Shown here: in pieces, positions 1 to 64,000 of the stretch
Numbering within the stretch: position 1 is the stretch's first letter
Layout: the number at the start of each line of letters is the position of its first letter
NCBI GenBank assembly: GCA_040768685.1
Contig: JAXGMM010000001.1
Span: 1,322,691 to 1,386,690 of the forward strand
Origin: Anaerolineae bacterium
Lineage (GTDB): Bacteria; Chloroflexota; Anaerolineae; DRVO01
DNA length: 64,000 bases
Direction of reading: 5' to 3'
The notes under the pieces: model-generated
Told to the model about the DNA's origin: nothing
Database searches by the model: none
What the model saw: the letters and a program-made list of their open reading frames with translations, nothing else
Translations under genes and position numbers: made by a program

Positions 1-73
1 GAGACACAGTCAACCTCGAAGCTGCCCCGAGTGGCGCGGACCTAGTGGACGAGATGTCCGCGGACGAGCGCCC

Positions 74-793
74 GTGATAGCTCCCCGGCGTCGCGTATCG
101 ATCGCGCGGGCCCTCGCTGAGTGGGCGGGCGGGCGTCTCGTGAGCCTGCTGCTGTTTCTCGTCTCTGCCTATCTGATCCTGACTATGCAAAGCTCTCCCA
201 CCTGGCGCGTCCAGTGGGTGGAAGTCTCCGGCTGCGACCTCATCGCTCCCGAGTTGGTCGTTCAGGCGAGCGGGCTAGCGGATGCTTGGTCGGTCTCCCT
301 GGTGCCCGAGGGCGTAGCGGAGCGTGTACGGGGCCTTGACGGGGTTGTCGGCGCCCAAGCCATGGTAGCCTGGCCGAACAAGGTCCGGATTGCTGTAGAA
401 GAGGACGCCCCATTGGCCACCGTCCGGTTCGGCGACGAGGAGTACTGGGTGGCCAGGGAGTCAGGCCTCGTCCGTCCTTTCGGTCAGGTGCTCGACCTGC
501 CGACGCTGCGCCTGGTGCAGGGGGACGCTGGGATGCGGTCGATCACGTCGCGTGTCTTGGCCGGTCTGGACGCTATGCGCTCGGCGTTTCCCGACCAGGA
601 CGAGTACGTGTACCATTCAGACCGCGGGTTTGAGGTCGAGTCCGAGAGAGGATATCCGGTGTACCTGGGTGACGCTAGCGATCTGCAAACTAGGCTTGAA
701 ATACTGGAGGCTCTAGAGCAGGACTTGGCGGCTGAACAGCGACGGCCGGAGTTCATAGACATATCGACCATCGACGGGCTGTACTACCAATGA
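74..793 (+). CDS. ftsQ: Cell division protein FtsQ/DivIB-like (short cytoplasmic tail, one TM helix, POTRA-like domain). Reading frame is open to the left window edge, so the true start may lie upstream; a GTG at 74 is usable.
   Basis: Sits directly upstream of ftsA-ftsZ. N-terminal hydrophobic helix LVSLLLFLVSAYLIL followed by a POTRA-like region. Confidence 0.65.
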   Translation: MIAPRRRVSIARALAEWAGGRLVSLLLFLVSAYLILTMQSSPTWRVQWVEVSGCDLIAPELVVQASGLADAWSVSLVPEGVAERVRGLDGVVGAQAMVAWPNKVRIAVEEDAPLATVRFGDEEYWVARESGLVRPFGQVLDLPTLRLVQGDAGMRSITSRVLAGLDAMRSAFPDQDEYVYHSDRGFEVESERGYPVYLGDASDLQTRLEILEALEQDLAAEQRRPEFIDISTIDGLYYQ

Positions 794-839
794 GCAGTAC
801 GGTCACCGACCGCGCCCCCAGGGGGATGACTGATGCGTC

Positions 840-2102
840 GTGCGAGGACGCATCGTGAAGGGGCGCATCGCGGCGATCGACATAGGCACCACCAAGGTCA
901 CGGCGCTGTCGGCAATCCGAGATGGGTCCGGTGTTCGCGTCGTGGGTGCCGGTGTAGCCCCGTCCCGCGGGGTGGAGAAGGGTATCGTCTCCGACCTTGG
1001 CGCCGCGACGGAGTGCCTGTCGGAAGCAATTCAGCAAGCGGAGCGCGATTCGGGAGTACGGTTTGAGCGCGCCTTCGTTTCCGTTGGCGGCCCGCACGTG
1101 CTCTCGCACAACTCCCGCGGCGAGGCCTCGGTGGCGCACCCGCTCCGCGGCGTGGAGTCGACGGACGTGGACCGCGCACTGGAGGAGGCGCGTCACGTCT
1201 CTCTTCCCCCCGACCGTCAAACGCTCCACGTTGTGCCCCGGGGATACTGGCTTGACGGCAACGTCCAAGTGCGCGACCCTGTCGGTATGGCCGCCTACCG
1301 GGTAGAGGCCGAGGTGCATGTGGTCACGGCCCTAGCCAGTACGGTGCGAAATGTGGTACGGTGCATCGACAATGTGGGCGTGGAGGTGGCCGGGCTCATT
1401 CTCTCGTCTCTCGCGTCCGGAGAGGCCATACTGACGGAGAATGAGCGTGACATGGGAGTGGCCTTACTTGACATAGGCGGTGGGACCACCGATATTGCTG
1501 TCTACCTGAACGGGGGGGTCTGGCATACTGCGGTGATACCCGCAGGTGGCAACCACGTAACCAACGATCTGGCGGTGGGACTCCACTGCCCGGTGTCGGT
1601 GGCCGAGGATGTGAAGCTGCGCTTCGGCCACTGCCGGCCTGAGGCGCTCGATGTGAACGAGACGGTACGCGTGCCCGGATTCGACCGCAACGGCACCTGC
1701 GACGTCTCGAGGAGCGAGGTAGTCGGGATCGTCGAGGCGCGCGTGGAGGAGATCTTCACGCTCGTGCTTCGGGAGTTGCGGCGCTCGTCCTACGATGGCC
1801 TGCTGTCGGCCGGAGTGGCCCTCTGTGGTGGGGCCGCCAATCTCCCGGGCATGGCCGAGTTGGGCGCCGAGGTGCTGGGAATGCCGGTGCGGGTGCTGGC
1901 TCCGCAGCGAGTAGGTGGCCTACTGGAAGTAGTAGGCGACCCAGCTCACGCCACCGGAACGGGTCTGCTGCTATGGGGCTTGCGGCAGCCCGACCCGCTG
2001 GACGGGTCCGATGCGGTTGGCCTTCTGGGCAAGGTGGGCAGGGTCTTCAGGGGGATCCTGCCGGGCCGTGACAAGAACCTGGAAGGTGGCCGCGGTCTGT
2101 GA
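840..2102 (+). CDS. ftsA: Cell division protein FtsA (actin-like ATPase)
   Basis: IAAIDIGTTKV phosphate-1 motif, DIGGGTTD motif, position between ftsQ and ftsZ. GTG start at 840 (alternative GTG at 855). Confidence 0.9.
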   Translation: MRGRIVKGRIAAIDIGTTKVTALSAIRDGSGVRVVGAGVAPSRGVEKGIVSDLGAATECLSEAIQQAERDSGVRFERAFVSVGGPHVLSHNSRGEASVAHPLRGVESTDVDRALEEARHVSLPPDRQTLHVVPRGYWLDGNVQVRDPVGMAAYRVEAEVHVVTALASTVRNVVRCIDNVGVEVAGLILSSLASGEAILTENERDMGVALLDIGGGTTDIAVYLNGGVWHTAVIPAGGNHVTNDLAVGLHCPVSVAEDVKLRFGHCRPEALDVNETVRVPGFDRNGTCDVSRSEVVGIVEARVEEIFTLVLRELRRSSYDGLLSAGVALCGGAANLPGMAELGAEVLGMPVRVLAPQRVGGLLEVVGDPAHATGTGLLLWGLRQPDPLDGSDAVGLLGKVGRVFRGILPGRDKNLEGGRGL

Positions 2103-2125
2103 CGAGTGGGGAGGCCTAAGGAGAG

Positions 2126-3175
2126 GTGGGGATGGCGAAGCAGGAGTTGCCGGAGAGTTTCGCGCAGATCAGGATCATCGGTGTCGGCGGAGGGGGTACC
2201 AACGCCGTAAACCGCATGATCGAGGCCGGCGTCAAGGGGGTCGAGTTCATAGCCGTCAACACGGACGGCCAGGCGCTCATGCTGTCGCGGGCCCCGAGAC
2301 GGATTCGTATCGGGGACAAGGTCACCAAGGGGATGGGATCGGGTGGCGACCCTGAGCTGGGTCAGAAGGCGGCCGAGGAGAGCTCCGACGAACTCTACGA
2401 GACTCTTCAGGGCGCCGACATGGTATTCGTTACCGCCGGCGAGGGCGGCGGAACGGGTACCGGCGCCGCCCCGGTGGTGGCGCGCATCGCGCGGGAGGCA
2501 GGCGCGCTGACCGTGGCGGTCGTCACTAAGCCGTTCTCATTTGAGGGCCGTCGTCGTGCCCAGGTAGCCGAGCAGGGCCTGGCCAAGCTCAAGGAGTCCG
2601 TAGACACCATCATCGTGATCCCGAACGACCGACTGCTTGCGGTGGTAAACAACAAGACCCCGATGAACGCTGCGTTTGCTTTGGCCGACGAGGTACTGCG
2701 CCAAGGGGTCCAGGGCATCTCCGAGCTCATCACCGTGCCCGGGCTGATCAACCTCGACTTTGCCGATGTGAAGACCGTCATGGAGAAGGGGGGCACCGCT
2801 CTCATGGCGATCGGCGTCGGCAAGGGCGACAAGCGAGCTCTGGACGCCGCTCAGCAGGCTGTCACCTCCCAGCTTCTCGACATAAGTATAGAGGGGGCGA
2901 AGGGCATCCTGTTCAACGTCACCGGCGGCCCCGACCTGACGCTCCATGAGGTCAACGAGGCGGCGGCCATCGTCCAGGAAGCGGCGCATCCCGAGGCCAA
3001 TATCATCTTCGGTGCGGTGGTGGACCCGGAGCTGGACGACGAGTTGCGGATCACGGTGGTGGCCACGGGATTCGACGAGGCCGCGCCGGTCGCCCGGGCC
3101 AATATCCGCGAGTTCCCCGTGAGGACCGTGTCCAGCAACGACATCGACATTCCGGCGTTTCTGCGCCGGAGGTAG
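2126..3175 (+). CDS. ftsZ: Cell division GTPase FtsZ
   Basis: [11 protein letters not shown] tubulin signature, NTDAQAL-like motif (NTDGQAL), T7 loop region. RBS ggagaggtgggg precedes the start. Confidence 0.95.
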
Positions 3176-3396
3176 GCCACTTCTCCTCTCCGTAGGCCTC
3201 AGCGAAGGCGTCGACCGCATCTCCTGCCGGACGGCGCCTTCGCCCTCCGACGACTGGTCTACGATCTTAATGTAGCTCAGTCGACTTCCGCTTTGCCGCC
3301 TCGTGCAGGTCAGCGTATACTGCCCATGCTCTACCGGTAGTATGTGCCCGCGCAATAACCACTAGCGGTGGGTAGTTCGCATATCGGAGGCTGCCC

Positions 3397-3858
3397 TTGA
3401 AGTGCCCCTATTGTGGCTCTCAGGAGTATCGCGTCCTGGATACGCGCGACACCGACGACGGCATACGCCGGCGCCGGGAGTGCACTCAGTGTTCGGGTCG
3501 CTTCACCACCTACGAGCGTCTGGCGCCCACGGTCTGGGTCATCAAGCGCGACGGACGCCGCGAGGAGTTCGAGATGGAGAAGGTTATGGCCGGCGTGCGG
3601 AAAGCATGCGCGAAACGACCGGTCAGCTCCGAGACCATCGAGCGAATGGTATCCGAGATCCAGGACGCGGTGATGGCAGGCGGCAAGGCGGAGGTATCCA
3701 GCCGCGCCATTGGCGACATGGTGATGGAACGCCTGCGCCATATTGACAAGGTGGCGTACGTCCGCTTCGCCACTGTCTATGTCCCGCTGACCGATCTGGA
3801 TAGCATCCGCCGGGAGATTGAAGAAGTGATGAGCGAGAGCGTGGAGACGGAGGTCTAG
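3397..3858 (+). CDS. nrdR: Transcriptional repressor NrdR (Zn-ribbon plus ATP-cone)
   Basis: MKCPYCG...CTQC zinc ribbon, ATP-cone region. TTG start with ggagg RBS 7 nt upstream. Stop lies 6 nt before the nrdJ start. Confidence 0.9.
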   Translation: MKCPYCGSQEYRVLDTRDTDDGIRRRRECTQCSGRFTTYERLAPTVWVIKRDGRREEFEMEKVMAGVRKACAKRPVSSETIERMVSEIQDAVMAGGKAEVSSRAIGDMVMERLRHIDKVAYVRFATVYVPLTDLDSIRREIEEVMSESVETEV

Positions 3859-3864
3859 CTAGCG

Positions 3865-6192
3865 ATGGATGGCACCCCAGCACAGCGCGTTCGGCCTGAC
3901 GAACCGCGCCTTACTGACAACGCGGTCCAGCTCCTGGAGAAGCGTTACCTGCGCAAGGACAGCAGCGGTACATTGATCGAGTCTCCGCGTGACATGTTCG
4001 TCCGCGTGGCCGAAGCGGTCGCGTCGGCGGACCGCGAGCTCGAGCTATCGCCCAGCGTGGAGGCGGTCGCTGGCGGCTTCTATAGCATGATGGCGGCCAT
4101 GGACTTCCTCCCCAACTCGCCCACGATCATGAACGCCGGCACGGACATCGGTCAGCTCAGCGCCTGCTTTGTGCTGCCCGTCGAGGACGACATGAGCAGC
4201 ATATTTGAGGCTGTGCGCAGCACCGCTCTGATCCACCAGAGCGGTGGGGGCACCGGCTTCAGCTTCTCGCGGCTGAGGCCGTCGGGCGACATGGTTCGCT
4301 CGACGGGAGGCATCGCCAGCGGGCCTATCTCATTCATGAAGGTATTCGACGCCGCTACCGACGTGATCAAGCAGGGCGGCAGGCGTCGCGGCGCCAACAT
4401 GGGCGTCTTGCGAGTCGATCACCCAGATATCCTCGAGTTCGTCGAGTGCAAGAGCCAAGAGGGTGTCCTCGCCAACTTCAACATCTCCGTGGCAGTCAGC
4501 GATACCTTCATGGAGGCGGTGGAGCAGGGAGGCGACTATCAGCTCATCAACCCTCGCACCGGGCAGGTTGCCGGCCTGCTCAACGCGCGCGATGTGCTGA
4601 CGCGTATCGTCGAGGCCGCCTGGCGCAACGGCGAACCGGGCATCATCTTCCTAGACCGGATGAACCGCTTCAACCCGACGCCTAACCTGGGCGAGTACGA
4701 GTCCACTAATCCCTGTGGCGAGCAGGTGCTGCTCCCCAACGAGAGCTGTAACCTGGGCTCGATCAACCTGAGCCACATGGTCAGCGGTGGCCGGGTGGAT
4801 TGGGACAAACTCAAGGAAACGGTGTACCGAGCGGTGCACTTTCTGGACAACGTCATCTCGGTGAACCGATTCCCACTGCCCGAGATCGCGGATGCGACAC
4901 TAAGGACGCGCAAGATCGGCCTTGGCGTGATGGGGTTCGCCGATATGTTGTTCCAGTTGGGCATCCGCTACGACTCTGTGGCGGGAGAGGCAGCGGCCAC
5001 CTCGGTCATGGAGGCGGTGTCCTTCTGGAGCAAGGAGGCCTCGGCCGACCTGGCGGAGCGGCGGGGTGCGTTCCCGGCTTTCCGTGGCTCCCGCTATGAA
5101 GAAGGCTTTCTGCCGATCTCCACGGGGAACTTCCCCCGAATGTCCGATGCTCCCAAGTTCGCTTGGGAGGAACTGGCGCAGAGAGTCGCGCGCCGCGGTA
5201 TCCGCAACGCTACCACTGTGACCATCGCGCCTACCGGATCGATCAGCTTTGTGGCTGGCTGCAGCAGCGGCATCGAGCCGGTGTTCGCTCTCGCCTTCAC
5301 CCGGCATGTCCTGGACAACCAGGAGTTCGTGGAGGTCAACCCGACCTTCGAGCGCGTTCTGCGTGATCGGGGCATCTACAGCGATGAGCTGGCGCAGAAG
5401 GTAGCTTCCTCGGGCAGCCTCAGTGGGGTGGAGGTCTCCGAAGATATCGCGAACGTCTTCGTGACCGCCCACGACATCTCGCCGGAATGGCACGTGCGCC
5501 TGCAGGCGGCGGTGCAGCGGTTCACCGACAACGCCGTGAGCAAGACGATCAACTTCCCCAACCAGGCGACGATGGAAGACGTTGCTACGGCCTACCGCCT
5601 TGCCTACGCCTTGGGATGCAAGGGAATCACGGTGTACCGCGACGGGAGTCGTCAAGCGCAGGTGCTCACGCGCGGCACCACCACCGCCGCTGAGGCGACC
5701 CCGGAGACGGCCGGTGTCTGGCCACGTGGTCCCCGACCGCGGCCGGTCACAACACGGGGAATCACAGAGCGGGTGCCACTGGGTTGCGGACGCAAGGCGT
5801 ACATCACCATCAACGAGGACGAGTACGGTCTCTGCGAAGTCTTTGTGCAGATGGGCAAGTCCGGTGGGTGTACGTCGTCGCAATCGGAGGCTATCGGCCG
5901 GCTCATCTCCCTGGCCCTGCGGTCCGGGGTTGAAGTGACCGAGGTGATCAAGGCGCTGAAGGGCATCCGTTGCCCATCTCCAGCCTGGCACAACGGCACG
6001 GTGACTCTGTCATGCGCGGACGCCATCGGCAAGACGATCGAACGCCACCTGGGGTCAAACGACGGCACGGAGCTCCAGCGCGTGAGCTACACGATGGACT
6101 TAAGCCCGGAGTGCCCGGAGTGTGGCTCCATAGTGCAGTTCAAGGAAGGGTGCGTCGTCTGCCCCAACTGCGGTTTCTCGCAGTGCTCCTAG
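3865..6192 (+). CDS. nrdJ: Adenosylcobalamin-dependent (class II) ribonucleoside-diphosphate reductase
   Basis: 775 aa. Motifs FLPNSPTIMNAG, NPCGEQ, SCNLGS. C-terminal CxxC...CxxC zinc ribbon. Co-transcribed with nrdR. Confidence 0.9.
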   Translation: MDGTPAQRVRPDEPRLTDNAVQLLEKRYLRKDSSGTLIESPRDMFVRVAEAVASADRELELSPSVEAVAGGFYSMMAAMDFLPNSPTIMNAGTDIGQLSACFVLPVEDDMSSIFEAVRSTALIHQSGGGTGFSFSRLRPSGDMVRSTGGIASGPISFMKVFDAATDVIKQGGRRRGANMGVLRVDHPDILEFVECKSQEGVLANFNISVAVSDTFMEAVEQGGDYQLINPRTGQVAGLLNARDVLTRIVEAAWRNGEPGIIFLDRMNRFNPTPNLGEYESTNPCGEQVLLPNESCNLGSINLSHMVSGGRVDWDKLKETVYRAVHFLDNVISVNRFPLPEIADATLRTRKIGLGVMGFADMLFQLGIRYDSVAGEAAATSVMEAVSFWSKEASADLAERRGAFPAFRGSRYEEGFLPISTGNFPRMSDAPKFAWEELAQRVARRGIRNATTVTIAPTGSISFVAGCSSGIEPVFALAFTRHVLDNQEFVEVNPTFERVLRDRGIYSDELAQKVASSGSLSGVEVSEDIANVFVTAHDISPEWHVRLQAAVQRFTDNAVSKTINFPNQATMEDVATAYRLAYALGCKGITVYRDGSRQAQVLTRGTTTAAEATPETAGVWPRGPRPRPVTTRGITERVPLGCGRKAYITINEDEYGLCEVFVQMGKSGGCTSSQSEAIGRLISLALRSGVEVTEVIKALKGIRCPSPAWHNGTVTLSCADAIGKTIERHLGSNDGTELQRVSYTMDLSPECPECGSIVQFKEGCVVCPNCGFSQCS

Positions 6193-6219
6193 ACGAGAGC
6201 AGAACCGCTGGCGGGGTCC

Positions 6220-6257
6220 GGCAGAAGGCGGCGGGCGCTCAGCCCGCCGCCTTCTGC
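6220..6257 (+). terminator. Perfect GC-rich hairpin (16-bp stem ggcagaaggcggcgggc / gcccgccgccttctgc, loop gctca) directly after nrdJ
   Basis: Inverted repeat read directly from the sequence 28 nt after the nrdJ stop. No U-tract, as is common in high-GC genomes. Confidence 0.5.
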
Positions 6258-6283
6258 TAGACCGGCACTCTCGAGAGGTTGAC

Positions 6284-7855
6284 ATGTCCGTTCCTTGGCC
6301 TCTGATCCGGAAGGCGCAAACGGTCCTGGCGGCTGAGCGAGGCGCGTTGGTGAAGGACTGGGGCGGCAGGCTGCCTATCGCCCTGGTCTACCCCGGTCCC
6401 TACTACGTGGGCATGAGCAGTCTGGGGCTGCAGAGCGTCTACCGTCTCTTGAACAGCCGCGACGATGTGGTCTGCGAGCGGGTGTTCCTTAACCTGGGGC
6501 GGAGAGCAGGGGACGTGGAGCTCGTCTCGCTTGAGTCTCAGCGGCCACTGAGCGACTTCTCTGTCATCGCCTTCTCTGTCTCCTATGAGCTGGATTACAT
6601 CCACCTGGTTCAGATTCTCCATGAGGCGGGGCTTCCCGTGCTGGCCGAGGAGCGCGACGGCTGGCCGCTCGTGATCGCGGGCGGCGCGGCGGTCACCGGC
6701 AATCCAGTCCCCCTGGCGGCGGTCCTAGATGCGGCCTTCATTGGCGAACTGGAGGAGGTCGTCGATCCACTGGTCGATGCACTGACAGCTGCCGTGCAAG
6801 AGCAAGGCGATCTGGGCGCGCTGTCGGAGACGCCGGGAGTGTTCGTGCCTGCCCGCCACGACGGGCAGCCGGTGCGGCGAGTGTGGACCAGCGATCTTGA
6901 CTGCCGGCCGGCAGCCTCGGCGATAAGCACTCGCGCCACCGAGTTCGGCGACATGCACCTGGTAGAAGCCGCTCGCGGGTGCGCGCGTGGTTGCCGCTTC
7001 TGCTTGGCCGGTCAGATCTACCGACCACTGCGGGGACGTTCGGCGGAGTCGGTGCTGGCGGCCAGCGAGCTGGCGGTGGCGGAGGGGCGCACCATCGGCC
7101 TCATGGCCCCCTCTCTCTCGGACTGGAGGCCGCTGCGTTCCGTGCTTGATACGCTGATCGGGCGCGGCGGCAGAGTCTCGGTCTCGTCCCTGCGAGCCGA
7201 CACACTGGACGACGAACTGGCTGGGTTGCTGGTGGCCGCCGGGAACGAGAGCCTCGCCATCGCCCCCGAGGCAGGCAGCGAGCGGCTTCGACGAGTGATC
7301 GGCAAGCGGCTGGAGCGAGACGCGATCATCTCCGCAGCAGAGGCGGCCGAGAGGCAGGGGCTTGCCGAACTGAAGCTGTACTTCATGGTCGGGCTGCCGA
7401 CAGAGACCGACGAGGACATCCGCGAGGCTGCGCGCCTGGCCCTCGAGATCCGCTCCCGATTCCGCCGCCGGCTGGTGGCCAACGTCGCCGGGTTCGTGCC
7501 GAAGGCGTCTACGCCTTTCCAGTGGCAGGGCATGGAGCCGGCGCGAGTGATCGAGTCCCGGGTGAAGCTGTTCGAGGGGGAGTTGCGCGGCTCCGGCGTT
7601 GAGGTCAGGGCGGAGAGCCCCCGCTGGGGGAGGTTGCAGGCGGTCTTCTCTCGCGGCGACGAGCGGGTTGGACGGGCGCTGGCGGCGGCTGGGGGCCGGG
7701 GACGGTCGCAGGTGGAGAAAGCGCTCACCGCGGCCGGCTTGGACCTCGAGCGCGAGGCCGGTCCACGGCCGGTCGGCTCTGCCCTACCCTGGGACTTCAT
7801 CCAGTCTGATCGCTTGGCCGGGAGCCCGGTGCGCGAGGCCGGCAACCTAGAGTAG
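6284..7855 (+). CDS. B12-binding-domain radical SAM protein (N-terminal cobalamin-binding-like domain, radical SAM core with CARGCRFC motif)
   Basis: CxxxCxxC motif GCARGCRFCLAG in the middle of a 523-aa protein. N-terminal region resembles the B12-binding Rossmann-like domain of class B radical SAM enzymes. Confidence 0.75.
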   Translation: MSVPWPLIRKAQTVLAAERGALVKDWGGRLPIALVYPGPYYVGMSSLGLQSVYRLLNSRDDVVCERVFLNLGRRAGDVELVSLESQRPLSDFSVIAFSVSYELDYIHLVQILHEAGLPVLAEERDGWPLVIAGGAAVTGNPVPLAAVLDAAFIGELEEVVDPLVDALTAAVQEQGDLGALSETPGVFVPARHDGQPVRRVWTSDLDCRPAASAISTRATEFGDMHLVEAARGCARGCRFCLAGQIYRPLRGRSAESVLAASELAVAEGRTIGLMAPSLSDWRPLRSVLDTLIGRGGRVSVSSLRADTLDDELAGLLVAAGNESLAIAPEAGSERLRRVIGKRLERDAIISAAEAAERQGLAELKLYFMVGLPTETDEDIREAARLALEIRSRFRRRLVANVAGFVPKASTPFQWQGMEPARVIESRVKLFEGELRGSGVEVRAESPRWGRLQAVFSRGDERVGRALAAAGGRGRSQVEKALTAAGLDLEREAGPRPVGSALPWDFIQSDRLAGSPVREAGNLE

Positions 7856-8998
7856 GGACATCGCGGCTGCCAGCACCCGCTCTTCCGAGACCCCGGACAT
7901 GCAGACCAGGGGCGGACTAACGCGGCATTCGCTGAGATCGCCACACGGCCGGCAGGGGACATCTGCAGACAGGATGCGGTGGTTCTGCTCGGCGCTCCAG
8001 GGGCCGAACTTAGCCTCATCGGCTGGGCCGAAGATGTGCACGGTGCGTCCACCGAGTCCGGCAGCCAGATGCAGAGGTCCGCTGTCCGACCCGATGCAGA
8101 CACGCGCCTGTGCCATCACCCAGGCGAGTTCCGGCACGCTGAACTCACCAGGGGTAGGCAACGCCCCCATGGAGGAGGCTGCTATACTTTCTGCCAGATC
8201 GGCCTCCGCCAGGCTTCCCGTGACCAGAACCGGCAAACCGGTACGGTCATGCAATTCGCGTATCACTGCGCGATAACAGGCGTGCGGCCACAGCTTGGTG
8301 GGAGCGCCGGCCCCCGGGTGGACGCAGGCATATTCACGCCCTGGGCCTACTGCGCGGGCGATGAACTCCTCTGCCGATCGGGCCGCTGCGACCGGCACCT
8401 CCAGGCGCAGCGGCGGCTTGCCTACGATGGGCTGCTGGGCGAGCACTGTGGCCCCTAGCGCGGTGGCCACGTGGCGGAGGAGGGCCAGGTTGGTCGCAAC
8501 CTCGTGCCGGCCCTCGACGGTCGGGAGAGCGTCGGTGAGGAAGGGTACTGTCTCGGGTGTACTCCAGCCAAAGACGTTGGGTATCCCAGCGAAGGATGCC
8601 GTCATGGCTCCCCACCAGTGATCCGGCCGCGCGATGATGCAGACGTCGTAGCGCCCGGTCCAGTGCGCTGCAAGGCGCGCAGCTTGAGCGTAGGGGACGG
8701 CTAGTGGAGGCTTGGGGCCACGCTGGAACCCGGGGAACAGCTGCTGCTCTACCCGGTCGACCTGGGGCAGCAACTCGGCCGTGCCGGCCCCCCAGGGCCC
8801 CACAGACAGCGTCAGATGCGCCTGAGGTAGCGCACTCCGCAGCTCGCTGAGCGCCGGCGACATGAAGACCAGATCCCCGATGTGGTCCGGCCGGATCACC
8901 AGGACCCGCAGGTCGCCGGCGCGCGAGGGGCGGCTGGGCGAGGTGACGCCGCCCGCGAGCCGCAGCAGAGCGAGCCTAGTCCGGGATCGCGCGGGCAT
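7847..8998 (-). CDS. Glycosyltransferase family 9 (heptosyltransferase-like). Start re-assigned to the internal Met (MPARSRTRL...).
   Basis: RVLVIRPDHIGDLVFMSPAL N-terminal GT9 signature, C-terminal GSDSGPLHLAAGLG motif. The 5-prime part of the tracked ORF overlaps the upstream GT4 gene and is rejected. Confidence 0.75.
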   Translation of the reverse strand: MPARSRTRLALLRLAGGVTSPSRPSRAGDLRVLVIRPDHIGDLVFMSPALSELRSALPQAHLTLSVGPWGAGTAELLPQVDRVEQQLFPGFQRGPKPPLAVPYAQAARLAAHWTGRYDVCIIARPDHWWGAMTASFAGIPNVFGWSTPETVPFLTDALPTVEGRHEVATNLALLRHVATALGATVLAQQPIVGKPPLRLEVPVAAARSAEEFIARAVGPGREYACVHPGAGAPTKLWPHACYRAVIRELHDRTGLPVLVTGSLAEADLAESIAASSMGALPTPGEFSVPELAWVMAQARVCIGSDSGPLHLAAGLGGRTVHIFGPADEAKFGPWSAEQNHRILSADVPCRPCGDLSECRVSPPLVCMSGVSEERVLAAAMSLL

Positions 8999-10196
8999 AG
9001 ACCGCCTCCAAGCGGGCGTAGACCCGTCTCCACTCCAGTGGGACGGCGAGGTTGCGATAGGCGTTGTCGCCCAGAGCGGCCGCTCGCACCGGGTTGTTGG
9101 CAACGCTCAGGCAGGCGGTAGCCAGGGCGTCGGCGGTGTCGGCAACCAGGGCGTCGCGTTCGTGTACCACTGGATAACCCTCTGCGCCGATGCTCGTCAC
9201 CACGAGGGGCCTGGCAAGGGCGGCGCCTTCCAGTATCTTCAGTTTTGTGCCCCCGCCCATGCGCAGCGGCACCACGACCGCCGTGGCCCCGGCGATGTAC
9301 GGCCGCGCGTCGCGCACCGCGCCGGTGACCTGCACGTTGGGGAGCGCTGCCAACTCCTTCACTTCCTTCACTGGGTGGCTTCCTACGACCCAGAATGTGG
9401 CTTCCGGGAGGCGCTGCCGGATGTTGGGGAACACCTCGCGGGCGAACCAGGTGGCGGCATCCACGTTGGGCCGGAAGTCCATCTTGCCCGGGAAGACGTA
9501 GTTCGGCCCCTTGCGCTGCGCGAGCGCCTCCGATTGCGGTATGGCCTTGTACTCCGACAGGTCCACTCCGTTGGGCACGATCTCGATGGGCGTTTCGATG
9601 CCTAGCCGGCGGAGGGCATCCGCGTCCTCATCCGACACCGTCAGTACAGTGTCGCAGGCTTGGCATACGGCACGCTCATAGCGACGGAGCCGGCCGGACT
9701 GCACCGAGGAGTAGAGGGCCGCGGGCCAGCGGCGCGGTCGACGCCGGTCGACGCTGAGAGCGCGCTGCTGCAGAACGTACTCGGCGTTGTGCTGGTCGAG
9801 GACGACTTTGGCTCGTCCTACCGCCGACCTGACGGTGGACAGGACGTAGGCCATGTCGAGCGCCTGTATCTGCACGATGTCCGGCTGCAACCGAGGAAGA
9901 TCATCTTCCAGTAGATGCAGGAGAGGCAGCGACCTCGATCGGCGAGCCATGTCCGGCTCGGCGGAGGTCAGCAGGTCCAGGAGCCTTCGCGCACGCGACC
10001 TTGGCGGCGGCGCCGGCAGCAGGCGCAGATCAACTCCCGCATCCTCCAGCGGCGTTGGCCGTAGAGACTCCTCGGAATAGGCGTAGACCGTCAGATGGTG
10101 GTTGGCCGCCGCCTGGACGGCTAGGTTCAGGTTGCGGATGGGCGTGCCGGCGTCCGGTGGGTACACCATCCGCTGCGCGATGAAGGCAATCCGCAC
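8976..10196 (-). CDS. Glycosyltransferase family 4 (GT-B, group 1)
   Basis: C-terminal GT4 region (WVVGSHP...GATAVVVPLRMGGGTKLKILEGAALARPLVVT) with the EX7E-like motif. Confidence 0.8.
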   Translation of the reverse strand: MRIAFIAQRMVYPPDAGTPIRNLNLAVQAAANHHLTVYAYSEESLRPTPLEDAGVDLRLLPAPPPRSRARRLLDLLTSAEPDMARRSRSLPLLHLLEDDLPRLQPDIVQIQALDMAYVLSTVRSAVGRAKVVLDQHNAEYVLQQRALSVDRRRPRRWPAALYSSVQSGRLRRYERAVCQACDTVLTVSDEDADALRRLGIETPIEIVPNGVDLSEYKAIPQSEALAQRKGPNYVFPGKMDFRPNVDAATWFAREVFPNIRQRLPEATFWVVGSHPVKEVKELAALPNVQVTGAVRDARPYIAGATAVVVPLRMGGGTKLKILEGAALARPLVVTSIGAEGYPVVHERDALVADTADALATACLSVANNPVRAAALGDNAYRNLAVPLEWRRVYARLEAVYARAIPD

Positions 10197-10208
10197 TTCG
10201 CTCTCCGT

Positions 10209-11453
10209 TCACGTTCCCAGGACGGAGCGGTAAAGGGCGAGGGTCTTCTCTGCCATCCCGCCGACGCTGAAACTAGAGGCACGCTGCAAACCGCGCCGGA
10301 CGAGAGCGTCGCGCAGCTCGGGGTCGGATAGGACGCGCAGCAGGGCCACCGCCAGCCCTTCGTCGTCCTCCGGGCTTACCAAGAGGCCGGCGTCCCCCAC
10401 CACCTCCGGGAGCGCCGAGGTATTAGAGACGATCACCGGAGTGCCACAGGCCATAGCCTCCAGCGGCGGTAGACCGAAGCCTTCGTAGTGGCTGGGGTAG
10501 GCGAGCACTGAGGCCCCGTTATAGAGGGCGACCAGATCGCTGTCCGGGACGCGCCCGAGGAAGCGCACCGCTTCCTCGAGCTTGAGTTCTTCGTGGACGC
10601 GGAGGACGTCGTCATACAGCCAACCCCACTGGCCGACGACTGCCAGCACCAACTCGGTGTGATGCTGATCCTTGAGCCGGCGGATGGCACGCATCAGAGT
10701 TGTAAGGTTCTTTCGGGGCTCGATGGTGCCCACGAAGATGGCGTATTGCTCCGGGAGCTGGTAGCGGCGGCGAACCTCCGCCACTGGCTCGCGGTCATCC
10801 AGCAGGCGGTACGTGGGGCTGACGGCCTCGGGAATCACGGTGACGCGTTCCTCCGGAGCCCCCAGCAGGCGGATGATGTCGCGCTTCGTGGTCTCCGAGA
10901 CGGCAATGATGTGATCAGCGCTGCGGACAGCCTGGTCGATCTGGCCGTAGTAGCGAGCGCTCTCCCGGGTAAGCAGATGTGGGTAAAGCAGGAACGCCAA
11001 GTCGTGAACCGTGATGACGGACCGGAAGCTGCGGTGGAACAGAGGTATGAAGTCCGGGCTGTGCAGCAGGTCGAGCTGAAGCCGGCTGAGTTCCACCCGT
11101 AGCCCGAACTGCTCGAACCTGTTGTGCGGCGGCGTCCATAGCGGCACGGAGGAGAAGTGGGTCTTCGGCAGATCCGCGTCCACCTGCCTGCGGCTCCGGA
11201 GAATAAGGAGATCCTCGGGCGGTTCCAGCCTGTCGAGGCCCTCAAGCAGCCTCAGGATGTACTGGCTGATGCCGGCCTTGCGATAGTGCAGCAGTCGAGC
11301 GTCTAGGGCGATTCGCATGGGGATTCGGTCGCTAGTCCTCGGCACATCGCTTCCACGTGTGCGCATTATAGCGAGGGGTCGGCGAGCACGCCAGAGGTGC
11401 CTCTGGCGTGGCTCTGGGACGGACTCTATAATCTCGCCATGCCCTTTGTCCAC
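10209..11453 (-). CDS. Glycosyltransferase family 4 (GT-B, group 1)
   Basis: [20 protein letters not shown] signature. Confidence 0.85.
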
Positions 11454-11822
11454 ACGCGGACCTCCCCCGTCCGGCGGCTAGCCCAGGTGGATTCCCGTTT
11501 CCAAACACTGTCCGTGGGGTCTCCGACTGACGCTACGTTCGGCGGGACGGCGCAACCGCTCGGGGCGATGCAGCAGGTGGAGCTGCTGCGCGCGGGAGCC
11601 GGCCAGGACCTGATGCGGTGGGCGGAGAGCTGGTTCGAGTGCAACTACACGGTCTTCGTGTACCTTGCCGATGCCTCCGGGCGACTATCGGCCGGGCGCC
11701 TACCGGCTAGTAGCCGGGGTGTACGAGGCCGATGAGGTGAGGTACCCTCGTCTTTCCGTGAGCAGTGCGAGCCCGGTGGCCGGTCCCGACTGGGCGCCGA
11801 TATCCGAGATTGAGGTCGTGCA

Positions 11823-12833
11823 ATGAGCAACTGGAGCGATGCCGGGCTGGCCGAGGCCTTTCGGGGAAGCAGAGTCATGATCACCGGGGGCCTGGGCTTC
11901 ATCGGCAGCAACCTTGCCATCGCGCTGGTGGATCTTGGGGCGGACGTCCTTCTGGTGGACTCCTTGATACCCCGCTATGGCGGCAACGTGCACAACATCG
12001 CACCCGTCCGGGATCGCGTCCGGGTCAATATCGCGGACGTGCGCGACGAGTACAGCATGAACCATCTGGTCCAGGGCCGGGACTTCATCTTCAACCTCGC
12101 AGGTCAGGTCAGTCATCTTGACTCCATGCAGGACCCTTACACGGACCTGGACATCAACTGCCGTAGCCAGCTATCCATCCTGGAGGCGTGCCGCAAGCAC
12201 AACCCCGGAGTCAAGGTAGTGTACTCCGGTACCAGGCAGCAGTACGGCAAGCCGGACTACTTGCCGGTGGATGAGCGGCACCTAATGCATCCCACCGACG
12301 TGAACGGCATCAACAAGATGGCGGGCGAGTGGTACCACATCGTCTACAACAACGTCTACGGCATCCGTGCCTGCAGCCTGCGGTTGACCAACACCTACGG
12401 CCCGCGCATGCGCATCGCAGATGCTCGCCAGACCTTCGTGGGTTGGTGGTTGCGCTTGGTTGTGGAGGATCGAGAGATCGAGATCTATGGCGACGGGTCG
12501 CAACTGCGCGACTTCAACCACGTAGACGACGTGGTGCGGGCGTTTCTGATGGCCGCCTCTTGTGACGCCGCCGATGGTCGGGTCTTCAACCTGGGCTCGC
12601 CCGAACCAGTGTCGCTCCGGCAACTGGCCGAACTGCTGGTGGCGGCTCGGGGATCGGGCGACTGGCGGCTGGTGCCATGGCCGGCCGAACGCCGCGCCAT
12701 TGACATCGGCTCTTACTACGGCGACTATACGCGCGCCCGGGTGGAGTTGGGCTGGGAGCCGCAGATATCCTTGGCGGAAGGCCTGAAGTCAACCATCGAG
12801 TACTATCTGGCGAACCTGCCCTACTACGTCTGA
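11823..12833 (+). CDS. NAD-dependent nucleotide-sugar epimerase/dehydratase (extended SDR)
   Basis: ITGGLGFIGSNL Rossmann motif, YxxxK region (YGKPDY...). Confidence 0.85.
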   Translation: MSNWSDAGLAEAFRGSRVMITGGLGFIGSNLAIALVDLGADVLLVDSLIPRYGGNVHNIAPVRDRVRVNIADVRDEYSMNHLVQGRDFIFNLAGQVSHLDSMQDPYTDLDINCRSQLSILEACRKHNPGVKVVYSGTRQQYGKPDYLPVDERHLMHPTDVNGINKMAGEWYHIVYNNVYGIRACSLRLTNTYGPRMRIADARQTFVGWWLRLVVEDREIEIYGDGSQLRDFNHVDDVVRAFLMAASCDAADGRVFNLGSPEPVSLRQLAELLVAARGSGDWRLVPWPAERRAIDIGSYYGDYTRARVELGWEPQISLAEGLKSTIEYYLANLPYYV

Positions 12834-12890
12834 CATCGGAACCGGCTGTGCTCCAGCGCGCGCGGCCGACAGCCCTAGGGAGGACCCGGC

Positions 12891-14561
12891 ATGAAGATCG
12901 TCTCGGCGGCGCAGATGAGGCAGATGGAGCAGCAGGCAGACGCCGCCGGCCACACGTACGCGCAGATGATGGAGACTGCCGGTCTGCGGGCAGCTGAGGT
13001 TGCCCAGGAACTGCTACGCGAAAGAGGAGACCGCGGCAGCGTCGTCGTCCTCGTTGGGCCGGGCAACAACGGCGGCGACGGCCTGGTGGCAGCGCGCCAC
13101 CTGGCGCTCGCTGGCTACGCTGTCCATCTCTACCTGTCGCGCCCACGAGCTGAGGCTGATCCACAGTGGTGCGCTGTCGCTGGCCTGGGCATCACGCATA
13201 GCATTGGCGTTGGCGATCAGGTGTTGGAGGGGCTCAGACGGCACCTTGACGCCGCTTCGCTGGTGATCGATGCGCTCCTGGGAACGGGAGCGACGCTCCC
13301 CGTGCATGGGCCGGTGGCCGCCCTTCTGGCTACCCTCCAGGATTGGCACGTGAGCGCTCGCCTGCGAGCGCCCATGCTGCAGTGGCCGTGTCGCCCGAGT
13401 CCGTCCAGAGCCGCGCCGGTCACGCTGGCGGTGGACCTCCCATCGGGTCTGGACGCCGACTCCGGCCAAGTGGACCCGCTCACTCCGTCGGCGGACGTCA
13501 CCCTGACCATCGGCTCGCCCAAGGCCGGCCTGTTCCGCTTCCCGGGCGCGGAGCGGGTGGGAAGACTAGTGGTCGCGGACATCGGGCTCATGCACTCGCC
13601 CGCCGGACCCGATGACGTTGAGCTCCTGACCCCCGGTCTGATTGCTTCCGAGTTGCCGCTCCGGCCTAGGGACGGCCACAAGGGCACTTTCGGATCAGTG
13701 CTGGTGGTCGCCGGCTCGGGCAACTACGTGGGCGCGGCACTCCTGGCGGCGGCAGGCGCCGCGCGTGCCGGATGTGGACTGGTGACGTTGGCCGGTGTCT
13801 CGGCGGTGGTAGCGGCGGCGGATGCCGTAGTGCCCGAGGCGACCCGGCTGCACCTCCCGGGCGAGATGGGAGTGATCGGCCCGGGGGCGGCGGGGCTACT
13901 CCGCCGGGAGTGGTCGCGCTACCGGGCGCTTCTTGTCGGACCGGGCCTCACGCAAGAGAAACCGGCCGCAGAGTTCGTCAGCCGCCTGATCGGAGGGCAC
14001 GACGGTTCCGCACGAGACTCGGTTGGGTTCGTGCGCGGACCGGGCGTTGTCGGTGCGCCGGCACTCGCCAAGGACATGCCCCCGTTAGTCGTGGACGCCG
14101 ACGGCCTGAACCTGCTGGCGAAGGAGCCTCGGCTGCTCTCGGTGTTGCCGCCCATGAGCGTCATCACTCCGCACCCCGGCGAGATGGCGCGGCTGCTGGG
14201 ACGCGACGCCTCTGAGGTCCAGGCTGATCGCGTGGAGGCCGCTCGCGCCGCCTCTCGACACTGGGGCGTTGTTGTGGTCTTGAAGGGAGCGTTCACCGTG
14301 GTCGCTGCGCCCGATGGGCGCGTCTCGCTGGCTCCGTTCGCCAATCCGGCGCTGGCGAGTGCGGGCACGGGCGATGTGCTTGCCGGGGCTATCGCCTCCT
14401 TGCTGGCCCAGGGCTTGGAGCCGTATGCGGCCGCCCGCGTGGGGGTATATCTGCATGGACTTGCGGGGGAGATGGCGGCAGAGTCAACCGGAAGCGCCGG
14501 TGTACTGGCCACCGATCTTCTGGCGAAGCTGCCGCGCGCAAGGACGGCACTGCAGTTCTAG
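12891..14561 (+). CDS. nnr: Bifunctional NAD(P)H-hydrate repair enzyme Nnr (YjeF-N epimerase plus ADP-dependent dehydratase)
   Basis: N-terminal YjeF_N (VLVGPGNNGGDGLVAARHL) and C-terminal carbohydrate-kinase-like domain (GTGDVLAG). Confidence 0.9.
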   Translation: MKIVSAAQMRQMEQQADAAGHTYAQMMETAGLRAAEVAQELLRERGDRGSVVVLVGPGNNGGDGLVAARHLALAGYAVHLYLSRPRAEADPQWCAVAGLGITHSIGVGDQVLEGLRRHLDAASLVIDALLGTGATLPVHGPVAALLATLQDWHVSARLRAPMLQWPCRPSPSRAAPVTLAVDLPSGLDADSGQVDPLTPSADVTLTIGSPKAGLFRFPGAERVGRLVVADIGLMHSPAGPDDVELLTPGLIASELPLRPRDGHKGTFGSVLVVAGSGNYVGAALLAAAGAARAGCGLVTLAGVSAVVAAADAVVPEATRLHLPGEMGVIGPGAAGLLRREWSRYRALLVGPGLTQEKPAAEFVSRLIGGHDGSARDSVGFVRGPGVVGAPALAKDMPPLVVDADGLNLLAKEPRLLSVLPPMSVITPHPGEMARLLGRDASEVQADRVEAARAASRHWGVVVVLKGAFTVVAAPDGRVSLAPFANPALASAGTGDVLAGAIASLLAQGLEPYAAARVGVYLHGLAGEMAAESTGSAGVLATDLLAKLPRARTALQF

Positions 14562-14570
14562 GGAGGACTG

Positions 14571-15809
14571 ATGACGGACCTGGGCAATGCTCTGATGGCG
14601 CGAGTGGACCGCGACTTCGACTGGCTGGTGGCCTTTCAGCGCGATCTGCACGCTCACCCGGAGATGGGCTACGAGGAGCATCGCACGGCCGCCAAGGTGG
14701 CCGATGAACTGGAGAGGATCGGTCTGGAAGTCAGCACGGGCTGGCTAGGTACCGGAGTCACGGCGATGCTCAGGGGCGCGATGGATGGCCCCACCGTGGC
14801 GCTTCGTGTTGACATGGACGCCTTTCCCATTGAGGAGGCGGAGGGCCTGGAGTGGCGGTCCTGTAACCCGGGCGTGTCTCACGCATGCGGCCATGACGCT
14901 CACACCAGCATCGGGGTGGGCGTGGCCCGGGCGCTGGCGGCCGAGCGCGAGCGACTGCGCGGCACCGTGAAGCTCATCTTCCAGCCGGCTGAAGAGCGCC
15001 CTCGCGTCGAAAACGAGGGCGAGAAGCCCTACCTGGAGGGGGTGCGAGCCACCTCAGCCGCCGAACTCCTGGTGCGTGAGGGAATCCTCGACAGCCCGAA
15101 GGTTGCCGAGGTCTATGGGCTTCACCTCTGGCCGTGGCTTCTGGCCGGGCAGGTAGGCATCGAGGAGGGGCCGTCCATGGCGGGGGCAGCCAACTTCACC
15201 GCCAGCCTGTTCGGGCAGGGCTCCCATGCCGCTGCGCCCCACACGGGAGTCGATTCGATCGTGGCCGTCGCTCATGTCCTGTCCCTCATGCAGACGATCG
15301 TATCGCGGCAGACCCCTCCGGGCGAGCCGTTGGTGATCACCGTTGGGACCATCCGCGGCGGTGACCGCCGCAATGTGGTGGCCGATCGGGTCGACATAAC
15401 CGGGACGGTACGGAGCAACTCATCGGAGTTGATACGCGAGAGTGTACCGCAACAGATGCATGCGGTGCTGGACGGAGTCTGCCGGGCTCTGGGCGCTAGG
15501 TACGAGCTCGACTACTACCCACTTATCTTGCCCGTCATCAACGACGCCGCTCTCGCTCGTGCGTCTCGAGAGGTGGTATCGGCCGCGCTCGGAGAACAGG
15601 CGGTCGTCGCGACCCTGGATCGGGCCATGACAAGTGAGGATTTCGCCTGTTTCTCAAGTCGCGTGCCCGGTCTTTACATGAAGATCGGTTGTGGCTGGCG
15701 CGGCGAGGAGGTGATCCCTCTGCACAACCGCGCGTTCCGGTTCGACGAGGAGGCATTGCGAGTGGGCGCGAAGGCCATGGCTCTCACTCTTGCCTCCCGC
15801 CTGAGGTGA
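14571..15809 (+). CDS. M20D-family amidohydrolase (N-acyl-amino-acid amidohydrolase / hippurate hydrolase-like)
   Basis: HACGHDAHT metal-binding motif, overall M20 architecture. Confidence 0.85.
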   Translation: MTDLGNALMARVDRDFDWLVAFQRDLHAHPEMGYEEHRTAAKVADELERIGLEVSTGWLGTGVTAMLRGAMDGPTVALRVDMDAFPIEEAEGLEWRSCNPGVSHACGHDAHTSIGVGVARALAAERERLRGTVKLIFQPAEERPRVENEGEKPYLEGVRATSAAELLVREGILDSPKVAEVYGLHLWPWLLAGQVGIEEGPSMAGAANFTASLFGQGSHAAAPHTGVDSIVAVAHVLSLMQTIVSRQTPPGEPLVITVGTIRGGDRRNVVADRVDITGTVRSNSSELIRESVPQQMHAVLDGVCRALGARYELDYYPLILPVINDAALARASREVVSAALGEQAVVATLDRAMTSEDFACFSSRVPGLYMKIGCGWRGEEVIPLHNRAFRFDEEALRVGAKAMALTLASRLR

Positions 15810-15837
15810 TAGGTAGACCTACTCTGGAGGTACCCAC

Positions 15838-16845
15838 GTGGGGAGATTGAGACTGGCGGTGTTGGGCATGGGCGTGATGGGCACCAACCACGCCATTGTC
15901 TATCAGGGACTGGCGGAGGCGCAGTTGGCGGCCGCCGTGGAGACCAGCCCGGAGCGTGCCGACGACGTCCGCAACCGGTTTGGCGTCCCCGTCTTCGGTA
16001 GCGCCGAGCAACTGATAGCGGAGGCGGAGTTCGATGCGGCATCCATCTGTCTGCCCGACCAAGCCCACGTCGAGCCGGCGTTGGCGCTGGCCAAGGCCGG
16101 CAAGCACCTGTTGGTGGAGAAGCCCCTGGCTACCACGCTAGCCGGCTGCAACGCGATCATCAGTGCGGCAGAGAGCGCAGGCGTGAAGCTGATGGTGGGC
16201 TTCACCCTGCGCTTCGATCCCCGGTACTACTCGGTCCACGAAGCCGTCTCCCAGGGCGAGATCGGCGAGCCGGTGTATATGTACGCCCGCCGAAACAACC
16301 TGATCTCCGGGGCCCGCCGCCTTGCCGGTCGCGTTACCTTGCCCTTCTTCCTGCAGGTGCACGACATCGACGCCATGCGGTGGATGGGGGGCGCGGAGGT
16401 CACCCGCGTGTATGCTTGCGGCGTACGTAAGGTTCTGAACGACTTGGGCGTGGACGACGCGGTCGTGAGCACCCTGCAGTTCAGCGACGGGAGCATCGGC
16501 TGCGTCGAGAGCAACTGGATCTTGCCGGACTCTCTGCCTGGCCGGTTCGACTTCCGGCTGGAGGTCGTGGGCACCAAGGGTCGTGCCACCATCGACCTGG
16601 AGTCGCAAGGGGCGACGGTGCACAACGGCCAGCAGATGAGGGAAGTTGACCCCATGTTCCGGCCGGTGCTCTACGGCCAGCAGCCGCTGGTTCTCCGCGA
16701 GGAGCTGCACCACTTCGTCAAGTGCGTGCTTGAGGACAAGACCCCGGTGGTGGGCGGCGCCGACGGCAGGGCGGCGACGGCCGTCGCACTGGCCATTGAG
16801 GAATCGCTCCGGCTGGGGCAGCCGGTAGACGTCAAGTACTCGTAG
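15838..16845 (+). CDS. Gfo/Idh/MocA-family NAD(P)-dependent oxidoreductase
   Basis: LAVLGMGVMGTNHA Rossmann N-terminus, EKPLA motif. Confidence 0.85.
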   Translation: MGRLRLAVLGMGVMGTNHAIVYQGLAEAQLAAAVETSPERADDVRNRFGVPVFGSAEQLIAEAEFDAASICLPDQAHVEPALALAKAGKHLLVEKPLATTLAGCNAIISAAESAGVKLMVGFTLRFDPRYYSVHEAVSQGEIGEPVYMYARRNNLISGARRLAGRVTLPFFLQVHDIDAMRWMGGAEVTRVYACGVRKVLNDLGVDDAVVSTLQFSDGSIGCVESNWILPDSLPGRFDFRLEVVGTKGRATIDLESQGATVHNGQQMREVDPMFRPVLYGQQPLVLREELHHFVKCVLEDKTPVVGGADGRAATAVALAIEESLRLGQPVDVKYS

Positions 16846-16860
16846 GAGTGCGGGAACGCC

Positions 16861-16889
16861 GAGGGGGCCGGCGCTGCGCCGGCCCTCTC
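16861..16889. terminator. Probable bidirectional terminator hairpin between convergent genes (13-bp stem, one mismatch, loop ctg)
   Basis: gagggggccggcg ctg cgccggccctctc, located between the stop codons at 16845 (+) and 16913 (-). Confidence 0.4.
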
Positions 16890-16912
16890 GCTTGTCCAGG
16901 CGAACTCGAGGG

Positions 16913-17251
16913 TCAGGCTTCTGCGGCTTTGCGCTTGGCGGCCTCGAGCCCTTCACGGGCGCGATCGCTGACTTCCGCCACTACTGCCTCGGCCTGTCCG
17001 CGGCCCTCGGAGACTGCCTGCTCAACCTTCTGTAGCTTCTCCTCAGCGACCTCGACGGCTCTCTTCTGCAACTCCTGGGCGCGCGTCTGCGCCTCATCCG
17101 TGAGGTCCACGGCGCGCGACCTCAGCTCGATGCCTCGCGCCCGGATGTCCTTCCGCATCTCATGGCCCGACTCGGGTGCGCTGAGAAGGGCGGCCACGAA
17201 GCCCGCCACGCTACCCAGGAAGAAACCCAACCAGAATCCCTTGCTATTCAT
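16913..17251 (-). CDS. YtxH-like small membrane-anchored protein with an Ala/Glu-rich coiled coil
   Basis: N-terminal TM helix (FWLGFFLGSVAGFVAALL) followed by a charged helical region; resembles YtxH/DUF948-type general stress proteins. Confidence 0.55.
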   Translation of the reverse strand: MNSKGFWLGFFLGSVAGFVAALLSAPESGHEMRKDIRARGIELRSRAVDLTDEAQTRAQELQKRAVEVAEEKLQKVEQAVSEGRGQAEAVVAEVSDRAREGLEAAKRKAAEA

Positions 17252-17273
17252 GAAACCTTGCCTCCGTGACAGG

Positions 17274-17564
17274 CTACGGCGAACTGCGCCGCGTGCTGAA
17301 GACGATCTGCGCGGCTCGCCTGGCGGCTGAACCCAGCGACGCCACTTTGATCATCGGCCGAACCACGCTCTCGCCCACGAAGTCGGTAGTCCCCTTCACG
17401 ATGGTGACGGTCTCGTTGGCCGCATCCAGCATGGGGGCGATCTCGTCCTTCAGCAGGCGCACTAGGCTCCTGAGCTGCAGGAGCGTCAGTATGAGGGTGA
17501 TACCGATGATGATGGACTCGAGTGCTAAGACCACCAGAGCGAGGTCGCGGACATCGGACAACAA
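17274..17564 (-). CDS. DUF948-family small membrane protein
   Basis: Single N-terminal TM helix, then a helical region; adjacent to the YtxH-like gene, as in ytxG/ytxH-type stress operons. Confidence 0.55.
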   Translation of the reverse strand: MLSDVRDLALVVLALESIIIGITLILTLLQLRSLVRLLKDEIAPMLDAANETVTIVKGTTDFVGESVVRPMIKVASLGSAARRAAQIVFSTRRSSP

Positions 17565-17615
17565 GGCGACACCTCCACAAGCAGCGCAGGCCCAACCTGC
17601 CCGGTCGCCAGTATA

Positions 17616-17900
17616 CTAGAGGCGACTAGCCCTGACAATGGACATCGCGGCCAGGCTGACGATGGCGCCCTCGATGGGGTGGAGCAGGCCCAGCTCCGGC
17701 AGGCGCACGGGCAGAATCCCGGCCAGGAGCTGTCCGGCCAGAAACCCAACCACACTCGCAACCCAGAGGTACGCAAGCTGCCGCAGGGACTGGCCGAGAA
17801 CCAGGTGGTAGGCTGCCGCCAGCAGGGTGGCGATGACCAGACCGAAGACGAACGCGGGTGCAGTCACGCGCCCGCTCCCTGCAACCGAGACAGGCTGCAC
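17616..17900 (-). CDS. Small integral membrane protein (three predicted TM helices), function unknown
   Basis: 94 aa, hydrophobic throughout, GC3-rich codon usage. Same strand and tight spacing with the two upstream small membrane proteins. Confidence 0.4.
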   Translation of the reverse strand: MQPVSVAGSGRVTAPAFVFGLVIATLLAAAYHLVLGQSLRQLAYLWVASVVGFLAGQLLAGILPVRLPELGLLHPIEGAIVSLAAMSIVRASRL

Positions 17901-17958
17901 ATGAGGGGCAAACTGCCCAAGGCTCTAGAGTGCCGGGTTGTTCGGTCCATGTTGTGGT

Positions 17959-18357
17959 CTAGCCAGGCTCGCCGGCGCCATCAGCGGAGTCTTCACGATG
18001 CTTCATGTAGTCCTTGATTGCCTCGTGGAGTGCGTCGGCGGCGAGATTGCTGCAGTGCATCTTGTTGGGCGGCAGTCCATCGAGGGCCTGCGCCACTGCC
18101 CGGTTGGTGAGGGCAAGCGCCTCGTCTATGGTCTTCCCTAGGACCAACTCGGTGGTGATGCTGCTGGTCGCGATCGCAGAGCCGCAGCCGAAGGTGCGGA
18201 ACTTCACGTCGACCAGGCGGCCGTCCTCGACCTTGATGGTCATTTCCATGATGTCTCCGCAGACGGGGTTACCTACCCTGCCGGTGCCATCGGCGTCTTC
18301 CACCACCCCGACGTTCCGGGGATTGCGGAAGTGGTCCATGACCTTGTCACTGTACAC
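17959..18357 (-). CDS. iscU: Fe-S cluster assembly scaffold IscU/NifU-like
   Basis: GNPVCGD, FRTFGCGSAIA, HCSNLAADAL conserved cysteines and motifs. Confidence 0.9.
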   Translation of the reverse strand: MYSDKVMDHFRNPRNVGVVEDADGTGRVGNPVCGDIMEMTIKVEDGRLVDVKFRTFGCGSAIATSSITTELVLGKTIDEALALTNRAVAQALDGLPPNKMHCSNLAADALHEAIKDYMKHREDSADGAGEPG

Positions 18358-18363
18358 TGCGAT

Positions 18364-19281
18364 TCAACCTCCTGATCCCAGGCCGAACACACGGATCCCG
18401 GACCGCACGGCTCCCGGTTTGAGATCGAACGCCATCGACATCTCCACGTGGGCGGCAAACCCACACTGGTCGCAGGCTATGGGGCCGCGTCCCGTGAGGT
18501 AACAGCCCTGACGAACGGTGCCGTCCGGCTCGGCGCTAGCCACCAACCACGGATGACAGCGCCACCCCGGCGCTGCCAGCGCGCGCAACGCCCCCGCCGA
18601 GTCCAGCAAGGGATATCCCGCACGCTTCATCTCAAGCAACCGCTCCAAGACGCCCCGGCGTGTTTCCCAGGGGACGAACAATGTACTGTCGCCCTCGTAG
18701 GGGTAGTAGAACTGGATGGTGATGCCCCGGACCCGGCGCGAGAGCTCCTCCACTAGTGCCGGCACCTCGTCCGCGTTGAGCGCGCTTATCGTGATGTTCG
18801 CATAGATTCGCTGGTGCTGCGAGTTTGCAATGCCGGCCATCTGGCGATGGAAGATCGGCCCCCGAATGGCCTTGGTGGTCTCCTCGAGGCCGTCGACGCT
18901 CACCCAGACAACATCGGCGTTCTCCGGCAAGGGCAGTGTCCCGTTGGTCACCACGCCTACGAACCAGAATGACCGCTTGGCGTAAGCGATGACCTCGCGG
19001 AGCCCGTGGTCGCCGTCCTGCCAGAGAAGCGGCTCGCCGCCCTCCAGGATCAGGATACGCGCACCGATACCGTGCAGCCGATCTACAACCGTTAGGGCCT
19101 GGTCAAGGGTTGGTTCCGGCCCGCCGATCTGCCAGTACGGGCAGTGGCGACAGCGCAGGTTGCACCGATGGGTCACCTTGTAGCCCGCCAGCAGCGGCCG
19201 CCTTCGTCCCAGCAGCCGAGCTTCGACCTCGCGCAGCGGGAACCCGAAGAAGGGCCGGAGGGCTCTTACGGCGTTGCGCAC
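18364..19281 (-). CDS. Radical SAM protein with SPASM/twitch-like C-terminal cysteines, embedded in the isc operon
   Basis: HRCNLRCRHCPYW CxxxCxxC motif, C-terminal C-x10-C-x2-C. 3-prime end overlaps the iscS start by 16 nt and the stop lies 6 nt upstream of iscU. Confidence 0.8.
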   Translation of the reverse strand: MRNAVRALRPFFGFPLREVEARLLGRRRPLLAGYKVTHRCNLRCRHCPYWQIGGPEPTLDQALTVVDRLHGIGARILILEGGEPLLWQDGDHGLREVIAYAKRSFWFVGVVTNGTLPLPENADVVWVSVDGLEETTKAIRGPIFHRQMAGIANSQHQRIYANITISALNADEVPALVEELSRRVRGITIQFYYPYEGDSTLFVPWETRRGVLERLLEMKRAGYPLLDSAGALRALAAPGWRCHPWLVASAEPDGTVRQGCYLTGRGPIACDQCGFAAHVEMSMAFDLKPGAVRSGIRVFGLGSGG

Positions 19282-20471
19282 TCTGTCGCTCGGCCCGGCG
19301 CCAGCGGGCTCATGGCTCGCAGCCGCTGGACGATGCCCGGCAGCACCTCAAGCACCCGATCCACCTGAGCATCGGTGCTGCTGTGCCCCAGAGTAAGGCG
19401 CAGGCTCCCGTGCGCCAACTCGTGCGGAATGCCCATGGCCAGCAGGACTCCGGACGGCTCCAGGGCGCCGGACGTGCATGCCGACCCGCTGCTGGCCGCT
19501 ACGTCCTCCATGTCGAGGCTTAGCAGGATGGACTCGCCTTCAATGTAGCGAAAGACGAAACTGGCGCTATTCGGCAGGCGCAGCCGAGGGTGGCCGGTCA
19601 ACCTGGAGTCGGGAATCGTTGCCAGCACGCCCCGGATGAGGCGGTCCCGCAGGCGCCCAAGGCGCTTGCTCTCCTCCTCGCGCTCTGCTTGCGCCAGGCC
19701 CAGCGCGGTGGCCAGTCCGACAATGCCGGCCACGTTCTCAGTGCCCGCGCGACGGTTGCGTTCCTGCCCTCCGCCCGTCAGGGTGGCGACAAAGGGGGTG
19801 CCGCGCCGAACGTAGAGGACGCCTACGCCCTTGGGCCCGTAGAACTTGTGCGCCGAGAGGGAAAGGGCGTCCACTCCAAGCTCATTCACGTCCAGACTCA
19901 GCAGGCCGGCCGCCTGCACGGCGTCGGTGTGGAGAGGCACTGAACGAGCATGAGCGATGGCGGCCAGTTCCTCCAAAGGCTCGATTGTTCCGACCTCATT
20001 GTTGGCGTACATGATGCTTACGAGGGCGGTGTCATCGCGCAGGGCTGCTTCCAGATCAGAGGGGCGGACCATGGCGTGCTCGTCGACGGGAAGGTAGGTG
20101 GCCTCGAATCCGAAGTACTTCTCCATCCACTCCACCGTGTGCAGCACGGCGTGATGCTCGACGGCCGAGGTTACGATGTGCTTGCGGCCTCTCCGTTGCT
20201 GCTGTGCGAGGCCGATGCCCCGCAGAGCAGCGTTATCCGCCTCGGTGCCGCCGGAGGTGAAGTACACCTCCTCTGGCAGGCAGTTGAGAATGGAGGCAAC
20301 CTGCTCCCGCGCGTGTCTCAGGGCCGCCGCGGCCTCCCGTCCGGTCCCGTAGATGCTGGAGGGGTTGCCGAACCGCTCCGTTAGGTAGGGAACCATAGCG
20401 TCCACCACTCTGGGATCGACCGGAGTGGTTGCCGCGTGGTCCAGGTAGATCAGACTGCTTGTAGCCGACAT
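19266..20471 (-). CDS. iscS: Cysteine desulfurase (NifS/IscS, class V aminotransferase)
   Basis: LSAHKFYGPKGVGVLYV PLP-lysine region, SGSACTSG active-site cysteine loop. Confidence 0.9.
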   Translation of the reverse strand: MSATSSLIYLDHAATTPVDPRVVDAMVPYLTERFGNPSSIYGTGREAAAALRHAREQVASILNCLPEEVYFTSGGTEADNAALRGIGLAQQQRRGRKHIVTSAVEHHAVLHTVEWMEKYFGFEATYLPVDEHAMVRPSDLEAALRDDTALVSIMYANNEVGTIEPLEELAAIAHARSVPLHTDAVQAAGLLSLDVNELGVDALSLSAHKFYGPKGVGVLYVRRGTPFVATLTGGGQERNRRAGTENVAGIVGLATALGLAQAEREEESKRLGRLRDRLIRGVLATIPDSRLTGHPRLRLPNSASFVFRYIEGESILLSLDMEDVAASSGSACTSGALEPSGVLLAMGIPHELAHGSLRLTLGHSSTDAQVDRVLEVLPGIVQRLRAMSPLAPGRATECATP

Positions 20472-20472
20472 T

Positions 20473-20913
20473 CTAGTCCGTCCTCTCGCCGCCGCTCTGC
20501 GACCGCACTCGCCCGGCGACGCTGGCGAGGGTGACTCCGGACAGTGACGCTTCTAGCCTGCTCTGGATGTCCATCCAGATGGGTCTGGTAACGCACTCGT
20601 CCAGGCGATCGTGGTAGTGGCACCCGCCGGGACTCCCACAATCGGTGGCGATGACACCATCACCGACCGCACGGAGCACGTCAGCTACCGTTATATCCTC
20701 GGGCGGCCGGGTCAACTCGTAGCCGCCTGCTGCTCCCCGACGGGAGCGGACTAGTCCAGAACGGCGCAGGCGCTGAGCTATGTGCTCAAGATAGCCGAAG
20801 GGCATCCCTTCGCCCGCCGCGACCTCCGGAAGGGGGCGCGGGCCGTTGCCGTAGCCGGCAGCCAGAACGGCCATCGCCCTAACCGCATACCTCTCTCTCG
20901 CCGTGAGTCTCAC
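20473..20913 (-). CDS. iscR: Rrf2-family transcriptional regulator (IscR-like)
   Basis: MRLTARERYAVRAMAVLA N-terminal wHTH typical of Rrf2. Cys residues in the C-terminal half (CGSPGGCHYHDRLDEC). GTG start. Confidence 0.85.
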   Translation of the reverse strand: MRLTARERYAVRAMAVLAAGYGNGPRPLPEVAAGEGMPFGYLEHIAQRLRRSGLVRSRRGAAGGYELTRPPEDITVADVLRAVGDGVIATDCGSPGGCHYHDRLDECVTRPIWMDIQSRLEASLSGVTLASVAGRVRSQSGGERTD

Positions 20914-20923
20914 GGATCACCAC

Positions 20924-20951
20924 CCAATCCATACGCATGTGTATGGATTGG
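20924..20951. promoter_or_regulatory. Near-perfect 28-bp palindrome CCAATCCATAC-GCATGT-GTATGGATTGG, 11-38 bp upstream of the iscR start: candidate IscR/Rrf2 operator
   Basis: 11-bp perfect inverted arms read from the sequence. Its position immediately 5-prime of the first gene of the iscR-iscS-rSAM-iscU operon fits autoregulation. Confidence 0.5.
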
Positions 20952-21256
20952 ATTCTACACCCGGACTTGATCCCCCGTCAAGAGGCGGAGTCGAATCCCC
21001 AGGATTCTTTGATCCTGCCGTTGGGCGATGCAGTGCCCTCAAGAACCTCACCCCAACCCCTCTCCGTTACGGAGAGGGGCTTCCGGCCCCCTCCGTTCCT
21101 AGGGAAGGGCGGTTGGGGGGTTAGGTTCTGGGCTGCAGGCGCATCAAAACGGGTATCCTCGCCCATCAAGTTGGAGCCGAAGGACCCGTGGCCGACCTCC
21201 CCAGGCACCCGCGCGGCGGCGTGCTCACCGACAATCGAAAGACCCTAGTCGAATGC

Positions 21257-22375
21257 CTAGAAGGGCCAGGCCACGTCTAGGTCCCGACAGAGCCCGCGCA
21301 GATCCTCTTCCACAACGGGGTTCAGCGGGATGCCATTGGCAAGCCGGTCTTGCTCGGTGAGAAACTCCTTCTCCCCGGCCACGTAGATGCGCTCCTGGCC
21401 GACAGCCTTGGGCGAGTCCTTGAGTTGGCGGATGAAGTCGTCTAGGCTCTGGCGGAAGTCCTCCACGGGACGGAAGGCGGCCACGTCCAGCGCCATGAGG
21501 AAGTGGCCGACGTTGGAGTCACCTCGACGATCCAGCTTGGGCGGCAGCACCCCCGCAAGGAAGGCAGCTCCCGACAGTACGCCGCAGAGGACGTCCACCA
21601 TGGCTGCCAGTCCGAACCCCTTGTAGCCACCGCTCTCTGCCGGGCCGCCGAGGGGCATGAGACCGCCACCATCCATGATCCGGTCGGGGTTGGTGGTGGG
21701 GTGACCGTCGGCGTCGGCGCCCCAGCCTAGCGGGACTTCCTCACCACGGCGGCGATAGACTTCAATTCGGCCGATGGGCACCACGCTGGTGGCCATGTCC
21801 AGGACGAAGGGCAGTTCGGCGCCGCTGGGCGCAGCCAGGGCGATGGGGTTTGTGCCAAGGACGCGTTCCCGGCCGTAGGTGGGGATGGTCAGCGGCTGCG
21901 AGTTGGTGAAGGCCAGCCCAACCATGTTGTGCTCCAGGGCCATCATGGCGTAGATGCCGGCGGCGCCGAAGTGGTTGCTGTGGCGGATAGTGGCGCAGCA
22001 GACGCCGGTGGCCTTGGCCTTTTCGATGCAACGCTCCATGGTTCGGTAGGCGACCGGGTGCCCGAGACCGTTGTCCGCGTCCACCACTAGGTAGGAGGGG
22101 CCCTCGGCGACGGTGGTCACCGACGGCGTGGGGTTAATCAGGCCCTGCCGCACATTGTGCAGGTAGTAGTAGCTGAGGCGGGCATTCCCGTGCGACTCGG
22201 TGCCCCGGACGTCGGTTTTGGTCAGAACGTATCCCACAATGTCGGCGTCCGCTCGGGGCACCCCGGCAGCGGTAAGCAGATCCGAAACCAATCGCTCCAA
22301 CTTGGCGGCATCCACGCGTGTGGCCACTTCGGCGACTCCTCCGGGTTCAGGCTTGCTTGGTTGTGCGTCCGGCAC
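21257..22375 (-). CDS. Ldh_2-family NAD(P)H-dependent oxidoreductase (malate/L-sulfolactate/L-lactate dehydrogenase type 2)
   Basis: Family-typical N-terminus (RADADIVGYVLTKTDVRGTESHG) and length of 372 aa. Confidence 0.8.
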   Translation of the reverse strand: MPDAQPSKPEPGGVAEVATRVDAAKLERLVSDLLTAAGVPRADADIVGYVLTKTDVRGTESHGNARLSYYYLHNVRQGLINPTPSVTTVAEGPSYLVVDADNGLGHPVAYRTMERCIEKAKATGVCCATIRHSNHFGAAGIYAMMALEHNMVGLAFTNSQPLTIPTYGRERVLGTNPIALAAPSGAELPFVLDMATSVVPIGRIEVYRRRGEEVPLGWGADADGHPTTNPDRIMDGGGLMPLGGPAESGGYKGFGLAAMVDVLCGVLSGAAFLAGVLPPKLDRRGDSNVGHFLMALDVAAFRPVEDFRQSLDDFIRQLKDSPKAVGQERIYVAGEKEFLTEQDRLANGIPLNPVVEEDLRGLCRDLDVAWPF

Positions 22376-22495
22376 AGGGGGCGGGCCTCTCCGCTACCGC
22401 GCGACCGCGGACATTGTAGCAGACCGGCCGTCCGGTGCGCAGGAGTCGAGGCTCAAGCGGTTGCCGGCCGCCGAAGCGGGGGCTAACATGCGTTC

Positions 22496-24058
22496 ATGTC
22501 GTCTACTCCTGTACCGGTGCCCCCAAGGCCGCAACTCCGTCTGCGACTCGTGGCGCTCGCTGCGCTGGCACTGAGCGGGCTGCTGCTGACCGGGTGCAGT
22601 GCAGGCGCCCGGCACGTATGCATTGCGGCGGACGGGGAGACCACGTGCGTCGACACGCGCGCCGGCCTCGCTTACGAGGTTCTGCGGGAGGTGGGCATCG
22701 AACTCGGCGAGCTGGACCGCGTCGAGCCGGACTACTGGGCCCCGGTAAGCCCCGGGCTTGAGCTGCGCGTAGTGAGAGTCGTGCACGAGCAGGAAGTGGC
22801 GGAGCAGCCCCTGCCCTTCGAGCGGCGCTTGGTCAAGACGCTCAGCCTTGAACCGGGAGTCAGCAAGCTCCTGCAGGCCGGATCAACGGGAACCGAGGCG
22901 GTGACGTACCTCGTGGTTCTCGAGGACGGCGTCGAGGTACGGCGGGAGCAAGTGCGTGTGGACGTGACCGTACCGCCCCGGGACGAGGTGGTTGCCGTGG
23001 GGATGACCAAGCCCGCCGGCACCGGCGAGTTCGGCGGCACCGTCGCCTACCTCGCCCAGGGCAATGCTTGGGTGCTGCGCGGCGACATGGAGGCCGAGCG
23101 AGCACTCACCGCCACCGGTGACTTGGACGGGCGAGTGTTCGAGTTGTCTCCGGACGGCCGATCGCTCGTGTTCACCCGACGAGTTGTCGAGCCGTCACTG
23201 ACCCTCAACCGGCTCTACGCCGTCTCAACGGAGATGGTCGATCCGGCGGCGGAGGACCTGGGAGCCGTCGGCGTGCTGCGCGCGCGCTGGTCGCCGACCG
23301 GCAACGCCATTGTCTACACCACCGCCGAGGGTACCGAGGGAAGTCCCGGTTGGCGGGCGCGGAACGACCTTTGGCTGCTGAATTGGGTGGATGAGCGGGT
23401 ACCCCGGCAGGTGCTAGAGGAGTCCTGTCTCGGTCCCTACTGTTGGTGGGGTCCCGAGCTGGCATGGGGCCCGTCGGAGGAGCGCCTGTACCTCGCGGAT
23501 GCGTCGGCCGTGTATGAAGTGGACCTCGTGGCTGGAGCCGGGCGGATGGTGGTGGAGTTCGCCCCTGTGCGCACGGGCGGCAACTGGGCCTGGGTTCCTG
23601 AGCTGAGTGTCGTGCCGGGCACCAACGTGGTGGCAATGGCTTGGCCCGCCACCGGCGCCGCCGAGGCTGACCTCACCAGCCGGTTCGACCTGGTAGTCAT
23701 CGACCCTCTAGGCGGCAGCCCCACGGTCCTGGCCGAAGGAGTGGGCATGTGGTCGCGGCCGCGCTACACCAGCCGCCCGGACGGCACCACCAGAGTGGCC
23801 TACGGCGTGGCCGACACCGGGCTTCGTTCATCCGACAGCCCCTACGCTATCTGGACGGCCGATGGCGACGGTACCGAGGCGGAGCGTGCATTCCCGCCGG
23901 CGGCCTCCGGCTCGGTCCTGTATGAGACGGTGTGGTCATCGCCGGGCTACCTGCTGATTGGCGCCGAAGGCGGGCTGTACCTGGTCCGCGCCGACGGGGG
24001 CGGCGTGAGGCCGCTACTTGAGGGGGTGCCCGTCGAGCGGGTTCAGTGGGCGCCATGA
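22496..24058 (+). CDS. Lipoprotein with a DUF348/G5-like N-terminal region and a C-terminal TolB-like (PD40) beta-propeller
   Basis: Signal peptide with lipobox LLTGC. G5-like segment (SKLLQAGSTGTEAVTYLVVLEDGVEVRREQV...VVAVG). Repeated DGRSLVF / SPTGNAIVYTT beta-propeller blades. Confidence 0.55.
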   Translation: MSSTPVPVPPRPQLRLRLVALAALALSGLLLTGCSAGARHVCIAADGETTCVDTRAGLAYEVLREVGIELGELDRVEPDYWAPVSPGLELRVVRVVHEQEVAEQPLPFERRLVKTLSLEPGVSKLLQAGSTGTEAVTYLVVLEDGVEVRREQVRVDVTVPPRDEVVAVGMTKPAGTGEFGGTVAYLAQGNAWVLRGDMEAERALTATGDLDGRVFELSPDGRSLVFTRRVVEPSLTLNRLYAVSTEMVDPAAEDLGAVGVLRARWSPTGNAIVYTTAEGTEGSPGWRARNDLWLLNWVDERVPRQVLEESCLGPYCWWGPELAWGPSEERLYLADASAVYEVDLVAGAGRMVVEFAPVRTGGNWAWVPELSVVPGTNVVAMAWPATGAAEADLTSRFDLVVIDPLGGSPTVLAEGVGMWSRPRYTSRPDGTTRVAYGVADTGLRSSDSPYAIWTADGDGTEAERAFPPAASGSVLYETVWSSPGYLLIGAEGGLYLVRADGGGVRPLLEGVPVERVQWAP

Positions 24059-27051
24059 TGGGGAAACGGCGGCTGGCCGCCCTGGCGCTCATCGCCCTGG
24101 GCGTGCTCGGGGCAGCGCTGGAGATCACGCGCGGAATGGGGGACCCACAAGTCCCGGGCGTGGTCTATGGACTGCCGGTGGCGGTCACTCCCGACGTTGG
24201 GCGCGGGGTCGGCGCCAACGTTGAGCTCATGGGCTGCCCCAAGGAGGAAGCGGAACGCGTCCTCGCCGCTATGGCCGGCAACCGGCTGACCTGGGTGCGG
24301 CAGACGTTCTCCTGGTCTGTGATCGAGCCAGCGCCCGGGGTGTTCGACTGGAAGGCGGCGGACGCTGCTATCGACGCCATCGGCGGGGCCGGGCTGAAGT
24401 TAGTGGCGGTACTGGGTACCAGTCCGTCGTGGGCTCGGCCAGCCGGCCAGGAGGCGGCCGAGTGGAGCCCCCCGGAGGACTTCGCCGACTTTGGCGGCTT
24501 CGCGTCTGCGTTCGCCAGACGCTACGGGGATCGAGTCGACTTCTACCAGATCTGGGATCAGCCCAACATTCACCCGTTCTGGGGAGACCGCTATGTAGAC
24601 CCTGAGGCCTACGGCAGATTGGTCCGGGAAGCCGCGTCGCGCATCCGCGCCGAGGATGCTGACGCGGTGATCCTGCTCGCCGGTTTGGCGCCCAACGTTG
24701 AGGCCGGCCCGCTTAACCTGAACGAGCCGGAGTACTTGCGACGGGTGCTTGCGTCCGGCGCCGGTCCTTTCTTCGACGTGGCGGCCGTCAAAGCCTATGG
24801 CTTTGAGGATGCGGCCGACGACTACCGCCTGGGAGTCGGCGCCCTCAACTTCAGCCGCGCCGCGCTGGTGCACCAGGTCCTCGCCGACGCCGGCCGAGCT
24901 GACACGCCGGTCTGGGCGGTTGAGTTCGGCTGGAACGCCCTCCCGCCGGAATGGCATGGGCGACCTGCCCCGTGGGGCACGGGCGATGTGGACACGCAGG
25001 CGGGGCAGTCGTTAGCTGCGGTGGCGAGGGCACGAACAGAGTGGCCGTGGATGGGCCCTATGATCTGGTCGCGGCTTGTCGCGCCCGCAGACCGCGATGA
25101 CCCCGCCTACGGGTTCGCCCTTCTTGAAGCGGACCTGGCCCCGACCGAGTTGGGACGTCGGCTCCTCCCCGAACTGGGCGCGGACGCGACACCTGCTCTC
25201 GGCCGGCACCGCCCCGACTCGCAGACCGCTCGGTACTCCCCCGGATGGCGCGTGACCTCGCAGGGCGCTGATCCCAGCGCCGCCGGCGACTCAGTCAGCA
25301 TCGTGTTCCAGGGCACCGCACTCGATCTGGTCCTTGCGCCTGGACCGTACTGGGCCACCTGGTCCGTGACGGTGAATGGAGAGCGTTCGGCGGCTCTACC
25401 GGTGTGGAAGGACAGCTCTTACGCTGTGCTCTACGATCCCCTGGGCGAGGCTAGGCGGGTGACCGTTGCCGCCGGGCTGCCGCCGGGCGTGCACGAGGCT
25501 ACTGTCACGGTAGACGGTGGATGGGGTCAGTGGCCTCTGCTCGGCTGGGTCAGTTGGCGGGAGGCGCCGAAGGCGCTCAGTGTCCCGGTTCTGGCCCTCT
25601 GCGCTATCGTGGCGCTTGTGGGGCTCCTGCTGCTTGGCGCTGACGGGCTGCTGCGTGCCGTAGTCCGCCATGTACTGAGGTCGAGCGAGCGCGTTCCTGA
25701 GCCGGCGCTCGCTCTATTGGTGGCCGCTCTCCTGGCGGTGTTCTGGCTGAGCGCCGGGCTCATTCCATCGGCCCTTGCCGGAACCGGCCTGGCCATAGCG
25801 GCATTGGCTGCGCCCCACTGGGTGCTGGCGGCGGCGCTGGCATCGCTTCCCTTCTTCCTCGTGCCCAAGTCGATGCTCGGCATCTCGGTCATGGCGCCGG
25901 AGTTGCTGTCGTGGCTGTTGCTCGTAGGTGTGGCCCTACGCACCTGGGCCACTCTGCCGTCGCCTGACCTTCGCCTTCGGCCGAACCTGCTCGATATCGG
26001 CGTCGCTCTCCTAGTGGCAGCGGCGGCCGTCGCCACTTGGTTCGCGCCTATGCGAGGCGTGGCCCTGCACGACTTTCGGCGCGTGATCCTGAGCGCAGCG
26101 GCGCTCTACACTGGCGCCCGGCTGTTGGGCCGGCCGGCGCTATGGCCGGCACTGATCGGTGTGCTGGCCGGCGCGTCGGTCGCTTCCGCGGCTGGGATCG
26201 GCCAGTATCTTCGGGGCGAGAACCTTATCACCACCGGTGAAGTGGCGCGCGTCCGCGCCTGGTACGGCTCTCCCAATAACCTCGCCCTCTATCTGGGTCG
26301 CGCCATTCCTGTAGGGCTCGGGCTCGTTGTCTTCAGTCGGAGCCGAAGGGTACGCTGGCCGGCGGCCGCAGCGCTGGCGATCTGCCTGGCCTGCGGGATT
26401 CTGACGCGGTCGAGGGGTCTGGTGCTGCTCGGTATTCCGGTGTCCGGCGCCTGGCTTCTCTGGCAGTCCGGCCGGCTGAGGAGTTCGCGGGGAGCCATCG
26501 TTGCGCTAGTGGCTGTGGCGTCTCTGGTGGTAGTCGCGCTGGCGGGCGGCCGCCTTGACCGGCTGGCTAGTGGTCAGGATGAAGCCGCCGGCATGCGCCT
26601 TCACGTGTGGGCGAGCGCCGCGAACATGGTCGCGGATCACCCCGTGCTGGGCGTGGGGCCCGACAACTTCCTGTACCAGTACCGGACACGGTACATCACG
26701 CCTGAGGCCTGGGCCGAGCCCAACCTATCTCACCCCCACAACCTAGTCTTCGACTTCTGGCTTACCGCGGGAGCGGGCGGGCTGGCAGCCCTGGCGATAG
26801 TGGCGGCCGGCGCTGTCCGTAGCGGTCGTCGCGCCATTCGCCACGCTGTAGGGGATGAGAGAGGGGCGTGTCTGGGCGTCGCGGCGGCCCTGATGGCGGC
26901 AACGGCGCAGGGTCTGGTCGACAACTCCTTCTTCCTGGTAGACTTGAGTCACGTCACGCTCGTGTTTCTGGCCCTGCTGGCTGCCCCGGTGCAGGCTGGC
27001 CCCGGGGCCCACTGCAAGCATGGTAACCTGCCTAGGGAGCGGATCCTATGA
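24046..27051 (+). CDS. Fusion protein: N-terminal glycoside-hydrolase clan GH-A TIM-barrel-like domain plus C-terminal multi-TM O-antigen-ligase/Wzy_C domain
   Basis: N-terminal signal anchor. TIM-barrel motifs ([28 protein letters not shown] with the NEP acid/base signature). About 12 TM helices and a Wzy_C-like loop ([17 protein letters not shown]) in the C-terminal half. Confidence 0.6.
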
Positions 27052-27992
27052 GAGTGCTGATCACCGGAGGAGCCGGGTTCATCGGCTCGCACCTGTGCGA
27101 GCTGCTGTTGGAGCGGGACCATGAGGTGGTCGTCATGGACAACCTGCTTACCGGCAGCATCGAGAACGTCAAGGGTCTGTTCGGCAAGCCCGGCTTCACC
27201 TTCGTCAAGTACGATGTCACCAACTACGTGCACGTGCCCGGGCCCGTCGACGCCATTCTTCATCTCGCTTCGCTCCCGAGCCCGGTTGACTACCTCCGCC
27301 TTCCCATTAAGACGCTGAAAGTGGGTGCCTTGGGTACCCACACCACTCTAGGCTTGGCCTGTGCGAAGAAGGCGCGCTACCTGCTCGCCTCCACCAGCGA
27401 GGTATACGGCGACCCGAAAGTTCACCCTCAGCGGGAGGACTATTGGGGTAACGTGAATCCGGTGGGGCCGCGAGGCGTCTACGACGAGTCCAAGCGATTC
27501 GCCGAGGCTCTGACCATGGCCTATCACCGCGCCCACGGACTGGAGACGCGGATCGCCCGCATCTTCAACACCTACGGGCCGCGAATGCGGCTCGACGACG
27601 GGCGCGTCATCCCCAACTTCGTCAAGCAGGCGCTCCTGGGCGAGCCAATCACTGTCTACGACGATGGCACTCGCACCCGTTCATTCTGCTACGTGTCGGA
27701 CCTGGTCGAAGGAATGTACCGGCTGCTGATGTCGGACGAGGTGGACCCGGTCAATCTTGGCAACCCGACCGAAATGACCATGCTGGAACTGGCGGAACGC
27801 GTCCGCGACGTGACCGGGTCCAGCAGCGAGGTCGTGCTGGTCAAGCCCAAGGACGATCGCACCAAGGACGACCCGCAGATGCGGCGCCCGGACATCGGTA
27901 AGGCGCAGCGCATCTTGGACTGGAGTCCGCAGGTGCCGGTAAGCGAAGGACTGCGCTATACGGTGGACTACTTCCGCAGCCGAGTGCGATGA
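27048..27992 (+). CDS. uxs: UDP-glucuronate decarboxylase (UDP-xylose synthase-like, extended SDR)
   Basis: [20 protein letters not shown] catalytic region, full-length UXS-family similarity. Start overlaps the upstream stop (ATGA). Confidence 0.85.
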
Positions 27993-29419
27993 CCTTTTCG
28001 GCGGGAGACGCCTGGCGGCCGCGGCTGGAGCGTGCCGGTCTCACCCTGGGCGGAATAGGCCTGGGCGTGGCGCTGGCCGCTGCCCCTTGGCGCCTGTCGT
28101 TGCTGGTGGCGGGTGCGCCGGCGGCGGTCGTAGGGTTGCTCTTCCCCCATCTGCTGTTGGCGGCCCTCCCGCTGGCCGTTCTTGTCGCCCAGGACTTCTC
28201 GGTGCCCTTCGGCGGCCTGCGGCTAGGTCCGGTGGAGATCCTCGTGGGTGCTTCGGCGATAGCCTGGGCATCAAGAGGGGTGGCGGAGCGGAGACTGGAG
28301 TGGTCGCCGGGGCCGGTCCAGCGCGCGTTACTGGCATGGCTCTGGGTGATCGGGCTCAGTCTCTTGGCGAGCGCCTCTCTCAGCGCTGGTCTCAGTGAGA
28401 CCGCCAAATGGCTGGAGATCCTGCTGCTGGCGGCGATCACGCCGGCGATCGCCGGCGGCGGCCGGGCACGCTATGTCGTCTGGGGCGTGGCGGCCGCCGG
28501 AGTTGTCGCCGCCCTTCTAGGCCTCTACCAGTTCGTGACCGCCTCTGGACCACCGGGATTCATGCTGATGGGTCGATTCATGCGCGCGTATGGTACCTTC
28601 CGACAGCCCAATCCCTACGCGGCGCATCTCGGCCTGTCGCTGCCCTTTGCGGCCGGCTGGGCCCTGGCGGGACCGGTCGGGCGGCGGGAACGGTGGATCC
28701 TTCTGGCCGCTGCCGCCGTGATGGCGATGGGCATCATGGCCAGTTGGTCGCGCGGCGCCTGGCTGGGGCTGGGCGTGTCGGCGGCGCTCATGGCGGCACT
28801 GTTGTGGCCGCGCGTGGCCATAGGGGTGGCCGCACTGGCGCTGATCATCAGTCCTCTGTGGGTCGGACCGGCAGCATCCAGTGCTCTGGCGCAACGAGCC
28901 CTTGGGATGGGCGGCGGCGTCCCGGGCCTGAACGTGGCTCAGGTGGAGCCCACGGATGACAACTGGTCGGTGGTGGAGAGACTTGCACATTGGCAGGCGG
29001 GCTGGCGCATGTTCGAGGCGAAGCCATGGCTGGGGGTTGGCATCGGCAACTATGAGGTGGTCTACGCCTCCTACGGCATACCGCGCTGGTCCGACCCGCT
29101 TGGCCATGCACACAACTACTACTTGAACATCGCGGCGGAGACCGGCCTGATCGGCCTGACGTCCCACGCGGCGCTTGGCCTAGTGGTGTGGATCACTCTC
29201 GCCCGCTCGTGGCGCAGGCGACCCGACAGTCGCTCGCGCGGCCTACTTCTTGCAGGGATAGGAGCACTGGCGTACCTTTCGGTGCACAGCATCGTCGACA
29301 ATCTCTACGTGCACGGCATGCAGGTCCTGGTAGGCTTGGCCCTGGCGGCGCCGGCCTGGGGCTCTGTGGGGGACGCCGCATCCACGCGCGGGGTGGGTTC
29401 ATGCAGATCGGGACTTTGA
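27989..29419 (+). CDS. O-antigen ligase / Wzy_C-family polytopic membrane protein (second copy)
   Basis: About 11 TM helices, Wzy_C-like periplasmic loop ([14 protein letters not shown]...[17 protein letters not shown]). ATGA overlap with uxs. Confidence 0.7.
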
Positions 29420-29892
29420 TGTCGCGCCCGGAGCGGCGGCGCGAAGTGGGCCGTTTCCTGAAGTTCGCCACCGTCGGAACGCTCGGCGCGGTGATAGACT
29501 ACGGCCTGCTCAACTTGCTGATTCTTGCCGGAGGAATGCCCAAGTTCTGGGCCAACTGCTGCTCGTTTACGGCGGCAGTGCTCAGCAACTTCGTGTGGAA
29601 TCGCCTCTGGACATTCCCGGAGTCCCGCGAGCGCCCCGTGGGGTCCCAACTTCTGCAGTTCGCCGTGATCAACATCATCGGGCTGGCCATCAACCAGGCC
29701 ATTTTCCTTTCGGTAGATCACCTGGTGCTCGGTGAAGGGGGAGTGTGGTCCCTGCTGACGCTACAGCTATCGTCGCTTCTGGGGATCGCGGCGCCCGTGG
29801 TGGCTTACAACCTCTCTAAGGCCTGCGCCACCGTTGTGGCCCTCTTCTGGAACTTCGGCGGCAACCGGTTGGTAACCTATCGGGGACTCTAG
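29401..29892 (+). CDS. GtrA-family small membrane protein (putative lipid-linked sugar flippase component). Start re-assigned to the internal ATG.
   Basis: FLKFATVGTLGAVIDYGLLNLLI GtrA signature, 4 TM helices, 163 aa. Confidence 0.75.
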   Translation: MQIGTLMSRPERRREVGRFLKFATVGTLGAVIDYGLLNLLILAGGMPKFWANCCSFTAAVLSNFVWNRLWTFPESRERPVGSQLLQFAVINIIGLAINQAIFLSVDHLVLGEGGVWSLLTLQLSSLLGIAAPVVAYNLSKACATVVALFWNFGGNRLVTYRGL

Positions 29893-29896
29893 ACCC

Positions 29897-31018
29897 ATGG
29901 CGCTCTCCATCGCCTTTGACGCTGGCCCCACCGCGCAGGGCGCGGGCGTCGGGCGATACGCGTCGGGTCTGCTTCGGGCGCTCCTCAGCCAGGAGTCGGA
30001 CGACGCGCACACCCTGGTGCTTCCCCGCGGCATGCCGGTTCCAGCCCTGGAGGGTGAAGTGGGCCGCTGGCGGGCCATGCATCTGCCGGTTGGCGAACGA
30101 GCGGCCGACATCGCGTGGCACCGCTTGCGGCTGCCTCTGCCCATCGATCTGCTTTGCGGCCGTCCGGACGTCTTCCACGCACCTAACTTCCTGCTGCCGC
30201 CTCTGCTTCGGGCAAAGGGCGTAGTGACGGTCCATGACCTGAGCTACTTGCGGCTGCCCCAGTACGCTTACCCCAGCCTGGCACGCTACTTGGCGTCCGC
30301 GGTTCCCCGGTCTCTGCGCCGGACCGACATCGTTCTGGCCGATTCGCGTAACACAGCGGACGATGTGACGGAACTCCTGCATGTCCCGGCGGATCGGGTG
30401 CGGCCCGTGTACCCGGGAGTCGACGACCAGTTCACTCCCAGTGCGGCCCCCGGTGAGCGTGAGGACCTTGAGCGGGTCTGCGGCATCGCCGGTCGGTACG
30501 TACTGTGTGTGGGGACCATTGAGCCCCGCAAGAACCTGGTGGCTGCTATTCAAGCCTTTGAGCACGCATCCGAGGAGCTGGGGGCTGATCTGGAGCTGGT
30601 GCTGGCGGGGGCGGTGGGCTGGATGGCGGATGAGACCTTGACGGCTGCACGGGCGGCTGGGCCCCGGGTTCGCCTGATTGGCAGGTTGCCCGACAGTCGG
30701 CTACCGGCGCTGTACCGTGGCGCCGAGGCCCTGCTGTACCCGTCCCACTACGAGGGGTTCGGACTGCCGCCGTTGGAGGCGATGGCCTGCGGCACGCCGG
30801 TGATCGTGTCGCGCAACTCCTCTCTACCGGAGGTGGTCGGCGAGGCGGGAGTGTACTGCGGAACGGACAGCGAGTCCATCGCCGCCGCCCTCGTCGCCCT
30901 GCTTGCCGACAGTGGGAGGCGGGCGCGGCTCGGCCGGGCAGGTCTGGAGAGGGCCAGGCTGTTCACCTGGGAGGCAGCCGCGGAGCAGGTCCGGGGAATC
31001 TACTATGAACTGGCGTAG
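29897..31018 (+). CDS. Glycosyltransferase family 4
   Basis: [20 protein letters not shown] signature. Confidence 0.85.
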
Positions 31019-31631
31019 GCCGGCCGCGGCCCTGCCTGTTGTTCTTGGGGCGCTGAGCCTGTGGTTGCCGTGGGTGGGTCACCGGGGTGCGGCTCTAGTC
31101 CTAACGGGGCTCGACCTTCCCGACTTCGTGCGCTTCATGGGAGCCTCGGCCGCGCCGCTGGTCCGCCCGACTCAGATCGCGTTTGCAGTTCCTCTCTTAG
31201 CGCTCGCGACTACCGGCATCCTGTGGGCCTGGTCGCGCGCGTCAGCCACCTTTTGGTTCCGGGCCGCCGCCCTGGTTATGGCGCTTTGGCTGGCGTCGGT
31301 GGCGTTCAGCCCGCTGGAGCGACGGAGGGAGTTCCTGCTCGTCGGATCTGCCCTGATCCTGGCATGGCTCGTGGCGGGAGCGATGCGCGCCCCCATGTGG
31401 TCGGCGCGGGCGGTAGGGCTCGTCGGTGGACTAGCCGGCGCGGTCGCGACTCTCGTGCAGTTCGCTCGCGTGATGCCGGCGCTCGCCGGGCTGTACGGCA
31501 CGGTGGTCTGGGGAGTAGGCCCGTGGCTCGCCCTTGCGGCGGCCGCGACGGCGACAGTAGCGGTTGCCGATGCCTGTTGGAGACGCGTCGTCCGGCCGGC
31601 TCTCAGCCGACGTCGATCCACCCGAGTATGA
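31005..31631 (+). CDS. Polytopic membrane protein of unknown function (6 predicted TM helices), last gene of the plus-strand glycan operon. Start re-assigned.
   Basis: Hydrophobic Trp/Ala/Leu-rich sequence. Start overlaps the GT4 stop; 3-prime end overlaps the convergent GT-C gene by 29 nt. Confidence 0.4.
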   Translation: MNWRRPAAALPVVLGALSLWLPWVGHRGAALVLTGLDLPDFVRFMGASAAPLVRPTQIAFAVPLLALATTGILWAWSRASATFWFRAAALVMALWLASVAFSPLERRREFLLVGSALILAWLVAGAMRAPMWSARAVGLVGGLAGAVATLVQFARVMPALAGLYGTVVWGVGPWLALAAAATATVAVADACWRRVVRPALSRRRSTRV

Positions 31632-34350
31632 CGGAGTCCGTCGGCGACGCGGCCCCCGCGACGGTCACCGGCGCCCTGGGCATTCCCGGTTCTTCAGGCA
31701 GATACCAGCCGACCTCGAACGCGTAGCGGCCGGCCCCAAGCTCGAGGGGCAGGGCCAGCTCGAACTCCGCCCGGACCACCTCACCCCCCAGCCATCCGGC
31801 CGTCGGCCGTCCCGGCGGCGTCCCCTGCGCCTGAGCGAGCACCCTTCCTTCGGCGCTGAGAAGGTGCAGGAACACGGCGTAGTTGCGGTCCGGCGTGAAC
31901 ACGGCCTTGAAGACGAGTTCGATGTGCAGCGTGTCCCCCGCCGACGCCTGAGTGGGCTCAACGTTGAGGCCGACGAGTTCCGCCATCCCGCCGATCATGG
32001 CGCCGGAGGGGAACGAGGTAGTCACGTCGGAGTAGTCTCGCATCACGGGCGCGACCTGCAGCGTGCATACGGTGAAGTCGTCAGCCGCCTCAGCATCCCC
32101 GGAGACCCGCAATCGCAGCGACGTCTGCCCATCTGCGGCGTCCGCCGGGACTCTCCCGTCCAGCCACACAAGATGCACGGAGTCTGCGTCAGCCGGTCGG
32201 GAACCGACGGGCAGCGCCACCTCGCCCGCCGGTCGCTCTCCGTCGTCGCCGACCAGCACCGCCGCCAGAGTGGTACGTCCCGGCGCAGCGTCCGGCGCCA
32301 CCGACAGGAGCATCGGCAGCGCGAAGTCGACCCCGGGGAACAGCGGTTCCGTCGGGCAGGCCCCAAGAGCGATCACCGTGGTACCCGCCCACCCAGAGTG
32401 GTCGACCGGCAGAAGCCCGTGCTCCGCGGCCGCCGCGGTTGCGTCAACGCCGGCCGTGTTGCCGGCGAGACTCAGCACGCCCAGCGAGCAGGTCTGTCCG
32501 GCTGGATTACCGGCTTCGTCGAGGACGTCCCGAGGGCGGCCCGAATCGGCCTCGTACAGGGTGACGGAGGCAGTGTAGTCGCCCTCCGCTACTCCAGCGG
32601 GAGTACGGGGATCGAGCCTGACGAACGCGACCCGGCTGGGAGCCCACCGACTGGTCGGGTAGCCGTCACCGCCGGGCGCCAGGTGCACGCGTGTGACCTC
32701 GTGGCCACGGGAGTCACTGATGGTGACCTGGACGCGCAGATCGAGTGCCAAGGGCCGGAGTGCCCGCCACAGCAGGGCGACGTTGCCGGCTTTGTCCGGC
32801 GCCAGGCCAAGGTACTCGATCCCGCCCTCGAACCGACAGACGGGCGTACGGTCGGTTGAGGCGAGCTCCGGCAGGTTCGAGGAGCCGTCGAGACGATAGT
32901 GGCGCGTGCGCACATGCCAGTAGCCTCGCTCCTCGCCGACTGCAACCTGGTCGAGCAGGAAGGGAACCGATCCCATCGGGTCCACTACCTCGTCCTGCCA
33001 GAGCAGCAGCCACGTCCCGGAAGCACCCTCCAGGGCCACGCGAAGATCGTCAGCCACGTTGAGGCCAAGCGACGAGTCTACGTCCAGCACGCGCAGCTTC
33101 GGGAGCGGAACGTAGGGGATGGTGGGCGCATAGTACTCCCACACCGGGTACAGGTGGCCGGAGACCAACAGCACGACCTCGTCGGGCTCCATTTGGGCGC
33201 CGATGTCGGCGACGGCGGACCGGAAGTCGGCTCGCGTCAGCCGCTGGTCTACGAACATCCCCCTGATGCCGGCGCCGGAACCCAACACGACCGCGCCGAG
33301 CGCAACCGCCCCGATCCAGCTCCCACCTCTTGCCGGCTTCCGCCACAGAGGCGAGACCGCCTGACCCCACAGAAGGGGCAGGGGAAGCGAGGCGAGCACA
33401 AGGTAGCGCGGGTTGAACTTGGGGACCACCAGGAACACGGCCAAAGTCGCTACCAAGGTGGCCACCAGAATGCTGAGCGGCCAGAGCGAGGTCCTGGAGC
33501 GGTTGGCCACGAGAGCGACTGCCAGGACGGCGGCCATAGCGACCGCCAGGTAGACGCCCGTGCTTTCCAGGACCGTTTCGCCCGGGCCGCCAACGAAAAG
33601 CGCCACCAGCACCTTGCGGAGTGCCTCGTCGAGCTTGAGGCTGCCGACGAAATAGGAGGTGTCACTTCGCATAGTGCGCAGGGCGGCCGGCATCCAAGGA
33701 ATGAACAGGAGGGCGGCCGGCAGAAGACCCCGGTACAGATAGCGCGGCAGAAGCCGCCTGCCCTGCGATGGACGAGACGACCAGACCATCGACAGCAGGT
33801 GGGCGACCACGAGGCCCGCCCCCAGGTAGTGAGTGTAGAGAAGGGCGGCATACCCCAGCGCGAGGGTAGCATCGGACTTCCATGAGCGCTCAAAGCCACG
33901 ACCCTCCCAGGCGAGAAGAGCCAGGGTGGCGGCCGCGCCCGTCAGGAGGAGAAGGCTGTACATGCGCGCGTCTTGGGCGTGCCAGACGTACCAGGGATGG
34001 ATGGCGACCACGAGAGCGGCCACCGGCGCGGCATCCTCCAGGCGGAGACGTCTGGCCAGCCGGTACATCAGAGGCACGAGGACCACGGACAACATGACCG
34101 AGAGGAACCGAAGCGAGAACTCGGAGTTGCCGGCAACTGAGGCCCACGCCTTCAACAGCAGGTAATAGAGCGGCGGCTGCACGTCCGCAGCCGTCCAGGC
34201 CAGCATTTCGCGTAGCGGAAGGCCCGCGAGATAGGCGCTGACGGCCTCGTCGTAGGAGAGGCTTTGGACGGGCAGATGGTAGACGCGCAGGGCAAAGGCA
34301 GCGGCTACGAGAGAGAGTGCGGTAAGATGAGTTCGCCGGTGCATACTCAT
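31603..34350 (-). CDS. GT-C-fold glycosyltransferase of the PMT/ArnT-like (GT39/GT83, PMT_2) type, with a roughly 550-aa extracytoplasmic C-terminal region built of repeated beta-sandwich-like modules
   Basis: N-terminal YDEAVSAYLAGLP...DVQPPLYYLLLKAW motif typical of PMT_2/ArnT-like enzymes, about 11 TM helices, long C-terminal soluble domain. Confidence 0.7.
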   Translation of the reverse strand: MSMHRRTHLTALSLVAAAFALRVYHLPVQSLSYDEAVSAYLAGLPLREMLAWTAADVQPPLYYLLLKAWASVAGNSEFSLRFLSVMLSVVLVPLMYRLARRLRLEDAAPVAALVVAIHPWYVWHAQDARMYSLLLLTGAAATLALLAWEGRGFERSWKSDATLALGYAALLYTHYLGAGLVVAHLLSMVWSSRPSQGRRLLPRYLYRGLLPAALLFIPWMPAALRTMRSDTSYFVGSLKLDEALRKVLVALFVGGPGETVLESTGVYLAVAMAAVLAVALVANRSRTSLWPLSILVATLVATLAVFLVVPKFNPRYLVLASLPLPLLWGQAVSPLWRKPARGGSWIGAVALGAVVLGSGAGIRGMFVDQRLTRADFRSAVADIGAQMEPDEVVLLVSGHLYPVWEYYAPTIPYVPLPKLRVLDVDSSLGLNVADDLRVALEGASGTWLLLWQDEVVDPMGSVPFLLDQVAVGEERGYWHVRTRHYRLDGSSNLPELASTDRTPVCRFEGGIEYLGLAPDKAGNVALLWRALRPLALDLRVQVTISDSRGHEVTRVHLAPGGDGYPTSRWAPSRVAFVRLDPRTPAGVAEGDYTASVTLYEADSGRPRDVLDEAGNPAGQTCSLGVLSLAGNTAGVDATAAAAEHGLLPVDHSGWAGTTVIALGACPTEPLFPGVDFALPMLLSVAPDAAPGRTTLAAVLVGDDGERPAGEVALPVGSRPADADSVHLVWLDGRVPADAADGQTSLRLRVSGDAEAADDFTVCTLQVAPVMRDYSDVTTSFPSGAMIGGMAELVGLNVEPTQASAGDTLHIELVFKAVFTPDRNYAVFLHLLSAEGRVLAQAQGTPPGRPTAGWLGGEVVRAEFELALPLELGAGRYAFEVGWYLPEEPGMPRAPVTVAGAASPTDSVILGWIDVG

Positions 34351-36710
34351 TCGGCCCCCGTTGCTGCGCTGATCTGCACCTTGCCGAGGACTATGCTCGG
34401 GTTGCAGGAGAAGGGAGCCGCCGTCTCGTGATCGTAGGGTATCGCGACGACCTCATACTCGCCGGATCCGAGGCTGCTGGACAGAGACAGCGCCTTGACG
34501 TCGGGGACTACCTCGCCAGGCGGCCAGTAGGCAGGGGGATAGAGGCCCTGCTGAACCGGCCCATCCAGTTGGGCGAGGACTTCGCCGTGCGCTCCAACCA
34601 TGCGGATCGACAGGGACAACCCTGCGGTAGGCGCGTCCGTGCGGCTCCAGTACGAGGTGATCCTCAGGCTGTCCCCGGCGGAGGCTGTGTTGGTCACCTC
34701 GGCACCCCGGTACTGCAGCCAGCTCGCGCAAGTGACTGTTGGCGTCCCGCCCGAAGGGGCGGATGCCGCTAGTGGGGCGAGCGCCGGTCTGAGTCCCTGT
34801 CGGATCCTTTGGACGGGGGGCAACCGAACCAAGTTCGTCTCGCCGATGGCCGGTACGGCCCCGTCCGAACTAGGGACCAGCCGGGCGGCAACCTGATCGT
34901 AGTCGCCGTCCACAACCACGCCCACGTATGCTCCCCAGGAGTCTCCCAGAGCGGTCGCCACGGTAGTTGTGATCCAGGTGTCGCCGGGCGTCCACTGGCT
35001 GACCGGCACCCAGTACGTCTCCAGGAAAGGCATAGATCGGCTGTCGGCAACGATCTGGCCGCGTCCATCGACCAACACGGTGTACGGTGCGAGCGACGGG
35101 CTCACCGGGCCAACAGCCTGCCAGTGCAGCCGCAGGGACGTGTAGCCCCACTTGGGGTCGTCGAGCCAGTCGTAGCCCGCCAGACGAAGGCTGGCGCCGA
35201 ACTGGACGTTCGCTATGTGGGTCGGTTCCTGCTTCGCTAAGGTGAAAGCGTAGAAGCTGTCTGGCGGGCTTCCATTGGCCTCTCCGCGGCGGAGCAGCAC
35301 CATCCCGTCCTCACCATCGACCACCCCGTATCCGGAGGCTAGCAGTTCGTCGACACGGGCACGCACATCGGCCGGGTGCATGTCGGTTGTGCCGGCGATG
35401 TCCAGCAAGACATACTCGGCGTCAGCAAGGTCGGGGAAGGTATAGATCCGCTCACGGTGGCTGAAGTGCGGGTGCAGCGCTGGGGTGACAGAGAGCGAGG
35501 CGTTCGCCGGAATCTGGTCGGCGAACGGCGCCAGCGCATCTGCGCGCGCCCCGGTTGGTCTGTGCAGGTAGTACTGTGGACCGAATGGGGTGAACCCCTC
35601 AGCAACCTGGTAACCGACCGGGAAGACAGCCAGGACCAGCAGCACGACAACGGGCAGACGGCGGTGAGCACGGCCGGTCCAGCGGAGGAGCCGACACGCG
35701 CCGACCCCGGCGGCAATAGCCAGGACCGACATGAACGGGGCACTGTAGTGGAACTCGCCGGAGAACTGGGCGTCGTAGTGGCTGAGGACGTTGGCCGCCA
35801 CCAAGGGGGCAGCCGCCAGTGCCACCTCGGGAGCCAAGAGAGGCATGAACCCGAAGGCGGCCAGAAGGCCCAGCATGTAGGCGAGCCGATCGGCCGAAAC
35901 GGCCCGTGCGGCGATCGCGGCTATGTTGGACAGAGGACTGCCCGAAGCAGTTGACTCGGACCCTTTATAGCGGGCTAGGTAGGGCATTGTGGCCTCGCCG
36001 TAGGCCTCGACGCTGTAAGAAGGGATGATGACCAGCGTGGCGAGCGCGAACCAGGCGACGGCCGCCACGGTCACGCCGTAGCCGGGCTTCCAGCGCGAGG
36101 TAACTGCCAACAGCAGGGCCACCGCGGCCACGACCAGCGCGATCTCCTCCTTAACGGCAATAGCAGCCGCGGCCGCCACTAGGGCCGGCCCCGTTCTCCG
36201 CCTCCGTCCGAGCAGGAGGAGCAGGGCGAGCGGCAGGGTCGCCAGCGGCGCGGCGTGGAAGTCGGCGACGGTAGCTGCCTGTACCTGGGGGGCCAGCAGG
36301 TAGGCCAGCGCTGCCCAGGTAGCCGCGATCGCTCCAAGCCGCGAGGCCCTGCCCGGCCACCAGGCCGCCACGGCGCCCCAGATCATCAAAGCCGAAAGAC
36401 CGATCACCAGCGCCTGCAGCGAAAGGAGCGCTCTCGCGTCGTCCCACAGCCCGAAGACCACCGCTACCGGCCAGAAAACCGGCTCGATGTGATCGGTCAG
36501 CCGCGTGCTGATGACCTCGCCTTTCACCTCTTGGACGAAACGCCCGTGGAGAGTGTTCCAGATGGCCAGGTCGATCTGGCCCAAGTCGGCGGTGTGCGTC
36601 ATGAGGCCATCGTGCCTCTCGATGGCGAACCAGGCGAAGAAGGCCACGAACGCGACAGTCCCGACGGCCGCCAGGACGAGCAGCCGGTGTTGGAGGCGAA
36701 GGCTTGTCAC
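34347..36710 (-). CDS. DUF2079-family polytopic membrane protein (predicted GT-C-like) with a C-terminal repeat-module domain
   Basis: N-terminal multi-TM region with DUF2079-like signature (HTADLGQIDLAIWNTLHGRF). C-terminal modules share the GxY...GxY pattern with the neighbouring GT-C. ATGA overlap with the upstream gene. Confidence 0.55.
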   Translation of the reverse strand: MTSLRLQHRLLVLAAVGTVAFVAFFAWFAIERHDGLMTHTADLGQIDLAIWNTLHGRFVQEVKGEVISTRLTDHIEPVFWPVAVVFGLWDDARALLSLQALVIGLSALMIWGAVAAWWPGRASRLGAIAATWAALAYLLAPQVQAATVADFHAAPLATLPLALLLLLGRRRRTGPALVAAAAAIAVKEEIALVVAAVALLLAVTSRWKPGYGVTVAAVAWFALATLVIIPSYSVEAYGEATMPYLARYKGSESTASGSPLSNIAAIAARAVSADRLAYMLGLLAAFGFMPLLAPEVALAAAPLVAANVLSHYDAQFSGEFHYSAPFMSVLAIAAGVGACRLLRWTGRAHRRLPVVVLLVLAVFPVGYQVAEGFTPFGPQYYLHRPTGARADALAPFADQIPANASLSVTPALHPHFSHRERIYTFPDLADAEYVLLDIAGTTDMHPADVRARVDELLASGYGVVDGEDGMVLLRRGEANGSPPDSFYAFTLAKQEPTHIANVQFGASLRLAGYDWLDDPKWGYTSLRLHWQAVGPVSPSLAPYTVLVDGRGQIVADSRSMPFLETYWVPVSQWTPGDTWITTTVATALGDSWGAYVGVVVDGDYDQVAARLVPSSDGAVPAIGETNLVRLPPVQRIRQGLRPALAPLAASAPSGGTPTVTCASWLQYRGAEVTNTASAGDSLRITSYWSRTDAPTAGLSLSIRMVGAHGEVLAQLDGPVQQGLYPPAYWPPGEVVPDVKALSLSSSLGSGEYEVVAIPYDHETAAPFSCNPSIVLGKVQISAATGAE

Positions 36711-37693
36711 GCCGGCCCCCGGTTACGGGGCGACCATACCAGGGAACGATTGGTCCCCAGCGCCACGGCCGCCGCCAGCAACTCGGCGACCGTCAGCCAC
36801 AAACGGGCCGCCAGCGCCGCCACGCCGGCAACACCGGCGCCGGCCACCGGCGCCAGCAGCAGGGCCAGCACACCCTCGCGCACGCCCACGCCGCTGGGTG
36901 TGAGGAGCGATAGGTAACCGGCGACATAGGAGGCGGGGAAGGCGGAGGCCCAACCGATGAGGTCGCCGCTGTTCGCGCCGAGCGCTCGTCCAAGCGACCA
37001 GAACGCCGTTCCGAGCCCAACCCAGTAGAGGCAATAGCCGAGCAGAATGAGGGCGAGGGGCGCCTGCGAAAGACGGACCTGGCCGGAAGGTGGACGGGCA
37101 ATGGGCGTCAAAACGCGGCTCAGACGGGTCAACGTCCACGGACTGAGACCGAAGGCAACTACCGCTAGCCCAACGGCCACGCCCGTCAGCCAAGTAGCGC
37201 GGGAGGCGCCAAGCGCCGACACGAGAGCGGGCACGCCGATCAAGACGCCGGTGGCGTTGGTGAGGACCTGGTGCGCGGCCACGCTGGCCAGGATCGCTCC
37301 CCGCGGCACACCGCTGTCCGCGCCGAGCTCCATCATGCCGACGAACTGCCATATCCTGCCCGGTACATAGCGCGCCAGGTTCGAGAGGAACCACACGCCT
37401 GCCGCCCGGCGCAGGGGAAGCTCGTGGCCAAGCTCGAGGAGCAGGCGCCGCCAAAGGGCCACCTCAAGAAGCATGCAGGGAAACAGGCCGAGGATGCTGA
37501 CGCCCAGCCAGTTCCAGCTAAGCTGAAGACGGAAGGCACGGATGTCGGCGGAGTAGGCGCGTAGTACGGCGGCCAAGAAGCCCAAACTGAGGATGATGAA
37601 CGCCATACGGAGCCAGGGGTTGGCCGACAGGCGTCGCAGGCGGTCCAGGACGGCCGCACCTCGGGCGCTCCAGATCCGTGGGCTGGCGTCCAT
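36707..37693 (-). CDS. UPF0104 / lysylphosphatidylglycerol-synthase-TM-domain-like membrane protein (flippase-like). Start re-assigned to MDASP.
   Basis: 8 TM helices, LSNLARYVPGRIWQF motif typical of the LPG_synthase_TM (flippase-like) family. The tracked 485-aa ORF has a spurious 157-aa N-terminal extension overlapping the GT4 gene. Confidence 0.6.
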   Translation of the reverse strand: MDASPRIWSARGAAVLDRLRRLSANPWLRMAFIILSLGFLAAVLRAYSADIRAFRLQLSWNWLGVSILGLFPCMLLEVALWRRLLLELGHELPLRRAAGVWFLSNLARYVPGRIWQFVGMMELGADSGVPRGAILASVAAHQVLTNATGVLIGVPALVSALGASRATWLTGVAVGLAVVAFGLSPWTLTRLSRVLTPIARPPSGQVRLSQAPLALILLGYCLYWVGLGTAFWSLGRALGANSGDLIGWASAFPASYVAGYLSLLTPSGVGVREGVLALLLAPVAGAGVAGVAALAARLWLTVAELLAAAVALGTNRSLVWSPRNRGPA

Positions 37694-37697
37694 GCCC

Positions 37698-38924
37698 CTA
37701 CGGAGCCGTAGAGCGGCCGGCTGCGATGCGCTCGAAGTGCTCCAGGTAGCGAGCCGCCAGATGGCTCCAGGCGAACTCGGCCTCCACCCGCCGGCGTCCT
37801 GCCTGGCCCATGCTGCGCAAACGGCGGCGATCGCTGTAGAGGCGTGCCAGGGCGTCGGCGATAAGGTCGGCGCGGCGCTCCGGGACGAGGTAGCCGTTGT
37901 GCCCGTCCTCGACGACCAGCGGATTGCCGGCGACCGTTGTCGCCACAATCGGCAGGCTGCACGACATGGCGTCGAGAACGCACACGTTGAGGCCGTCCTC
38001 CGGCTCGGTGACCGAGGGCATGGCCAGCACATCGGCGGCACTGTAGTAGGCGACGATCTCGTCCCGCGGCACGGCGCCGACGAACTCCACTGCCGAGCGC
38101 ACACCCATCGCCGAAGCCATGCGCTCCAGGTTGGCGCGCTCGTTGCCGTCGCCGATGAGCACAACGCGAGCGGTAGGCACGCGCGACAGCAGCCGGGGGA
38201 GCGCCTGAATCAGGTAGCGGAACCCCTTCTTCGGCACCATGCGGCCCACGCCGAGGATGGCGAAGTTGCCCGGGCTGAGGCCCAACTCGCGCCGCTTCTC
38301 CTCGCCGGCCAGCGGGTCCGCTCGCATCGCGTCGGGGTCGACGCCGTAAACGATCAGATCGAAGCGGCCTTCGTCGGCGCCCAGCGTCAACGCCACGTCG
38401 CGCAACTCGTGGCTGTTGGCCGTCACCAGACTGGAGTGGCGGAGTGCGTAGCGGGCCAGAGCCCTTGTGACTGGGTTGAGCCGGGCAACCAGCAGATCGG
38501 ACCCTGGCAGCGAAGTGGCCAGCGGGACGCCGGTCATCTTGCTGATGGCGGCGCCGATGAGGCCGTTGGGAACCAGCCAATGGGCGTGAATCACGTCGGG
38601 TTTCCATTCGCGGGCGATTCGCCTGCCCGCCGCTGCCCCGGCAGCCAAGCTCGCCGGCGCTGCCAGCAGGCTGGCACGCTTGGGGCGCAGGTCGCCTTCC
38701 ATGCTCCGCATGTAGCCGACGGTCTCAAAGGCCGCCGGCCCGTAGCGGTAGAGGTCAAGAACGTATGGGCGTTCCATAGGCGGGCCGTATGCGGCGTCAT
38801 GAGGGGCAAGGACACGCACCGCCGCACCCTTGCCGACCATGGCTGCGGCCAAGGCATCAATGAACGTCCCGCTGAAGTCCCCGGGGAACCGGGGAAGGTT
38901 GTGGGTGAGGAGCAGCACTTTCAT
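37698..38924 (-). CDS. Glycosyltransferase family 4
   Basis: MKVLLLTHNLPRFPGDFSGTF N-terminus and C-terminal GT4 region. Confidence 0.85.
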   Translation of the reverse strand: MKVLLLTHNLPRFPGDFSGTFIDALAAAMVGKGAAVRVLAPHDAAYGPPMERPYVLDLYRYGPAAFETVGYMRSMEGDLRPKRASLLAAPASLAAGAAAGRRIAREWKPDVIHAHWLVPNGLIGAAISKMTGVPLATSLPGSDLLVARLNPVTRALARYALRHSSLVTANSHELRDVALTLGADEGRFDLIVYGVDPDAMRADPLAGEEKRRELGLSPGNFAILGVGRMVPKKGFRYLIQALPRLLSRVPTARVVLIGDGNERANLERMASAMGVRSAVEFVGAVPRDEIVAYYSAADVLAMPSVTEPEDGLNVCVLDAMSCSLPIVATTVAGNPLVVEDGHNGYLVPERRADLIADALARLYSDRRRLRSMGQAGRRRVEAEFAWSHLAARYLEHFERIAAGRSTAP

Positions 38925-38927
38925 GGC

Positions 38928-39902
38928 CTATGTCCGGTCCCGCCGACGAATCTCGACCATGAGCGCATCTAGCTGCTCTGTCTGCGCCACAATGAGTTCC
39001 GCGAGAAAGCCGACTAAGAACAGCAACAATCCGGCGGCGATCAGCACTAACGAGAGGCTGAAGAGCGGGCGAACTTGGGTCCGCTCCAGCAGGTAGTACA
39101 GCGCCAGCAAGACACCCAGAAGCGCCCCCAGGGCCTCGCAGGCCAGCCCCAGGCCGCCGAAGAAGAGCATGGGTCTGCGGCTGAAGGTGAGGAGGAACTT
39201 GACCACCAGGACGTCGAGGAACGAACGCGGTATGCGGCCGATGCCGAACTTGGAGCGGCCCTGGCGTCGGGGTTGGTACGATGTCTTTACCTCGCCGACG
39301 CGGTACCCGTGGGCAGCGGCGATCACCAGGATGAAGCGGTGCCAGTCGGAGCGTAGGGTGATGTCCTCCAGCACTTCCCGCCGGAAGGCCTTGATCCAGT
39401 TCATGTCATGGGCATCGACGCCGAACAGCCGGGCCGAGACCCAGTTGTATACCCGGGACGCCGGCACCTTGCCGTCCTTACGGCCCTGGCGCCAGCCGGA
39501 AACCACATCGTACCCTTCTTCCAGTTTGCGGAGCAGGGCCGGCACGTCGATCTCCGGGTCCGACTCAAGGTCCGCCGGTATGAAGACGACGGTGTCGCCG
39601 CGCACGGCGCTGAATCCGGTCCGCATAGCCTCGGTGAGGCCGCGGTTGTGGCGGTGTCGCAGAACCCTCAGCCACGGGTACCGGGAGCACGCCTCTTGAA
39701 GGAGCTCGCCGGTGCCATCGGTCGAGCCATCGTCGACGATTACCGCTTCTGCCGGAAGCGCCAGAGCCGTCAGGGTGCGGTCTAGCTTCTCCAGCAAGAG
39801 CGGTATGTTGCCCGCCTCGTTGTAGGCAGGGGCAAACACCGATACGGCCACCGGAGTGCTGCCGGACTCCATGTCGCTATACGACCTTAGTCCCTCAGGC
39901 AC
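38928..39902 (-). CDS. GT2 polyprenyl-phosphate sugar synthase (GtrB / ArnC / DPM1-like) with two C-terminal TM helices
   Basis: VFAPAYNEAGNI, VDDGSTDGT, DxD-like (FIPADLESD) motifs; C-terminal TM pair as in GtrB/ArnC. Confidence 0.85.
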   Translation of the reverse strand: MPEGLRSYSDMESGSTPVAVSVFAPAYNEAGNIPLLLEKLDRTLTALALPAEAVIVDDGSTDGTGELLQEACSRYPWLRVLRHRHNRGLTEAMRTGFSAVRGDTVVFIPADLESDPEIDVPALLRKLEEGYDVVSGWRQGRKDGKVPASRVYNWVSARLFGVDAHDMNWIKAFRREVLEDITLRSDWHRFILVIAAAHGYRVGEVKTSYQPRRQGRSKFGIGRIPRSFLDVLVVKFLLTFSRRPMLFFGGLGLACEALGALLGVLLALYYLLERTQVRPLFSLSLVLIAAGLLLFLVGFLAELIVAQTEQLDALMVEIRRRDRT

Positions 39903-41005
39903 GCCAGCAGCTGTTCGGCAACGAACTCCACCTGTTCTGGCTGCAACTCGGCGTACATCGGCAGGCTGAGGACGCTATCGGCCAGACTCTCGGACACCGG
40001 CAGGCTCCCCCGGCGATGGCCCAGATCGGAGAAGGCCGGCTGGAGGTGCACCGGAAGCGGGTAGTGGATGCCGGTGGCTATGCCCACCTCGGCCAGCTGC
40101 CTCTGAATCCGCTCTCGGGACTGAGGGGGCACGCGGACGATGTAGAGATGGTAGACCGGTTCGGCCCAGGCCGCCGGCTTTAGCGGGACGGCGGCCGAAC
40201 CTGCGAGGAGGGCGTCGTAGTGGGCGGCGTGCTCGCGACGGCGCTGGTTCCAGTCGTCCAGGTGGCGCAGCTTCACCCGCAGGACCGCCGCCTGCAGCGC
40301 GTCCATTCGGTCGTTGCCGCCGACCTGCGAGTGCTCGTATTTGCTGCCCGGGTTGCGTCCGTGATCGGCGATCATGCGCACGGCCGCGGCGATGTCGGGG
40401 TCATTCGTCACGATCGCTCCGGCGTCACCGTAGGCGCCCAGGTTCTTGCCGGGGTAGAAGGAGAAGCAGGCCACCCGACCCAACGAGCCGACGCGCCGAC
40501 CCCGGTGCCGTGCGCCGTGCGCCTGGGCGGCGTCCTCGATGAGCGTGAGTGCGTAACGATCACAGAGGTCAAGAAGCGGATCGAGGTCGGCGGGGTGGCC
40601 GTAAAGGTGCACCGGAAGGAGGGCCCGCGTGCGGCCGGTGATGGCCATAGCCGCCTGCTCCGCATCCATCCCACCAGTGGTGGATGTCGCGTCCACCAGC
40701 ACCGGCGTGGCCCCCACCTGGGCGATGGCCTCGGCCGTGGCCACGAAGGTGTTGCTGCAGGTGATCACCTCGGCGCCGTGGCCAAGGCCGCAGGCTCGCA
40801 GGGCGAGCGCCAGGGCTGATGTGCCGGAAGAGACGCCGACGCAGTAGGCCGCCTCGCAATAGGCGGCGAACTCGGCCTCAAAGGCGGCCAACTCCGGCCC
40901 ACCTATGAACCGGGTGCTGTCGAGGACGCCCTGGATGGCTGCATCCATCTCGTCCTTGATGGAGCGGTACTGCGCGCCCAAGTCCACCAGGGGGATCTGC
41001 GTCAT
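39887..41005 (-). CDS. DegT/DnrJ/EryC1/StrS-family PLP-dependent nucleotide-sugar aminotransferase (ArnB/WbpE-like)
   Basis: Family-typical sequence throughout, including FSFYPGKNLGAYGDAGAIVTND with the PLP-lysine. Confidence 0.9.
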   Translation of the reverse strand: MTQIPLVDLGAQYRSIKDEMDAAIQGVLDSTRFIGGPELAAFEAEFAAYCEAAYCVGVSSGTSALALALRACGLGHGAEVITCSNTFVATAEAIAQVGATPVLVDATSTTGGMDAEQAAMAITGRTRALLPVHLYGHPADLDPLLDLCDRYALTLIEDAAQAHGARHRGRRVGSLGRVACFSFYPGKNLGAYGDAGAIVTNDPDIAAAVRMIADHGRNPGSKYEHSQVGGNDRMDALQAAVLRVKLRHLDDWNQRRREHAAHYDALLAGSAAVPLKPAAWAEPVYHLYIVRVPPQSRERIQRQLAEVGIATGIHYPLPVHLQPAFSDLGHRRGSLPVSESLADSVLSLPMYAELQPEQVEFVAEQLLACLRD

Positions 41006-41017
41006 GGTCGCCTCCGT

Positions 41018-41680
41018 CTAGCGTTCATCGAGACTGTCATAAGGCGAGGTCATCAGCCCGTAGGGGCAGGTGAGCAGGTCGACACTGCGAACTACTCGAG
41101 CCGGGTTCCCCGCCACCACCATCCGGGCGGGGACGTCGTGCGTCACCACGGACGCCGCCCCCACCAGTGCCATCTCGCCGACCTCAAGGTCGGGCAGGAG
41201 GGTGGCGTTGGCTCCGATCTTAGCTCCTCGACGGATCCGCGGTCCGCGCAGACACTCCTTCGCGCGGGGGCAGAGCGGGTGCAGGGCGTTGGTGAAAGTC
41301 ACGTGCGGGCCGACCCAAGCATCGGCTTCCAGGAGGGAGTACTCGGGTATGAAGGCCCCGGAGTGAATGCGGACGTGGTCGCCGATCTCCACATGGTGCT
41401 CGATGACGGTGTGTGACCCGATGCTGACCGAATCGCCGACGCGATTGAACTCGCGCAAAAGGGCGCCATGGCCGCTCTGGAACCCAGCGCCGATGACGTT
41501 CCCGGCGTAGATCACGGTGTGGGAGCGGATCACGCTGTTGGCCCCAATGACGGTCGGGTGCTCTCCGGGGGCCGCTCCTCGCGGGGGGCTGCCCAGCACC
41601 ACGTACTCACCCACGGTGACTCCGTCGGCGAGTTGCACGTTCGGGTGTACCACAGCCGTGGGATGCACGCAGGTACCCAT
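41018..41680 (-). CDS. Left-handed beta-helix (hexapeptide-repeat) sugar N-acetyltransferase (PglD/WbpD-like). Start re-assigned to MGTCVHP.
   Basis: Hexapeptide repeats (VHPNVQLADGVTVGEYVVLG, IGANSVIRSHTVIYAGNVIG ...). The tracked ORF has a spurious 148-aa N-terminal extension. Confidence 0.8.
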   Translation of the reverse strand: MGTCVHPTAVVHPNVQLADGVTVGEYVVLGSPPRGAAPGEHPTVIGANSVIRSHTVIYAGNVIGAGFQSGHGALLREFNRVGDSVSIGSHTVIEHHVEIGDHVRIHSGAFIPEYSLLEADAWVGPHVTFTNALHPLCPRAKECLRGPRIRRGAKIGANATLLPDLEVGEMALVGAASVVTHDVPARMVVAGNPARVVRSVDLLTCPYGLMTSPYDSLDER

Positions 41681-41851
41681 AGGAGCGCGATGATAGCACA
41701 GGGGTGGGCTTGCGGCAACGACCCTGGGCCGGGTGGCTGCCCTGCTCAGCGGGTCAGTGCGGCGCCTTTCCCCTGCTTCGACACAACGCTCAGCGCATGC
41801 GATAATCGGTACATGTCCCGCAGGGACGATAGGCACGAGAGAGGTGATGGT

Positions 41852-43018
41852 ATGCGCTTTGCTGACAGAATGAGCAGGCTGGGCACCGAGACGGCCTTTG
41901 AAGTACTTGCCGCCGCGCGCGCCCTGGAGGCCCAGGGGCGCGATATAGTGCACCTTGAGATCGGCGAGCCGGACTTCGACACGCCGGCGAACATAGTTGA
42001 CGCTGCCGTGAAGGCACTGCGGGCCGGACACACGCACTACACTCCCGCGTCTGGAATCCCTGAGTTGCGACAGGCGATCGCAGCCGAGGTCGCCGCGACC
42101 AGAGGGATAGAGGTTACCCCCGCACAAGTGGTGGTAGTGCCTGGGGGAAAGCCGATCATGTACTTCGTGATCACCGCGCTCATCCAGGAAGGGGACGAGG
42201 TGATCTACCCCAACCCTGGCTTCCCGATCTACGAGTCCATGATCAAGTTCGCCGGCGGCACGCCGGTGCCGATGCCCCTACTTCAGGAGAACCAGTTCCG
42301 CCTGGACACTAGGCAGCTCAAGTCGTTGGTGACCGATCGCACCCGGTTGGTGATCCTCAACTCCCCGGCCAACCCCACCGGCGGCGTCCTCGCTCCGGAA
42401 GACCTGCAGGCGGTAGCTGACGCGGTCCGTGACCACGACGCCATTGTCCTGTCCGACGAGATCTACGGCCGAATCATCTACGAGGGCGAGTTCGCCAGCA
42501 TTGCCAGCCTGCCGGGAATGGCCGAGCGAACGGTCATCCTGGATGGCTTCTCCAAGACCTACGCCATGACCGGCTGGCGGCTGGGCTATGGCGTCATGCC
42601 CGTCCCGCTGGCCGAGCAGATCACCCGCCTGAACATCAACTCCAACTCCTGCACCAGCGCGCATACGCAGTGGGCCGGGGTGGAGGCGCTGACCGGGCCT
42701 CAGGACGAAGTGGGGAAGATGGTGGCGGCGTTCCGCGAGCGGCGCGACGTTATCGTTGGTGGGCTCAACGACATACCGGGGATTCGCTGCCTCAAACCGT
42801 CCGGGGCGTTCTATGTCTTCCCCGACATCTCCGCTACGGGGCTGACCAGCAAGCAGATGGAGACGTACCTGCTTAGCGATGCGGGTGTGGCCACGCTTGC
42901 GGGCACGTCCTTCGGCGCCTATGGAGAGGGCCACATCCGCTTGTCGTACGCCAACTCGGTGGCCAACATCGAGAAGGCTCTTGAGAGGATGCGCAAGGCG
43001 ATCGCCGTCCTGGGCTAG
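41852..43018 (+). CDS. Class I/II PLP-dependent aminotransferase (aspartate/aromatic aminotransferase-like). Start re-assigned to MRFADRM.
   Basis: SFSKTYAMTGWRLGY PLP-lysine motif, NPTGG motif. Confidence 0.85.
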   Translation: MRFADRMSRLGTETAFEVLAAARALEAQGRDIVHLEIGEPDFDTPANIVDAAVKALRAGHTHYTPASGIPELRQAIAAEVAATRGIEVTPAQVVVVPGGKPIMYFVITALIQEGDEVIYPNPGFPIYESMIKFAGGTPVPMPLLQENQFRLDTRQLKSLVTDRTRLVILNSPANPTGGVLAPEDLQAVADAVRDHDAIVLSDEIYGRIIYEGEFASIASLPGMAERTVILDGFSKTYAMTGWRLGYGVMPVPLAEQITRLNINSNSCTSAHTQWAGVEALTGPQDEVGKMVAAFRERRDVIVGGLNDIPGIRCLKPSGAFYVFPDISATGLTSKQMETYLLSDAGVATLAGTSFGAYGEGHIRLSYANSVANIEKALERMRKAIAVLG

Positions 43019-43019
43019 G

Positions 43020-43048
43020 TTGCTGACGCACCATCGCCGCGCTATGAT
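43020..43048 (+). promoter_or_regulatory. Sigma-70-like promoter for the ileS leader: -35 TTGCTG, 17-bp spacer, -10 TATGAT
   Basis: Read directly from the sequence. Confidence 0.4.
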
Positions 43049-43059
43049 GTGCGACAATC

Positions 43060-43335
43060 GAATAGATCATGGACTGAGACGGAAACGAGTAGACGGCCGG
43101 AGTCGCTCAGAGAGCCCGAGTCAGGTGAGAGCCGGGTGCGAGAGGGCCGCCGAATATCATTCCCGAGTCGCCAACCGAAAGGGAGCGAGTAGGCTTGGCC
43201 GGGTTGCCGCCCGTTACAGCGGTACGGCTATGAACACGTAGCTGCGAGCGAGCGGTCACTGCTAAGCAGGGTGGTACCGCGGGGGTCAAGTACGATTACG
43301 GGGCCCTCGTCCCTGGGGACGAGGGCCTTTTGCTG
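43060..43335 (+). promoter_or_regulatory. T-box riboswitch leader controlling ileS (specifier AUC = Ile, conserved T-box sequence AGGGUGGUACCGCGGGGG, intrinsic terminator)
   Basis: Stem I with AGAG...GAGU S-turn elements flanking a loop GAAUAUCAUU (AUC at 43155-43157 followed by a purine). T-box sequence at 43267-43284. Terminator hairpin 43298-43326 followed by UUUU. Directly upstream of ileS. Confidence 0.8.
43298..43330 (+). terminator. T-box leader intrinsic terminator (ggggccctcgtccc-tgg-ggacgagggcc plus TTTT)
   Basis: 12-bp GC-rich stem with a 4-U tail, 31 nt before the ileS start. Confidence 0.7.
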
Positions 43336-43361
43336 TCTCCCGATTGGGCAGGAGGTAGGAG

Positions 43362-46300
43362 ATGGGTGGGCTGTTCCGCGAAGTGAGTGGTAGGGCGAAC
43401 TTGCCCGGCATGGAAGAAGAGGTGCTGAAGTTCTGGCAGGAAGGCGACGTCTTCCGGCGCAGCATGCGCCCTGAGGGTAAGCCCTGGGTCTTCTATGAGG
43501 GCCCGCCCACGGCCAATGGCCTGCCCGGGACGCACCATGTCATCGCTCGCGTGTTCAAGGACCTGTTCCCGCGTTTCCAGAACATGAAGGGACGCTACGT
43601 GCTCCGCAAAGGCGGGTGGGACACCCACGGTCTACCCGTAGAGCTCGAGGTCGAGAAGCAGCTTGGCTTCAGCGGCAAGCAGCAGATCGAGCAGTACGGC
43701 GTCGCCGCCTTCAATGAGCGCTGCCGCGAGAGCGTCTTCCGCTATGTCCGCCAGTGGGAGCAGATGACCGACCGCATCGGCGTCTGGATGGACATGGATG
43801 ACCCTTACATCACTATGGACAACAACTACATCGAGTCCGTCTGGTGGATCCTGCGAAGCTTCTGGGACCAGGGACTGCTTTACCAGGGTTTCAAGGTCGT
43901 CCCGTACTGCGCTCGCTGCGGAACACCGCTCTCCGACCATGAGGTTGCCCAGGGGTACGCCGAGACGGAGGACCCTTCCGTCTTCGTTCGCTTCCGCGTC
44001 AGGGATGATGAAGGCGCCTCGTTCCTGGTCTGGACCACCACGCCGTGGACCTTGCCCGGCAACGTGGCCCTGGCCGTGCATCCTGAGGTGGACTACATCC
44101 TTGTCGAGGTGGGGGAGCCGGCGGAGCGACTTTACCTAGCTGCCAGCCTGGCGGAGGGACTGTTGGGTGAGCACAAGGTGCTCAGGCGCATGAAGGGCAA
44201 GGATCTCATCGGGCTATCATATGAGCCGCTCTACTCCTTCCTGCCCCTGGGCAGCAAGGCCCACTATGTGGTAGGCGCCGATTTCGTGAGCACCGAGGAC
44301 GGCTCCGGTATCGTCCACATGGCCCCGGCCTTCGGCGCTGAGGATATGGTGGTGGCCCAGAAGCAAGGGTTGCCGGTGCTGCAGACGGTGAACGCCGACG
44401 GTCAGTTCATAGACGCCGTCACGCCCTGGAAAGGCGTGTTCGTGAAGGACGCCGATCCGCTCATCCTGCGGGACCTGCGCCAGCGAGGGCTGCTCTACCG
44501 CGAGGGCCGCTTCCGGCACGTGTACCCGTTCTGCTGGCGCTGCGACCGGCCGCTGCTCTACTACGCTCGCTCGTCGTGGTTCGTCCGCACAACCGCGTAC
44601 CGCGATCTCCTCGTGGAACTCAACCGGGGCATAAAGTGGGTGCCCGAGCATGTGCGAGAGGGCCGATTCGGCAACTGGCTGGAGAACAACATCGACTGGG
44701 CCCTCAGTCGCGACCGGTACTGGGGGACGCCGCTGCCGATCTGGCGCTGTGACACCTGCGAGCAGATGGAGTGTATCGGCTCGGTGGAGGAGTTGCGCCA
44801 CAAGCCGGACAGCACCTTCGCGGCCGTGTTCCCCGATGCCGTCGACCTTCACCGGCCTTTCGTCGATGATGTGACCTACCACTGCCACTGCGGCGGAACG
44901 ATGAAGCGCGTACCGGAGGTCATCGACTGCTGGTTCGACTCCGGGGCGATGCCGGTGGCGCAGTGGCACTATCCCTTCGATAACGAGGCTAAGTTCGCCG
45001 AGCAGTTCCCGGCCGACTACATCTGCGAAGCCGTGGATCAGACGCGCGGGTGGTTCTACAGTCTGCACGCCATCTCCACGATGCTGTTCAAGCGGGCCTG
45101 TTTCAAGAACGTCATCTCCACCGGGCTCATCCTGGACGACACGGGCCAGAAGATGAGCAAGTCCCGGGGAAATATGGTGCCGTGGCAGACGCTCGTCGAG
45201 CAGCACGGCGCCGACGCCCTGCGCTGGTACATGTACACCGCTGCGCCTCCAGGGAATGCCAGACGCCTATCGGTGGACCTGGTCGGGGCGGTGGTGCGCG
45301 AGTTCCTGCTGACCCTGTGGAACACCTACTCGTTCTTCGTCACCTATGCCAACATCGACGGCTTCGACCCGGCAGCACCAGCCGTCCCCGTGGCGGAGCG
45401 ACCGGAGCTGGACCGGTGGGTCATCTCGGAACTGCACACGCTCATCGACGCGGTGGACCGGGCGTTATCCGACTACGACATCCCCGGGGCGGCCCGCCCG
45501 ATCGAGCGATTCGTGGGCAACCTGAGCAACTGGTACGTCCGCCGCAGCCGGCGTCGCTTCTGGAAGAGCGAGGCGGACAGCGACAAGTCGGCCGCCTACC
45601 AGACTCTCTACGAGTGCCTAGTGACCGTGGCCAAGCTCATGGCCCCGTTCACGCCGTTCATCGCCGAGGAGGTCTACCGGAACCTGGTAGCCAGTGTGGA
45701 CCCATCGGCGCCGGAGAGCGTGCACTTCTGCGACTTCCCGGTGTCGGACCCGAGCCTAGTCGACGAGCGCCTGCAGCAGGAGATGGGCGTGGCGATGCGT
45801 GTGGTCAGCCTCGGCCATGCCGCGCGCAACGCCGTCAACATCAAGTTGCGGCAGCCGCTCAGCCGGGCCCTTGTCGCGCTGCGCAGCCCGGATGAGGGCG
45901 CCGGCTTGCGGCGCCTGGCCGACGTTGTCGCGGAGGAGATGAATGTGAAGTCGGTGTCGGTTGCGGCCGCCGCCGACCTGGGAGCCTTCCACTACAGCGC
46001 CGTGCCCGCCAAAGTCGGCCCCAAGTACGGACGGCTGTTGCCCGGCATCCGCGGCGCCCTGGAACGCCTTTCCGACCCCTCTCTGGCGGAAGACCTGAAG
46101 CAGGGCCGTCCTCTGGTTCTCGAGGTGCAGGGCCAGCGACTGGAGCTGTTGCCGGACGAAGTCGAGTTCGCTCTCGAGCCGGCGCCGGGGCTGTCCCTGG
46201 CATCTGAGGCCGGCTACACCGTGGCGATCGACACCGAGGTCACCGAGGAGCTGCGCCTTGAGGGCCTGGCGCGCGAGGTCGTCCGCCGAGTGCAGAACAT

Positions 46301-46514
46301 GCGCAAGGAGGCAGGCTTCCGCATCGAGGATCACATACGCACCAGGTACCGTTGCGGGTCCGGGTTGGAGGCGGTGTTCGAGCGGTTCGGCACGTACATC
46401 GCTCAGGAGACCCTGACCGACGCCATGCAGTGCGGCGCTGGGTCTCCGGCCGCCTACACCGAGGATTTCAGCCTTGTGGGCGAGCCGCTGACAATCTGGA
46501 TAGAGCGGTCCTGA
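43362..46514 (+). CDS. ileS: Isoleucine--tRNA ligase
   Basis: HIGH-type motif (PGTHHVIARV), KMSKS motif, class I synthetase. 1050 aa with a C-terminal zinc-binding region. Confidence 0.95.
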   Translation: MGGLFREVSGRANLPGMEEEVLKFWQEGDVFRRSMRPEGKPWVFYEGPPTANGLPGTHHVIARVFKDLFPRFQNMKGRYVLRKGGWDTHGLPVELEVEKQLGFSGKQQIEQYGVAAFNERCRESVFRYVRQWEQMTDRIGVWMDMDDPYITMDNNYIESVWWILRSFWDQGLLYQGFKVVPYCARCGTPLSDHEVAQGYAETEDPSVFVRFRVRDDEGASFLVWTTTPWTLPGNVALAVHPEVDYILVEVGEPAERLYLAASLAEGLLGEHKVLRRMKGKDLIGLSYEPLYSFLPLGSKAHYVVGADFVSTEDGSGIVHMAPAFGAEDMVVAQKQGLPVLQTVNADGQFIDAVTPWKGVFVKDADPLILRDLRQRGLLYREGRFRHVYPFCWRCDRPLLYYARSSWFVRTTAYRDLLVELNRGIKWVPEHVREGRFGNWLENNIDWALSRDRYWGTPLPIWRCDTCEQMECIGSVEELRHKPDSTFAAVFPDAVDLHRPFVDDVTYHCHCGGTMKRVPEVIDCWFDSGAMPVAQWHYPFDNEAKFAEQFPADYICEAVDQTRGWFYSLHAISTMLFKRACFKNVISTGLILDDTGQKMSKSRGNMVPWQTLVEQHGADALRWYMYTAAPPGNARRLSVDLVGAVVREFLLTLWNTYSFFVTYANIDGFDPAAPAVPVAERPELDRWVISELHTLIDAVDRALSDYDIPGAARPIERFVGNLSNWYVRRSRRRFWKSEADSDKSAAYQTLYECLVTVAKLMAPFTPFIAEEVYRNLVASVDPSAPESVHFCDFPVSDPSLVDERLQQEMGVAMRVVSLGHAARNAVNIKLRQPLSRALVALRSPDEGAGLRRLADVVAEEMNVKSVSVAAAADLGAFHYSAVPAKVGPKYGRLLPGIRGALERLSDPSLAEDLKQGRPLVLEVQGQRLELLPDEVEFALEPAPGLSLASEAGYTVAIDTEVTEELRLEGLAREVVRRVQNMRKEAGFRIEDHIRTRYRCGSGLEAVFERFGTYIAQETLTDAMQCGAGSPAAYTEDFSLVGEPLTIWIERS

Positions 46515-46532
46515 CGACGCCGGAGAGCCTAC

Positions 46533-46558
46533 GGCGGGGGGCGGCTTTGCCCCCCGCC
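46533..46558 (+). terminator. GC hairpin after ileS (ggcgggggg / ccccccgcc, 8-nt loop)
   Basis: Inverted repeat 19 nt after the ileS stop. Confidence 0.4.
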
Positions 46559-46627
46559 TCTGCCGCCCTCTACAATGCCAGGGTGCGGCTAAGGTCGTGG
46601 ACTGCGCTAGGAGCCGTTCGTATAGCT

Positions 46628-47149
46628 ATGCGAAAGCCACTGCTTCCCCTATCCACCGTTCTCGCCATCATCGTCGTACTGGTTCTAGACCGGGTGACGA
46701 AGATGTGGGCAGCAAGCAACTTGCCCTACCAGGTGCCAGTGACGGTGATTCCGGGGCTGGAAAACGTGTTCACCCTCACGTACATCCGCAACAGCGGAGC
46801 TGCGTTCGGCCTTTTCCCCCAGGCTGCGACGATCTTCGCCATCATCAAGATCGTTGTCGTGATCGCGCTGGTCGTTTGGTACCACAAGCTTCCAGTGCAG
46901 CACTTCCTGGTGCGGGTGTCCGTGGGCATGATCCAGGGCGGCGCCATCGGCAACCTCATCGATCGCCTGACCGCCGGGTCCGTCGTGGACTTTCTTCACT
47001 TCCACTTCTGGCCGATCTTCAACGTGGCCGACAGTGCCGTGTCCGTGGGCGTCGTGATCCTGGCCGTCTACATGCTGTTTGACGACTCGCCCGCCCCCGA
47101 AGGATCCAAGGACGAGGCGCTGGGGCCCGATGGCTCCACTCGTGCCTGA
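46628..47149 (+). CDS. lspA: Lipoprotein signal peptidase II. Start re-assigned to MRKPLLP.
   Basis: NSGAAFGLF and GNLIDR / FNVAD catalytic motifs of LspA. Conserved ileS-lspA-rluD synteny. Confidence 0.85.
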   Translation: MRKPLLPLSTVLAIIVVLVLDRVTKMWAASNLPYQVPVTVIPGLENVFTLTYIRNSGAAFGLFPQAATIFAIIKIVVVIALVVWYHKLPVQHFLVRVSVGMIQGGAIGNLIDRLTAGSVVDFLHFHFWPIFNVADSAVSVGVVILAVYMLFDDSPAPEGSKDEALGPDGSTRA

Positions 47150-48074
47150 CGCAGAGGTGCGGATGGTCGATCTGGACGTCGCCGAGGGCGGGGCCAGGCT
47201 GGACCAGTACCTGGCCGCGCACCTTGACGCGGTCTCTCGGTCCCAGGCGCGGCGGCTCATCGAGGACGGCCGAGTGACCGTGGGCGGCCGACTCGCCAAA
47301 CCGTCCACGGTTCTCCGCGAAGGGGATCGCGTGTCTGTTGAGCTTCTCCCGCGGGCCGACAACGACATTGTGCCTGAGAAGATGGACATTCCCGTGGTGT
47401 ATGAGGGTGAGGCGGTTGTCGTGGTGGACAAGCCGGCCGGCGTCCTCACCCATCCGACCTCGCACGACCGACGCGGCACCCTGGTGAACGCGCTGCTGTA
47501 CCGGTACCCCGAGCTTGAGTCCGTCGGCCCGCCCGAACGGCGCGGAGTCGTCCATCGGCTGGATCGTGACACTTCCGGCCTGGTGGTGTTTGGCCGGACC
47601 GCCGAAGGTTTGAGGGACATGCAGGAGCAGTTTCGCCGTCACGAAGTCTGGAAGACGTACCTGGCCCTCGCGGTGGGCTCTCTCAGCCCCGAGGCCGGGG
47701 TCATTACGGCGGCGGTTGGCAGGCACCCGAAGTATCGTGCGCGGCAGGCGGTTGTCCGCCAGGGTGGACGTCCGGCGAGGACGCAGTACTCCACGGTGGA
47801 GACATTCCGCGAGTACAGCCTGGTGCATGCTCATCCACTGACTGGGCGCACCCACCAGATCCGCGTCCACCTGGCGGCCGTGGGCCATCCGGTGGCCGGC
47901 GACCCGGTCTACGGGCGTGGTGCTCGCGACCTAGGCCTCCGCCGGCAGTTCCTTCATGCCCGCGCTCTGCGCTTCCGAGATCCCGCCTCCCGGGAGATGG
48001 TCGAACTGGAGTCGTCCCTGCCGGACGATCTTCTCGATGTCCTGGAGCGCTTGCGCCGCGAACACGAGGGCTAG
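47130..48074 (+). CDS. rluD: RluA-family 23S rRNA pseudouridine synthase (RluD-like) with an N-terminal S4 domain. Start re-assigned.
   Basis: S4 domain (RLDQYLAAHL...SRSQARRLI), catalytic HRLDRDTSGL motif. Confidence 0.9.
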   Translation: MAPLVPDAEVRMVDLDVAEGGARLDQYLAAHLDAVSRSQARRLIEDGRVTVGGRLAKPSTVLREGDRVSVELLPRADNDIVPEKMDIPVVYEGEAVVVVDKPAGVLTHPTSHDRRGTLVNALLYRYPELESVGPPERRGVVHRLDRDTSGLVVFGRTAEGLRDMQEQFRRHEVWKTYLALAVGSLSPEAGVITAAVGRHPKYRARQAVVRQGGRPARTQYSTVETFREYSLVHAHPLTGRTHQIRVHLAAVGHPVAGDPVYGRGARDLGLRRQFLHARALRFRDPASREMVELESSLPDDLLDVLERLRREHEG

Positions 48075-48077
48075 GCC

Positions 48078-48368
48078 GTGGTGATCGGGGTATGTCAGGT
48101 CGAATTGGTGGTCTCCGATGCCGCCTCGATCAAGGACAAGCGTCGGGTGGTTCGTTCCGTCGTGCAGCGGATGCGGTCCAAGTTCAACGTCGGCGTGGCC
48201 GAAGTGGGGGAGTTGGACTCCTGGCAAGTGGCAATCCTCGGGATAGTGTGCGTCTCCAATGAGACCGGCCACGCTGCTTCAATTCTGAGCAGCGTTCTTG
48301 ACTGGCTGGAGGCCGAGCGAATCGACGCGGAGATCGGGGCCGTGTCAACCAGCGTCGAGGTATGGTGA
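48078..48368 (+). CDS. DUF503-family protein (YlxP-like)
   Basis: 96 aa, GTG start 4 nt after the rluD stop; family-typical hydrophobic/charged pattern. Confidence 0.6.
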   Translation: MVIGVCQVELVVSDAASIKDKRRVVRSVVQRMRSKFNVGVAEVGELDSWQVAILGIVCVSNETGHAASILSSVLDWLEAERIDAEIGAVSTSVEVW

Positions 48369-48375
48369 CGGGCAC

Positions 48376-49698
48376 GTGGACGAAGAAGTACGCGAGGAAC
48401 TGAGCGAGCGGGAGGTCGAGATACTCCGGTTGGTGGCCACCGGGGCCAGCAACAAGGAGATCGCCTCTCAGCTGGACATAACACCAAACACGGTCAAGGT
48501 ACATCTCCGAAACGTGTTCGGCAAGCTTGGTGTGCGCTCTCGCACCGAAGCGAGCATGGTGGCCATCGAAATGGGCCTTGTGCCTGCCGTCGCCACAAGC
48601 ATTAGCGTGGCGCCGGCAGAGGGTGAGCCGGCGCCTGTGGTCCCGCCCGCAGCAATAGCGTGGTGGCAGAAGGCCTCGCTCGTCGCGGTGCTGCTGGCCG
48701 CTGTGACGCTGGTGATCTGGCCCGCGCGGCCGGCGGCGAGGGCAGCCGCGCCGGGTCCTGATCCCTTACGTGAATCCGTTGTGTCCCGCGCTGCCTCCGG
48801 CGGACGCGAGGAGGTGGGGCGGTGGAGCGAGGCCGCGCAGATGCCCACTGGCCGGCACCGTTTCGCCGCCGCCTACGTCGACTCATTGATCGTCGTCGCG
48901 GGCGGCGACACCGCCGAGGGGATTACCAACTCGGTAGAGATCTACGACACGGGGACCAACACCTGGCGACTCGGTGCATCCAAGCCCACGGGCGTCAGCA
49001 ACGTGGCCGCGGCGGTGGTTGGCGGGCGCATGTATGTGCCGGGCGGCCTCACCGCTGACGGCCAGGTCATAGACACGGTTGAGATCTACGATCCGGTCGC
49101 CGATAGCTGGTCAGCCGGCACGCCACTCCCGGTTGGGCTCTGCGCCTACGCGCTGGCCACGGATGGCGACACCCTGTACCTCGCGGGAGGTTGGGACGGG
49201 CGACAGAATCGATCCGGTGTCTACGCCCTGGATGCAGGGGCTGAGTCATGGCGGCTACTGTCAATGCTTCCCCGGCCGGTCCTGCATCCGGCGGCAGTGT
49301 GGGCGCAAGGCACTCTGTATGTGCTCGGGGGATACGACGGGCGACAGGTGCGCAACGAGGTGCTGGCACTCGCCACGGACGCCGGCGCACCGTCCGAGTG
49401 GGAGACGCTGCCGCCTCTGGCGGAAGCGCGGGCCGGACTGGGCGCCGCCGTGGTGGGCGACGGGATCTACGTCGTAGGCGGTGGCTGGAGCGCCCCGACC
49501 GCCTTCTGCGAGCGATTGCCCTGGGGCGCAGAGCGCTGGGAACCCTGGGAGATGCCGGTGGTGGGCGCCTGGAGGAACATGGCTGTCGTGGCCGACGACA
49601 CCACCATCTACGCCATCGGCGGCTGGAACGGCGACATCGGGGCAGAGCTATACCGCTACCAGGCGGTGTACCGAGTGATGCTTCCGATCACCGGCTAG
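48376..49698 (+). CDS. Membrane-anchored LuxR/GerE-type HTH regulator with an extracytoplasmic Kelch-repeat beta-propeller (GTG start)
   Basis: N-terminal GerE HTH (EILRLVATGASNKEIASQLDITPNTVKVHLRNVFGKLGV), one TM helix (ASLVAVLLAAVTLVIW), six Kelch-like repeats (GG.....YV.GG / W motifs). Confidence 0.7.
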   Translation: MDEEVREELSEREVEILRLVATGASNKEIASQLDITPNTVKVHLRNVFGKLGVRSRTEASMVAIEMGLVPAVATSISVAPAEGEPAPVVPPAAIAWWQKASLVAVLLAAVTLVIWPARPAARAAAPGPDPLRESVVSRAASGGREEVGRWSEAAQMPTGRHRFAAAYVDSLIVVAGGDTAEGITNSVEIYDTGTNTWRLGASKPTGVSNVAAAVVGGRMYVPGGLTADGQVIDTVEIYDPVADSWSAGTPLPVGLCAYALATDGDTLYLAGGWDGRQNRSGVYALDAGAESWRLLSMLPRPVLHPAAVWAQGTLYVLGGYDGRQVRNEVLALATDAGAPSEWETLPPLAEARAGLGAAVVGDGIYVVGGGWSAPTAFCERLPWGAERWEPWEMPVVGAWRNMAVVADDTTIYAIGGWNGDIGAELYRYQAVYRVMLPITG

Positions 49699-50590
49699 AG
49701 GCCCGCTGGATCCGGCGACGGAGCGCGGGCCAGGTGTGCCGGCTGATCCCCAGCCGCTCCGCCATTTCCTGATTGTCGGCCCCCGAATCATGCAGGCGTG
49801 CCGCCGCTGTGGCACGCAGGGCGCGAAAGGACGGATTGCGCGATAGGCCGGCGTTGCGCCCCGTTCGCGCCAGGACGTACTCCAGGTTCCGCCCCGTGCA
49901 GTCGAAGAGCCTGCCCTCGCCGCTGTGAGACTCACGGAAGCCCAGGAACGCCTCCACCACCTGCGGGTCCAGATCGACCGTGCGTCGACGGTCGTCGCGG
50001 CCTACGGACAGGGTGCCCGAATCGGGGTCTATGTCCGTCACGTCGAGGGAGAGCGCTTCGGCCTTGGAGATCCCCGAGCTCAGAAGCAACGTTGCCAGCA
50101 GCAGTGGGCGCCAGTCACCCTCGCCTGCCTCAGCCGCAGCTGCCTCGACCAATGCGGCGGCCTCTTCCTCAGTCAGCATGTCCCCACCCGGTTCGTTCGG
50201 CGTTGGGGCCTGCACCGTCGTCGAAACGATCGGATTGGCCTGAACCACGCCCTCGTCGATCAGGTATCGGAACAGCGACTGAACCGCTGTAAGGCGGCGA
50301 CGCAGCGACGATGGGCTGCAGGCAACGCCCCGTTCCTTGGTGAGAAAGCGCCGGAACTGCTCGCCGTGTTCGGCGCCGACCTCGCCAATGGGAACGTCCA
50401 TGCCGGCGGAGTCGCAAAACAGCCGGAGATCGGCCTCGAAGGCCGACACCGTGTTGGGGCTTACCCCGTCTTGGGCGAGTGTCTCGATGTACACGGAGAT
50501 GACCGTGGCCAGCGGTGTTGAGGCGCCGATTCGGGGCGACAAGGTCCAAGGGCGATCGGGATCTAGCTTGAGCACTGGGTATGCAGCCAT
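49688..50590 (-). CDS. Tyrosine-recombinase (XerC/XerD) fold protein. The usual catalytic residues, including the C-terminal Tyr, are not evident, so it may be degenerate or non-catalytic.
   Basis: N-terminal SAM-like core-binding domain (VISVYIETLAQDGVSPNTVSAFEADL, RRRLTAVQSLFRYLIDEGV). The C-terminal region aligns to the catalytic domain, but the LGH...YTH region reads LGISRHTWPALRR and the HxxR position reads FRALRATAA. Confidence 0.55.
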   Translation of the reverse strand: MAAYPVLKLDPDRPWTLSPRIGASTPLATVISVYIETLAQDGVSPNTVSAFEADLRLFCDSAGMDVPIGEVGAEHGEQFRRFLTKERGVACSPSSLRRRLTAVQSLFRYLIDEGVVQANPIVSTTVQAPTPNEPGGDMLTEEEAAALVEAAAAEAGEGDWRPLLLATLLLSSGISKAEALSLDVTDIDPDSGTLSVGRDDRRRTVDLDPQVVEAFLGFRESHSGEGRLFDCTGRNLEYVLARTGRNAGLSRNPSFRALRATAAARLHDSGADNQEMAERLGISRHTWPALRRRIQRASSR

Positions 50591-50634
50591 AGTAGATGCT
50601 ATGTTATGCTCTCAGGCCAGGGCTAGTCAACACG

Positions 50635-50976
50635 ATGCACGAACTGGGAGTGACTGAAAGCGTATTACGCCTGGTGGTCGAGGAGGCGGAGCGACACGGC
50701 GCCTCTCGGATCACCGTCGTCAACCTGGAGATAGGTGAGTTCGCTTCCATTGTACCCGACGCGGTGGAGTTCTACTGGCCGTTTGTCGCATCGGCAACCA
50801 TCGCGGACGGAGCGCAGCTGCACTGGCGGACCCTGCCGGCAGAGGCGCGCTGCTCGGGATGCGACACGGTCTACCGCCCAGCGGCGAGGGACATGACGTG
50901 CCCGTGCTGTGGAGGCGTGCAGGGACGCCTGCTTGGGGGTGAGGAGTTCCGCGTCGAGTCGATCGAGATCGAGTAG
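50635..50976 (+). CDS. hypA: Hydrogenase nickel-insertion metallochaperone HypA. Start re-assigned to MHELGV.
   Basis: MHE N-terminus, CxxC...CxxC zinc site (CSGCD...CPCCG). Confidence 0.85.
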   Translation: MHELGVTESVLRLVVEEAERHGASRITVVNLEIGEFASIVPDAVEFYWPFVASATIADGAQLHWRTLPAEARCSGCDTVYRPAARDMTCPCCGGVQGRLLGGEEFRVESIEIE

Positions 50977-50985
50977 GAGGGCGAA

Positions 50986-51651
50986 TTGGCGAAGGTAATC
51001 GAGGTCGGACGGTCGGTGATGGCGGCCGCTCAGGCGACCGCGGAATCCAACAGGGGTCTGCTGGACCGAGCCGGGGTGCTGGCGGTTAACATGATGGCGT
51101 CCCCGGGAGCGGGCAAGACCACGCTGATTGTGGAGACGGCGAGGCGGCTTTCGCCCTCCGTCAGGTGCGCTGTGGTGGAGGGCGATGTCGCCGGGGACCT
51201 GGACGCCCGCGCGGTGGAAGAGGCAGGCTTCTCGGCCGTCCAGATAAACACCGGCGGCGGCTGCCACTTGCGAGCCGACATGCTCGCCGCAGCGCTGGCG
51301 GAGGTGGACCTGAACGCGGTCGACGTCCTTTTCATTGAGAACGTTGGAAACCTGATCTGTCCCGCCGGTGTTCCTCTGGGCGAGCACCTCCGGGTGGTGG
51401 TCTCCAGCACGGCAGAGGGCGACGATAAGCCTGTCAAGTACCCGACTGTCTTCAGGAACGCCGATGCGGTGGTCGTCAGCAAGTGGGATATCGCTCCCTA
51501 TATCAGCTTCGATCTGGAGCGCTACACCGATGCCGTTCGCCGGCTGAACGGCGAAGTGCCTGTGTTCACCCTGTCGGCGCGGACCGGTGAAGGCGTCGAG
51601 GCCTGGATCGACTGGTTGCGCGCTCGGGCAGACGGTGCCCGCGGAGCCTAG
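50986..51651 (+). CDS. hypB: Hydrogenase maturation GTPase HypB
   Basis: SPGAGKTTL P-loop, CH-type metal-binding region, G-domain motifs (VSKWD). Confidence 0.9.
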   Translation: MAKVIEVGRSVMAAAQATAESNRGLLDRAGVLAVNMMASPGAGKTTLIVETARRLSPSVRCAVVEGDVAGDLDARAVEEAGFSAVQINTGGGCHLRADMLAAALAEVDLNAVDVLFIENVGNLICPAGVPLGEHLRVVVSSTAEGDDKPVKYPTVFRNADAVVVSKWDIAPYISFDLERYTDAVRRLNGEVPVFTLSARTGEGVEAWIDWLRARADGARGA

Positions 51652-53953
51652 AGCCTTTCACATCACCGTGCGCGGCACGGTGCAGGGCGTTGGCTTTCGT
51701 CCTTTCGTGTATCGATTGGCCAACGAGCTGGGCCTGGCCGGCTGGGTGCAGAACCGCTCCGGCGACGTCACCATCCACATAGAGGGCGAGGACGGCGCTG
51801 TCGACCGCTTCCAGGAGCGGTTGGCGGCGGAACTGCCGCCCCTCGCCCGCATTGACCACCTTGCGGTCGCTCAAGCTCCGGCAACGGCTGTTGATGGCTT
51901 CACAATCCGGCGGAGCGAGGGTGAGGGCGGCCACCAACCCGTCAGCCCCGACGTAGCTACCTGTGCGGCGTGCAGTGCTGAGTTGCTGGATCCATCGGAC
52001 CGGCGCTACCTCTACCCCTTCATCAACTGCACCGATTGCGGTCCCCGCTACACCATCATCGAGCGTGTGCCGTACGATCGGGGTAACACGACGATGCAGG
52101 GGTTCGCCATGTGCGACTACTGCCGCAGCCAGTACGAGGACCCTGGGGATCGGCGATTCCATGCGCAGCCAGTCGCCTGTCCGGTCTGTGGGCCGCGCAT
52201 TTGGCTGGAGGAGGGCGACGGGGTTAGCAGCGGGGCCGCGGGAGACGTGATTCGCGCTGCGGCGGGAGTGCTCCGCAGCGGAGGGGTGCTAGCCCTGAAG
52301 GGGCTGGGCGGGTTCCACTTGGCTGTGGACGCGACCTTCGATGCTGCGGTAGCCGCGCTGCGCGAGCGCAAAGGGCGCCCCCACAAGGCTTTGGCGGTGA
52401 TGGTGGCGGACGTGGAAGCGGCGTCGAGCCTGTGCGCCGTGTCGGAAACGGCGAGTCTGCTGCTGAGTTCGCCGGCCGCCCCGATCGTGCTCCTGCCCCT
52501 CCGCCAGGATACGGAGCCTGTGCTCAGTTCGCATATCGCCCCAGATCACGGAAGCGTCGGGGTGATGCTGCCATACACCCCTCTTCACTTGCTGCTACTG
52601 CGGGAATACGGCGGGCCCCTGGTGATGACCAGCGGCAATCTCTCCGATGAACCGCTCGCCGTGGACAACACGGAGGCGCGCCGGCGCCTAAGCGCTATGG
52701 CCGACGCCTTTCTCATGCACGACCGCCCCATTCACATGCCTTGCGACGACAGCGTTATGGATCTGTGCGATGTGGGCGCGCGGGAAGGCGAGTCCCCCCT
52801 GCTCGTCCGGCGGGCGCGCGGGTATGCCCCGTCGCCGCTTCGTCTGCCGTTGGCAGGGCCGCAGGTCCTGGGTGTCGGCCCCGAGATGAAAGCCACCGTT
52901 GCTCTCGCCCGCGACGAGTACGCATACGTTAGCCAGCATCTGGGCGACCTGGACAACGCCTGCACGGAGGATCACTTCCATCGGGTGGTGGCGCAGTTCG
53001 AGGACCTGTTCTCGGTCGAGCCCGAGGCCATCGCCCATGATCTTCATCCCGACTTCTTCAGCACGCGCTACGCGCAAGACAGGGCTAGCCGCGAGGGCCA
53101 GTTGCTGATACCGGTACAGCACCACCATGCCCACGCCCTAAGTTGCATCGCGGAGAACGATGCCGCCCTGCTCGAGGAGCCCGTCGTGGCGGTGGTGCTG
53201 GACGGAACAGGGTATGGGACCGACGGGTCGATCTGGGGTGGGGAGTGGCTGATCGTCGCCGGCGCGACCGCAGAGCGATGCGCGCACCTGCAGTACGTTC
53301 CGCTCGTGGGCGGGGACGCTGCTGTTCGACGGGTCGATCGTCTGGCGCTCGCCTATCTCATGGCCCTCGGCCTGGCGGACCGCGTGCCTGGTCAGGGCCT
53401 CCTGACCGGAATCGCGCCGGAGGAGCGCGAGTTGCTCCGGGCCGGGCTGCAGAGCCCGTGGACGGTGAGGACCTCGAGCATGGGCCGGCTCTTCGACGTG
53501 GTCGCGGCGCTGTTGGGGCTCGCGAGTGAAGTGACCTACGAGGCTCAGGCGGCCATTCGTCTGCAGACGCTGGCCGAGCGGGCCGCCGGTGGGGCGCAGG
53601 AGCCGCTCAGCTACCCTTGGCGGCGCGAAGGGGAGCAGGTGATCGTCTCTGACCTGCTGGCCGCCGTGCTGGACGATCGAGAGGCCGGCAGGTCCTTGGA
53701 GCAGGTTGCGCTCGCCTTCCACCACTCGGTTGCCGAAATGGTCGTCGCTGGGGCGGAGGCGATGGCCCAGTCGGTGAACACGCGGAATGTGGCGCTCTCC
53801 GGCGGGTGCTTCCAGAACCGGCTGCTGACCTCGCTGTGCGTTCGTGCGCTACGGGCCCGAGGCCTTACGCCCCGAACGCACCGGGCGCTCCCACCGAACG
53901 ATGGCTGCGTCTCCCTGGGCCAGGTGGTAGCGGCGCGACTTCTGCACCGCTGA
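51635..53953 (+). CDS. hypF: Carbamoyltransferase HypF (acylphosphatase, two Zn fingers, YrdC-like and Kae1-like domains). GTG start overlaps the hypB end.
   Basis: Acylphosphatase motif VRGTVQGVGFRPFVYRLA, two CxxC-x18-CxxC zinc fingers, YrdC and Kae1/HypF C-terminal domains. Confidence 0.9.
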   Translation: MPAEPRAFHITVRGTVQGVGFRPFVYRLANELGLAGWVQNRSGDVTIHIEGEDGAVDRFQERLAAELPPLARIDHLAVAQAPATAVDGFTIRRSEGEGGHQPVSPDVATCAACSAELLDPSDRRYLYPFINCTDCGPRYTIIERVPYDRGNTTMQGFAMCDYCRSQYEDPGDRRFHAQPVACPVCGPRIWLEEGDGVSSGAAGDVIRAAAGVLRSGGVLALKGLGGFHLAVDATFDAAVAALRERKGRPHKALAVMVADVEAASSLCAVSETASLLLSSPAAPIVLLPLRQDTEPVLSSHIAPDHGSVGVMLPYTPLHLLLLREYGGPLVMTSGNLSDEPLAVDNTEARRRLSAMADAFLMHDRPIHMPCDDSVMDLCDVGAREGESPLLVRRARGYAPSPLRLPLAGPQVLGVGPEMKATVALARDEYAYVSQHLGDLDNACTEDHFHRVVAQFEDLFSVEPEAIAHDLHPDFFSTRYAQDRASREGQLLIPVQHHHAHALSCIAENDAALLEEPVVAVVLDGTGYGTDGSIWGGEWLIVAGATAERCAHLQYVPLVGGDAAVRRVDRLALAYLMALGLADRVPGQGLLTGIAPEERELLRAGLQSPWTVRTSSMGRLFDVVAALLGLASEVTYEAQAAIRLQTLAERAAGGAQEPLSYPWRREGEQVIVSDLLAAVLDDREAGRSLEQVALAFHHSVAEMVVAGAEAMAQSVNTRNVALSGGCFQNRLLTSLCVRALRARGLTPRTHRALPPNDGCVSLGQVVAARLLHR

Positions 53954-53983
53954 ACCCAGCCGACAGGGCATGATGGTAACCGC

Positions 53984-54286
53984 CTATGCCTCGTCCTCGT
54001 CATCGGGAGACGCGGCGGCGAAGCTTCCGGCTCGGCGACGCTCGTGGTTGACCTCGGCGTCCAGTTCCTTGGTCAAGACCGTGATCTTGAGCTCAGCCTG
54101 GCTGAGAACGGCGGAGCACCGCCGCACCAGCCCGGTCCCAGTCTCGAAGAGCGCGAGACTGTCCTGAAGGGGGAGGTTGCCTCTCTCCAACTGCTCCACC
54201 ACGTCCTGAAGTCGTCGGTACGCTTCCTCAAAGTCCAGATCAGCGAACTCGCCGGTTTCGACGGCCACGGCTCTCACTCCTCTCAC
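53984..54286 (-). CDS. xseB: Exodeoxyribonuclease VII small subunit
   Basis: FEEAYRRLQDVVEQLERGNLPLQDSLALFETG signature. GTG start overlapping the xseA stop. Confidence 0.8.
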   Translation of the reverse strand: MRGVRAVAVETGEFADLDFEEAYRRLQDVVEQLERGNLPLQDSLALFETGTGLVRRCSAVLSQAELKITVLTKELDAEVNHERRRAGSFAAASPDDEDEA

Positions 54287-55584
54287 TTGGGCGCGGGCAC
54301 CGAATCAGTGACTGCGGCCTGAGCCTGCCCGCGGCTTAGGCGAATGGCGATGGTATCGCCCACCCGCAGGTCCGCCGCGTCGGAGATCACTGGTCCCTGC
54401 AGGTGACCAACGTGGACGACGGCGTAGCCGCGGCGAAGGGTCTCTTCCGGGTCGAGTGGGCCGAGCCTGGCGGAGAGCTGTGCCAATGAACCTCTCCGCT
54501 CATCGACTAGTCGGTGCCCGGCCTGGGAGAGCCTTGCGGACCAGGGCGCGAACTGACTCTCGAGGATGGGGACCGTGCGTTCGGCGGCACGCACGAGACG
54601 CGATGAGCCGTCGTCCACCGCCTGCAGGCCACTGGCGACGACGTAGCGGGGCGATGAGCGCAGCAAGAGGCGGGTCTGGTGCAGCAGGTCCCGTCGGCCC
54701 CGCTCCAGGCCGTCCACGATGGCTTCCCTAATGCGTCTCTCCAGCCCGGCCACGGCAGCAGCGACCTCAAGCCGATCGGGCACAACGGCCATGGCGGCGG
54801 CCGACGGCGTCGGAGCGCGGAGGTCGGCCACGAAGTCGGCGATGGTGAAGTCGGTCTCGTGACCGATGCCGGTCACGACAGGCACGGGCATGGCGGCGAT
54901 TGCGCGGGCAAGGCTCTCGTCGTTGAAGCAGGAGAGGGCCTCCATGTCGCCTCCGCCGCGGCCGATGACAATGACATCGACCCCAGCCTCGGCCACCAGT
55001 TCCAGTCCGGCGATGAGGCTGGCCGGCGCTGCCTCGCCCTGGACCATCGCCCCCGCCAGCACCATCTCGACTGAAGGCCAGCGCTGGGTGAGGACGTTCT
55101 CTATGTCGCGGCGGGCCGCTCCGTACGCGGAGGTCACCACCCCGACGCGGCGAGGGAAACGCGGTAATGGTCGCTTGCGCTCCTCGGCGAAGAGGCCCTC
55201 GGCCGTGAGCTGGGCCCGGACGCGCTCGAACTCCAGGTAGGCCAGTCCGGCTCCGACCGGCAGTATCTCGCTGACGTAGAGCTGGTAGACGCCCTGGGGC
55301 GCGTACAGGTCCACGTGACCGTGCGCCAGTATCTCCTGTCCGTCCCTGAGCTGGGCGTGCACCCGGCGCGCTTGCGGGGCCCAGACCACCGCCTTGATCA
55401 GAGCGTCGCCCTCTTTCAGCGAGAAGAAGAGGTGCCCTCCACGGGACAGCGTGACGCTCGACGCCTCCCCCCGAACCCACACGTCTTGCAGGATGTCGTC
55501 CTGCAAAAGGACGGCGCGGAGATGCGCCGTGACCTGAGCTACCGTGAGATAGGGGGGGTGGCCGTCAGGACCGTCGCCCAACAA
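54283..55584 (-). CDS. xseA: Exodeoxyribonuclease VII large subunit
   Basis: N-terminal OB fold plus ExoVII_large catalytic region (VVTGIGHETDFTIADFVAD). Confidence 0.9.
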   Translation of the reverse strand: MLGDGPDGHPPYLTVAQVTAHLRAVLLQDDILQDVWVRGEASSVTLSRGGHLFFSLKEGDALIKAVVWAPQARRVHAQLRDGQEILAHGHVDLYAPQGVYQLYVSEILPVGAGLAYLEFERVRAQLTAEGLFAEERKRPLPRFPRRVGVVTSAYGAARRDIENVLTQRWPSVEMVLAGAMVQGEAAPASLIAGLELVAEAGVDVIVIGRGGGDMEALSCFNDESLARAIAAMPVPVVTGIGHETDFTIADFVADLRAPTPSAAAMAVVPDRLEVAAAVAGLERRIREAIVDGLERGRRDLLHQTRLLLRSSPRYVVASGLQAVDDGSSRLVRAAERTVPILESQFAPWSARLSQAGHRLVDERRGSLAQLSARLGPLDPEETLRRGYAVVHVGHLQGPVISDAADLRVGDTIAIRLSRGQAQAAVTDSVPAPK

Positions 55585-55591
55585 GGCGGCG

Positions 55592-56149
55592 CTAGACCCG
55601 CGTCAGGTAAGTGCCGTCGCGCGTATCGACGCGAATGGTGTCGCCCACCTGTACGAAGAGCGGGACCTGGATCACCAGGCCGGTGCTCAGAGTCGCGGGC
55701 TTGCTGGCAGCGTTGGCGGTGTCGCCGCGGAAGCCCGGCTCGGTGTGTACCACCTCTAGGTCGACGGTGATCGGCAACTCCAAGTCAAGCGGCTCGCCCT
55801 CGTATGAGGACAAGTCGAGGGTGTTGTTCTCGACTAGGTAGTTGACCATGTCGCCGAGGGTCTCTTTCGAAAGGGTGATCTGCTCGAAGGTGTCCACATC
55901 CATGAAATGATACAGCGACCCATCGTTGTAGAGGTACTGCACCGTGCGATGATCCAGCCGGATGTCCTGGACGCGGTCGCCGGAGACGAAAGTCCGCTCC
56001 ACCGTGGCGCCGGATCGGAGGTCGCGAGTCTTGGTGCGGATGTACGCATTGCCGCGGGCCGGCTTGCTGTGCTGGTAATCGAGGACCCGGTACAGGTTGC
56101 CGTCCATCTCGAAGATGGTCCCTCGACGTAGTTCGGTTACTGAGATCAA
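55592..56149 (-). CDS. efp: Translation elongation factor P
   Basis: Full-length EF-P similarity (ISVTELRRGTIFEMDGNLYRVLDYQHSKPARGNAY). Confidence 0.95.
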   Translation of the reverse strand: MISVTELRRGTIFEMDGNLYRVLDYQHSKPARGNAYIRTKTRDLRSGATVERTFVSGDRVQDIRLDHRTVQYLYNDGSLYHFMDVDTFEQITLSKETLGDMVNYLVENNTLDLSSYEGEPLDLELPITVDLEVVHTEPGFRGDTANAASKPATLSTGLVIQVPLFVQVGDTIRVDTRDGTYLTRV

Positions 56150-56198
56150 CGGGTCTTGCCTCCGAGACTAGAGTGGGGCCTCAGCCCAACCGACCATT

Positions 56199-59033
56199 CT
56201 ACCTTGACGTGCGACCGTTGAGCCACATCACCACCTTCTCCGGAATGGAGTCGATGGTGCCGTCCAGGAAGGTGCAGTCGGGTAGTGACTGCAGGAAGTG
56301 AGTCCCATAGGCCTTGGTTCGGACTCGGCTGTCCAGTATCACGAACGCCCCATGGTCGGATTGCGTGCGGATGAGCCGACCGAAGCCCTGCCGGAAGGTG
56401 AGGATGGCCTCGGGCAGCAGGTACTGGCCGAAGCTGTCTGCGTATTGCTCCCCTCGCGCCGCCACAATGGGGTCGTCGGGCACCATGAACGGCAGCTTCG
56501 CCATGACCAGGCATTGCAGGGCGTCGCCCGGCACGTCGACCCCCTCCCAGAACGATCGCGTGCCCAGCAGCACCGCACGGTCGGAGGACTTGAAACCTTC
56601 CAGGAGTTGGTTGCGGCTCCCGCCCTCGGATTGCGAGTACAGCAGTATCCCTTCGTCCTCCAAGGCACTGGCGAGAGCCCGGGTGGTCTGGCGAAGTTGG
56701 CTGTAGGAGGTGAAGAGGGCCATCAGGCGGCCGCCCGTGGCGCGGGCCAGGCGAAGAACGTACTCCTCCACGGTGCGCTGATGACCGGGCTGGCGCGGCT
56801 CGGGGACGTCTCGCGCGACGCAGACGAGCGCCGCCCGGCGGAAGTCGAAGGGCGAGCCGACGCTGACGGTCCGTGCCGACACGAGGCCAAGCTGTTCCTG
56901 CAGGTACTCGAACGACCCGGCGGTCGTCAGGGTAGCCGAGGTCATTATCACGGCGCGTTTGGCCGCGAATAGGTTCTCTTCCAGGCTCTCCGCCACGCTG
57001 ATGGGAGCGCAGTGAATGCCCACCTCCTGGCTGTTCTCGCGAGAGGAAAGCCAGTACACTTGTCCGGGTGCAGGCTCCAGTATCGCCTGACTGAAGCCGC
57101 CGGCCAGCTCTCGAAGCACCATCCCACCAGCGCCGACGGCCTGGACGGACTCGGCGAGTTTCTCGTCGTTTGCGAGGACGACAGCGTTCTTGCGGACCTC
57201 TTCCAGCAGTCGAGCCGCACGGCCGGCCGTCTCGGCCGCCTGCTTCCATGCCTGCGCCAGCCCCAGCCACTCGGCCGTGGTGCGCTCCTGCTCGGTGATG
57301 CGTCGCTGCTGCACGAAGCTGGAGGCTGAGGCGCCCAGGAAGGCGGCTGCGCAGTGGTCGAGATGGCTGGTCACCGCGTCGAGCTCCGGTTCCAGCGCAC
57401 CCAGAGCCTCGGCCAGTCGGGTGCACGCCTGAACCCCTTCGCTCGAGCCTTGCTTTGAGCGGCCGAGCGCGGCCCGGACCCGCCCGACAGCGCCGCCGTC
57501 GCCGGTCCTATCTGGAGCGACAAGGGTCCGGATGATCTCGGTGATCTGCGCCACCGTGAGGTCCAGCCGGAGGGCGTTAGTACAGGCGCTCTGGAAGTGG
57601 TGGGCCTCGTCGACCACCAAATGCTCGAACTCGGGCAGGCTCTCGGCTCCCTGGCAGACGTCAATGGTCAGCAGCGAGTGGTTCACGATCACCACCTCGG
57701 ACTGCTGGGCCAACTGCCGCGCCCGCAGATAGTGGCAGCCCCCCCGCTGGCGGAACCGACAAGCCTCACCGTTGCACCAAGCCGTGTCCGAGGCGATCTG
57801 CGACCACACGGCGCGCTCGGGAGCGGTGTTGAGGAAGAGCTCGGATCGATCGCCGGTGGCAGTGGAGGGCGCCCAGATCAGCACCTTGGCCAGGGCGAGG
57901 GCCTGCTCAGGCGAGAGACTGGCCCGGTTTGTGAGGGCGCGGAGCCTAGCGGGGCAGAGGTAGTTGTTGCGCCCCTTTAGGATGGCCACGGACGGCCGGT
58001 ACCCCAGAGCCTGCGCCAGTTGGGGGATATCCTTGCTGAACAACTGCTCCTGCAGATTGATGGTGTGGGTGGATACCACCACGCGGTCGCTGTTGGAGTG
58101 GGCCCAGACCAGCGACGGCAACAGATAGGCCAGCGACTTCCCCACACCGGTGGCCGCCTCAACCAGGAGGTGCTCGCCATCGTTGAAGGCCTCGCACACC
58201 TCGCGCAGCATCGCCACCTGCTGCTCACGGTGCTCATAGGCGCTCATGGCGGCGGCGACCCTGCCTCCCGGCTCCATCTCGGCAGTAAGGCTCTCGGTGT
58301 CCAGCGGTATCGGGGGCCGTGCCGGCTCCCCCAAGGCACTACCGGCTGCCGGGGCCTCGGCGAGGAGCCCGCTAGAGCGAAGCTTTCCTTTAGCCGCGAG
58401 CTGCTGGGCGATGCTGTTGCTTGCCGGCCGGTGGTTCTGCTCTCGGAGCACATCCTCGAAGAAGGCGGCCTGCTCCCAAGCACTCTTCCGGCCCAGCGCG
58501 ACGATCTGATCCAACAACGTGACGGGAAGTGCCATAGCAGCTTCGCGTAACGCCTGAAAGAGCCGCATCGACGCTTCGGCATCGTCCAGAGCACGATGGG
58601 CGGACTCAGACGATAGGTCGAGTTCACCCACCAGGTGCTGCAAGCTGTGACGCGCCATGTGGGGGAGCAGAATCGTGGAGAGTTCGAAGGTGTCAAGGCG
58701 CCGGTTGCGCTGCAGGATCCCGAATCGGGCGAGGAAGGCGATGTCGAAGCCGATGTTGTGGCCCACGATGGGATCGCGACCGACGAAGTCGGCCAGGCGC
58801 CGCATTACCTCCGGAGCCGAAGGCGCTCCCAGCAAGTCATCGGACGAGATACCCGTCAGGTGCTGCACTTTGGCGGGAACCGAGCGAGCTGGGTTGACGA
58901 GAGAGGTGAAGGTTCGACCCCGACCGTGCTCGCTGAACCGGACCGCACCCACCTCGATGATGCTGTCGTACTGCGGGTCCAGCCCGGTTGTTTCCAGGTC
59001 GACGGCAACGTACTCGCGCGGCATCGGCTGCAT
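56199..59033 (-). CDS. dinG: DnaQ-like 3-prime-5-prime exonuclease fused to a DinG-family (XPD-like, Fe-S) ATP-dependent helicase
   Basis: N-terminal YVAVDLETTGLDPQYDSIIEVG exonuclease motif I and HRALDDA motif III. Helicase DEAH box (VVDEAHH). Four-Cys Fe-S region. C-terminal helicase motifs. Confidence 0.9.
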   Translation of the reverse strand: MQPMPREYVAVDLETTGLDPQYDSIIEVGAVRFSEHGRGRTFTSLVNPARSVPAKVQHLTGISSDDLLGAPSAPEVMRRLADFVGRDPIVGHNIGFDIAFLARFGILQRNRRLDTFELSTILLPHMARHSLQHLVGELDLSSESAHRALDDAEASMRLFQALREAAMALPVTLLDQIVALGRKSAWEQAAFFEDVLREQNHRPASNSIAQQLAAKGKLRSSGLLAEAPAAGSALGEPARPPIPLDTESLTAEMEPGGRVAAAMSAYEHREQQVAMLREVCEAFNDGEHLLVEAATGVGKSLAYLLPSLVWAHSNSDRVVVSTHTINLQEQLFSKDIPQLAQALGYRPSVAILKGRNNYLCPARLRALTNRASLSPEQALALAKVLIWAPSTATGDRSELFLNTAPERAVWSQIASDTAWCNGEACRFRQRGGCHYLRARQLAQQSEVVIVNHSLLTIDVCQGAESLPEFEHLVVDEAHHFQSACTNALRLDLTVAQITEIIRTLVAPDRTGDGGAVGRVRAALGRSKQGSSEGVQACTRLAEALGALEPELDAVTSHLDHCAAAFLGASASSFVQQRRITEQERTTAEWLGLAQAWKQAAETAGRAARLLEEVRKNAVVLANDEKLAESVQAVGAGGMVLRELAGGFSQAILEPAPGQVYWLSSRENSQEVGIHCAPISVAESLEENLFAAKRAVIMTSATLTTAGSFEYLQEQLGLVSARTVSVGSPFDFRRAALVCVARDVPEPRQPGHQRTVEEYVLRLARATGGRLMALFTSYSQLRQTTRALASALEDEGILLYSQSEGGSRNQLLEGFKSSDRAVLLGTRSFWEGVDVPGDALQCLVMAKLPFMVPDDPIVAARGEQYADSFGQYLLPEAILTFRQGFGRLIRTQSDHGAFVILDSRVRTKAYGTHFLQSLPDCTFLDGTIDSIPEKVVMWLNGRTSR

Positions 59034-59113
59034 CCCCTTTCTGGCGTCCTGATTCTATCATGGGGAGGTGGTCGCAGCCAGAGGCCGGCGACGCCCACCG
59101 CACTTGCGGCTGC

Positions 59114-59143
59114 TTGACCCTATGCAGTCGCTGCCGATACAAT
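59114..59143 (+). promoter_or_regulatory. Sigma-70-like promoter (-35 TTGACC, 18-bp spacer, -10 TACAAT) upstream of the sugar-phosphate isomerase gene
   Basis: Read from the sequence. aaggagg RBS at 59171-59177 precedes the ATG at 59185. Confidence 0.35.
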
Positions 59144-59184
59144 CGCCTCAAGCATTGCGGGGACGAACCCAAGGAGGCTATCGC

Positions 59185-60018
59185 ATGGCGTACACTCTCG
59201 CGGTCTCAACCTGGAGCTTCCACAAGCACATGGGGACACTGCGTGCCACCGAATTGGACGAGCGAGGCGAGCACCGCTTCGTCGCCCGGCATCCTTTCCC
59301 GGAGGATATCACCCTGCTGGACTTCCCTCGGTTTGCGCGCGACCGCTATGGTCTGAAGGCGGTAGAGCTGTGTCAGATGCACTTCCCCAGTAGCGACAAG
59401 CGCTACCTGGATGACCTGCGTGGCAGGGTGGCCGAGGCCGGCAGCGCAGTGGTCAACGTCCCCATCGACGTGGGGAACATATCAGAGGTCGACCCGAAGG
59501 TGCGCCGGCACGACCTGGACAACATCAAGAAGTGGATGGATGCGGCGGCCTACATCGGCTCGCCGTGCGCCCGGGTGAACAGCGGCCGCCAGCCGGAGGG
59601 GCAGGAAGACATCAACCTCACCATCGCCTCGTACTCGGAGCTGGCAGAGCACGCCGGCAAGCTGGGCATAACGCTACTGCTTGAGAACCACGGCGGCCTG
59701 TCAGCCGACCCGGCCAACATCATCAAGCTGGTCGAGGGCGTGGGCAGCGAGCGCTTCCGCCTCTGCCCCGACTTCGGCAACTTCGACGAGTCCATTCGCT
59801 ATCGTGCCCTTGAGATGATGTTCCCCTACGCGGTTATGACCCACGCAAAAACATTTGAGTTCGACGAGCAGGGCCGCGAGGTGCGCTACGACCTCGATCG
59901 CTGCATGAAGATGCTTGCCGCCTCCGGCTACACCGGCCCGCTCTCCATCGAGTTTGAGGGACCGGGCGACCAGTACGAGGGCGTCGAAAAGAGCGTGGCG
60001 TTGCTGAAGCAGTACTAG
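59185..60018 (+). CDS. Sugar phosphate isomerase/epimerase (xylose-isomerase-like TIM barrel) family protein. Start re-assigned to MAYTLAV.
   Basis: AP-endonuclease-2/xylose-isomerase-like TIM-barrel pattern (LLLENHGG, metal-binding E/D/H positions). Confidence 0.75.
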   Translation: MAYTLAVSTWSFHKHMGTLRATELDERGEHRFVARHPFPEDITLLDFPRFARDRYGLKAVELCQMHFPSSDKRYLDDLRGRVAEAGSAVVNVPIDVGNISEVDPKVRRHDLDNIKKWMDAAAYIGSPCARVNSGRQPEGQEDINLTIASYSELAEHAGKLGITLLLENHGGLSADPANIIKLVEGVGSERFRLCPDFGNFDESIRYRALEMMFPYAVMTHAKTFEFDEQGREVRYDLDRCMKMLAASGYTGPLSIEFEGPGDQYEGVEKSVALLKQY

Positions 60019-60079
60019 GACTGGACCTTCCCGGGCGTGAGCCCGGAGCGGTCTGAGCCCGCGCCAGGGCAGACGACCC

Positions 60080-62098
60080 TTAGGGCAGTGCCATCCGCCC
60101 GATCTCCATAAGCCCGTCCGGGCCGGCAACTGAAGTGCCGGCGGCGTCCGCGGGCGGCAAGGGGATCGGGCGGTCGGCTTGCAGGATGTACAGGCCGAGT
60201 CGAATGCCGTATTCCCCCACGGGAGCATCGACCGGAATGCCCAGCGCGATCCCGTTGAGGACGACCGGCGCCGGGTCGCTCACCGGGGTACCCACGAGCG
60301 CCGTGAGTTGGCCGTCCTGCTGGGCTTCTGTTTCGCCGCTCGGCCCCTGCAGGCGGAGGGTGTAGTGCAGCGACGACCCCGGCGGCAGCTGCATCTGGCG
60401 GACGTGCAGGTACACCGGCACGCGCCGGTTCCCCCCCAAGTCCACCACGCCCGCGGTCCGGGTGCAGCTTGCGGCAACGTCACCCCACGCGATTGGTGAG
60501 GCACAGGGCATCGCGTTCGTCCGGGGGGCGAAGGACTGCAACCGACCATAGCTCGGCCCTGGGATCAGGTCGTCACTCAGTGGTACTAGCGACTGCTCCA
60601 GCCACTGTCTAACCTTGCCACTGGGGTCGGTAACCGTGTCGTACAGCCGGATCACCCAGAGGCGCCCGTTTGCCCTGAGCGCGCGACTGATCCCCTCGAT
60701 CGTGGCGGTCAGGGTGGTGGCGTAGAAGTCGGAGCTCGGGTGGCCCCAGCCGAGGTCGGGCGCGGCGCCCAGGCTTCCTCCCTGAAGCACCACGGGACCT
60801 CGCTCAGCACGTGCGCCTCGGTATTCGCTGACGCGGCCGATCCAGTCGATCTCTCCCGGCCAGTAGTGCATGAATGCGGTGTACGTGTAGCCGGCATTGA
60901 TGAGGACGATATCCTCAGGCAACCACTCCTGCGCCAGGCGATCGACGGCGCCCCTCAGGTCGTCCGCTCGGTACTGCGGCTCTGTCCAGATCCGCTGGGC
61001 GGCGACCACGTTGCCGCCGACGAAGACGGCCAGCAGCGCGGCGGCCAGCACTCGCCCCCGGGCTCCGCTCGCCAGCCTCCCGAGGCTGATCGCCAAGGAC
61101 GCCAGGAAGAAGGCGGAGAAGGGGAAGAGATAACGCGGGTGAAAGAGCGGCTGGATCGCTGAGGCAGCCAGGAGGAGGGCCCAGGGTGCGATGAATGCCG
61201 GCGCCGGCCAGAAGCTGCGGCGGCGTCCCCGGCTGCATCGGGCAATGGAAAGGACAGCCGTGAGGACGAGGACGGCGCTCAGGGGCCACCAACTCGCCGG
61301 CGCGCTTTCCCCGAAGGCCAGGGCATTCGCTCCTTGGGCTAGCGCCGTGAGCCAGGGAGTGGTGGAGCGCCAGGGCGGCACCGGTGGATCGAGCGCCTGC
61401 CTGACCGCTGTGGGGAGCCAGGGCAAGTAGAGGAGGAGCAGGAGGGCGTGAGACCCGAGCCAAGCGAGAAGGCGATGACGCCGCATAGCAGTTTCGCGTA
61501 GCGCATACAGAAGCCACGCCAGGCTCAGCGCGGGCAGCAGGAAGAGGCTGTAGTACAGGGTGTAGAGCGCTGCCGCCGCCAGGATGGCCCAGACCGCTGC
61601 CCAGAGCGGGCGGCTGTCGCCGGACACGATCTGCATTGTCGCGGCTGCCAGCCCCAGGAGGAGAAGTGCGGCTACGGTGTACATGCGCACTTCCTGGGAA
61701 TACCACACCGAGTACGCGGACAAGGCGGTCAGCACACCGGCCAGGCTGCCAGCGGATGGCCCCGCGATACTGCGGGTGAGGCGATGCACGCCGGCCACGA
61801 GCAGGACGCCGGCCATCAGGGAGAGGAAGGCCAGAGCGAACTCACTGTCGCCTGCCAACTGGCTCCACAGTCGCAGCAGAAGGTAGTAGCCGGGCGGATG
61901 AATGTCGAGGGCCGTATGCGCGATGAGCGCTCGCGACTGCAGGGAGGCGAGGTGAGCGCTCACCGTCTCGTCGTACCAGAGGCTCTCGGCGCCGAGCCGG
62001 TACAGGCGGATGGCCATCGCCAGGGCACAGGCGCCAACTGCGCAGACCGTACGGCTGGACCAGGCGCCTAGGCTCCGACCGGCAACGAGTCTTGACAT
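60080..62098 (-). CDS. GT-C-fold glycosyltransferase of the PMT/ArnT-like type; paralog of the 31603..34350 gene with a shorter C-terminal beta-sandwich-like domain
   Basis: YDETVSAHLASL...DIHPPGYYLLLRLW motif closely parallels the other GT-C N-terminus. About 11 TM helices. C-terminal module with GEYGIRLGLY. Confidence 0.7.
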   Translation of the reverse strand: MSRLVAGRSLGAWSSRTVCAVGACALAMAIRLYRLGAESLWYDETVSAHLASLQSRALIAHTALDIHPPGYYLLLRLWSQLAGDSEFALAFLSLMAGVLLVAGVHRLTRSIAGPSAGSLAGVLTALSAYSVWYSQEVRMYTVAALLLLGLAAATMQIVSGDSRPLWAAVWAILAAAALYTLYYSLFLLPALSLAWLLYALRETAMRRHRLLAWLGSHALLLLLYLPWLPTAVRQALDPPVPPWRSTTPWLTALAQGANALAFGESAPASWWPLSAVLVLTAVLSIARCSRGRRRSFWPAPAFIAPWALLLAASAIQPLFHPRYLFPFSAFFLASLAISLGRLASGARGRVLAAALLAVFVGGNVVAAQRIWTEPQYRADDLRGAVDRLAQEWLPEDIVLINAGYTYTAFMHYWPGEIDWIGRVSEYRGARAERGPVVLQGGSLGAAPDLGWGHPSSDFYATTLTATIEGISRALRANGRLWVIRLYDTVTDPSGKVRQWLEQSLVPLSDDLIPGPSYGRLQSFAPRTNAMPCASPIAWGDVAASCTRTAGVVDLGGNRRVPVYLHVRQMQLPPGSSLHYTLRLQGPSGETEAQQDGQLTALVGTPVSDPAPVVLNGIALGIPVDAPVGEYGIRLGLYILQADRPIPLPPADAAGTSVAGPDGLMEIGRMALP

Positions 62099-62107
62099 AA
62101 GCGAAGC

Positions 62108-62782
62108 CTACTCGGCTACTGACGCGGTGACGACGGCCTGCTCGTCTCCCTCGGCTCGGGGCGCTGCCTGCCCGCGGCGGAGTTCCTGCGCCAGGGATTG
62201 CCCCTCCTCGGTGCTGCAGTCTCGCAGCGAGTGGCCGAAGCGTTGCCGGCAGAGCCGGTTCACGTACTGCGCGGAATCCGCTCTCGAGAGGCCGAGCGAG
62301 TCAGCCGCGGCGCCGATGAGGAAGTCGCGCTGCTGCTGCGACAAGCCGACCGCGGCCCCCGCGCCGGCCGTCTCAGCGGCGCCGCGCGAGACGTCGTCTG
62401 CCGAGTGGAGGCCGGAACCGGGGAGTAGACCGTAGCCCATTGCCGCCAGGGCGCGCCCGATGGCGGAAGTCTCGGCGATCTCCCACGGATGCTGAGTCTC
62501 GATGGACGAGCCGTCCGCCTTGCGAGAGGTGGCGATCCCGTGGCGGCGGCCATACAGCTCGCTGTCAACTATCACCATGAGGGTAAGGTGCTGGTCGGTG
62601 TCCGCCAGGACCACCGGGTCGTGGAAGATCAGCTTCCGCTCCTGGCGCTCATGGTCGACATTGGCCATGGCTAGGCGACCGTCCACCGGCATGTAGGGGA
62701 CCGCCCTCGTCTCCCAGCGGCCGCCCACCCGCAGCCGCCGCTCAATCAGCGTGATATAGTCGACGAACTCCTCGTGCTTCAC
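62108..62782 (-). CDS. Rad52/Rad22-family single-strand annealing protein (DdrA/Sak-like), tentative
   Basis: YMPVDGRLAMANVDHERQ and AETSAIGRALAAMGYGL resemble the conserved YIDAR-V-ERL and AETDA-KRA-FGIG motifs of bacterial Rad52-family proteins. Followed by a low-complexity C-terminal tail. Confidence 0.45.
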   Translation of the reverse strand: MKHEEFVDYITLIERRLRVGGRWETRAVPYMPVDGRLAMANVDHERQERKLIFHDPVVLADTDQHLTLMVIVDSELYGRRHGIATSRKADGSSIETQHPWEIAETSAIGRALAAMGYGLLPGSGLHSADDVSRGAAETAGAGAAVGLSQQQRDFLIGAAADSLGLSRADSAQYVNRLCRQRFGHSLRDCSTEEGQSLAQELRRGQAAPRAEGDEQAVVTASVAE

Positions 62783-62950
62783 GGCCCCCCGGTCCGGCGC
62801 TCGCCGGCACAGGCCACAAGCTCGTCCTTCGTCACGGCCGCCCTCCTAGAACATATGTGCTACGCCATTATAGGCAGTAGGCCATGCGGTCCGCAAGGGG
62901 TACGGGCAGGATCCGGCGGACCCAATCTGCCCGGGATGTTGGGCCGAGTC

Positions 62951-64000
62951 TCAGTCCATCGCCTGGATCAGGGCATCGAAGTAGACGCCGAGCACGCCGG
63001 GCTGGCCGGCCAACCGTGCCCGGATGGCGACCTCCTGGCCCTCGGGCACCTGGACCAAGGACCATCCGGGGAGCAACTCCTCAATGGACAGGGACTGAGC
63101 GACGACCTCGCCGAGAACGCTGGCCCGGGCCTGGGCCACGACATCCGGCTCTGCCCGGACCAGAAGGTATCCGGGCCGGAAGTGGGAGGGCTCGTCCGAG
63201 CCCTCTAGGTTGGGCTGGGCGGGCGCCTGTGGCGGCTCGACGGTCTGCAGGGACTGCGAGGTGGCCGACAGAACCCTTGGAGCGAGCTCCATGGCGGCAG
63301 CAGCGTCGAGGCGGCCCCACCCGTAGGCCTGGTCGTAACCGGGGTCGCCGAAGTCCTGGGCCGAGCCGCGAAGGATGGCGGCCACTTGAATGGCGGATAG
63401 CTGCGGGTAGCGGGACCAGAGCAGCGCTGCCACGCCGGATACGTGCGGCGTTGCCATGGACGTGCCGTTCATGGCCCGGTATCCGCTCCCGCCCACCTCG
63501 CTGACAAGGTAGGTGCTGTGGATGGACTCCCCTGGAGCAGTAACGTCGACGAAGGGACCTTGGTTCGAGAACCCGGCCACGGCGTCGGACATGTTCGTCG
63601 CCCCCACGCCAACGACGCCGGCGAAGCTCGCCGGATAGACCGGTTGGCCGAGGGTGAAGGGAGGGAGGTTACCTGCGGCTGCCACCACCAGCACGTTGCG
63701 GGCCTGGGCGTACCTGACTGCGTCCTCAAAGACGGCCAGCGAGTCTGTCTCCGGGGTCCCCAAACTGAGGTTGATGATCCTCCCACCGTGCTCCACCGCC
63801 CACTTGATCGCCAGGACAGCATCGGTGACATAGCCGTTGCCGTTTTTGTCTAGTACGCGCACCGGCATCACGCGAGCCGTCCAGGCGGTGCCGGAGACGC
63901 CGATCGCGTTGTTGCCCACCGCGGCCACAATTCCGGTCACGTGAGTCCCGTGCCCATTCTCATCCTGGGGGTTGGTGGACGGCAGTCCGCCCGGCAGGCG
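62951..64000 (-). CDS. S8-family (subtilisin-like) serine peptidase, 5-prime partial: the ORF continues past the right window edge
   Basis: GTSMATPHVSGVAALL Ser motif, NGHGTHV His motif (encoded across 63941..63990, upstream of the GTG the ORF track used as start). No stop before the window end. Confidence 0.85.
   Translation of the reverse strand, partial: RLPGGLPSTNPQDENGHGTHVTGIVAAVGNNAIGVSGTAWTARVMPVRVLDKNGNGYVTDAVLAIKWAVEHGGRIINLSLGTPETDSLAVFEDAVRYAQARNVLVVAAAGNLPPFTLGQPVYPASFAGVVGVGATNMSDAVAGFSNQGPFVDVTAPGESIHSTYLVSEVGGSGYRAMNGTSMATPHVSGVAALLWSRYPQLSAIQVAAILRGSAQDFGDPGYDQAYGWGRLDAAAAMELAPRVLSATSQSLQTVEPPQAPAQPNLEGSDEPSHFRPGYLLVRAEPDVVAQARASVLGEVVAQSLSIEELLPGWSLVQVPEGQEVAIRARLAGQPGVLGVYFDALIQAMD

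Follow-up and report, generated by a model that had tools for sequence, protein, structure and literature searches.

The window is a 64,000-nucleotide stretch of DNA from an Anaerolineae bacterium, and its positions 22496 to 41680 hold a locus of 14 genes arranged as two convergent strings whose 3' ends overlap. The string on the plus strand is referred to here as module A and the string on the minus strand as module B. Genes and associated features are given with position, strand and assignment:

22496..24058, plus: predicted G5 lipoprotein, first gene of module A (DUF348, G5, C-terminal beta-propeller-like region)
24055..27051, plus: PslG-like/Wzy_C fusion (N-terminal TM anchor, TIM barrel with beta-sandwich, C-terminal Wzy_C membrane domain)
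27048..27992, plus: UDP-glucuronate decarboxylase (UDP-xylose synthase, UXS), from Pfam (Epimerase/GDP_Man_Dehyd SDR) and PDB searches
27989..29419, plus: second Wzy_C membrane protein (Pfam Wzy_C, E 3.8e-22)
29401..29892 (ATG at 29401 or 29419), plus: GtrA-family small membrane protein (Pfam GtrA_DPMS_TM)
29897..31018, plus: GT4a, cytoplasmic GT4 glycosyltransferase (Pfam Glycos_transf_1, E 7e-31)
31005..31631, plus: lineage-restricted membrane protein, 208 aa, approximately five predicted TM helices
31603..31631: convergent 3' overlap of the two strings, 29 nt
31603..34350, minus: PMT_2 GT-C glycosyltransferase (GT39-like), 915 aa (Pfam PMT_2, E 2.8e-11)
34347..36710, minus: DUF2079 protein, 787 aa (GT-C fold, C-terminal carbohydrate-binding-like beta-sandwich domains)
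36707..37693, minus: UPF0104/LPG_synthase_TM protein (MprF flippase-domain family, "PplT"), 328 aa (PF03706, E 2.3e-14)
37698..38924, minus: GT4b, cytoplasmic GT4 glycosyltransferase, immediately upstream of the UPF0104 gene (Pfam Glycos_transf_1, E 1.9e-37)
38928..39902, minus: GT2 of the ArnC/GtrB/DPMS type, two C-terminal TM helices (Pfam Glycos_transf_2, E 5.5e-28)
39887..41005, minus: DegT-family PLP sugar aminotransferase (Pfam DegT, E 2e-118)
41018..41680, minus: hexapeptide N-acetyltransferase, left-handed beta-helix, QdtC/FdtD/WlbB class, first gene of module B (Hexapep, E 2.5e-21)
41690..41718, minus: promoter-like site, TTGCCG and TATCAT spaced by 17 nt, with its end 9 nt ahead of the acetyltransferase ATG
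11823..12833, plus: extended SDR that is not part of the locus (identity to L063:13473-14498, 65%; to the SDR of L064, 60%)

The genes within each string are translationally coupled, with junctions read from the sequence as 4-nt ATGA or GTGA overlaps, overlaps of another kind (1-19 nt) or gaps of 3-12 nt. ORF coordinates and sequence agree on the two coupled convergent strings and the 29-nt overlap proposed in an earlier reading made without database searches (the sequence-only reading), and this overlap leaves no room for a terminator between the strings. Terminator-like sites at the locus were no commoner than in shuffled sequence. The promoter-like site is weak evidence, since the consensus scan found two sites where 1.1 were expected. 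The plus string described earlier is real, but it begins one gene upstream (22496 rather than 24046), with the G5/DUF348 gene. The refined start codons are probably ATG 24055 for the fusion, ATG 29401 or 29419 for GtrA, ATG 31005 for the membrane protein, ATG 37693 for UPF0104 and ATG 41680 for the acetyltransferase. The original ORF spans were 24046-27051 for the fusion (1001 aa), 29188-29892 for GtrA, 36707-38164 for UPF0104 and 41018-42127 for the acetyltransferase. All of the earlier domain calls on both strands were confirmed by Pfam profile search.

Synteny extends over the complete locus in at least six Anaerolineae MAG lineages. The same 14 genes recur in the same order in Anaerolineae MAG contigs whose GT-C proteins are only 35-57% identical, and the arrangement therefore exceeds chance. 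Families, folds, motifs, gene coupling, synteny and fusions make up the directly established part of this picture. On these grounds we read positions 22496-41680 as a native envelope glycoconjugate assembly locus, built of two tail-to-tail modules and conserved by lineage in uncultured Anaerolineae (Chloroflexota), with a probability of roughly 0.6. Most likely, the 14-gene cluster builds or decorates a cell-surface sugar polymer by way of lipid-carried sugars.

A possible but doubtful alternative is that the two strings are functionally independent and lie side by side only because gene order in this clade is stable; module A would then make a polymer with xylose in it, and module B a glycolipid or decoration unconnected with that polymer. 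The modules are indeed separable: among more distant Chloroflexota, either module or its core can be found on its own. Synteny in the orthologous loci also takes in the housekeeping genes on the flanks (Ldh_2, aspartate aminotransferase, IleRS), so that adjacency of the modules may reflect general genome stability. Against independence, GtrA is the usual partner of a GtrB/ArnC-type GT2, yet its gene belongs to module A and those of the GT2 and both GT-C enzymes to module B. The overlap of the 3' ends is likewise kept in all orthologous loci, where the convergent gene calls overlap by 13-107 nt.

Within module A, the G5 protein carries a lipobox (L-T-G-C, residues 31-34) and matches Pfam G5 at E 2.8e-17, with weak matches to DUF348 and PD40. 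Its gene shares an ATGA with the fusion gene and keeps its syntenic place in all orthologous loci (L001, L003, L005, L006 and L009). The fusion joins an extracytoplasmic PslG-like (GH39-like) N-terminal domain to a C-terminal Wzy_C domain of the O-antigen ligase/polymerase family (Pfam Wzy_C E 2e-20; a weak Glyco_hydro_42 match at E 2e-6). A Foldseek search with its AF2 model (pLDDT 89) retrieved PslG (5bx9, E 8.5e-17, TMt 0.65). The N-terminal domain is thus membrane-anchored with a PslG fold, like PslG of the Psl exopolysaccharide pathway, and the C-terminal domain carries the Wzy_C signature of Wzy, WaaL and PglL, including an H-x-H-N motif; the locus differs from these systems in holding both domains in one polypeptide. 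The TIM barrel of a retaining GH-A enzyme (PslG/GH39-like) is present, but the pair of catalytic Glu residues is not. Assigned from the W-[ND]-E-P-N motif and spacing, the acid/base Glu is replaced by Gln (Q169) in the window protein and its clade, and the second position of the window protein is Glu (E290). Both catalytic Glu are retained in only 12 of 40 fusion homologs, with one of the two replaced in the other 28. Approximately 117 clusters have the PslG-like/Wzy_C architecture, and all named ones are from Chloroflexota. The second Wzy_C protein retains the G-x-G-x-G-N-Y ... H-A-H-N signature; BLASTP found no similarity between it and the Wzy_C domain of the fusion, and judged by sequence the two have not arisen by recent duplication.

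The SDR of module A scored 357 bits (E 1.3e-105) against human UXS1 and approximately 110 bits (1e-31) against ArnA, and the UXS-type decarboxylase named earlier is a true UDP-xylose synthase. In a distant lineage (L066), a 68%-identical UXS ortholog directly follows a 39%-identical fusion and travels with it, not with DegT. The recurrence of this pair ties UDP-xylose to the Wzy_C fusion. The GtrA-like protein called earlier was recovered at E 2.7e-24 (PF04138, 86 bits with a cut-off of 26); its orthologs are called at 163 aa, and its gene lies on the strand opposite to the GT2 gene. The nearest solved relative of GT4a is MshA (83 bits). The membrane protein at 31005..31631 had no Pfam or NCBIfam match, and a search of 1.84 billion proteins gave only 24 representatives at E<=1e-3; every orthologous locus has an equal-sized gene in its position.

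Within module B, the PMT_2 enzyme has an extracytoplasmic C-terminal region of approximately 550 aa. The residues S30-L-S-Y-D34-E35 that follow its TM1 are invariant in 10 orthologs and place Y-D-E in the first outer loop. The DUF2079 protein has the GT-C membrane fold and also carries an acidic residue, D42, in this loop, and the two proteins have in common a C-terminal domain (hhalign 98.6%) that resembles sugar-binding modules. Profile searches did not assign the GT-C candidates to unrelated transporter families. The three GT-C paralogs of the sequence-only reading are reduced to two in the locus (PMT_2 and DUF2079); a third PMT_2 gene was found only at a distance, at 60080-62098.

The UPF0104/LPG_synthase_TM family has been treated in earlier work (10.1101/2022.03.11.483950, PMC5898192, PMC12713373). 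In many Chloroflexota, for example P0144, P0155 and P0164, UPF0104 and DUF2079 are fused in a single polypeptide, which indicates that the two gene products are functionally linked. GT4, UPF0104 and DUF2079 follow one another in this order in the distant locus L064 as well, and distant Chloroflexota show the longer series GT4, UPF0104, DUF2079, SDR, DegT, which connects the amino-sugar enzymes with DUF2079. One distant DUF2079 locus additionally encodes a GT-C of the MptA_B family. The nearest solved relatives of GT4b are about equal in score (PimB' 96.5 bits, BshA 94 bits, MshA 91.5 bits).

These GT-C enzymes raise the alternative of protein O-glycosylation, in which PMT_2 (and DUF2079) would glycosylate secreted proteins at Ser/Thr with monosaccharides taken from polyprenyl phosphate and the Wzy_C proteins would be PglL-like oligosaccharyltransferases, with the G5 lipoprotein or an S-layer protein as target. 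The PMT_2/PMT Pfam matches and the D-E motif are typical of protein O-mannosyltransferases, the Wzy_C family includes O-oligosaccharyltransferases, and a gene for an exported lipoprotein stands at the head of the plus string. We consider this unlikely, however, since the carbohydrate-binding-module-like C-terminal domains on both GT-C proteins point to a glycan rather than a protein acceptor, the PslG-like domain likewise indicates polysaccharide, and the conserved linkage of GT4, UPF0104 and DUF2079 is consistent with a lipid-linked substrate.

At the head of module B, the acetyltransferase opens directly with hexapeptide repeats and scored 140 bits against QdtC, 81 against an FdtD-like protein, 69 against WlbB and 33 against VioB. 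The best solved relatives of the DegT protein were 7b0d (369 bits), which is a close relative of DesV, then DesV (363), QdtB (316), WbpE (274) and ArnB (172). The two enzymes thus appear to resemble C3-amino enzymes (DesV/QdtB/WbpE and QdtC/WlbB, respectively), the C3 position being taken solely from the ranking of solved relatives. The DegT protein is 49% identical to a DegT beside DUF2079 in Ca. Amarolinea. A keto-sugar-making enzyme for the DegT substrate was not found within the locus, and the SDR at 11823..12833, 27 kb away, is a probable trans-encoded partner of DegT. Its orthologs in L063 and L064 sit directly between DUF2079 and DegT, and the identity between its Amarolinea ortholog and the UXS of the window is only 29%; the canonical Tyr of Y-x3-K aligns to Asn in this SDR. 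The GT2, with predicted TM helices at approximately 250-268 and 283-301, scored 99 bits against ArnC over residues 19-288 (near full length), 73 against DPMS and 70 against GtrB. Against NCBIfam it scored 101 bits for ArnC (cut-off 529) and 90 for PgfS, both under the equivalog cut-offs; its kinship with ArnC is at superfamily level only. Assignment of the GT2 as a polyprenyl-phosphate glycosyltransferase related to ArnC, DPMS and GtrB is supported by this ranking, and the GtrB/ArnC-like enzyme with a C-terminal TM pair proposed earlier, as opposed to a soluble-family enzyme, holds.

The Arn-like branch of the sequence-only reading, in which a UXS-type enzyme would supply UDP-4-keto-pentose for C4 amination by DegT, N-acetylation by the hexapeptide enzyme, loading onto polyprenyl phosphate by the GT2 and transfer by the GT-C enzymes, is very improbable. 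In its favour, ArnC is the top-scoring solved and NCBIfam relative of the GT2, UXS catalysis has a 4-keto-pentose as intermediate, the locus contains a decarboxylase-family SDR together with a DegT enzyme and a PMT_2/ArnT-superfamily GT-C, and the chemistry follows the order of the Arn (PmrHFIJKLM) lipid A pathway (DegT, N-acyl step, ArnC-like GT2, flip, GT-C). Against it, the SDR is an orthodox UXS and not ArnA (NCBIfam ArnA model 108 bits, cut-off 777); it belongs to the other operon and is missing from L005, which retains DegT, acetyltransferase and GT2. Moreover, the neighbour of DegT in other Chloroflexota is a different SDR, the aminotransferase (211 bits on the ArnB equivalog model, cut-off 631) and the acetyltransferase are of C3-amine and not ArnB-type C4 classes, all NCBIfam Arn equivalog cut-offs are missed by the locus proteins, and formyltransferase, the deformylase ArnD and ArnE/ArnF are absent among the 14 genes.

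The locus can be compared with several other systems. The three-component systems GtrA/GtrB/GtrC (Shigella/Salmonella phages), CsbB/GtcA/YfhO and PgfS/PgfM1/PgfM2 have in common with the locus a GT2 with C-terminal TM helices, a GtrA protein and a GT-C with a first-loop acidic residue, all three of which were found. The locus differs in its two unrelated GT-C enzymes with a shared sugar-binding-like C-terminal domain, in a second flippase-like protein (UPF0104) that is fused to a GT-C in relatives, in having GtrA on the opposite strand, in its amino-sugar enzymes, two GT4 and two Wzy_C proteins, and in belonging to an organism without a described O-antigen or teichoic acid.

In actinobacterial lipomannan/lipoarabinomannan synthesis, and in decoration of arabinogalactan with galactosamine by PpgS/Rv3779, cytoplasmic GT4 enzymes prime a lipid, a GT2 makes a polyprenyl-phosphate sugar and several GT-C enzymes act outside; PimB' is also the top solved match of GT4b. 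The likeness is in logic only, as the phylum, the sugars (acetamido sugar, xylose) and the Wzy_C proteins differ and no Pim, Mpt, Emb or Aft ortholog in the locus passed its family cut-off. The gpgSDF (Pseudomonas aeruginosa GlcN-PG) and hexSDF (Clostridioides difficile) operons also have a GT4 gene directly upstream of a UPF0104 gene (PMC12713373). The locus differs from these in having no deacetylase and in coupling its flippase-like protein to a GT-C, the two being fused elsewhere, and the GlcN_PG_synth model gave 55-60 bits (GT4b 55) with a cut-off of 480. The archaeal neighbourhood of AglD-like GT2, UPF0104 and PMT/STT3-like enzyme (Makarova et al. 2015, PMC5898192) links the same triad of families, but UPF0104 is fused there to the GT2 and in Chloroflexota to the GT-C, and the present lineage is bacterial, with no evidence of N-glycosylation.

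In the mechanism that we propose for this envelope locus, the aminotransferase and N-acetyltransferase would yield a nucleotide-activated acetamido sugar, probably 3-acetamido, and the ArnC/GtrB-type GT2 would transfer a sugar to polyprenyl phosphate at the inner membrane face. The cytoplasmic GT4 of module B would make a lipid-linked primer, UPF0104 (with its MprF-type flippase domain) would move a lipid-linked species outward, and the DUF2079 and PMT_2 enzymes would then transfer sugars on the outer face. The proteins of module A together would polymerise or ligate a glycan, probably one that contains xylose. Inferred here are the sugar carried by the GT2, the species flipped by UPF0104 and GtrA, any joint action of modules A and B on one product, and the acceptor, for which the preferred guess is a lipid-anchored glycan or wall polymer. 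Precedents exist for a GT4 with a UPF0104 flippase in glycolipid synthesis (PMC12713373) and, in archaea, for a GT2 with UPF0104 and a PMT/STT3-like enzyme (PMC5898192).

Relative to the Wzx/Wzy pathway, the polymerase/ligase family is represented by two proteins (PF04932, E 2e-20 and 4e-22). An initiating phosphoglycosyltransferase, a Wzx (MOP) flippase and a chain-length regulator were found neither in the locus nor among the Pfam-scanned ORFs of the window and may be encoded elsewhere in the genome; an ABC exporter was not found among these genes either. The favoured model consequently leaves the substrate of the two Wzy_C proteins without explanation.

The Chloroflexota envelope, and that of Anaerolineae especially, is poorly understood. 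To our knowledge, no lipopolysaccharide or teichoic acid genes account for surface polymers in Chloroflexota/Anaerolineae, and we know of no cultured host that carries this exact locus. As a tentative proposal, DUF2079 and UPF0104 may form a flippase-coupled GT-C that builds a lipid-anchored glycan or secondary wall polymer specific to Chloroflexota: a glycolipid made by a GT4 would be flipped, and an acetamido sugar borne on polyprenyl phosphate would then extend it on the outside. In the same proposal, the PslG-like pseudo-hydrolase/Wzy_C fusion may represent a novel type of polymerase or ligase that includes its own domain for holding glycan. DUF2079, a family without literature, is now given a GT-C fold and a likely MprF-type flippase-domain partner, and a widespread PslG-like/Wzy_C fusion with decayed hydrolase residues is flagged. 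No known mechanism is overturned by the locus; its value lies in hypothesis generation, as a concrete and conserved candidate gene set for an Anaerolineae surface polymer.

The ORF list reproduced the gene coordinates of the sequence-only reading, and all of its domain calls were confirmed by Pfam. The plus strand carries a Wzy_C protein with a weak Glyco_hydro_42 match (the PslG-like/Wzy_C fusion), an extended SDR (UXS, 27048-27992), a second Wzy_C protein, a GtrA_DPMS_TM protein, a GT4, and finally a membrane protein to which no Pfam family was assigned. The minus strand carries PMT_2, DUF2079, LPG_synthase_TM (UPF0104), GT4 (hereafter GT4b), Glycos_transf_2 (GT2), DegT (39887-41005), and Hexapep (acetyltransferase) genes. 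Starts of four genes were refined from their translations, and neighboring genes within the strings share 4-nt ATGA or GTGA overlaps, overlap otherwise by 1-19 nt, or are separated by 3-12 nt. The plus-strand genes were borne out as a string, but this string begins one gene earlier than had been proposed, at a G5/DUF348 gene (22496-24058) that has an ATGA overlap with the fusion gene and is syntenic in every orthologous locus. Its lipobox (L-T-G-C, Cys34) makes the G5 protein a probable lipoprotein, and signal peptidase II is encoded within the same window (46352-47149). Where three GT-C paralogs had been claimed for the locus, two GT-C enzymes were counted; a further PMT_2-family GT-C gene (672 aa, 60080-62098, minus strand) lies far outside it.

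Convergence of the two strings with a 29-nt overlap at their 3' ends was also upheld. The overlap between the GT-C gene and the gene for the orphan membrane protein was kept in all orthologous loci, at 13-107 nt by their gene calls, and includes the following sites:

31603-31631, window, plus and minus strands: 3'-end overlap of the two strings
5212-5230, L001 (relative's contig with an orthologous locus): 3'-end overlap
11105-11117, L003 (likewise): 3'-end overlap
12753-12784, L005 (likewise): 3'-end overlap

Given this conservation, the two transcripts must run antisense to one another where they end, and mutual interference between them is possible. A promoter-like site ends 9 nt 5' of the acetyltransferase ATG, in a consensus scan that barely exceeded background. 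Each string has one -10-like hexamer, TAACAT (22470-22498) or TATCAT (41680-41718), 6-9 nt upstream of the ATG; as consensus matches, these spacings would give leaderless or near-leaderless mRNAs for both strings. The terminator scan gave counts not above those of shuffles, an Rfam scan of the window returned no matches, and a repeat scan of the locus gave chance-level matches only.

Where homologs of the GT-C, DUF2079, and fusion proteins carried a name, it was always that of uncultured Chloroflexota, in most cases Anaerolineae MAGs. Contigs with GT-C orthologs of 35-57% identity carried the same 14 genes in identical order and orientation, with UXS missing from one orthologous locus (L005), while at ≤ 35% GT-C identity only paralogs without the locus were found. 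Genes for Ldh_2, aspartate aminotransferase, and IleRS on the flanks were likewise conserved in relatives, and the locus is therefore native. Horizontal acquisition was rejected because G+C equals that of the flanks (~66% across the window, without a shift in composition at the locus) and because the flanks keep their gene order in relatives. Synteny by itself does not prove cooperation between the two strings. The GT-C homolog search also returned many PMT_2 relatives in Chloroflexota, some on contigs without this locus. On six contigs from Caldilineaceae and other Chloroflexota MAGs (L021, L023, L040, L045, L046, and L052), a PMT_2 paralog is preceded, at a distance of ~5 kb, by a DegT gene with a GT2 gene directly after it, which may represent a simpler arrangement of amino-sugar synthesis, GT2, and GT-C.

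The sugar-nucleotide enzymes bear on the Arn-like pathway that had been proposed. The UXS protein was identified as a true UDP-xylose synthase, matching human UXS1 at 357 bits (E 1e-105) versus ~110 bits for ArnA. DegT was nearest to the C3-aminotransferases DesV (363 bits), QdtB (316), and WbpE (274), with ArnB at 172. The acetyltransferase begins directly with the beta-helix and matched QdtC (140 bits), then FdtD-like enzymes and WlbB, with VioB at 33. QdtC, FdtD-like, and WlbB enzymes acetylate C3 amines. No keto-sugar-forming enzyme was found within the locus. Candidatus Amarolinea and another distant Chloroflexota contig have the order [GT4]-UPF0104-DUF2079-SDR-DegT, in which DegT is 49% identical to that of the window. 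The SDR between DUF2079 and DegT in these strings is the ortholog of a window SDR at 11823-12833 on the plus strand (60-65% identity) and only 29% identical to UXS; because of this adjacency, the probable partner of DegT is an SDR of the 11823-12833 type and not UXS. This SDR family has Asn aligned to the catalytic Tyr of Y-x3-K (V-N-G-I-N-K versus V-Y-D-E-S-K in UXS). A Gfo/Idh/MocA gene at 15838-16845 was considered as a 3-dehydrogenase feeding DegT and not adopted, its nearest relatives being inositol dehydrogenases and WlbA-like entries scoring only 64-67 bits. Divergent from the SDR gene at 11823 is a second glycosyltransferase cluster (7847-11453, minus strand; one GT9 heptosyltransferase-like and two GT4 genes), which may be part of the same glycan pathway.

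GT2 aligned with ArnC (99 bits), DPMS, and GtrB, and the alignment extends into the juxtamembrane segment and the first TM region. Against the ArnC equivalog model it scored far under the cut-off. A hydropathy scan of its translation gave two C-terminal helices, in agreement with the TM pair read earlier. For GT4b the top solved match was PimB', with BshA and MshA at nearly equal scores, and the two GT4s of the locus were only 27% identical to each other. PMT_2 orthologs have an invariant S-L-S-Y-D-E directly after TM1. DUF2079 was recognized as a GT-C by structure comparison only: neither its profile against PDB sequences nor a profile-profile alignment of its membrane domain to PMT_2 gave a match. 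Asp42 in its first outer loop was invariant in 40 homologs, and the DUF2079 and PMT_2 proteins were homologous to each other at the C-terminus (hhalign 98.6%). UPF0104 and DUF2079 form one polypeptide in many Chloroflexota, for example Candidatus Amarolinea aalborgensis. On the distant Chloroflexota contig L064, an MptA_B-family GT-C (18055-19548) was observed ~5 kb downstream of a GT4-UPF0104-DUF2079-SDR-DegT string; this is the family of mycobacterial lipomannan mannosyltransferases. Literature searches found no paper that mentions DUF2079 and gave no relevant result for Chloroflexi envelope glycosylation.

In the plus-strand string, Foldseek matched the N-terminal domain of the fusion to PslG (E 8.5e-17, TMt 0.65). 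The acid/base Glu of its W-D-E-P-N motif is replaced by Gln in the window and in eight of the nine closest homologs. Since only 12 of 40 fusion homologs retain both presumed catalytic Glu residues, most members probably use the domain for glycan binding or for an altered function. The G-x-G-x-G ... H-x-H-N signature is present in each of the two Wzy_C proteins, but BLASTP found no similarity between them, which ruled them out as recent paralogs. The family of the orphan membrane protein is very small, with 24 representatives in a set of 1.84 billion proteins. On contig L066, a fusion 39% identical to that of the window is followed directly by a UXS of 68% identity, and another fusion homolog stands alone. 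A Glycos_transf_4 (WecA/MraY-type) initiating transferase was observed ~4 kb downstream of the L066 pair (17486-18478); the window has no such gene near its fusion.

Among known systems, the three sequence and structure features of three-component GtrA/GtrB/GT-C systems were all found in the locus. LM/LAM assembly and gpgSDF resemble it in logic, not in orthology. The Wzx/Wzy pathway differs in that its initiating and export parts are absent from the locus; none of the window ORFs put through the Pfam scan was identified as an initiating phosphoglycosyltransferase, Wzx, or exporter. The Arn pathway failed every specific test. The earlier observation was upheld, and of its interpretation the GtrABC-type part was retained and the Arn-specific part was not. 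Two adjoining genes at 48298-50590, for a LuxR-type HTH protein with fused Kelch repeats (48298-49698) and for a tyrosine recombinase (49688-50590), appear unrelated to the locus.

The mechanism is inferred from these gene and family assignments together with the literature. UPF0104 is the flippase domain of MprF, and its fusions to glycosyltransferases are widespread, those to GT-B enzymes in Chloroflexi among them (10.1101/2022.03.11.483950). Operons of GT4 and UPF0104 make glycolipids and probably flip them (PMC12713373), and an AglD-like GT2, UPF0104, and a PMT/STT3-like protein are linked in archaea (PMC5898192). In the minus-strand module, an acetamido sugar nucleotide would be made, GT2 would charge polyprenyl phosphate, GT4b would prime a lipid-linked acceptor, UPF0104 would flip a lipid-linked species, and DUF2079 and PMT_2 would glycosylate on the outer face. 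The plus-strand module would combine UDP-xylose, GT4, GtrA, and the two Wzy_C enzymes for polymerizing or ligating a glycan. As read from its genes, the locus is predicted to work like three-component GtrA/GtrB/GT-C systems, and because the cores of its modules occur separately in other Chloroflexota, it consists of two modules, each found independently elsewhere.

Follow-up and report, generated by a model that had tools for sequence, protein, structure and literature searches.

The Wzx/Wzy-dependent pathways are the commonest bacterial route to surface polysaccharides. In Pseudomonas aeruginosa, the pathway for the Psl exopolysaccharide includes PslG (PDB 5bx9, 4zn2 and 9g17), a GH39 endo-β-glucanase whose glycan assembly locus also encodes a Wzy-type polymerase (PslJ). 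Its role is debated, and it has been proposed as a requirement for synthesis, as a failsafe and as an enzyme of dispersal (PMC6813494, PMC13434223). The wider Wzy_C group comprises the Wzy/PslJ polymerases and the PglL/PglS O-oligosaccharyltransferases, and in both PglS and the ligase WaaL a set of Arg and His residues binds the pyrophosphate of undecaprenyl-PP (Und-PP) and serves as the catalytic base (PMC12800693). In the Chloroflexota, LPS biosynthesis genes are absent and the composition of the envelope layers is unknown (PMC13319060).

Both of these kinds of component are already known, and the Anaerolineae protein described here, in which they are fused, is uncharacterised. In the literature on fusions of PslG or other glycoside hydrolases to O-antigen ligases, and on Wzy_C proteins in the Chloroflexi, none of the reports found describes such an architecture.

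Architecture of the fusion protein

The fusion gene (24046..27051, + strand; positions are those of the window, the whole 64-kb stretch of DNA analysed) encodes 1001 aa from a GTG start, and the open reading frame listed in the first-pass annotation is real. It overlaps the 3' end of the upstream gene by 13 nt, with alternative ATG starts at 24055 or 24058. The AlphaFold2 model of the protein (pLDDT 91.1, pTM 0.85) is confident across domains. At the N-terminus, the expected signal anchor was recovered as a membrane anchor or signal helix (24049..24132, +), at residues 10-28 in a hydrophobicity scan and 2-29 in the model and preceded by KRR, and this helix places residues 30-510 outside the cytoplasm. 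There follow a (β/α)8 barrel of PslG/GH39 type (24193..25185, +; residues about 50-380), identified by phmmer, profile and Foldseek searches and in the model, and a β-sandwich (25201..25560, +; residues 386-505), which is all-β in the model and has a sub-threshold CE2_N match. Of the approximately 480 aa originally assigned to a TIM barrel, about 330 do belong to one, while the remaining 120 or so are the β-sandwich. The rest is a polytopic membrane domain of WaaL/Wzy type (25582..27000, +; residues 513-985), supported by the hydrophobicity scan, the model and a profile match to the WaaL structure 7tpg.

The fold of the barrel is as first proposed, with eight β/α units at residues 55-377 of the high-confidence model (pLDDT >93 over this range). 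Both sequence profile and fold identify PslG as the nearest solved relative of the ectodomain (phmmer with the single sequence, E 2e-9; profile, E 2e-30; Foldseek, E 3.6e-18). Other GH39 structures gave sequence matches of E 3e-11 to 1e-5 and were also among the top Foldseek matches. Pfam returned no Glyco_hydro_39 match on the barrel and only a partial Glyco_hydro_42 match (residues 65-132, E 2e-6), in which the start of the family model matches the 11-residue stretch that had been recognised as a glycosidase-type opening. The Foldseek alignment covers 478 columns to the 414-aa PslG and positions the β-sandwich like the C-terminal β-sandwich of PslG. In both proteins the (β/α)8 barrel is tethered to the membrane, lies outside the cytoplasm and precedes a β-sandwich. 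The two differ in that PslG is separate from its Wzy-type protein, whereas the barrel is here joined to a Wzy_C protein; in that the PslG residues of the -3/-5 subsites (His81, Asp83 and Arg84) are not conserved in the fusion; and in a family-specific insertion of four residues in the β5-α5 loop, which carries the invariant Asn224.

A Wzy_C-like domain does follow the barrel, as had been annotated: Pfam PF04932 matches residues 775-916 (26368..26793, +; core and extracytoplasmic loop) with 73.4 bits against a gathering cut-off of 31.7 (E 2e-20). The helical bundle over residues 513-979 is consistent with about 12-13 helices in the hydrophobicity scan and the model. A PDB search with the membrane half as a single sequence gave no match, and a family profile search detected the WaaL of Cupriavidus metallidurans (PDB 7tpg/7tpj; 7tpg, E 3e-8) as the sole solved relative of this domain. 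The R-L-x-x-W, G-V-G-x-x-N-F and H-x-H-N-x-x-x-D/E motifs of WaaL align with the fusion. Arg851 (26596-26598) and His898 (26737-26739, within S-H-P-H-N), which align with R-L-K-I-W and H-A-H-N of 7tpg, are invariant in 79 of 79 species representatives, and Arg836 is present in 72 of the 79. Compared with WaaL, the fusion has about 510 extra N-terminal residues, made up of the anchor helix, the barrel, the β-sandwich and one return helix. Assignment to WaaL proper was rejected (NCBIfam RfaL, score 24.7 bits, cut-off 277, in a phylum without LPS genes), as were the IctB family (TIGR00947, 66 bits against 366.4) and the TuaE, TfpM and exosortase-ligase equivalogs of NCBIfam, with scores far under their cut-offs. 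Because the Chloroflexota lack LPS biosynthesis genes, lipid A-core cannot be the acceptor.

Catalytic positions of the barrel

The first-pass annotation placed the clan GH-A acid/base in the NEP of LNLNEPEY (Asn226-Glu227-Pro228; 24721..24729, +), an assignment that the PslG alignment and the strand order of the model rule out, since this motif lies after β5, in the β5-α5 loop at the start of α5. Its Pro228 is usually Val or Ala in relatives, in which nearby Glu219 is nearly invariant. At the end of β4, where the clan has its acid/base Glu in N-E-P, the sequence reads W-D-Q-P-N, and the Glu is thus replaced by Gln172 (CAG, 24559..24561, +), which aligns with PslG Glu165; N-E-P has become D-Q-P here and D-E-P in most relatives. 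The nucleophile expected at the end of β7 is present as Glu293 (GAG, 24922..24924, +) in A-V-E-F-G-W and aligns with PslG Glu276, and the β6 Tyr251 is present as well. The earlier expectation of catalytic carboxylates on strands 4 and 7 consequently holds for β7 and fails for the NEP Glu on β4, and such carboxylates are half absent from this protein and largely absent from the family. With the NEP misplaced, a Gln as acid/base and a variable family nucleophile, the proposal that the module is active as a hydrolase or transglycosylase is unsupported in its original form.

The family was examined in two sets, 119 nearer relatives and 80 species representatives (the best 80 of at least 588). The acid/base column of the nearer relatives holds Glu in 103, Gln in 12, Ala in three and Asp in one, with Gln172 common to this protein and its seven closest relatives. 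Asp in place of the usual clan GH-A Asn precedes this site in 106 of the 119, giving a D-E pair. Retention of the acid/base Glu in about 85% of members is odd for a pure lectin and counts against a role in binding alone. The nucleophile, by comparison with PslG, is gone from most of the family: it is Glu in 71 of the 119 nearer relatives and in 18 of the 80 representatives, and both Glu are kept in 60 and 10, respectively. In the alignment of representatives, which was made by mafft with fast settings and its critical motifs verified by eye, no site of the motif W-A-x-X-F-G-W-N varies more than the nucleophile (X, which is A, N, H, E, S, Q, D, T or L), the motif being conserved otherwise. On the tree, at least 23 changes fall at the nucleophile site against four at the acid/base site. 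Some members lack both carboxylates, for example those with H-N-P-N and Ala or Leu at the nucleophile site. Mean pairwise identity is nevertheless 44.4% in the barrel against 40.9% in the membrane part, this ratio is unchanged in the 63 sequences without the nucleophile Glu, and many Trp, Tyr, Asn and Asp residues of the barrel are invariant among relatives. These patterns indicate that the barrel is under constraint though its catalytic pair is mostly incomplete.

Distribution and gene neighbourhood

Relatives are encoded in at least 588 species-representative genome stretches, and the best 80 of these are all full-length and all from Chloroflexota, mostly labelled Anaerolineae. A search of public assemblies for the identical protein returned no record. 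Of 86 related loci, 80 encode the barrel and Wzy_C parts in a single frame; most of the other six differ merely in an alignment that extends a little beyond the stop, or in a contig end. Candidate split forms of about 480-530 aa are mostly annotated partial fragments or lie on tiny contigs, although P0138, a cluster of 526 aa, may represent a true stand-alone form. The joining of a TIM barrel to Wzy_C, as first annotated, is therefore borne out and conserved in full-length homologues. A chance reading frame, a mis-assembly or a frameshift merging two genes has only the rarity of the architecture among characterised systems in its favour, and its probability is negligible given more than 100 full-length homologues (37-62% identity), the shared frame and the confident single-chain model. 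By the same comparisons the fusion is evolutionarily fixed and no accident of assembly.

The gene sits in an envelope-glycan cluster containing genes for a G5 lipoprotein, an epimerase, a second Wzy_C protein, GtrA and GT4, all on the + strand. The upstream gene (22496..24058) encodes a lipoprotein with DUF348, G5 and β-propeller domains and the lipobox LLTGC; it is probably translationally coupled to the fusion gene, and of the 64 related loci with sufficient flank, 32 have a G5 lipoprotein gene as the immediate upstream neighbour in the same orientation. Downstream, overlapping the fusion stop, is an NAD-dependent sugar-nucleotide epimerase/dehydratase (27048..27992), which has a downstream counterpart in 30 of 69 loci. 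The second gene downstream, as previously noted, encodes a stand-alone Wzy_C protein of 476 aa (27989..29419; Wzy_C, E 4e-22). It is a distant paralogue of the fusion (28% identity over 258 aa), which rules out a recent duplication, and it is present downstream in 14 of 53 loci. A small GtrA-family membrane protein (29188..29892; its true start is probably near 29400) and a GT4 glycosyltransferase (29897..31018) are syntenic in related loci. The cluster also contains the amino-sugar genes DegT and a hexapeptide transferase, and the 64-kb window yielded neither a Wzx flippase nor a chain-length regulator nor an initiating phosphoglycosyltransferase.

Discussion

The explanation that we prefer, and to which we give an even chance, is a ligase or polymerase of Und-PP-linked glycans with a built-in, mostly non-hydrolytic PslG-like module for glycan binding. 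The membrane domain would be the putative catalytic engine. It would take a Und-PP-linked glycan made by the sugar-nucleotide enzymes and glycosyltransferases encoded nearby and transfer it to an acceptor outside the cytoplasm, which in ligase mode would be a conserved glycan or glycolipid of the envelope and in polymerase mode the next repeat unit. The barrel and β-sandwich would act mainly in glycan binding, not as an obligatory hydrolase, and may keep the acceptor or the emerging polymer beside the putative transfer site, while the G5 lipoprotein encoded upstream could link the machinery to the cell wall. A ligase role is favoured for the fusion because it is the widely conserved partner, and the variable stand-alone Wzy_C would then be the polymerase. 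Both Glu are kept by a minority of representatives (10/80) and by half of the nearer relatives, so in certain lineages hydrolysis may be of importance.

The kinship with PslG in sequence and fold also suggests an active endoglycosidase tethered to the polymerase, cutting the polymer made by Wzy_C in trimming, release or the 'failsafe' clearance that is among the proposed roles of PslG (PMC6813494, PMC13434223). Glu293 and Tyr251 are in place for this, half of the near relatives have both Glu (60/119) and exopolysaccharide operons routinely include glycoside hydrolases. Such an activity is rather unlikely, however, with Gln172 as acid/base when a published PslG E165Q+E276Q mutant is catalytically inactive, with the nucleophile missing in most species representatives, and with a domain equally conserved in members without both residues; moreover, the arrangement proposed for Pseudomonas has a polymerase that is shielded from PslG instead of being linked to it. 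Catalysis could instead be non-canonical, with a nucleophile-only barrel transglycosylating from activated donors such as Und-PP-glycans in this clade, or with a substrate-assisted mechanism on N-acetylhexosamine polymers through Asp171-Glu172 in the nucleophile-less majority. The prevalent D-E pair resembles the catalytic pair of substrate-assisted (GH20-type) hexosaminidases, the acid/base Glu is much better conserved than the nucleophile, and the G5 domain of the partner and the amino-sugar genes of the cluster would suit such substrates. Several members have neither carboxylate, however, which leaves this an unlikely account, and the Gln at 172 means that the D-E mechanism cannot apply to the protein studied here.

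The remaining two readings assign the barrel a docking function in whole or in part. In one, distinctly improbable, the fusion is a machine with two sites, peculiar to monoderm Chloroflexota. Its barrel, a natural variant lacking either the acid/base or the nucleophile, would dock onto a glycan of the cell wall or transglycosylate it, and Wzy_C would ligate the Und-PP-linked polymer to that glycan. In the other, Wzy_C is a protein O-glycosyltransferase like PglL/PglS that glycosylates envelope proteins such as the G5 lipoprotein, with the barrel as docking domain. O-oligosaccharyltransferases that use this Arg/His chemistry do occur among the Wzy_C enzymes (PMC12800693), an exosortase-associated 'O-glycosylation ligase' model matches weakly, below its threshold, and the coupling between the fusion and lipoprotein genes is tight. 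We nonetheless consider it very unlikely, as every NCBIfam match is far under cut-off, WaaL is the only solved relative detected and a carbohydrate-active fold would be odd for protein docking.

The incomplete active site of the barrel has parallels in catalytically degenerate glycosidase-fold proteins, in which a conserved glycosidase fold is kept under selection with one or both catalytic carboxylates replaced. Chitinase-like lectins and the GH1-like domains of Klotho are soluble or single-pass proteins of animals and plants, and we know of no chitinase-like lectin or Klotho-type protein fused to a lipid-linked-glycan transferase. The fusion family differs further in having mixed catalytic states within one orthologous family.

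On this sequence evidence, the fusion is a predicted envelope enzyme conserved throughout the class Anaerolineae, which are filamentous bacteria, and it probably helps to build their poorly understood outer cell layers. For a phylum without LPS and with layers of unknown composition (PMC13319060), it offers a concrete candidate for making them. Should the two-site machine prove true, it would represent an LCP-independent attachment route for a secondary envelope polysaccharide, would produce the outer envelope layers of the Anaerolineae, and would serve as a 'Rosetta stone' implying that the separate PslG-type hydrolases and Wzy polymerases elsewhere are in physical contact. The family unites the hydrolase fold and its Wzy_C partner in one chain, and its natural variants lacking either catalytic Glu make a non-hydrolytic role of the hydrolase fold directly testable, with Litorilinea aerophila as a cultured carrier of the fusion that is open to experiments.

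Results

The reading frame at 24046..27051 (+), predicted in the first-pass annotation to encode a signal anchor, a TIM barrel and a Wzy_C membrane domain, is real and specifies 1001 residues. It opens with GTG and shares its first 13 nt with the end of the upstream gene; in-frame ATG codons at 24055 and 24058 are candidate alternative starts. The predicted anchor corresponds to a hydrophobic helix (residues 10–28, hydrophobicity scan) behind a KRR motif, which implies that the barrel lies outside the cytoplasm. Pfam confirmed Wzy_C at residues 775–916 (E 2e-20, 73 bits against a cut-off of 31.7), and a partial Glyco_hydro_42 match (residues 65–132, E 2e-6) covers the 11-residue stretch that had been likened to GH5/GH35/GH42-type openings. 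The AlphaFold2 model, computed from an alignment of 119 sequences (mean pLDDT 91.1, pTM 0.85), contains the eight β/α units of a barrel, with strands β1 to β8 at residues 55–59, 83–89, 118–124, 166–169, 208–210, 245–251, 289–295 and 336–341, followed by an all-β domain (386–505) and a helical membrane bundle (513–979).

The closest family of the N-terminal half is GH39/PslG, though the Pfam GH39 model does not match the protein. PslG is the GH39 endoglycosidase of the Psl pathway of Pseudomonas aeruginosa, with Glu165 (in N-E-P) as acid/base and Glu276 as nucleophile, and the E165Q+E276Q double substitution is its standard inactive mutant (PMC6813494, PMC11912335); PslG has also been probed with cyclophellitol-type labels (PMC11912335). 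It was the best solved relative in a single-sequence search (E 2e-9) and with a 119-member family profile (E 2e-30, profile positions 51–378), where other GH39 structures followed and the GH42 and GH35 matches were confined to the first 70-odd residues. Foldseek against the PDB likewise ranked PslG first (E 3.6e-18), above other GH39, GH5, GH30 and GH35 barrels; the 478 aligned columns against a target of 414 residues indicate that both the barrel and the β-sandwich are matched.

In both alignments, PslG Glu165 pairs with Gln172 (I-W-D-Q-P-N; codon CAG, 24559–24561, +) and Glu276 with Glu293 (A-V-E-F-G-W). In the model, Gln172 falls just after β4 and Glu293 on β7, the places expected in clan GH-A. 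The acid/base had instead been assigned to an N-E-P motif (residues 226–228), with catalytic carboxylates expected on strands 4 and 7; a carboxylate does occupy strand 7, but the N-E-P follows β5 at the start of α5, and the strand 4 site is the glutamine. The N-E-P proline is replaced by valine or alanine in most relatives, and the motif, with the invariant Asn224, is part of a loop insertion that sets the family apart from PslG. With Gln172 at the acid/base site and Glu293 kept, the canonical dyad is incomplete in this protein.

A search of 5.8 billion proteins recovered 339 relatives, the best 120 of which are almost all ~1000 aa long (92–98% query coverage, 37–62% identity) and, where named, are called 'O-antigen ligase family protein [Anaerolineae/Chloroflexota]'. 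Scanning one genome per GTDB species gave at least 588 related stretches. The best 80 of these each span query residues ~35 to ~980 and are all from Chloroflexota, mostly labelled Anaerolineae, with Anaerolineales, Caldilineales, Ardenticatenales, Thermoflexales, Promineifilaceae and Aggregatilineales among them. Searching exhaustively with the ectodomain (barrel plus β-sandwich) gave 393 clusters (E ≤ 1e-30); among the best 150 the majority are 870–1110 aa long, and the short matches were mostly annotated as partial fragments. One cluster of six members (P0138, 526–528 aa, one member on a 13-kb contig) is possibly a genuine stand-alone form with barrel and β-sandwich and without Wzy_C. A shorter variant of ~900 aa (range about 840–930 aa), likewise fused to Wzy_C, is present in cultured Litorilinea aerophila (WP_141611866.1) and in P0153, P0159, P0181, P0190, P0220 and P0231; these match the ectodomain in the barrel only (query residues up to ~340–375 of 481), so they may lack the β-sandwich or have something else in its place.

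Residues at the acid/base and nucleophile sites vary across the family. Among 119 relatives the pair is E/E in 60, E/A in 38, Q/E in eight (the clade of the protein studied here), Q/A in four, E/S and A/E in three each, E/G in two and D/A in one. Among 80 species representatives (the best 80 of at least 588) only 10 carry E/E, and the nucleophile site holds A (18), E (18), N (15), H (11), S (6), Q (4), D (4), T (1) or L (1), with two untallied, within a conserved W-A-x-X-F-G-W-N motif (checked by eye). By a rough neighbour-joining/Fitch estimate, no fewer than 23 changes are needed at the nucleophile site, against four at the acid/base site. Mean pairwise identity is 44.4% in the TIM barrel, 43.7% in the β-sandwich, 40.9% in the membrane domain and 49.1% in the Wzy_C core, and the ratio between regions is the same in the 63 sequences without the nucleophile Glu. 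R85, W90, W102, D106, W129, W170, N174, W179, Y189, N224 and W335 are invariant in the barrel, and E219 and D244 nearly so. Judged from these alignments, the barrel is under selective constraint, on par with the rest of the protein, and the dyad is incomplete and evolutionarily unstable.

The residue set of WaaL-type ligases is intact in the membrane domain. With the family profile, the solved Cupriavidus metallidurans WaaL (7tpg) was matched at E 3e-8, such that R-L-x-x-W (Arg851) aligns with R-L-K-I-W, G-V-G-x-D-N-F with G-V-G-V-G-Q-F, and S-H-P-H-N-x-x-x-D (His898, Asp903) with E-H-A-H-N-D-I-V-E; Arg851 and His898 are invariant in 79 of 79 species representatives. The arginines of WaaL and PglS are proposed to bind the Und-PP pyrophosphate and the histidine to act as catalytic base (PMC12800693). 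The RfaL, IctB, TuaE, TfpM and exosortase-linked ligase equivalog models all scored far under their cut-offs, which places the protein in the Wzy_C superfamily, outside all of these named subfamilies. 'O-antigen ligase' cannot be a literal name, as genes for LPS biosynthesis and for BAM are absent from Chloroflexota (PMC13319060).

The window is chromosomal (66% G+C; FtsA/FtsZ, ribonucleotide reductase and a class I tRNA synthetase are present), and the fusion gene belongs to a cluster of envelope-glycan genes at ~22.5 to 42 kb. Upstream lies a lipoprotein gene (22496–24058, +; lipobox LLTGC) combining DUF348 and G5 with a PD40/Tricorn-like β-propeller; DUF348-G5 is otherwise known ahead of cell-wall-cleaving domains, not propellers. 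Downstream are an NAD-dependent epimerase, the stand-alone Wzy_C gene already recognized in the first pass (27989..29419, Pfam E 4e-22), GtrA and GT4. The two Wzy_C domains share only 28% identity over 258 aa, making the stand-alone copy an old paralogue. The opposite strand carries a 915-aa PMT_2 (GT-C) protein (31603–34350), a 787-aa DUF2079 protein (34347–36710), LPG_synthase_TM (36707–38164), GT2 (38928–39902), GT4, a DegT aminotransferase and a hexapeptide transferase, with a second PMT_2 further away (60080–62098, -). Taken with GtrA and GT2, the large membrane proteins resemble a system for side-chain glycosylation from polyprenyl-phosphate sugars. The window showed no Wzx, no chain-length regulator and no initiating phosphoglycosyltransferase.

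Among species-representative loci with enough flank, a G5 gene lies immediately upstream on the same strand in 32 of 64, an epimerase downstream in 30 of 69, and the second Wzy_C, GtrA and GT4 downstream in 14–15 of 53. At the locus of homologue P0025 (L005, 11097–13451) the epimerase is 784 aa long and carries an inserted intein (Intein_splicing and LAGLIDADG_3). Elsewhere in the window, a GT9 (heptosyltransferase-family) gene (7847–9103, -) adjoins two GT4 genes (8976–11453) in a phylum reportedly without LPS biosynthesis; a LuxR/GerE-type helix-turn-helix is fused to a Kelch-repeat β-propeller (48298–49698, +), an unusual regulator architecture; a tyrosine recombinase (49688–50590, -; Phage_integrase with a SAM-like N-terminal domain) is a candidate XerC/D or mobile-element integrase; and a 944-aa protein (56199–59033, -) combines an RNase T/DnaQ-like exonuclease with a DinG-type helicase (DEAD, Helicase_C_2).

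Discussion

The fusion joins covalently the folds of PslG and PslJ (Wzy), which are separate proteins in Pseudomonas, where a 2026 study proposes that PslJ acts inside a PslE cage, shielded from PslG, with PslG as a failsafe (PMC13434223). Compared with PslG, the hydrolase dyad is relaxed in the fusion family. Since the dyad is unstable and the barrel conserved, the conserved function of the barrel would not be canonical retaining hydrolysis; with Arg851 and His898 invariant and the barrel dyad not, the conserved chemistry is predicted to reside in the membrane domain. A Wzy_C transferase with a glycan-binding PslG-like head, the fusion being ligase-like and the stand-alone Wzy_C a polymerase, has about an even chance of being correct. 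The Wzy_C domain would pass an Und-PP-linked glycan to an acceptor outside, while the head would bind and position a glycan, either the acceptor or the nascent chain. Of the two Wzy_C proteins, the conserved fusion would act as the 'ligase-like' partner, and the stand-alone one, which is variable, would polymerise the repeat units.

Other explanations share the remaining probability. That the barrel is an active trimming hydrolase agrees with its PslG fold and with the E/E pair of 60 relatives, but is unlikely given the rarity of that pair among species representatives. Slightly less probable again is non-canonical catalysis, either by the nucleophile alone on activated donors or substrate-assisted through the unusual Asp171-Glu172 pair of most relatives. 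A PglL-like protein glycosyltransferase activity of the Wzy_C domain would suit the arginines proposed for PglS as well as for WaaL, and is improbable beside the profile match to WaaL. Artefactual fusion is next to inconceivable: both halves share a single reading frame at 80 of 86 loci, and the remaining six are mostly cases of alignment slightly beyond a stop or of a contig end. The fusion, from its recurrence across these loci, is no accident.

Literature searches found no description of a PslG-like barrel combined with Wzy_C, and the family is a new combination of two known kinds, uncharacterised and widespread. The interest of the fusion is moderate and would be higher if the head served cell-wall attachment in these monoderm bacteria, as a module that docks acceptors or transglycosylates.

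Follow-up and report, generated by a model that had tools for sequence, protein, structure and literature searches.

A predicted non-catalytic Xer derivative conserved on the chromosomes of Anaerolineae

Known dead recombinase folds and the locus compared

Tyrosine-recombinase folds that have lost catalysis are already known from phages, transposons, and domesticated eukaryotic genes. MrpR (YopR) of SPbeta and SroF of phi3T are recombinase-fold master repressors that bind DNA and have lost recombinase function (PMC10516654; 10.1101/2025.11.27.690993), and TnsF is an inactivated tyrosine recombinase that binds DNA as the target selector of Tn6022-like Tn7 transposons (PMC10293859). FliZ, the eukaryotic ALOG, and the Crypton-derived DUF3504 are recombinase-derived DNA-binding modules that serve as host regulators (PMC3367168, PMC3537659, PMC3212892). 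In the literature, we found no account in bacteria of a dead Xer paralog that is host-chromosomal, present in single copy, and spread across a whole class.

The gene analyzed here, termed dead-Xer, lies in a 64,000-nucleotide stretch of an Anaerolineae genome (the window) and is encoded divergently from hypA. The best sequence and structure matches of its product are the XerC/XerD/XerA proteins (NCBIfam XerC, E = 1.3e-22; Foldseek XerA 5hxy, E = 4e-12), with which it shares the two-domain fold and core-binding motifs, a similar size, and encoding by a single-copy chromosomal gene. Unlike these proteins, it has five of six catalytic residues replaced, including the tyrosine, its tail is about 10 residues shorter, and it carries a family motif (CTGRNLEYVL) and an N-terminal extension that Xer proteins lack. 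It scores 80.6 bits against the XerC equivalog TIGR02224 and 72.4 bits against the XerD equivalog TIGR02225, below the respective cut-offs of 335 and 330. Judged by alignments and a structural model, the protein belongs to the tyrosine recombinase superfamily by fold and is predicted not to be an active tyrosine recombinase.

Likeness to the phage repressors lies in the recombinase fold and the loss of catalysis, and is at the level of fold only (12% identity; Foldseek MrpR 8a0a, E = 6.8e-5; SroF 9rd5, E = 8.4e-5). MrpR and SroF are phage-encoded and bind repeated prophage operators, whereas the family of the window protein is host chromosomal, with no relatives found on viral contigs, and is far closer to Xer in sequence; moreover, MrpR keeps a tyrosine at the nucleophile position and the window protein does not. 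TnsF has N-terminal zinc fingers, tandem core-binding domains, and a transposon with tnsABC, none of which occurs at the window locus. FliZ and ALOG contain the core-binding domain only and DUF3504 is eukaryotic, whereas the window protein has both domains.

The initial annotation placed the gene at 49688-50635. The ORF is real but reaches only to 50590; the remainder of the span consists of the 44-bp intergenic spacer (50591-50634) and the first nucleotide of hypA, the protein product of which begins MHELGV at 50635. The ORF coordinates do bear out the divergent arrangement of start codons 44 bp apart that it described. Likewise, as it had stated, the window holds no hydrogenase structural genes, none being present among the 30 further large ORFs annotated besides hypA, hypB, and hypF. 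On the other side, the 3' end of the convergent LuxR/Kelch gene runs 11 bp into the stop-codon end of dead-Xer, an overlap that recurs in all loci of the window's subclade.

Table 1. Coordinates of the dead-Xer gene, its parts, and its neighbors in the window.
Feature	Position	Strand	Basis or description
Dead-Xer gene	49688..50590	-	ATG start, 300 aa, stop codon 49688-49690; ORF list, Pfam, AF2, Foldseek
N-terminal extension, codons 1-26	50513..50590	-	Subclade motif L-D-P-x-R-P-W, low confidence; pLDDT 56-65 (residues 1-20)
Core-binding (SAM-like) domain, codons 27-120	50231..50512	-	Four helices: 27-40, 45-62, 73-86, 93-112
Remodelled catalytic-type domain, codons 141-300	49691..50170	-	MAFFT with XerD, hhalign, codon check, invariant columns
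Arg-I replaced by S175	50066-50068	-	MAFFT and hhalign
Beta-hairpin Lys replaced by R198	49997-49999	-	MAFFT and hhalign
His-II replaced by R256	49823-49825	-	MAFFT and hhalign
Arg-II retained as R259	49814-49816	-	MAFFT and hhalign; invariant in family
His-III replaced by I282	49745-49747	-	MAFFT and hhalign
Tyr replaced by R291	49718-49720	-	MAFFT and extended hhalign register
Predicted dead-Xer promoter	50601..50630	-	TTGACT (50630-50625), 18-nt spacer, TAACAT (50606-50601); sigma-70-type
LuxR-type HTH and Kelch beta-propeller gene, convergent	48298..49698	+	Pfam GerE and Kelch repeats
hypA, divergent neighbor	50635..50976	+	Pfam HypA, E = 1.5e-30, full length; context, candidate target only
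hypB	50986-51651	+	Downstream of hypA; Pfam cobW/HypB-type domain
hypF	about 51587-53953	+	Downstream of hypA; complete HypF domain set (Pfam)

Fold and active-site residues

The two-domain tyrosine-recombinase fold recognized in the initial annotation was confirmed by Pfam, by an AlphaFold2 model (mean pLDDT of 92.2 over the 300-aa protein), and by Foldseek. Residues 34-114 match Phage_int_SAM_1 (PF02899) above the gathering score (E = 1.1e-8), and residues 138-281 match Phage_integrase (PF00589) at 39.1 bits against a gathering threshold of 27.1 (E = 8.4e-10). The best Foldseek matches in the PDB are XerA, lambda Int, Tn1549 Int, IntI4, XerH, and Cre, each with a probability of 1.00. Within the core-binding domain, the Xer-type motifs NT..aF..DL and RR.T are kept, and T47, D54, L55, R98, and R99 are invariant or nearly so in the family alignment. 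The catalytic-type domain carries the family-specific motif CTGRNLEYVL at residues 231-240 and ends in a basic helix (W287-PALRRRIQR); past the LG motif, it has this one helix where Xer proteins have two. Weak Pfam matches to HTH families at residues 257-298 (E = 0.01-0.08) initially suggested that an HTH domain had been swapped in, a candidate dropped after hhalign, since these residues match the Xer alpha-helical HxxR...LGH region column by column and the segment has therefore been remodelled rather than exchanged.

We mapped the catalytic hexad in two ways, i.e., by MAFFT L-INS-i alignment with E. coli XerD (R148, K172, H244, R247, H270, Y279) and by hhalign comparison of a 74-sequence family profile with a 30-sequence canonical Xer profile, which aligned with a probability of 100% (E = 2.6e-48). 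In these alignments, the hexad R-K-H-R-H-Y corresponds to S175-R198-R256-R259-I282-R291, indicating that five of the six residues are lost and only Arg-II is left; the acidic residue of RxxE is also kept, as E178. The hhalign block stops at A289, two residues short of R291, and the assignment of the tyrosine position accordingly comes from MAFFT and from carrying the hhalign register further. The profile alignment thus upholds the earlier manual reading that Arg-I, both histidines, and the tyrosine are gone, but corrects it at the HxxR motif: the histidine position is R256, not F255, and the arginine is retained. With its nucleophile and acid/base residues gone, the protein is predicted to be capable of neither cutting nor rejoining DNA.

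A frameshift or sequencing error hiding the tyrosine was ruled out. Translation of the gene's strand in all three frames gives no TTxxYTH-like tail at the 3' end, so a canonical C-terminus cannot be restored by a frameshift, and the same short tail is common to every full-length relative.

Conservation of the family and the hyp neighborhood

Searches of a library clustered at 50% identity recovered 263 representatives at E ≤ 1e-10. Among 182 sequences examined, 88 have clear dead signatures (66 of the main type and 22 of the subclade type) and 51 are RKHRHY Xers; the other 43 include many fragments in which a lysine occupies the Arg-I position. The family appears to span no fewer than 100 clusters at the 50% identity level, all predicted to be without the catalytic residues. 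Most of the family has a lysine at the Arg-I position, and the hexad Lys and Tyr positions vary across it. Arg-II, R203, and G281 are invariant in 74 diverse members, of which at least 90% conserve T47, D54, R98, R99, and E178. Public annotation labels family members 'tyrosine-type recombinase/integrase' or 'XerD'.

The gene occurs at 66 loci in species-representative genomes, nearly all with names in Chloroflexota, Anaerolineae, or Thermoflexales, and none of these genomes carries two different copies. This distribution indicates a single-copy chromosomal gene that has probably been inherited vertically across the class Anaerolineae (about 70 species-level genomes). Apart from truncated fragments in the databases, all relatives have a full-length ORF of comparable size. 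The dN/dS ratio is 0.16 relative to the L072 ortholog, equal to those of hypA and the LuxR/Kelch gene, and ranges from 0.16 to 0.34. These sequence comparisons point to a functional protein and to purifying selection on a family in which the same catalytic losses are fixed throughout. Regarding neighbors, all-against-all ORF clustering across 71 loci revealed lineage-specific blocks only, made up of genes of a housekeeping type (FtsH, MutS, QueA, an LTD-domain protein, DegV, PBP1A, an aminotransferase), and no neighbor is universal across the 71 loci. No families matched the PADLOC defence-system models at E ≤ 1e-3, and matches in PHROGs were to generic integrase families only. In one separate case, the protein P0151, a dead Xer is fused to a kinase and a beta-helix; this single fusion was set aside as evidence.

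The hyp genes adjoin dead-Xer solely in the subclade to which the window protein belongs (43-80% identity to that protein), where they form part of an 11-gene block that is wholly collinear, i.e., ileS-lspA-rluD-DUF503-LuxR/Kelch-[dead Xer]-hypA-hypB-hypF-xseB-xseA. The 44-bp spacer contains a predicted promoter for dead-Xer itself, the only site passing a consensus scan (one versus 0.1 expected). Both its TTGACT and TAnCAT hexamers and a distance of 43-44 bp between start codons are conserved at the subclade loci L072, L006, L007, L001/L002, and L009. With only 10 nt separating the end of the -10 element from the ATG, the mRNA is predicted to be leaderless or nearly so.

In proposing a regulator-target pair, the initial annotation had read the divergent arrangement as that of a local transcription factor. 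Under such a model, the dead fold would bind the hypA-proximal region and regulate hypABF as well as itself, having neofunctionalized in the subclade. In all subclade loci that extend to this region, 43-44 bp separate the two start codons; the derived traits of the subclade (serine for Arg-I, arginine for His-II, and a basic C-terminal helix) coincide exactly with hyp adjacency; the weak HTH-family matches fall in that region; and MrpR (PMC10516654), SroF (10.1101/2025.11.27.690993), and FliZ (PMC3367168) are precedents for dead or partial folds acting as repressors. We nevertheless consider this model unlikely. The entire block is collinear, and hypA adjacency therefore adds nothing beyond shared ancestry: it represents one evolutionary event confounded with phylogeny, and no hyp genes occur within 10 kb at about 60 more distant family loci. 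An operator in the spacer was also rejected, given that only the -35 and -10 hexamers are conserved among six orthologous spacers, which share no conserved sequence between the hexamers and no inverted repeat. No plus-strand hypA promoter passed the consensus scan, and the window protein is acidic. Consequently, hypA adjacency offers no basis for annotating dead-Xer as a regulator of hydrogenase maturation. The same annotation alternatively suggested a decaying integrase marking an old insertion that brought in hypABF. A decaying integrase or pseudogene left behind by such a mobile element would fit the integrase homology, the catalytic losses, and an adjoining hyp cluster that looks accessory and lacks hydrogenase genes. 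Such an origin is scarcely credible in light of the intact ORF in relatives, the substitutions fixed across the family, the low dN/dS, the syntenic housekeeping genes on both flanks, and the lack of viral relatives. Nor does the window bear traces of insertion: it contains no tRNA and no att-like repeats (only chance-level repeats or echoes of the Kelch repeats), and its GC content is flat (0.62-0.69). By these sequence features, the gene does not appear to be the integrase of a prophage, ICE, or genomic island.

Proposed role of the dead Xer family

Many family members start with the motif M-x-E-Q-L-[SP]-L-F-[PD], followed by a variable linker. Of 75 aligned sequences (the window and 74 loci), 24 carry the QL[SP]LF core; among proteins representing other branches of the family it is present in 47, in most of which it starts within residues 4-8. 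Exact matches were absent from 866 neighboring ORFs and from 120 canonical Anaerolineae recombinases. Hda and some other proteins that bind the beta sliding clamp have a terminal peptide of the QL[SD]LF type. In both position and sequence, QL[SP]LF fits this consensus and suggests that many family members may bind the clamp as Hda-type clients do. The window protein differs from such clients: it starts MAAYPVLKLDPDRPW and has no clamp motif, which is also absent from the rest of its subclade and from the Thermoflexales/Roseilinea group, so the motif cannot account for the function of the whole family. In N-terminal alignments, the subclade's L-D-P-x-R-P-W occupies the position that QL[SP]LF holds in other members. 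Charge also varies, with a pI of 5.3 and a net charge of -7 in the window protein compared with a median pI of 10.5 in canonical Xer-like matches and 9.3 in QLxLF-bearing family members; the acidic pI makes strong DNA binding by the window protein less assured. No DNA target was found near the gene.

We propose, with about even confidence, that dead-Xer is a domesticated, non-catalytic Xer derivative that probably binds DNA and acts at the level of the chromosome, rather than being dedicated to hyp. Binding is inferred from the two-domain C-clamp architecture and from the retention of residues with which real Xer proteins hold DNA, i.e., the core-binding motifs, the beta-hairpin Arg203, R259, and Glu178. 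The protein would recognize a DNA sequence or structure without cleaving strands, possibly as an oligomer like its ancestors, and would be translated from a leaderless mRNA transcribed from a strong and conserved promoter of its own. The lack of a conserved functional neighbor leads us to suggest a genome-wide role, such as in the maintenance, replication, or segregation of the chromosome. Much of the family may be tethered to the beta sliding clamp of the replisome by the N-terminal QL[SP]LF peptide. In the window's subclade, L-D-P-x-R-P-W would stand in place of the clamp peptide and a basic C-terminal helix would have been gained; together, these changes suggest that the partner or target may have shifted.

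A more specific form of this proposal, which we put forward only tentatively, is that the family is a clade-wide, replication-coupled DNA-binding factor, carried by the clamp in many lineages, that marks or organizes chromosomal sites alongside a separate active recombinase and was perhaps rewired in the window's lineage. Candidate sites and actions would include the terminus or a dif-like site, a fork barrier, and the unloading of SMC, as one report describes for XerD in Bacillus (PMC12322038).

Two further explanations would keep the protein within recombination. It could be a non-catalytic subunit that pairs with a canonical recombinase of the same genome on a dif-like site, contributing half-site binding and synapsis; there is a parallel in XerD, which plays a purely structural role in XerC-only reactions. 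A canonical RKHRHY recombinase indeed lies 9 kb away on the same contig at L039 (Roseilinea) and L038 (Thermoflexales), canonical recombinases of that family occur widely in Anaerolineae, both genes are present in Candidatus Brachytrichaceae NZ_4S206, and the Xer-type core-binding motifs and Arg-II are kept. We are nonetheless doubtful, as the shortened, single-helix tail leaves much of the trans-contact region of the tetramer missing, a recombinase lies near the gene at no locus other than these two, no dif site was identified, and a clamp-binding motif would be unexpected in a dif-bound subunit. Very improbable, in our assessment, is that the protein is still an enzyme with a relocated nucleophile (e.g., Y238 of CTGRNLEYVL) working with Arg-II and Lys/Arg substitutes. 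Although Y238, R234, and R259 are invariant or almost so in the family and a lysine commonly replaces Arg-I, five of the six hexad positions have been replaced, the variation at the Lys and Tyr positions is unlike that of an active site, and Y238 aligns to a helix of XerD outside the active site.

If the family is, as we favor, a non-catalytic Xer derivative, current labels have practical consequences. Counts of Xer and integrase genes in Chloroflexota are inflated by it, and island and prophage predictors that rely on integrase markers would draw spurious borders at dead-Xer genes. More broadly, the family would provide a clean example of an enzyme that has become a binding protein.

A recombinase fold that has lost its active site

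The initial annotation read the dead-Xer gene as encoding a 300-aa protein of the integrase fold, and our analyses bear this out. In Pfam, Phage_integrase (39.1 bits) and Phage_int_SAM_1 (35.7 bits) both scored above their gathering scores for this product (the window protein). An AlphaFold2 model from a 74-sequence family alignment had a mean pLDDT of 92.2, with low confidence limited to roughly the first 20 residues and the linker between the domains, and Foldseek retrieved XerA, lambda integrase, Tn1549 integrase, IntI4, XerH, and Cre from the PDB with a probability of 1.00. The best NCBIfam models, i.e., XerC, XerD, and XerA, scored 67–81 bits versus cut-offs of 220–335. The best PDB sequence match, chain 14 of 9i5v (401 aa), is deposited as ‘Ribosome-associated translation inhibitor RaiA’ and aligns over residues 67–269 as a canonical Xer-like recombinase (LRHSFATE...LLG); the entry reflects either a fusion of a recombinase with RaiA or a labeling oddity.

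We mapped the catalytic hexad (R-K-H-R-H-Y) by MAFFT L-INS-i alignment with E. coli XerD (R148, K172, H244, R247, H270, Y279, all where documented) and by hhalign comparison of the family profile with one built from 30 canonical Xer-like proteins (probability 100%, E 2.6e-48), and checked the codon coordinates of the mapped positions. Both mappings place S175 at Arg-I, R198 at the lysine, R256 at His-II, I282 at His-III, and R291 at the tyrosine, with Arg-II alone retained (R259); since the hhalign block stops at A289, two residues short of R291, the tyrosine assignment rests on MAFFT and extension of the hhalign register. The initial manual alignment was essentially right, except that R256, and not F255, is the counterpart of the HxxR histidine and that the HxxR arginine survives, as does E178, the glutamate of RxxE. 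The tail following the LG motif forms one helix of 19 residues, compared with 29 residues in XerD, and a frameshift does not account for it: none of the three frames of the gene’s strand encodes a canonical, TTxxYTH-type C-terminus at the 3′ end. The window protein therefore has a recombinase fold but no intact active site.

These losses extend throughout a family. They are shared by every one of the 29 relatives that a word-indexed search recovered at E<1e-20, and the next matches were true Xer proteins with intact hexads. An exhaustive search of a library clustered at 50% identity yielded 263 representatives at E≤1e-10. Of 182 sequences that were aligned, 51 were RKHRHY proteins and 88 carried clear dead signatures, either the main form K-x-[EQD]-R-[LI]-x (66 of the 88) or the form of the window’s subclade, [STA]-x-R-R-I-R (22). 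Many of the other 43 were N-terminal fragments with lysine at the Arg-I position. Within the dead family, the Lys and Tyr positions vary, as expected for sites out of use. No variation was seen at R203, R259, or G281, and conservation reaches at least 90% at T47, D54, R98, R99, G173, and E178; the most conserved stretch is the family-specific C-T-G-R-N-L-E-Y-V-L (residues 231–240). Comparison with the 80%-identical ortholog in locus L072 gave a dN/dS of 0.16 (dS 0.75), similar to hypA (0.16) and the LuxR/Kelch gene (0.13) in the same pair, indicating ordinary purifying selection. The proposal of a catalytically dead fold is hence supported and applies to the whole family. In one database protein, P0151 (1051 aa), a dead Xer-like module (residues about 734–1020) is joined to beta-helix repeats and a Ser/Thr kinase domain; this may reflect either a genuine fusion or an artefact of gene calling.

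Distribution, architectural groups, and active recombinases

With each species represented by one genome, our scan found 66 loci, and two different copies were never recovered from the same genome. Nearly all bear names of Anaerolineae, Anaerolineales, Thermoflexales (including Thermoflexus hugenholtzii), Roseilinea, Brachytrichaceae, or Chloroflexota; the other three are labeled Pleurocapsa, Roseobacter, and ‘uncultured bacterium’. Alignment of 75 locus-encoded proteins separated three groups. Group A (24 of 75, including Anaerolineales) has an N-terminal extension made up of an opening QLxLF-type peptide (for instance QLPLF, QLPLL, or QPELF) and, after it, a variable linker; its tail reads GLSxIxWxETLxKL....PL. 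Group B (about 39 of 75; Thermoflexales, Roseilinea, Brachytrichaceae) lacks the extension. Group C, the window’s subclade (8 of 75), has L-D-P-x-R-P-W in place of the peptide and a basic tail, GISxHTWPALRRRI.

Unbiased clustering of the ORFs adjoining the gene returned lineage-specific housekeeping blocks only, with no universal partner. In Thermoflexales and relatives the block comprises mutS, a RecG-C-like gene, an LTD-domain membrane protein gene, the dead-Xer gene, yitT, ftsH, and queA; another group has PBP1A, the dead-Xer gene, and an aminotransferase gene, and a third has DegV downstream. Group B loci (e.g., L022, L026, L030, L046, L048, L052, L057, L063, L067) show a second, unrelated conserved neighborhood, with the gene for the membrane-anchored Lamin-Tail-Domain protein divergent 7–180 bp upstream, ftsH convergent either directly after the dead-Xer gene or past the yitT-family gene, and mutS and the RecG-C-terminal-like (HATPase_c_4) gene further upstream.

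Active recombinases accompany the dead-Xer gene in some genomes. In one Roseilinea and one Thermoflexales MAG, a canonical RKHRHY recombinase is encoded 9 kb away from it, and Candidatus Brachytrichaceae NZ_4S206 encodes both proteins; in at least three genomes, the dead protein therefore adds to, and does not replace, an active recombinase. This canonical family (P0183–P0302), whose N-terminal domain is mostly missed by Pfam, is widespread in Anaerolineae, is sometimes annotated XerD, and could represent the true dimer-resolution enzyme in this class.

Features of the dead-Xer loci (window unless another locus is named)
Feature	Location	Strand	Details
Dead-Xer gene	50590 down to 49688	-	ATG start, 300 aa
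Dead-Xer promoter (predicted)	within 44-bp spacer	-	TTGACT, 18 nt, TAACAT, 10 nt, ATG
hypA	starts 50635	+	MHELGV...; full-length Pfam HypA match, E 1.5e-30
hypA-hypB-hypF trio	50635-53953	+	
LuxR-HTH/Kelch gene	48298-49698	+	convergent; overlaps dead-Xer stop codon by 11 bp
DUF503 gene	48078-48368	+	
DUF503 gene, L003	13022-13312		about 4 kb from dead-Xer gene
Canonical recombinase, L039 (Roseilinea)	19459-20454	-	RKHRHY intact
Canonical recombinase, L038 (Thermoflexales)	12293-12760	-	RKHRHY intact
QLxLF-type motif, loci	L003, L004, L005, L010-L021, L024, L027, L028, L031, L035, L037, L040, L041, L061		
QLxLF-type motif, representative proteins	among P0017-P0148		

The hypA neighborhood

The start codons of the dead-Xer gene and hypA are 44 bp apart on opposite strands, as initially described (50590 versus 50635), with hypB and then hypF downstream of hypA and housekeeping genes on the flanks (ileS, lspA, rluD, and DUF503 on one side; xseB, xseA, and a DinG-like helicase gene on the other). 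None of the 33 annotated large ORFs of the window is a hydrogenase structural gene, in agreement with the initial annotation, and the 30 besides the hyp genes include no hypC/D/E, hydrogenase, urease, or CODH gene; the trio stands as an orphan amid housekeeping genes here and likewise in related MAG loci. The LuxR/Kelch gene encodes a single protein with a LuxR-type HTH (residues about 34–89), a hydrophobic stretch, and a Kelch beta-propeller, and its HTH weakly matches PADLOC CARF3 (E about 1e-6); this architecture and the 3′-end overlap are kept in all subclade loci (L001, L002, L006–L009, L072). A DUF503 gene also lies near the dead-Xer gene in L003, a distant relative of the window locus, perhaps by coincidence.

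The spacer holds the sole promoter-like site in 1.5 kb (0.1 expected), and five orthologous spacers keep the TTGACT and TAnCAT hexamers and a start-to-start distance of 43–44 bp; they share neither conserved sequence between the hexamers nor a conserved inverted repeat. Between the −35 hexamer and the start codon of hypA lie 3–4 bp, and between the −10 hexamer and the dead-Xer ATG lie 10 nt. The spacer is thus exactly one promoter long, and the dead-Xer transcript is predicted to have no leader or almost none. A promoter for hypA would have to lie within the 5′ coding region of the dead-Xer gene, where no candidate passed our scan. Such an arrangement permits transcriptional interference or co-regulation; a positive sign of an operator is absent.

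Two explanations had been offered for this arrangement, namely that the protein regulates the hyp genes or that it is a decaying integrase marking an old insertion. The second is refuted by the family-wide losses and the low dN/dS, together with the absence of tRNA genes from the 64-kb window, of att-like repeats around the hyp region, of a GC anomaly (the window profile is flat at 0.62–0.69), and of relatives among 2.9 million viral contigs; PADLOC likewise returned no match for the protein. As for regulation, tblastn of the window’s eleven neighboring proteins against all loci found hypA, hypB, and hypF only in L001/L002, L006, L007, and L009, and gene calls added hypA and hypB in L072, where the next gene is cut by the contig end and has no Pfam record. 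These loci, whose proteins are 43–80% identical to the window protein, are collinear wherever the contig reaches far enough (ileS-lspA-rluD-DUF503-LuxR/Kelch-[dead-Xer]-hypA-hypB-hypF-xseB-xseA); the closest are Anaerolineae MAGs, with the window’s IleS 85% identical to that of L006, which places the source of the window in Anaerolineae. Position beside hypA is thus conserved within the subclade, but the other loci (about 60, at 27–37% identity) have no hyp genes within 10 kb, which points to a single historical event in a syntenic block. Given this confinement and the spacer’s lack of operator signs, regulation of hyp is not supported. It would be possible in group C only, where derived features coincide with hyp adjacency; this coincidence is, however, a single, phylogenetically confounded event.

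A putative clamp-binding peptide and likely roles

The QLxLF-type motif occurs in 47 representative proteins, mostly starting at residues 4–8 (Q in 47, L in 35 with P in 7, S in 22 with P in 16, L in 42, and F in 41). Exact matches were absent from 866 neighboring ORFs and 120 canonical Anaerolineae recombinase family members. Many family N-termini read M-x-E-Q-L-[SP]-L-F-[PD] before a variable linker; the window protein lacks the motif. Bacterial beta-clamp-binding pentapeptides follow the consensus QL[SD]LF, which Hda, for example, carries in a terminal position, and the family peptide is presumably of this type. By this motif, a large branch of the family appears to be clamp-tethered; in our literature search, no paper connected proteins resembling tyrosine recombinases with such a motif.

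Mechanistically, the window protein has kept the C-clamp scaffold and the Xer residues linked to holding DNA and has lost everything required for chemistry. The original XerD study reportedly found SMC unloading to be independent of catalysis. This second job of XerD, as a site-specific unloader at the terminus, is cited in PMC12322038. The same pattern of kept scaffold and lost chemistry is seen in the recombinase-fold repressors MrpR, which is inactive in recombination and retains only three of the seven catalytic residues (PMC10516654), and SroF (10.1101/2025.11.27.690993), and in TnsF (PMC10293859); by analogy, non-catalytic DNA binding would be the default mechanism. Strong binding should not be assumed for the window’s subclade, given the acidity of the window protein (pI 5.3, net charge −7; median pI 10.5 for canonical Xer-like matches and 9.3 for group A), and here a protein-partner role is possible. 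For the family, a chromosome-level role is favored over a gene-specific one because it is single-copy and class-wide, lacks mobile-element context or a fixed partner, and has a large branch that is apparently clamp-tethered. This hitherto undescribed family would join the recombinase folds recruited as non-catalytic binders.
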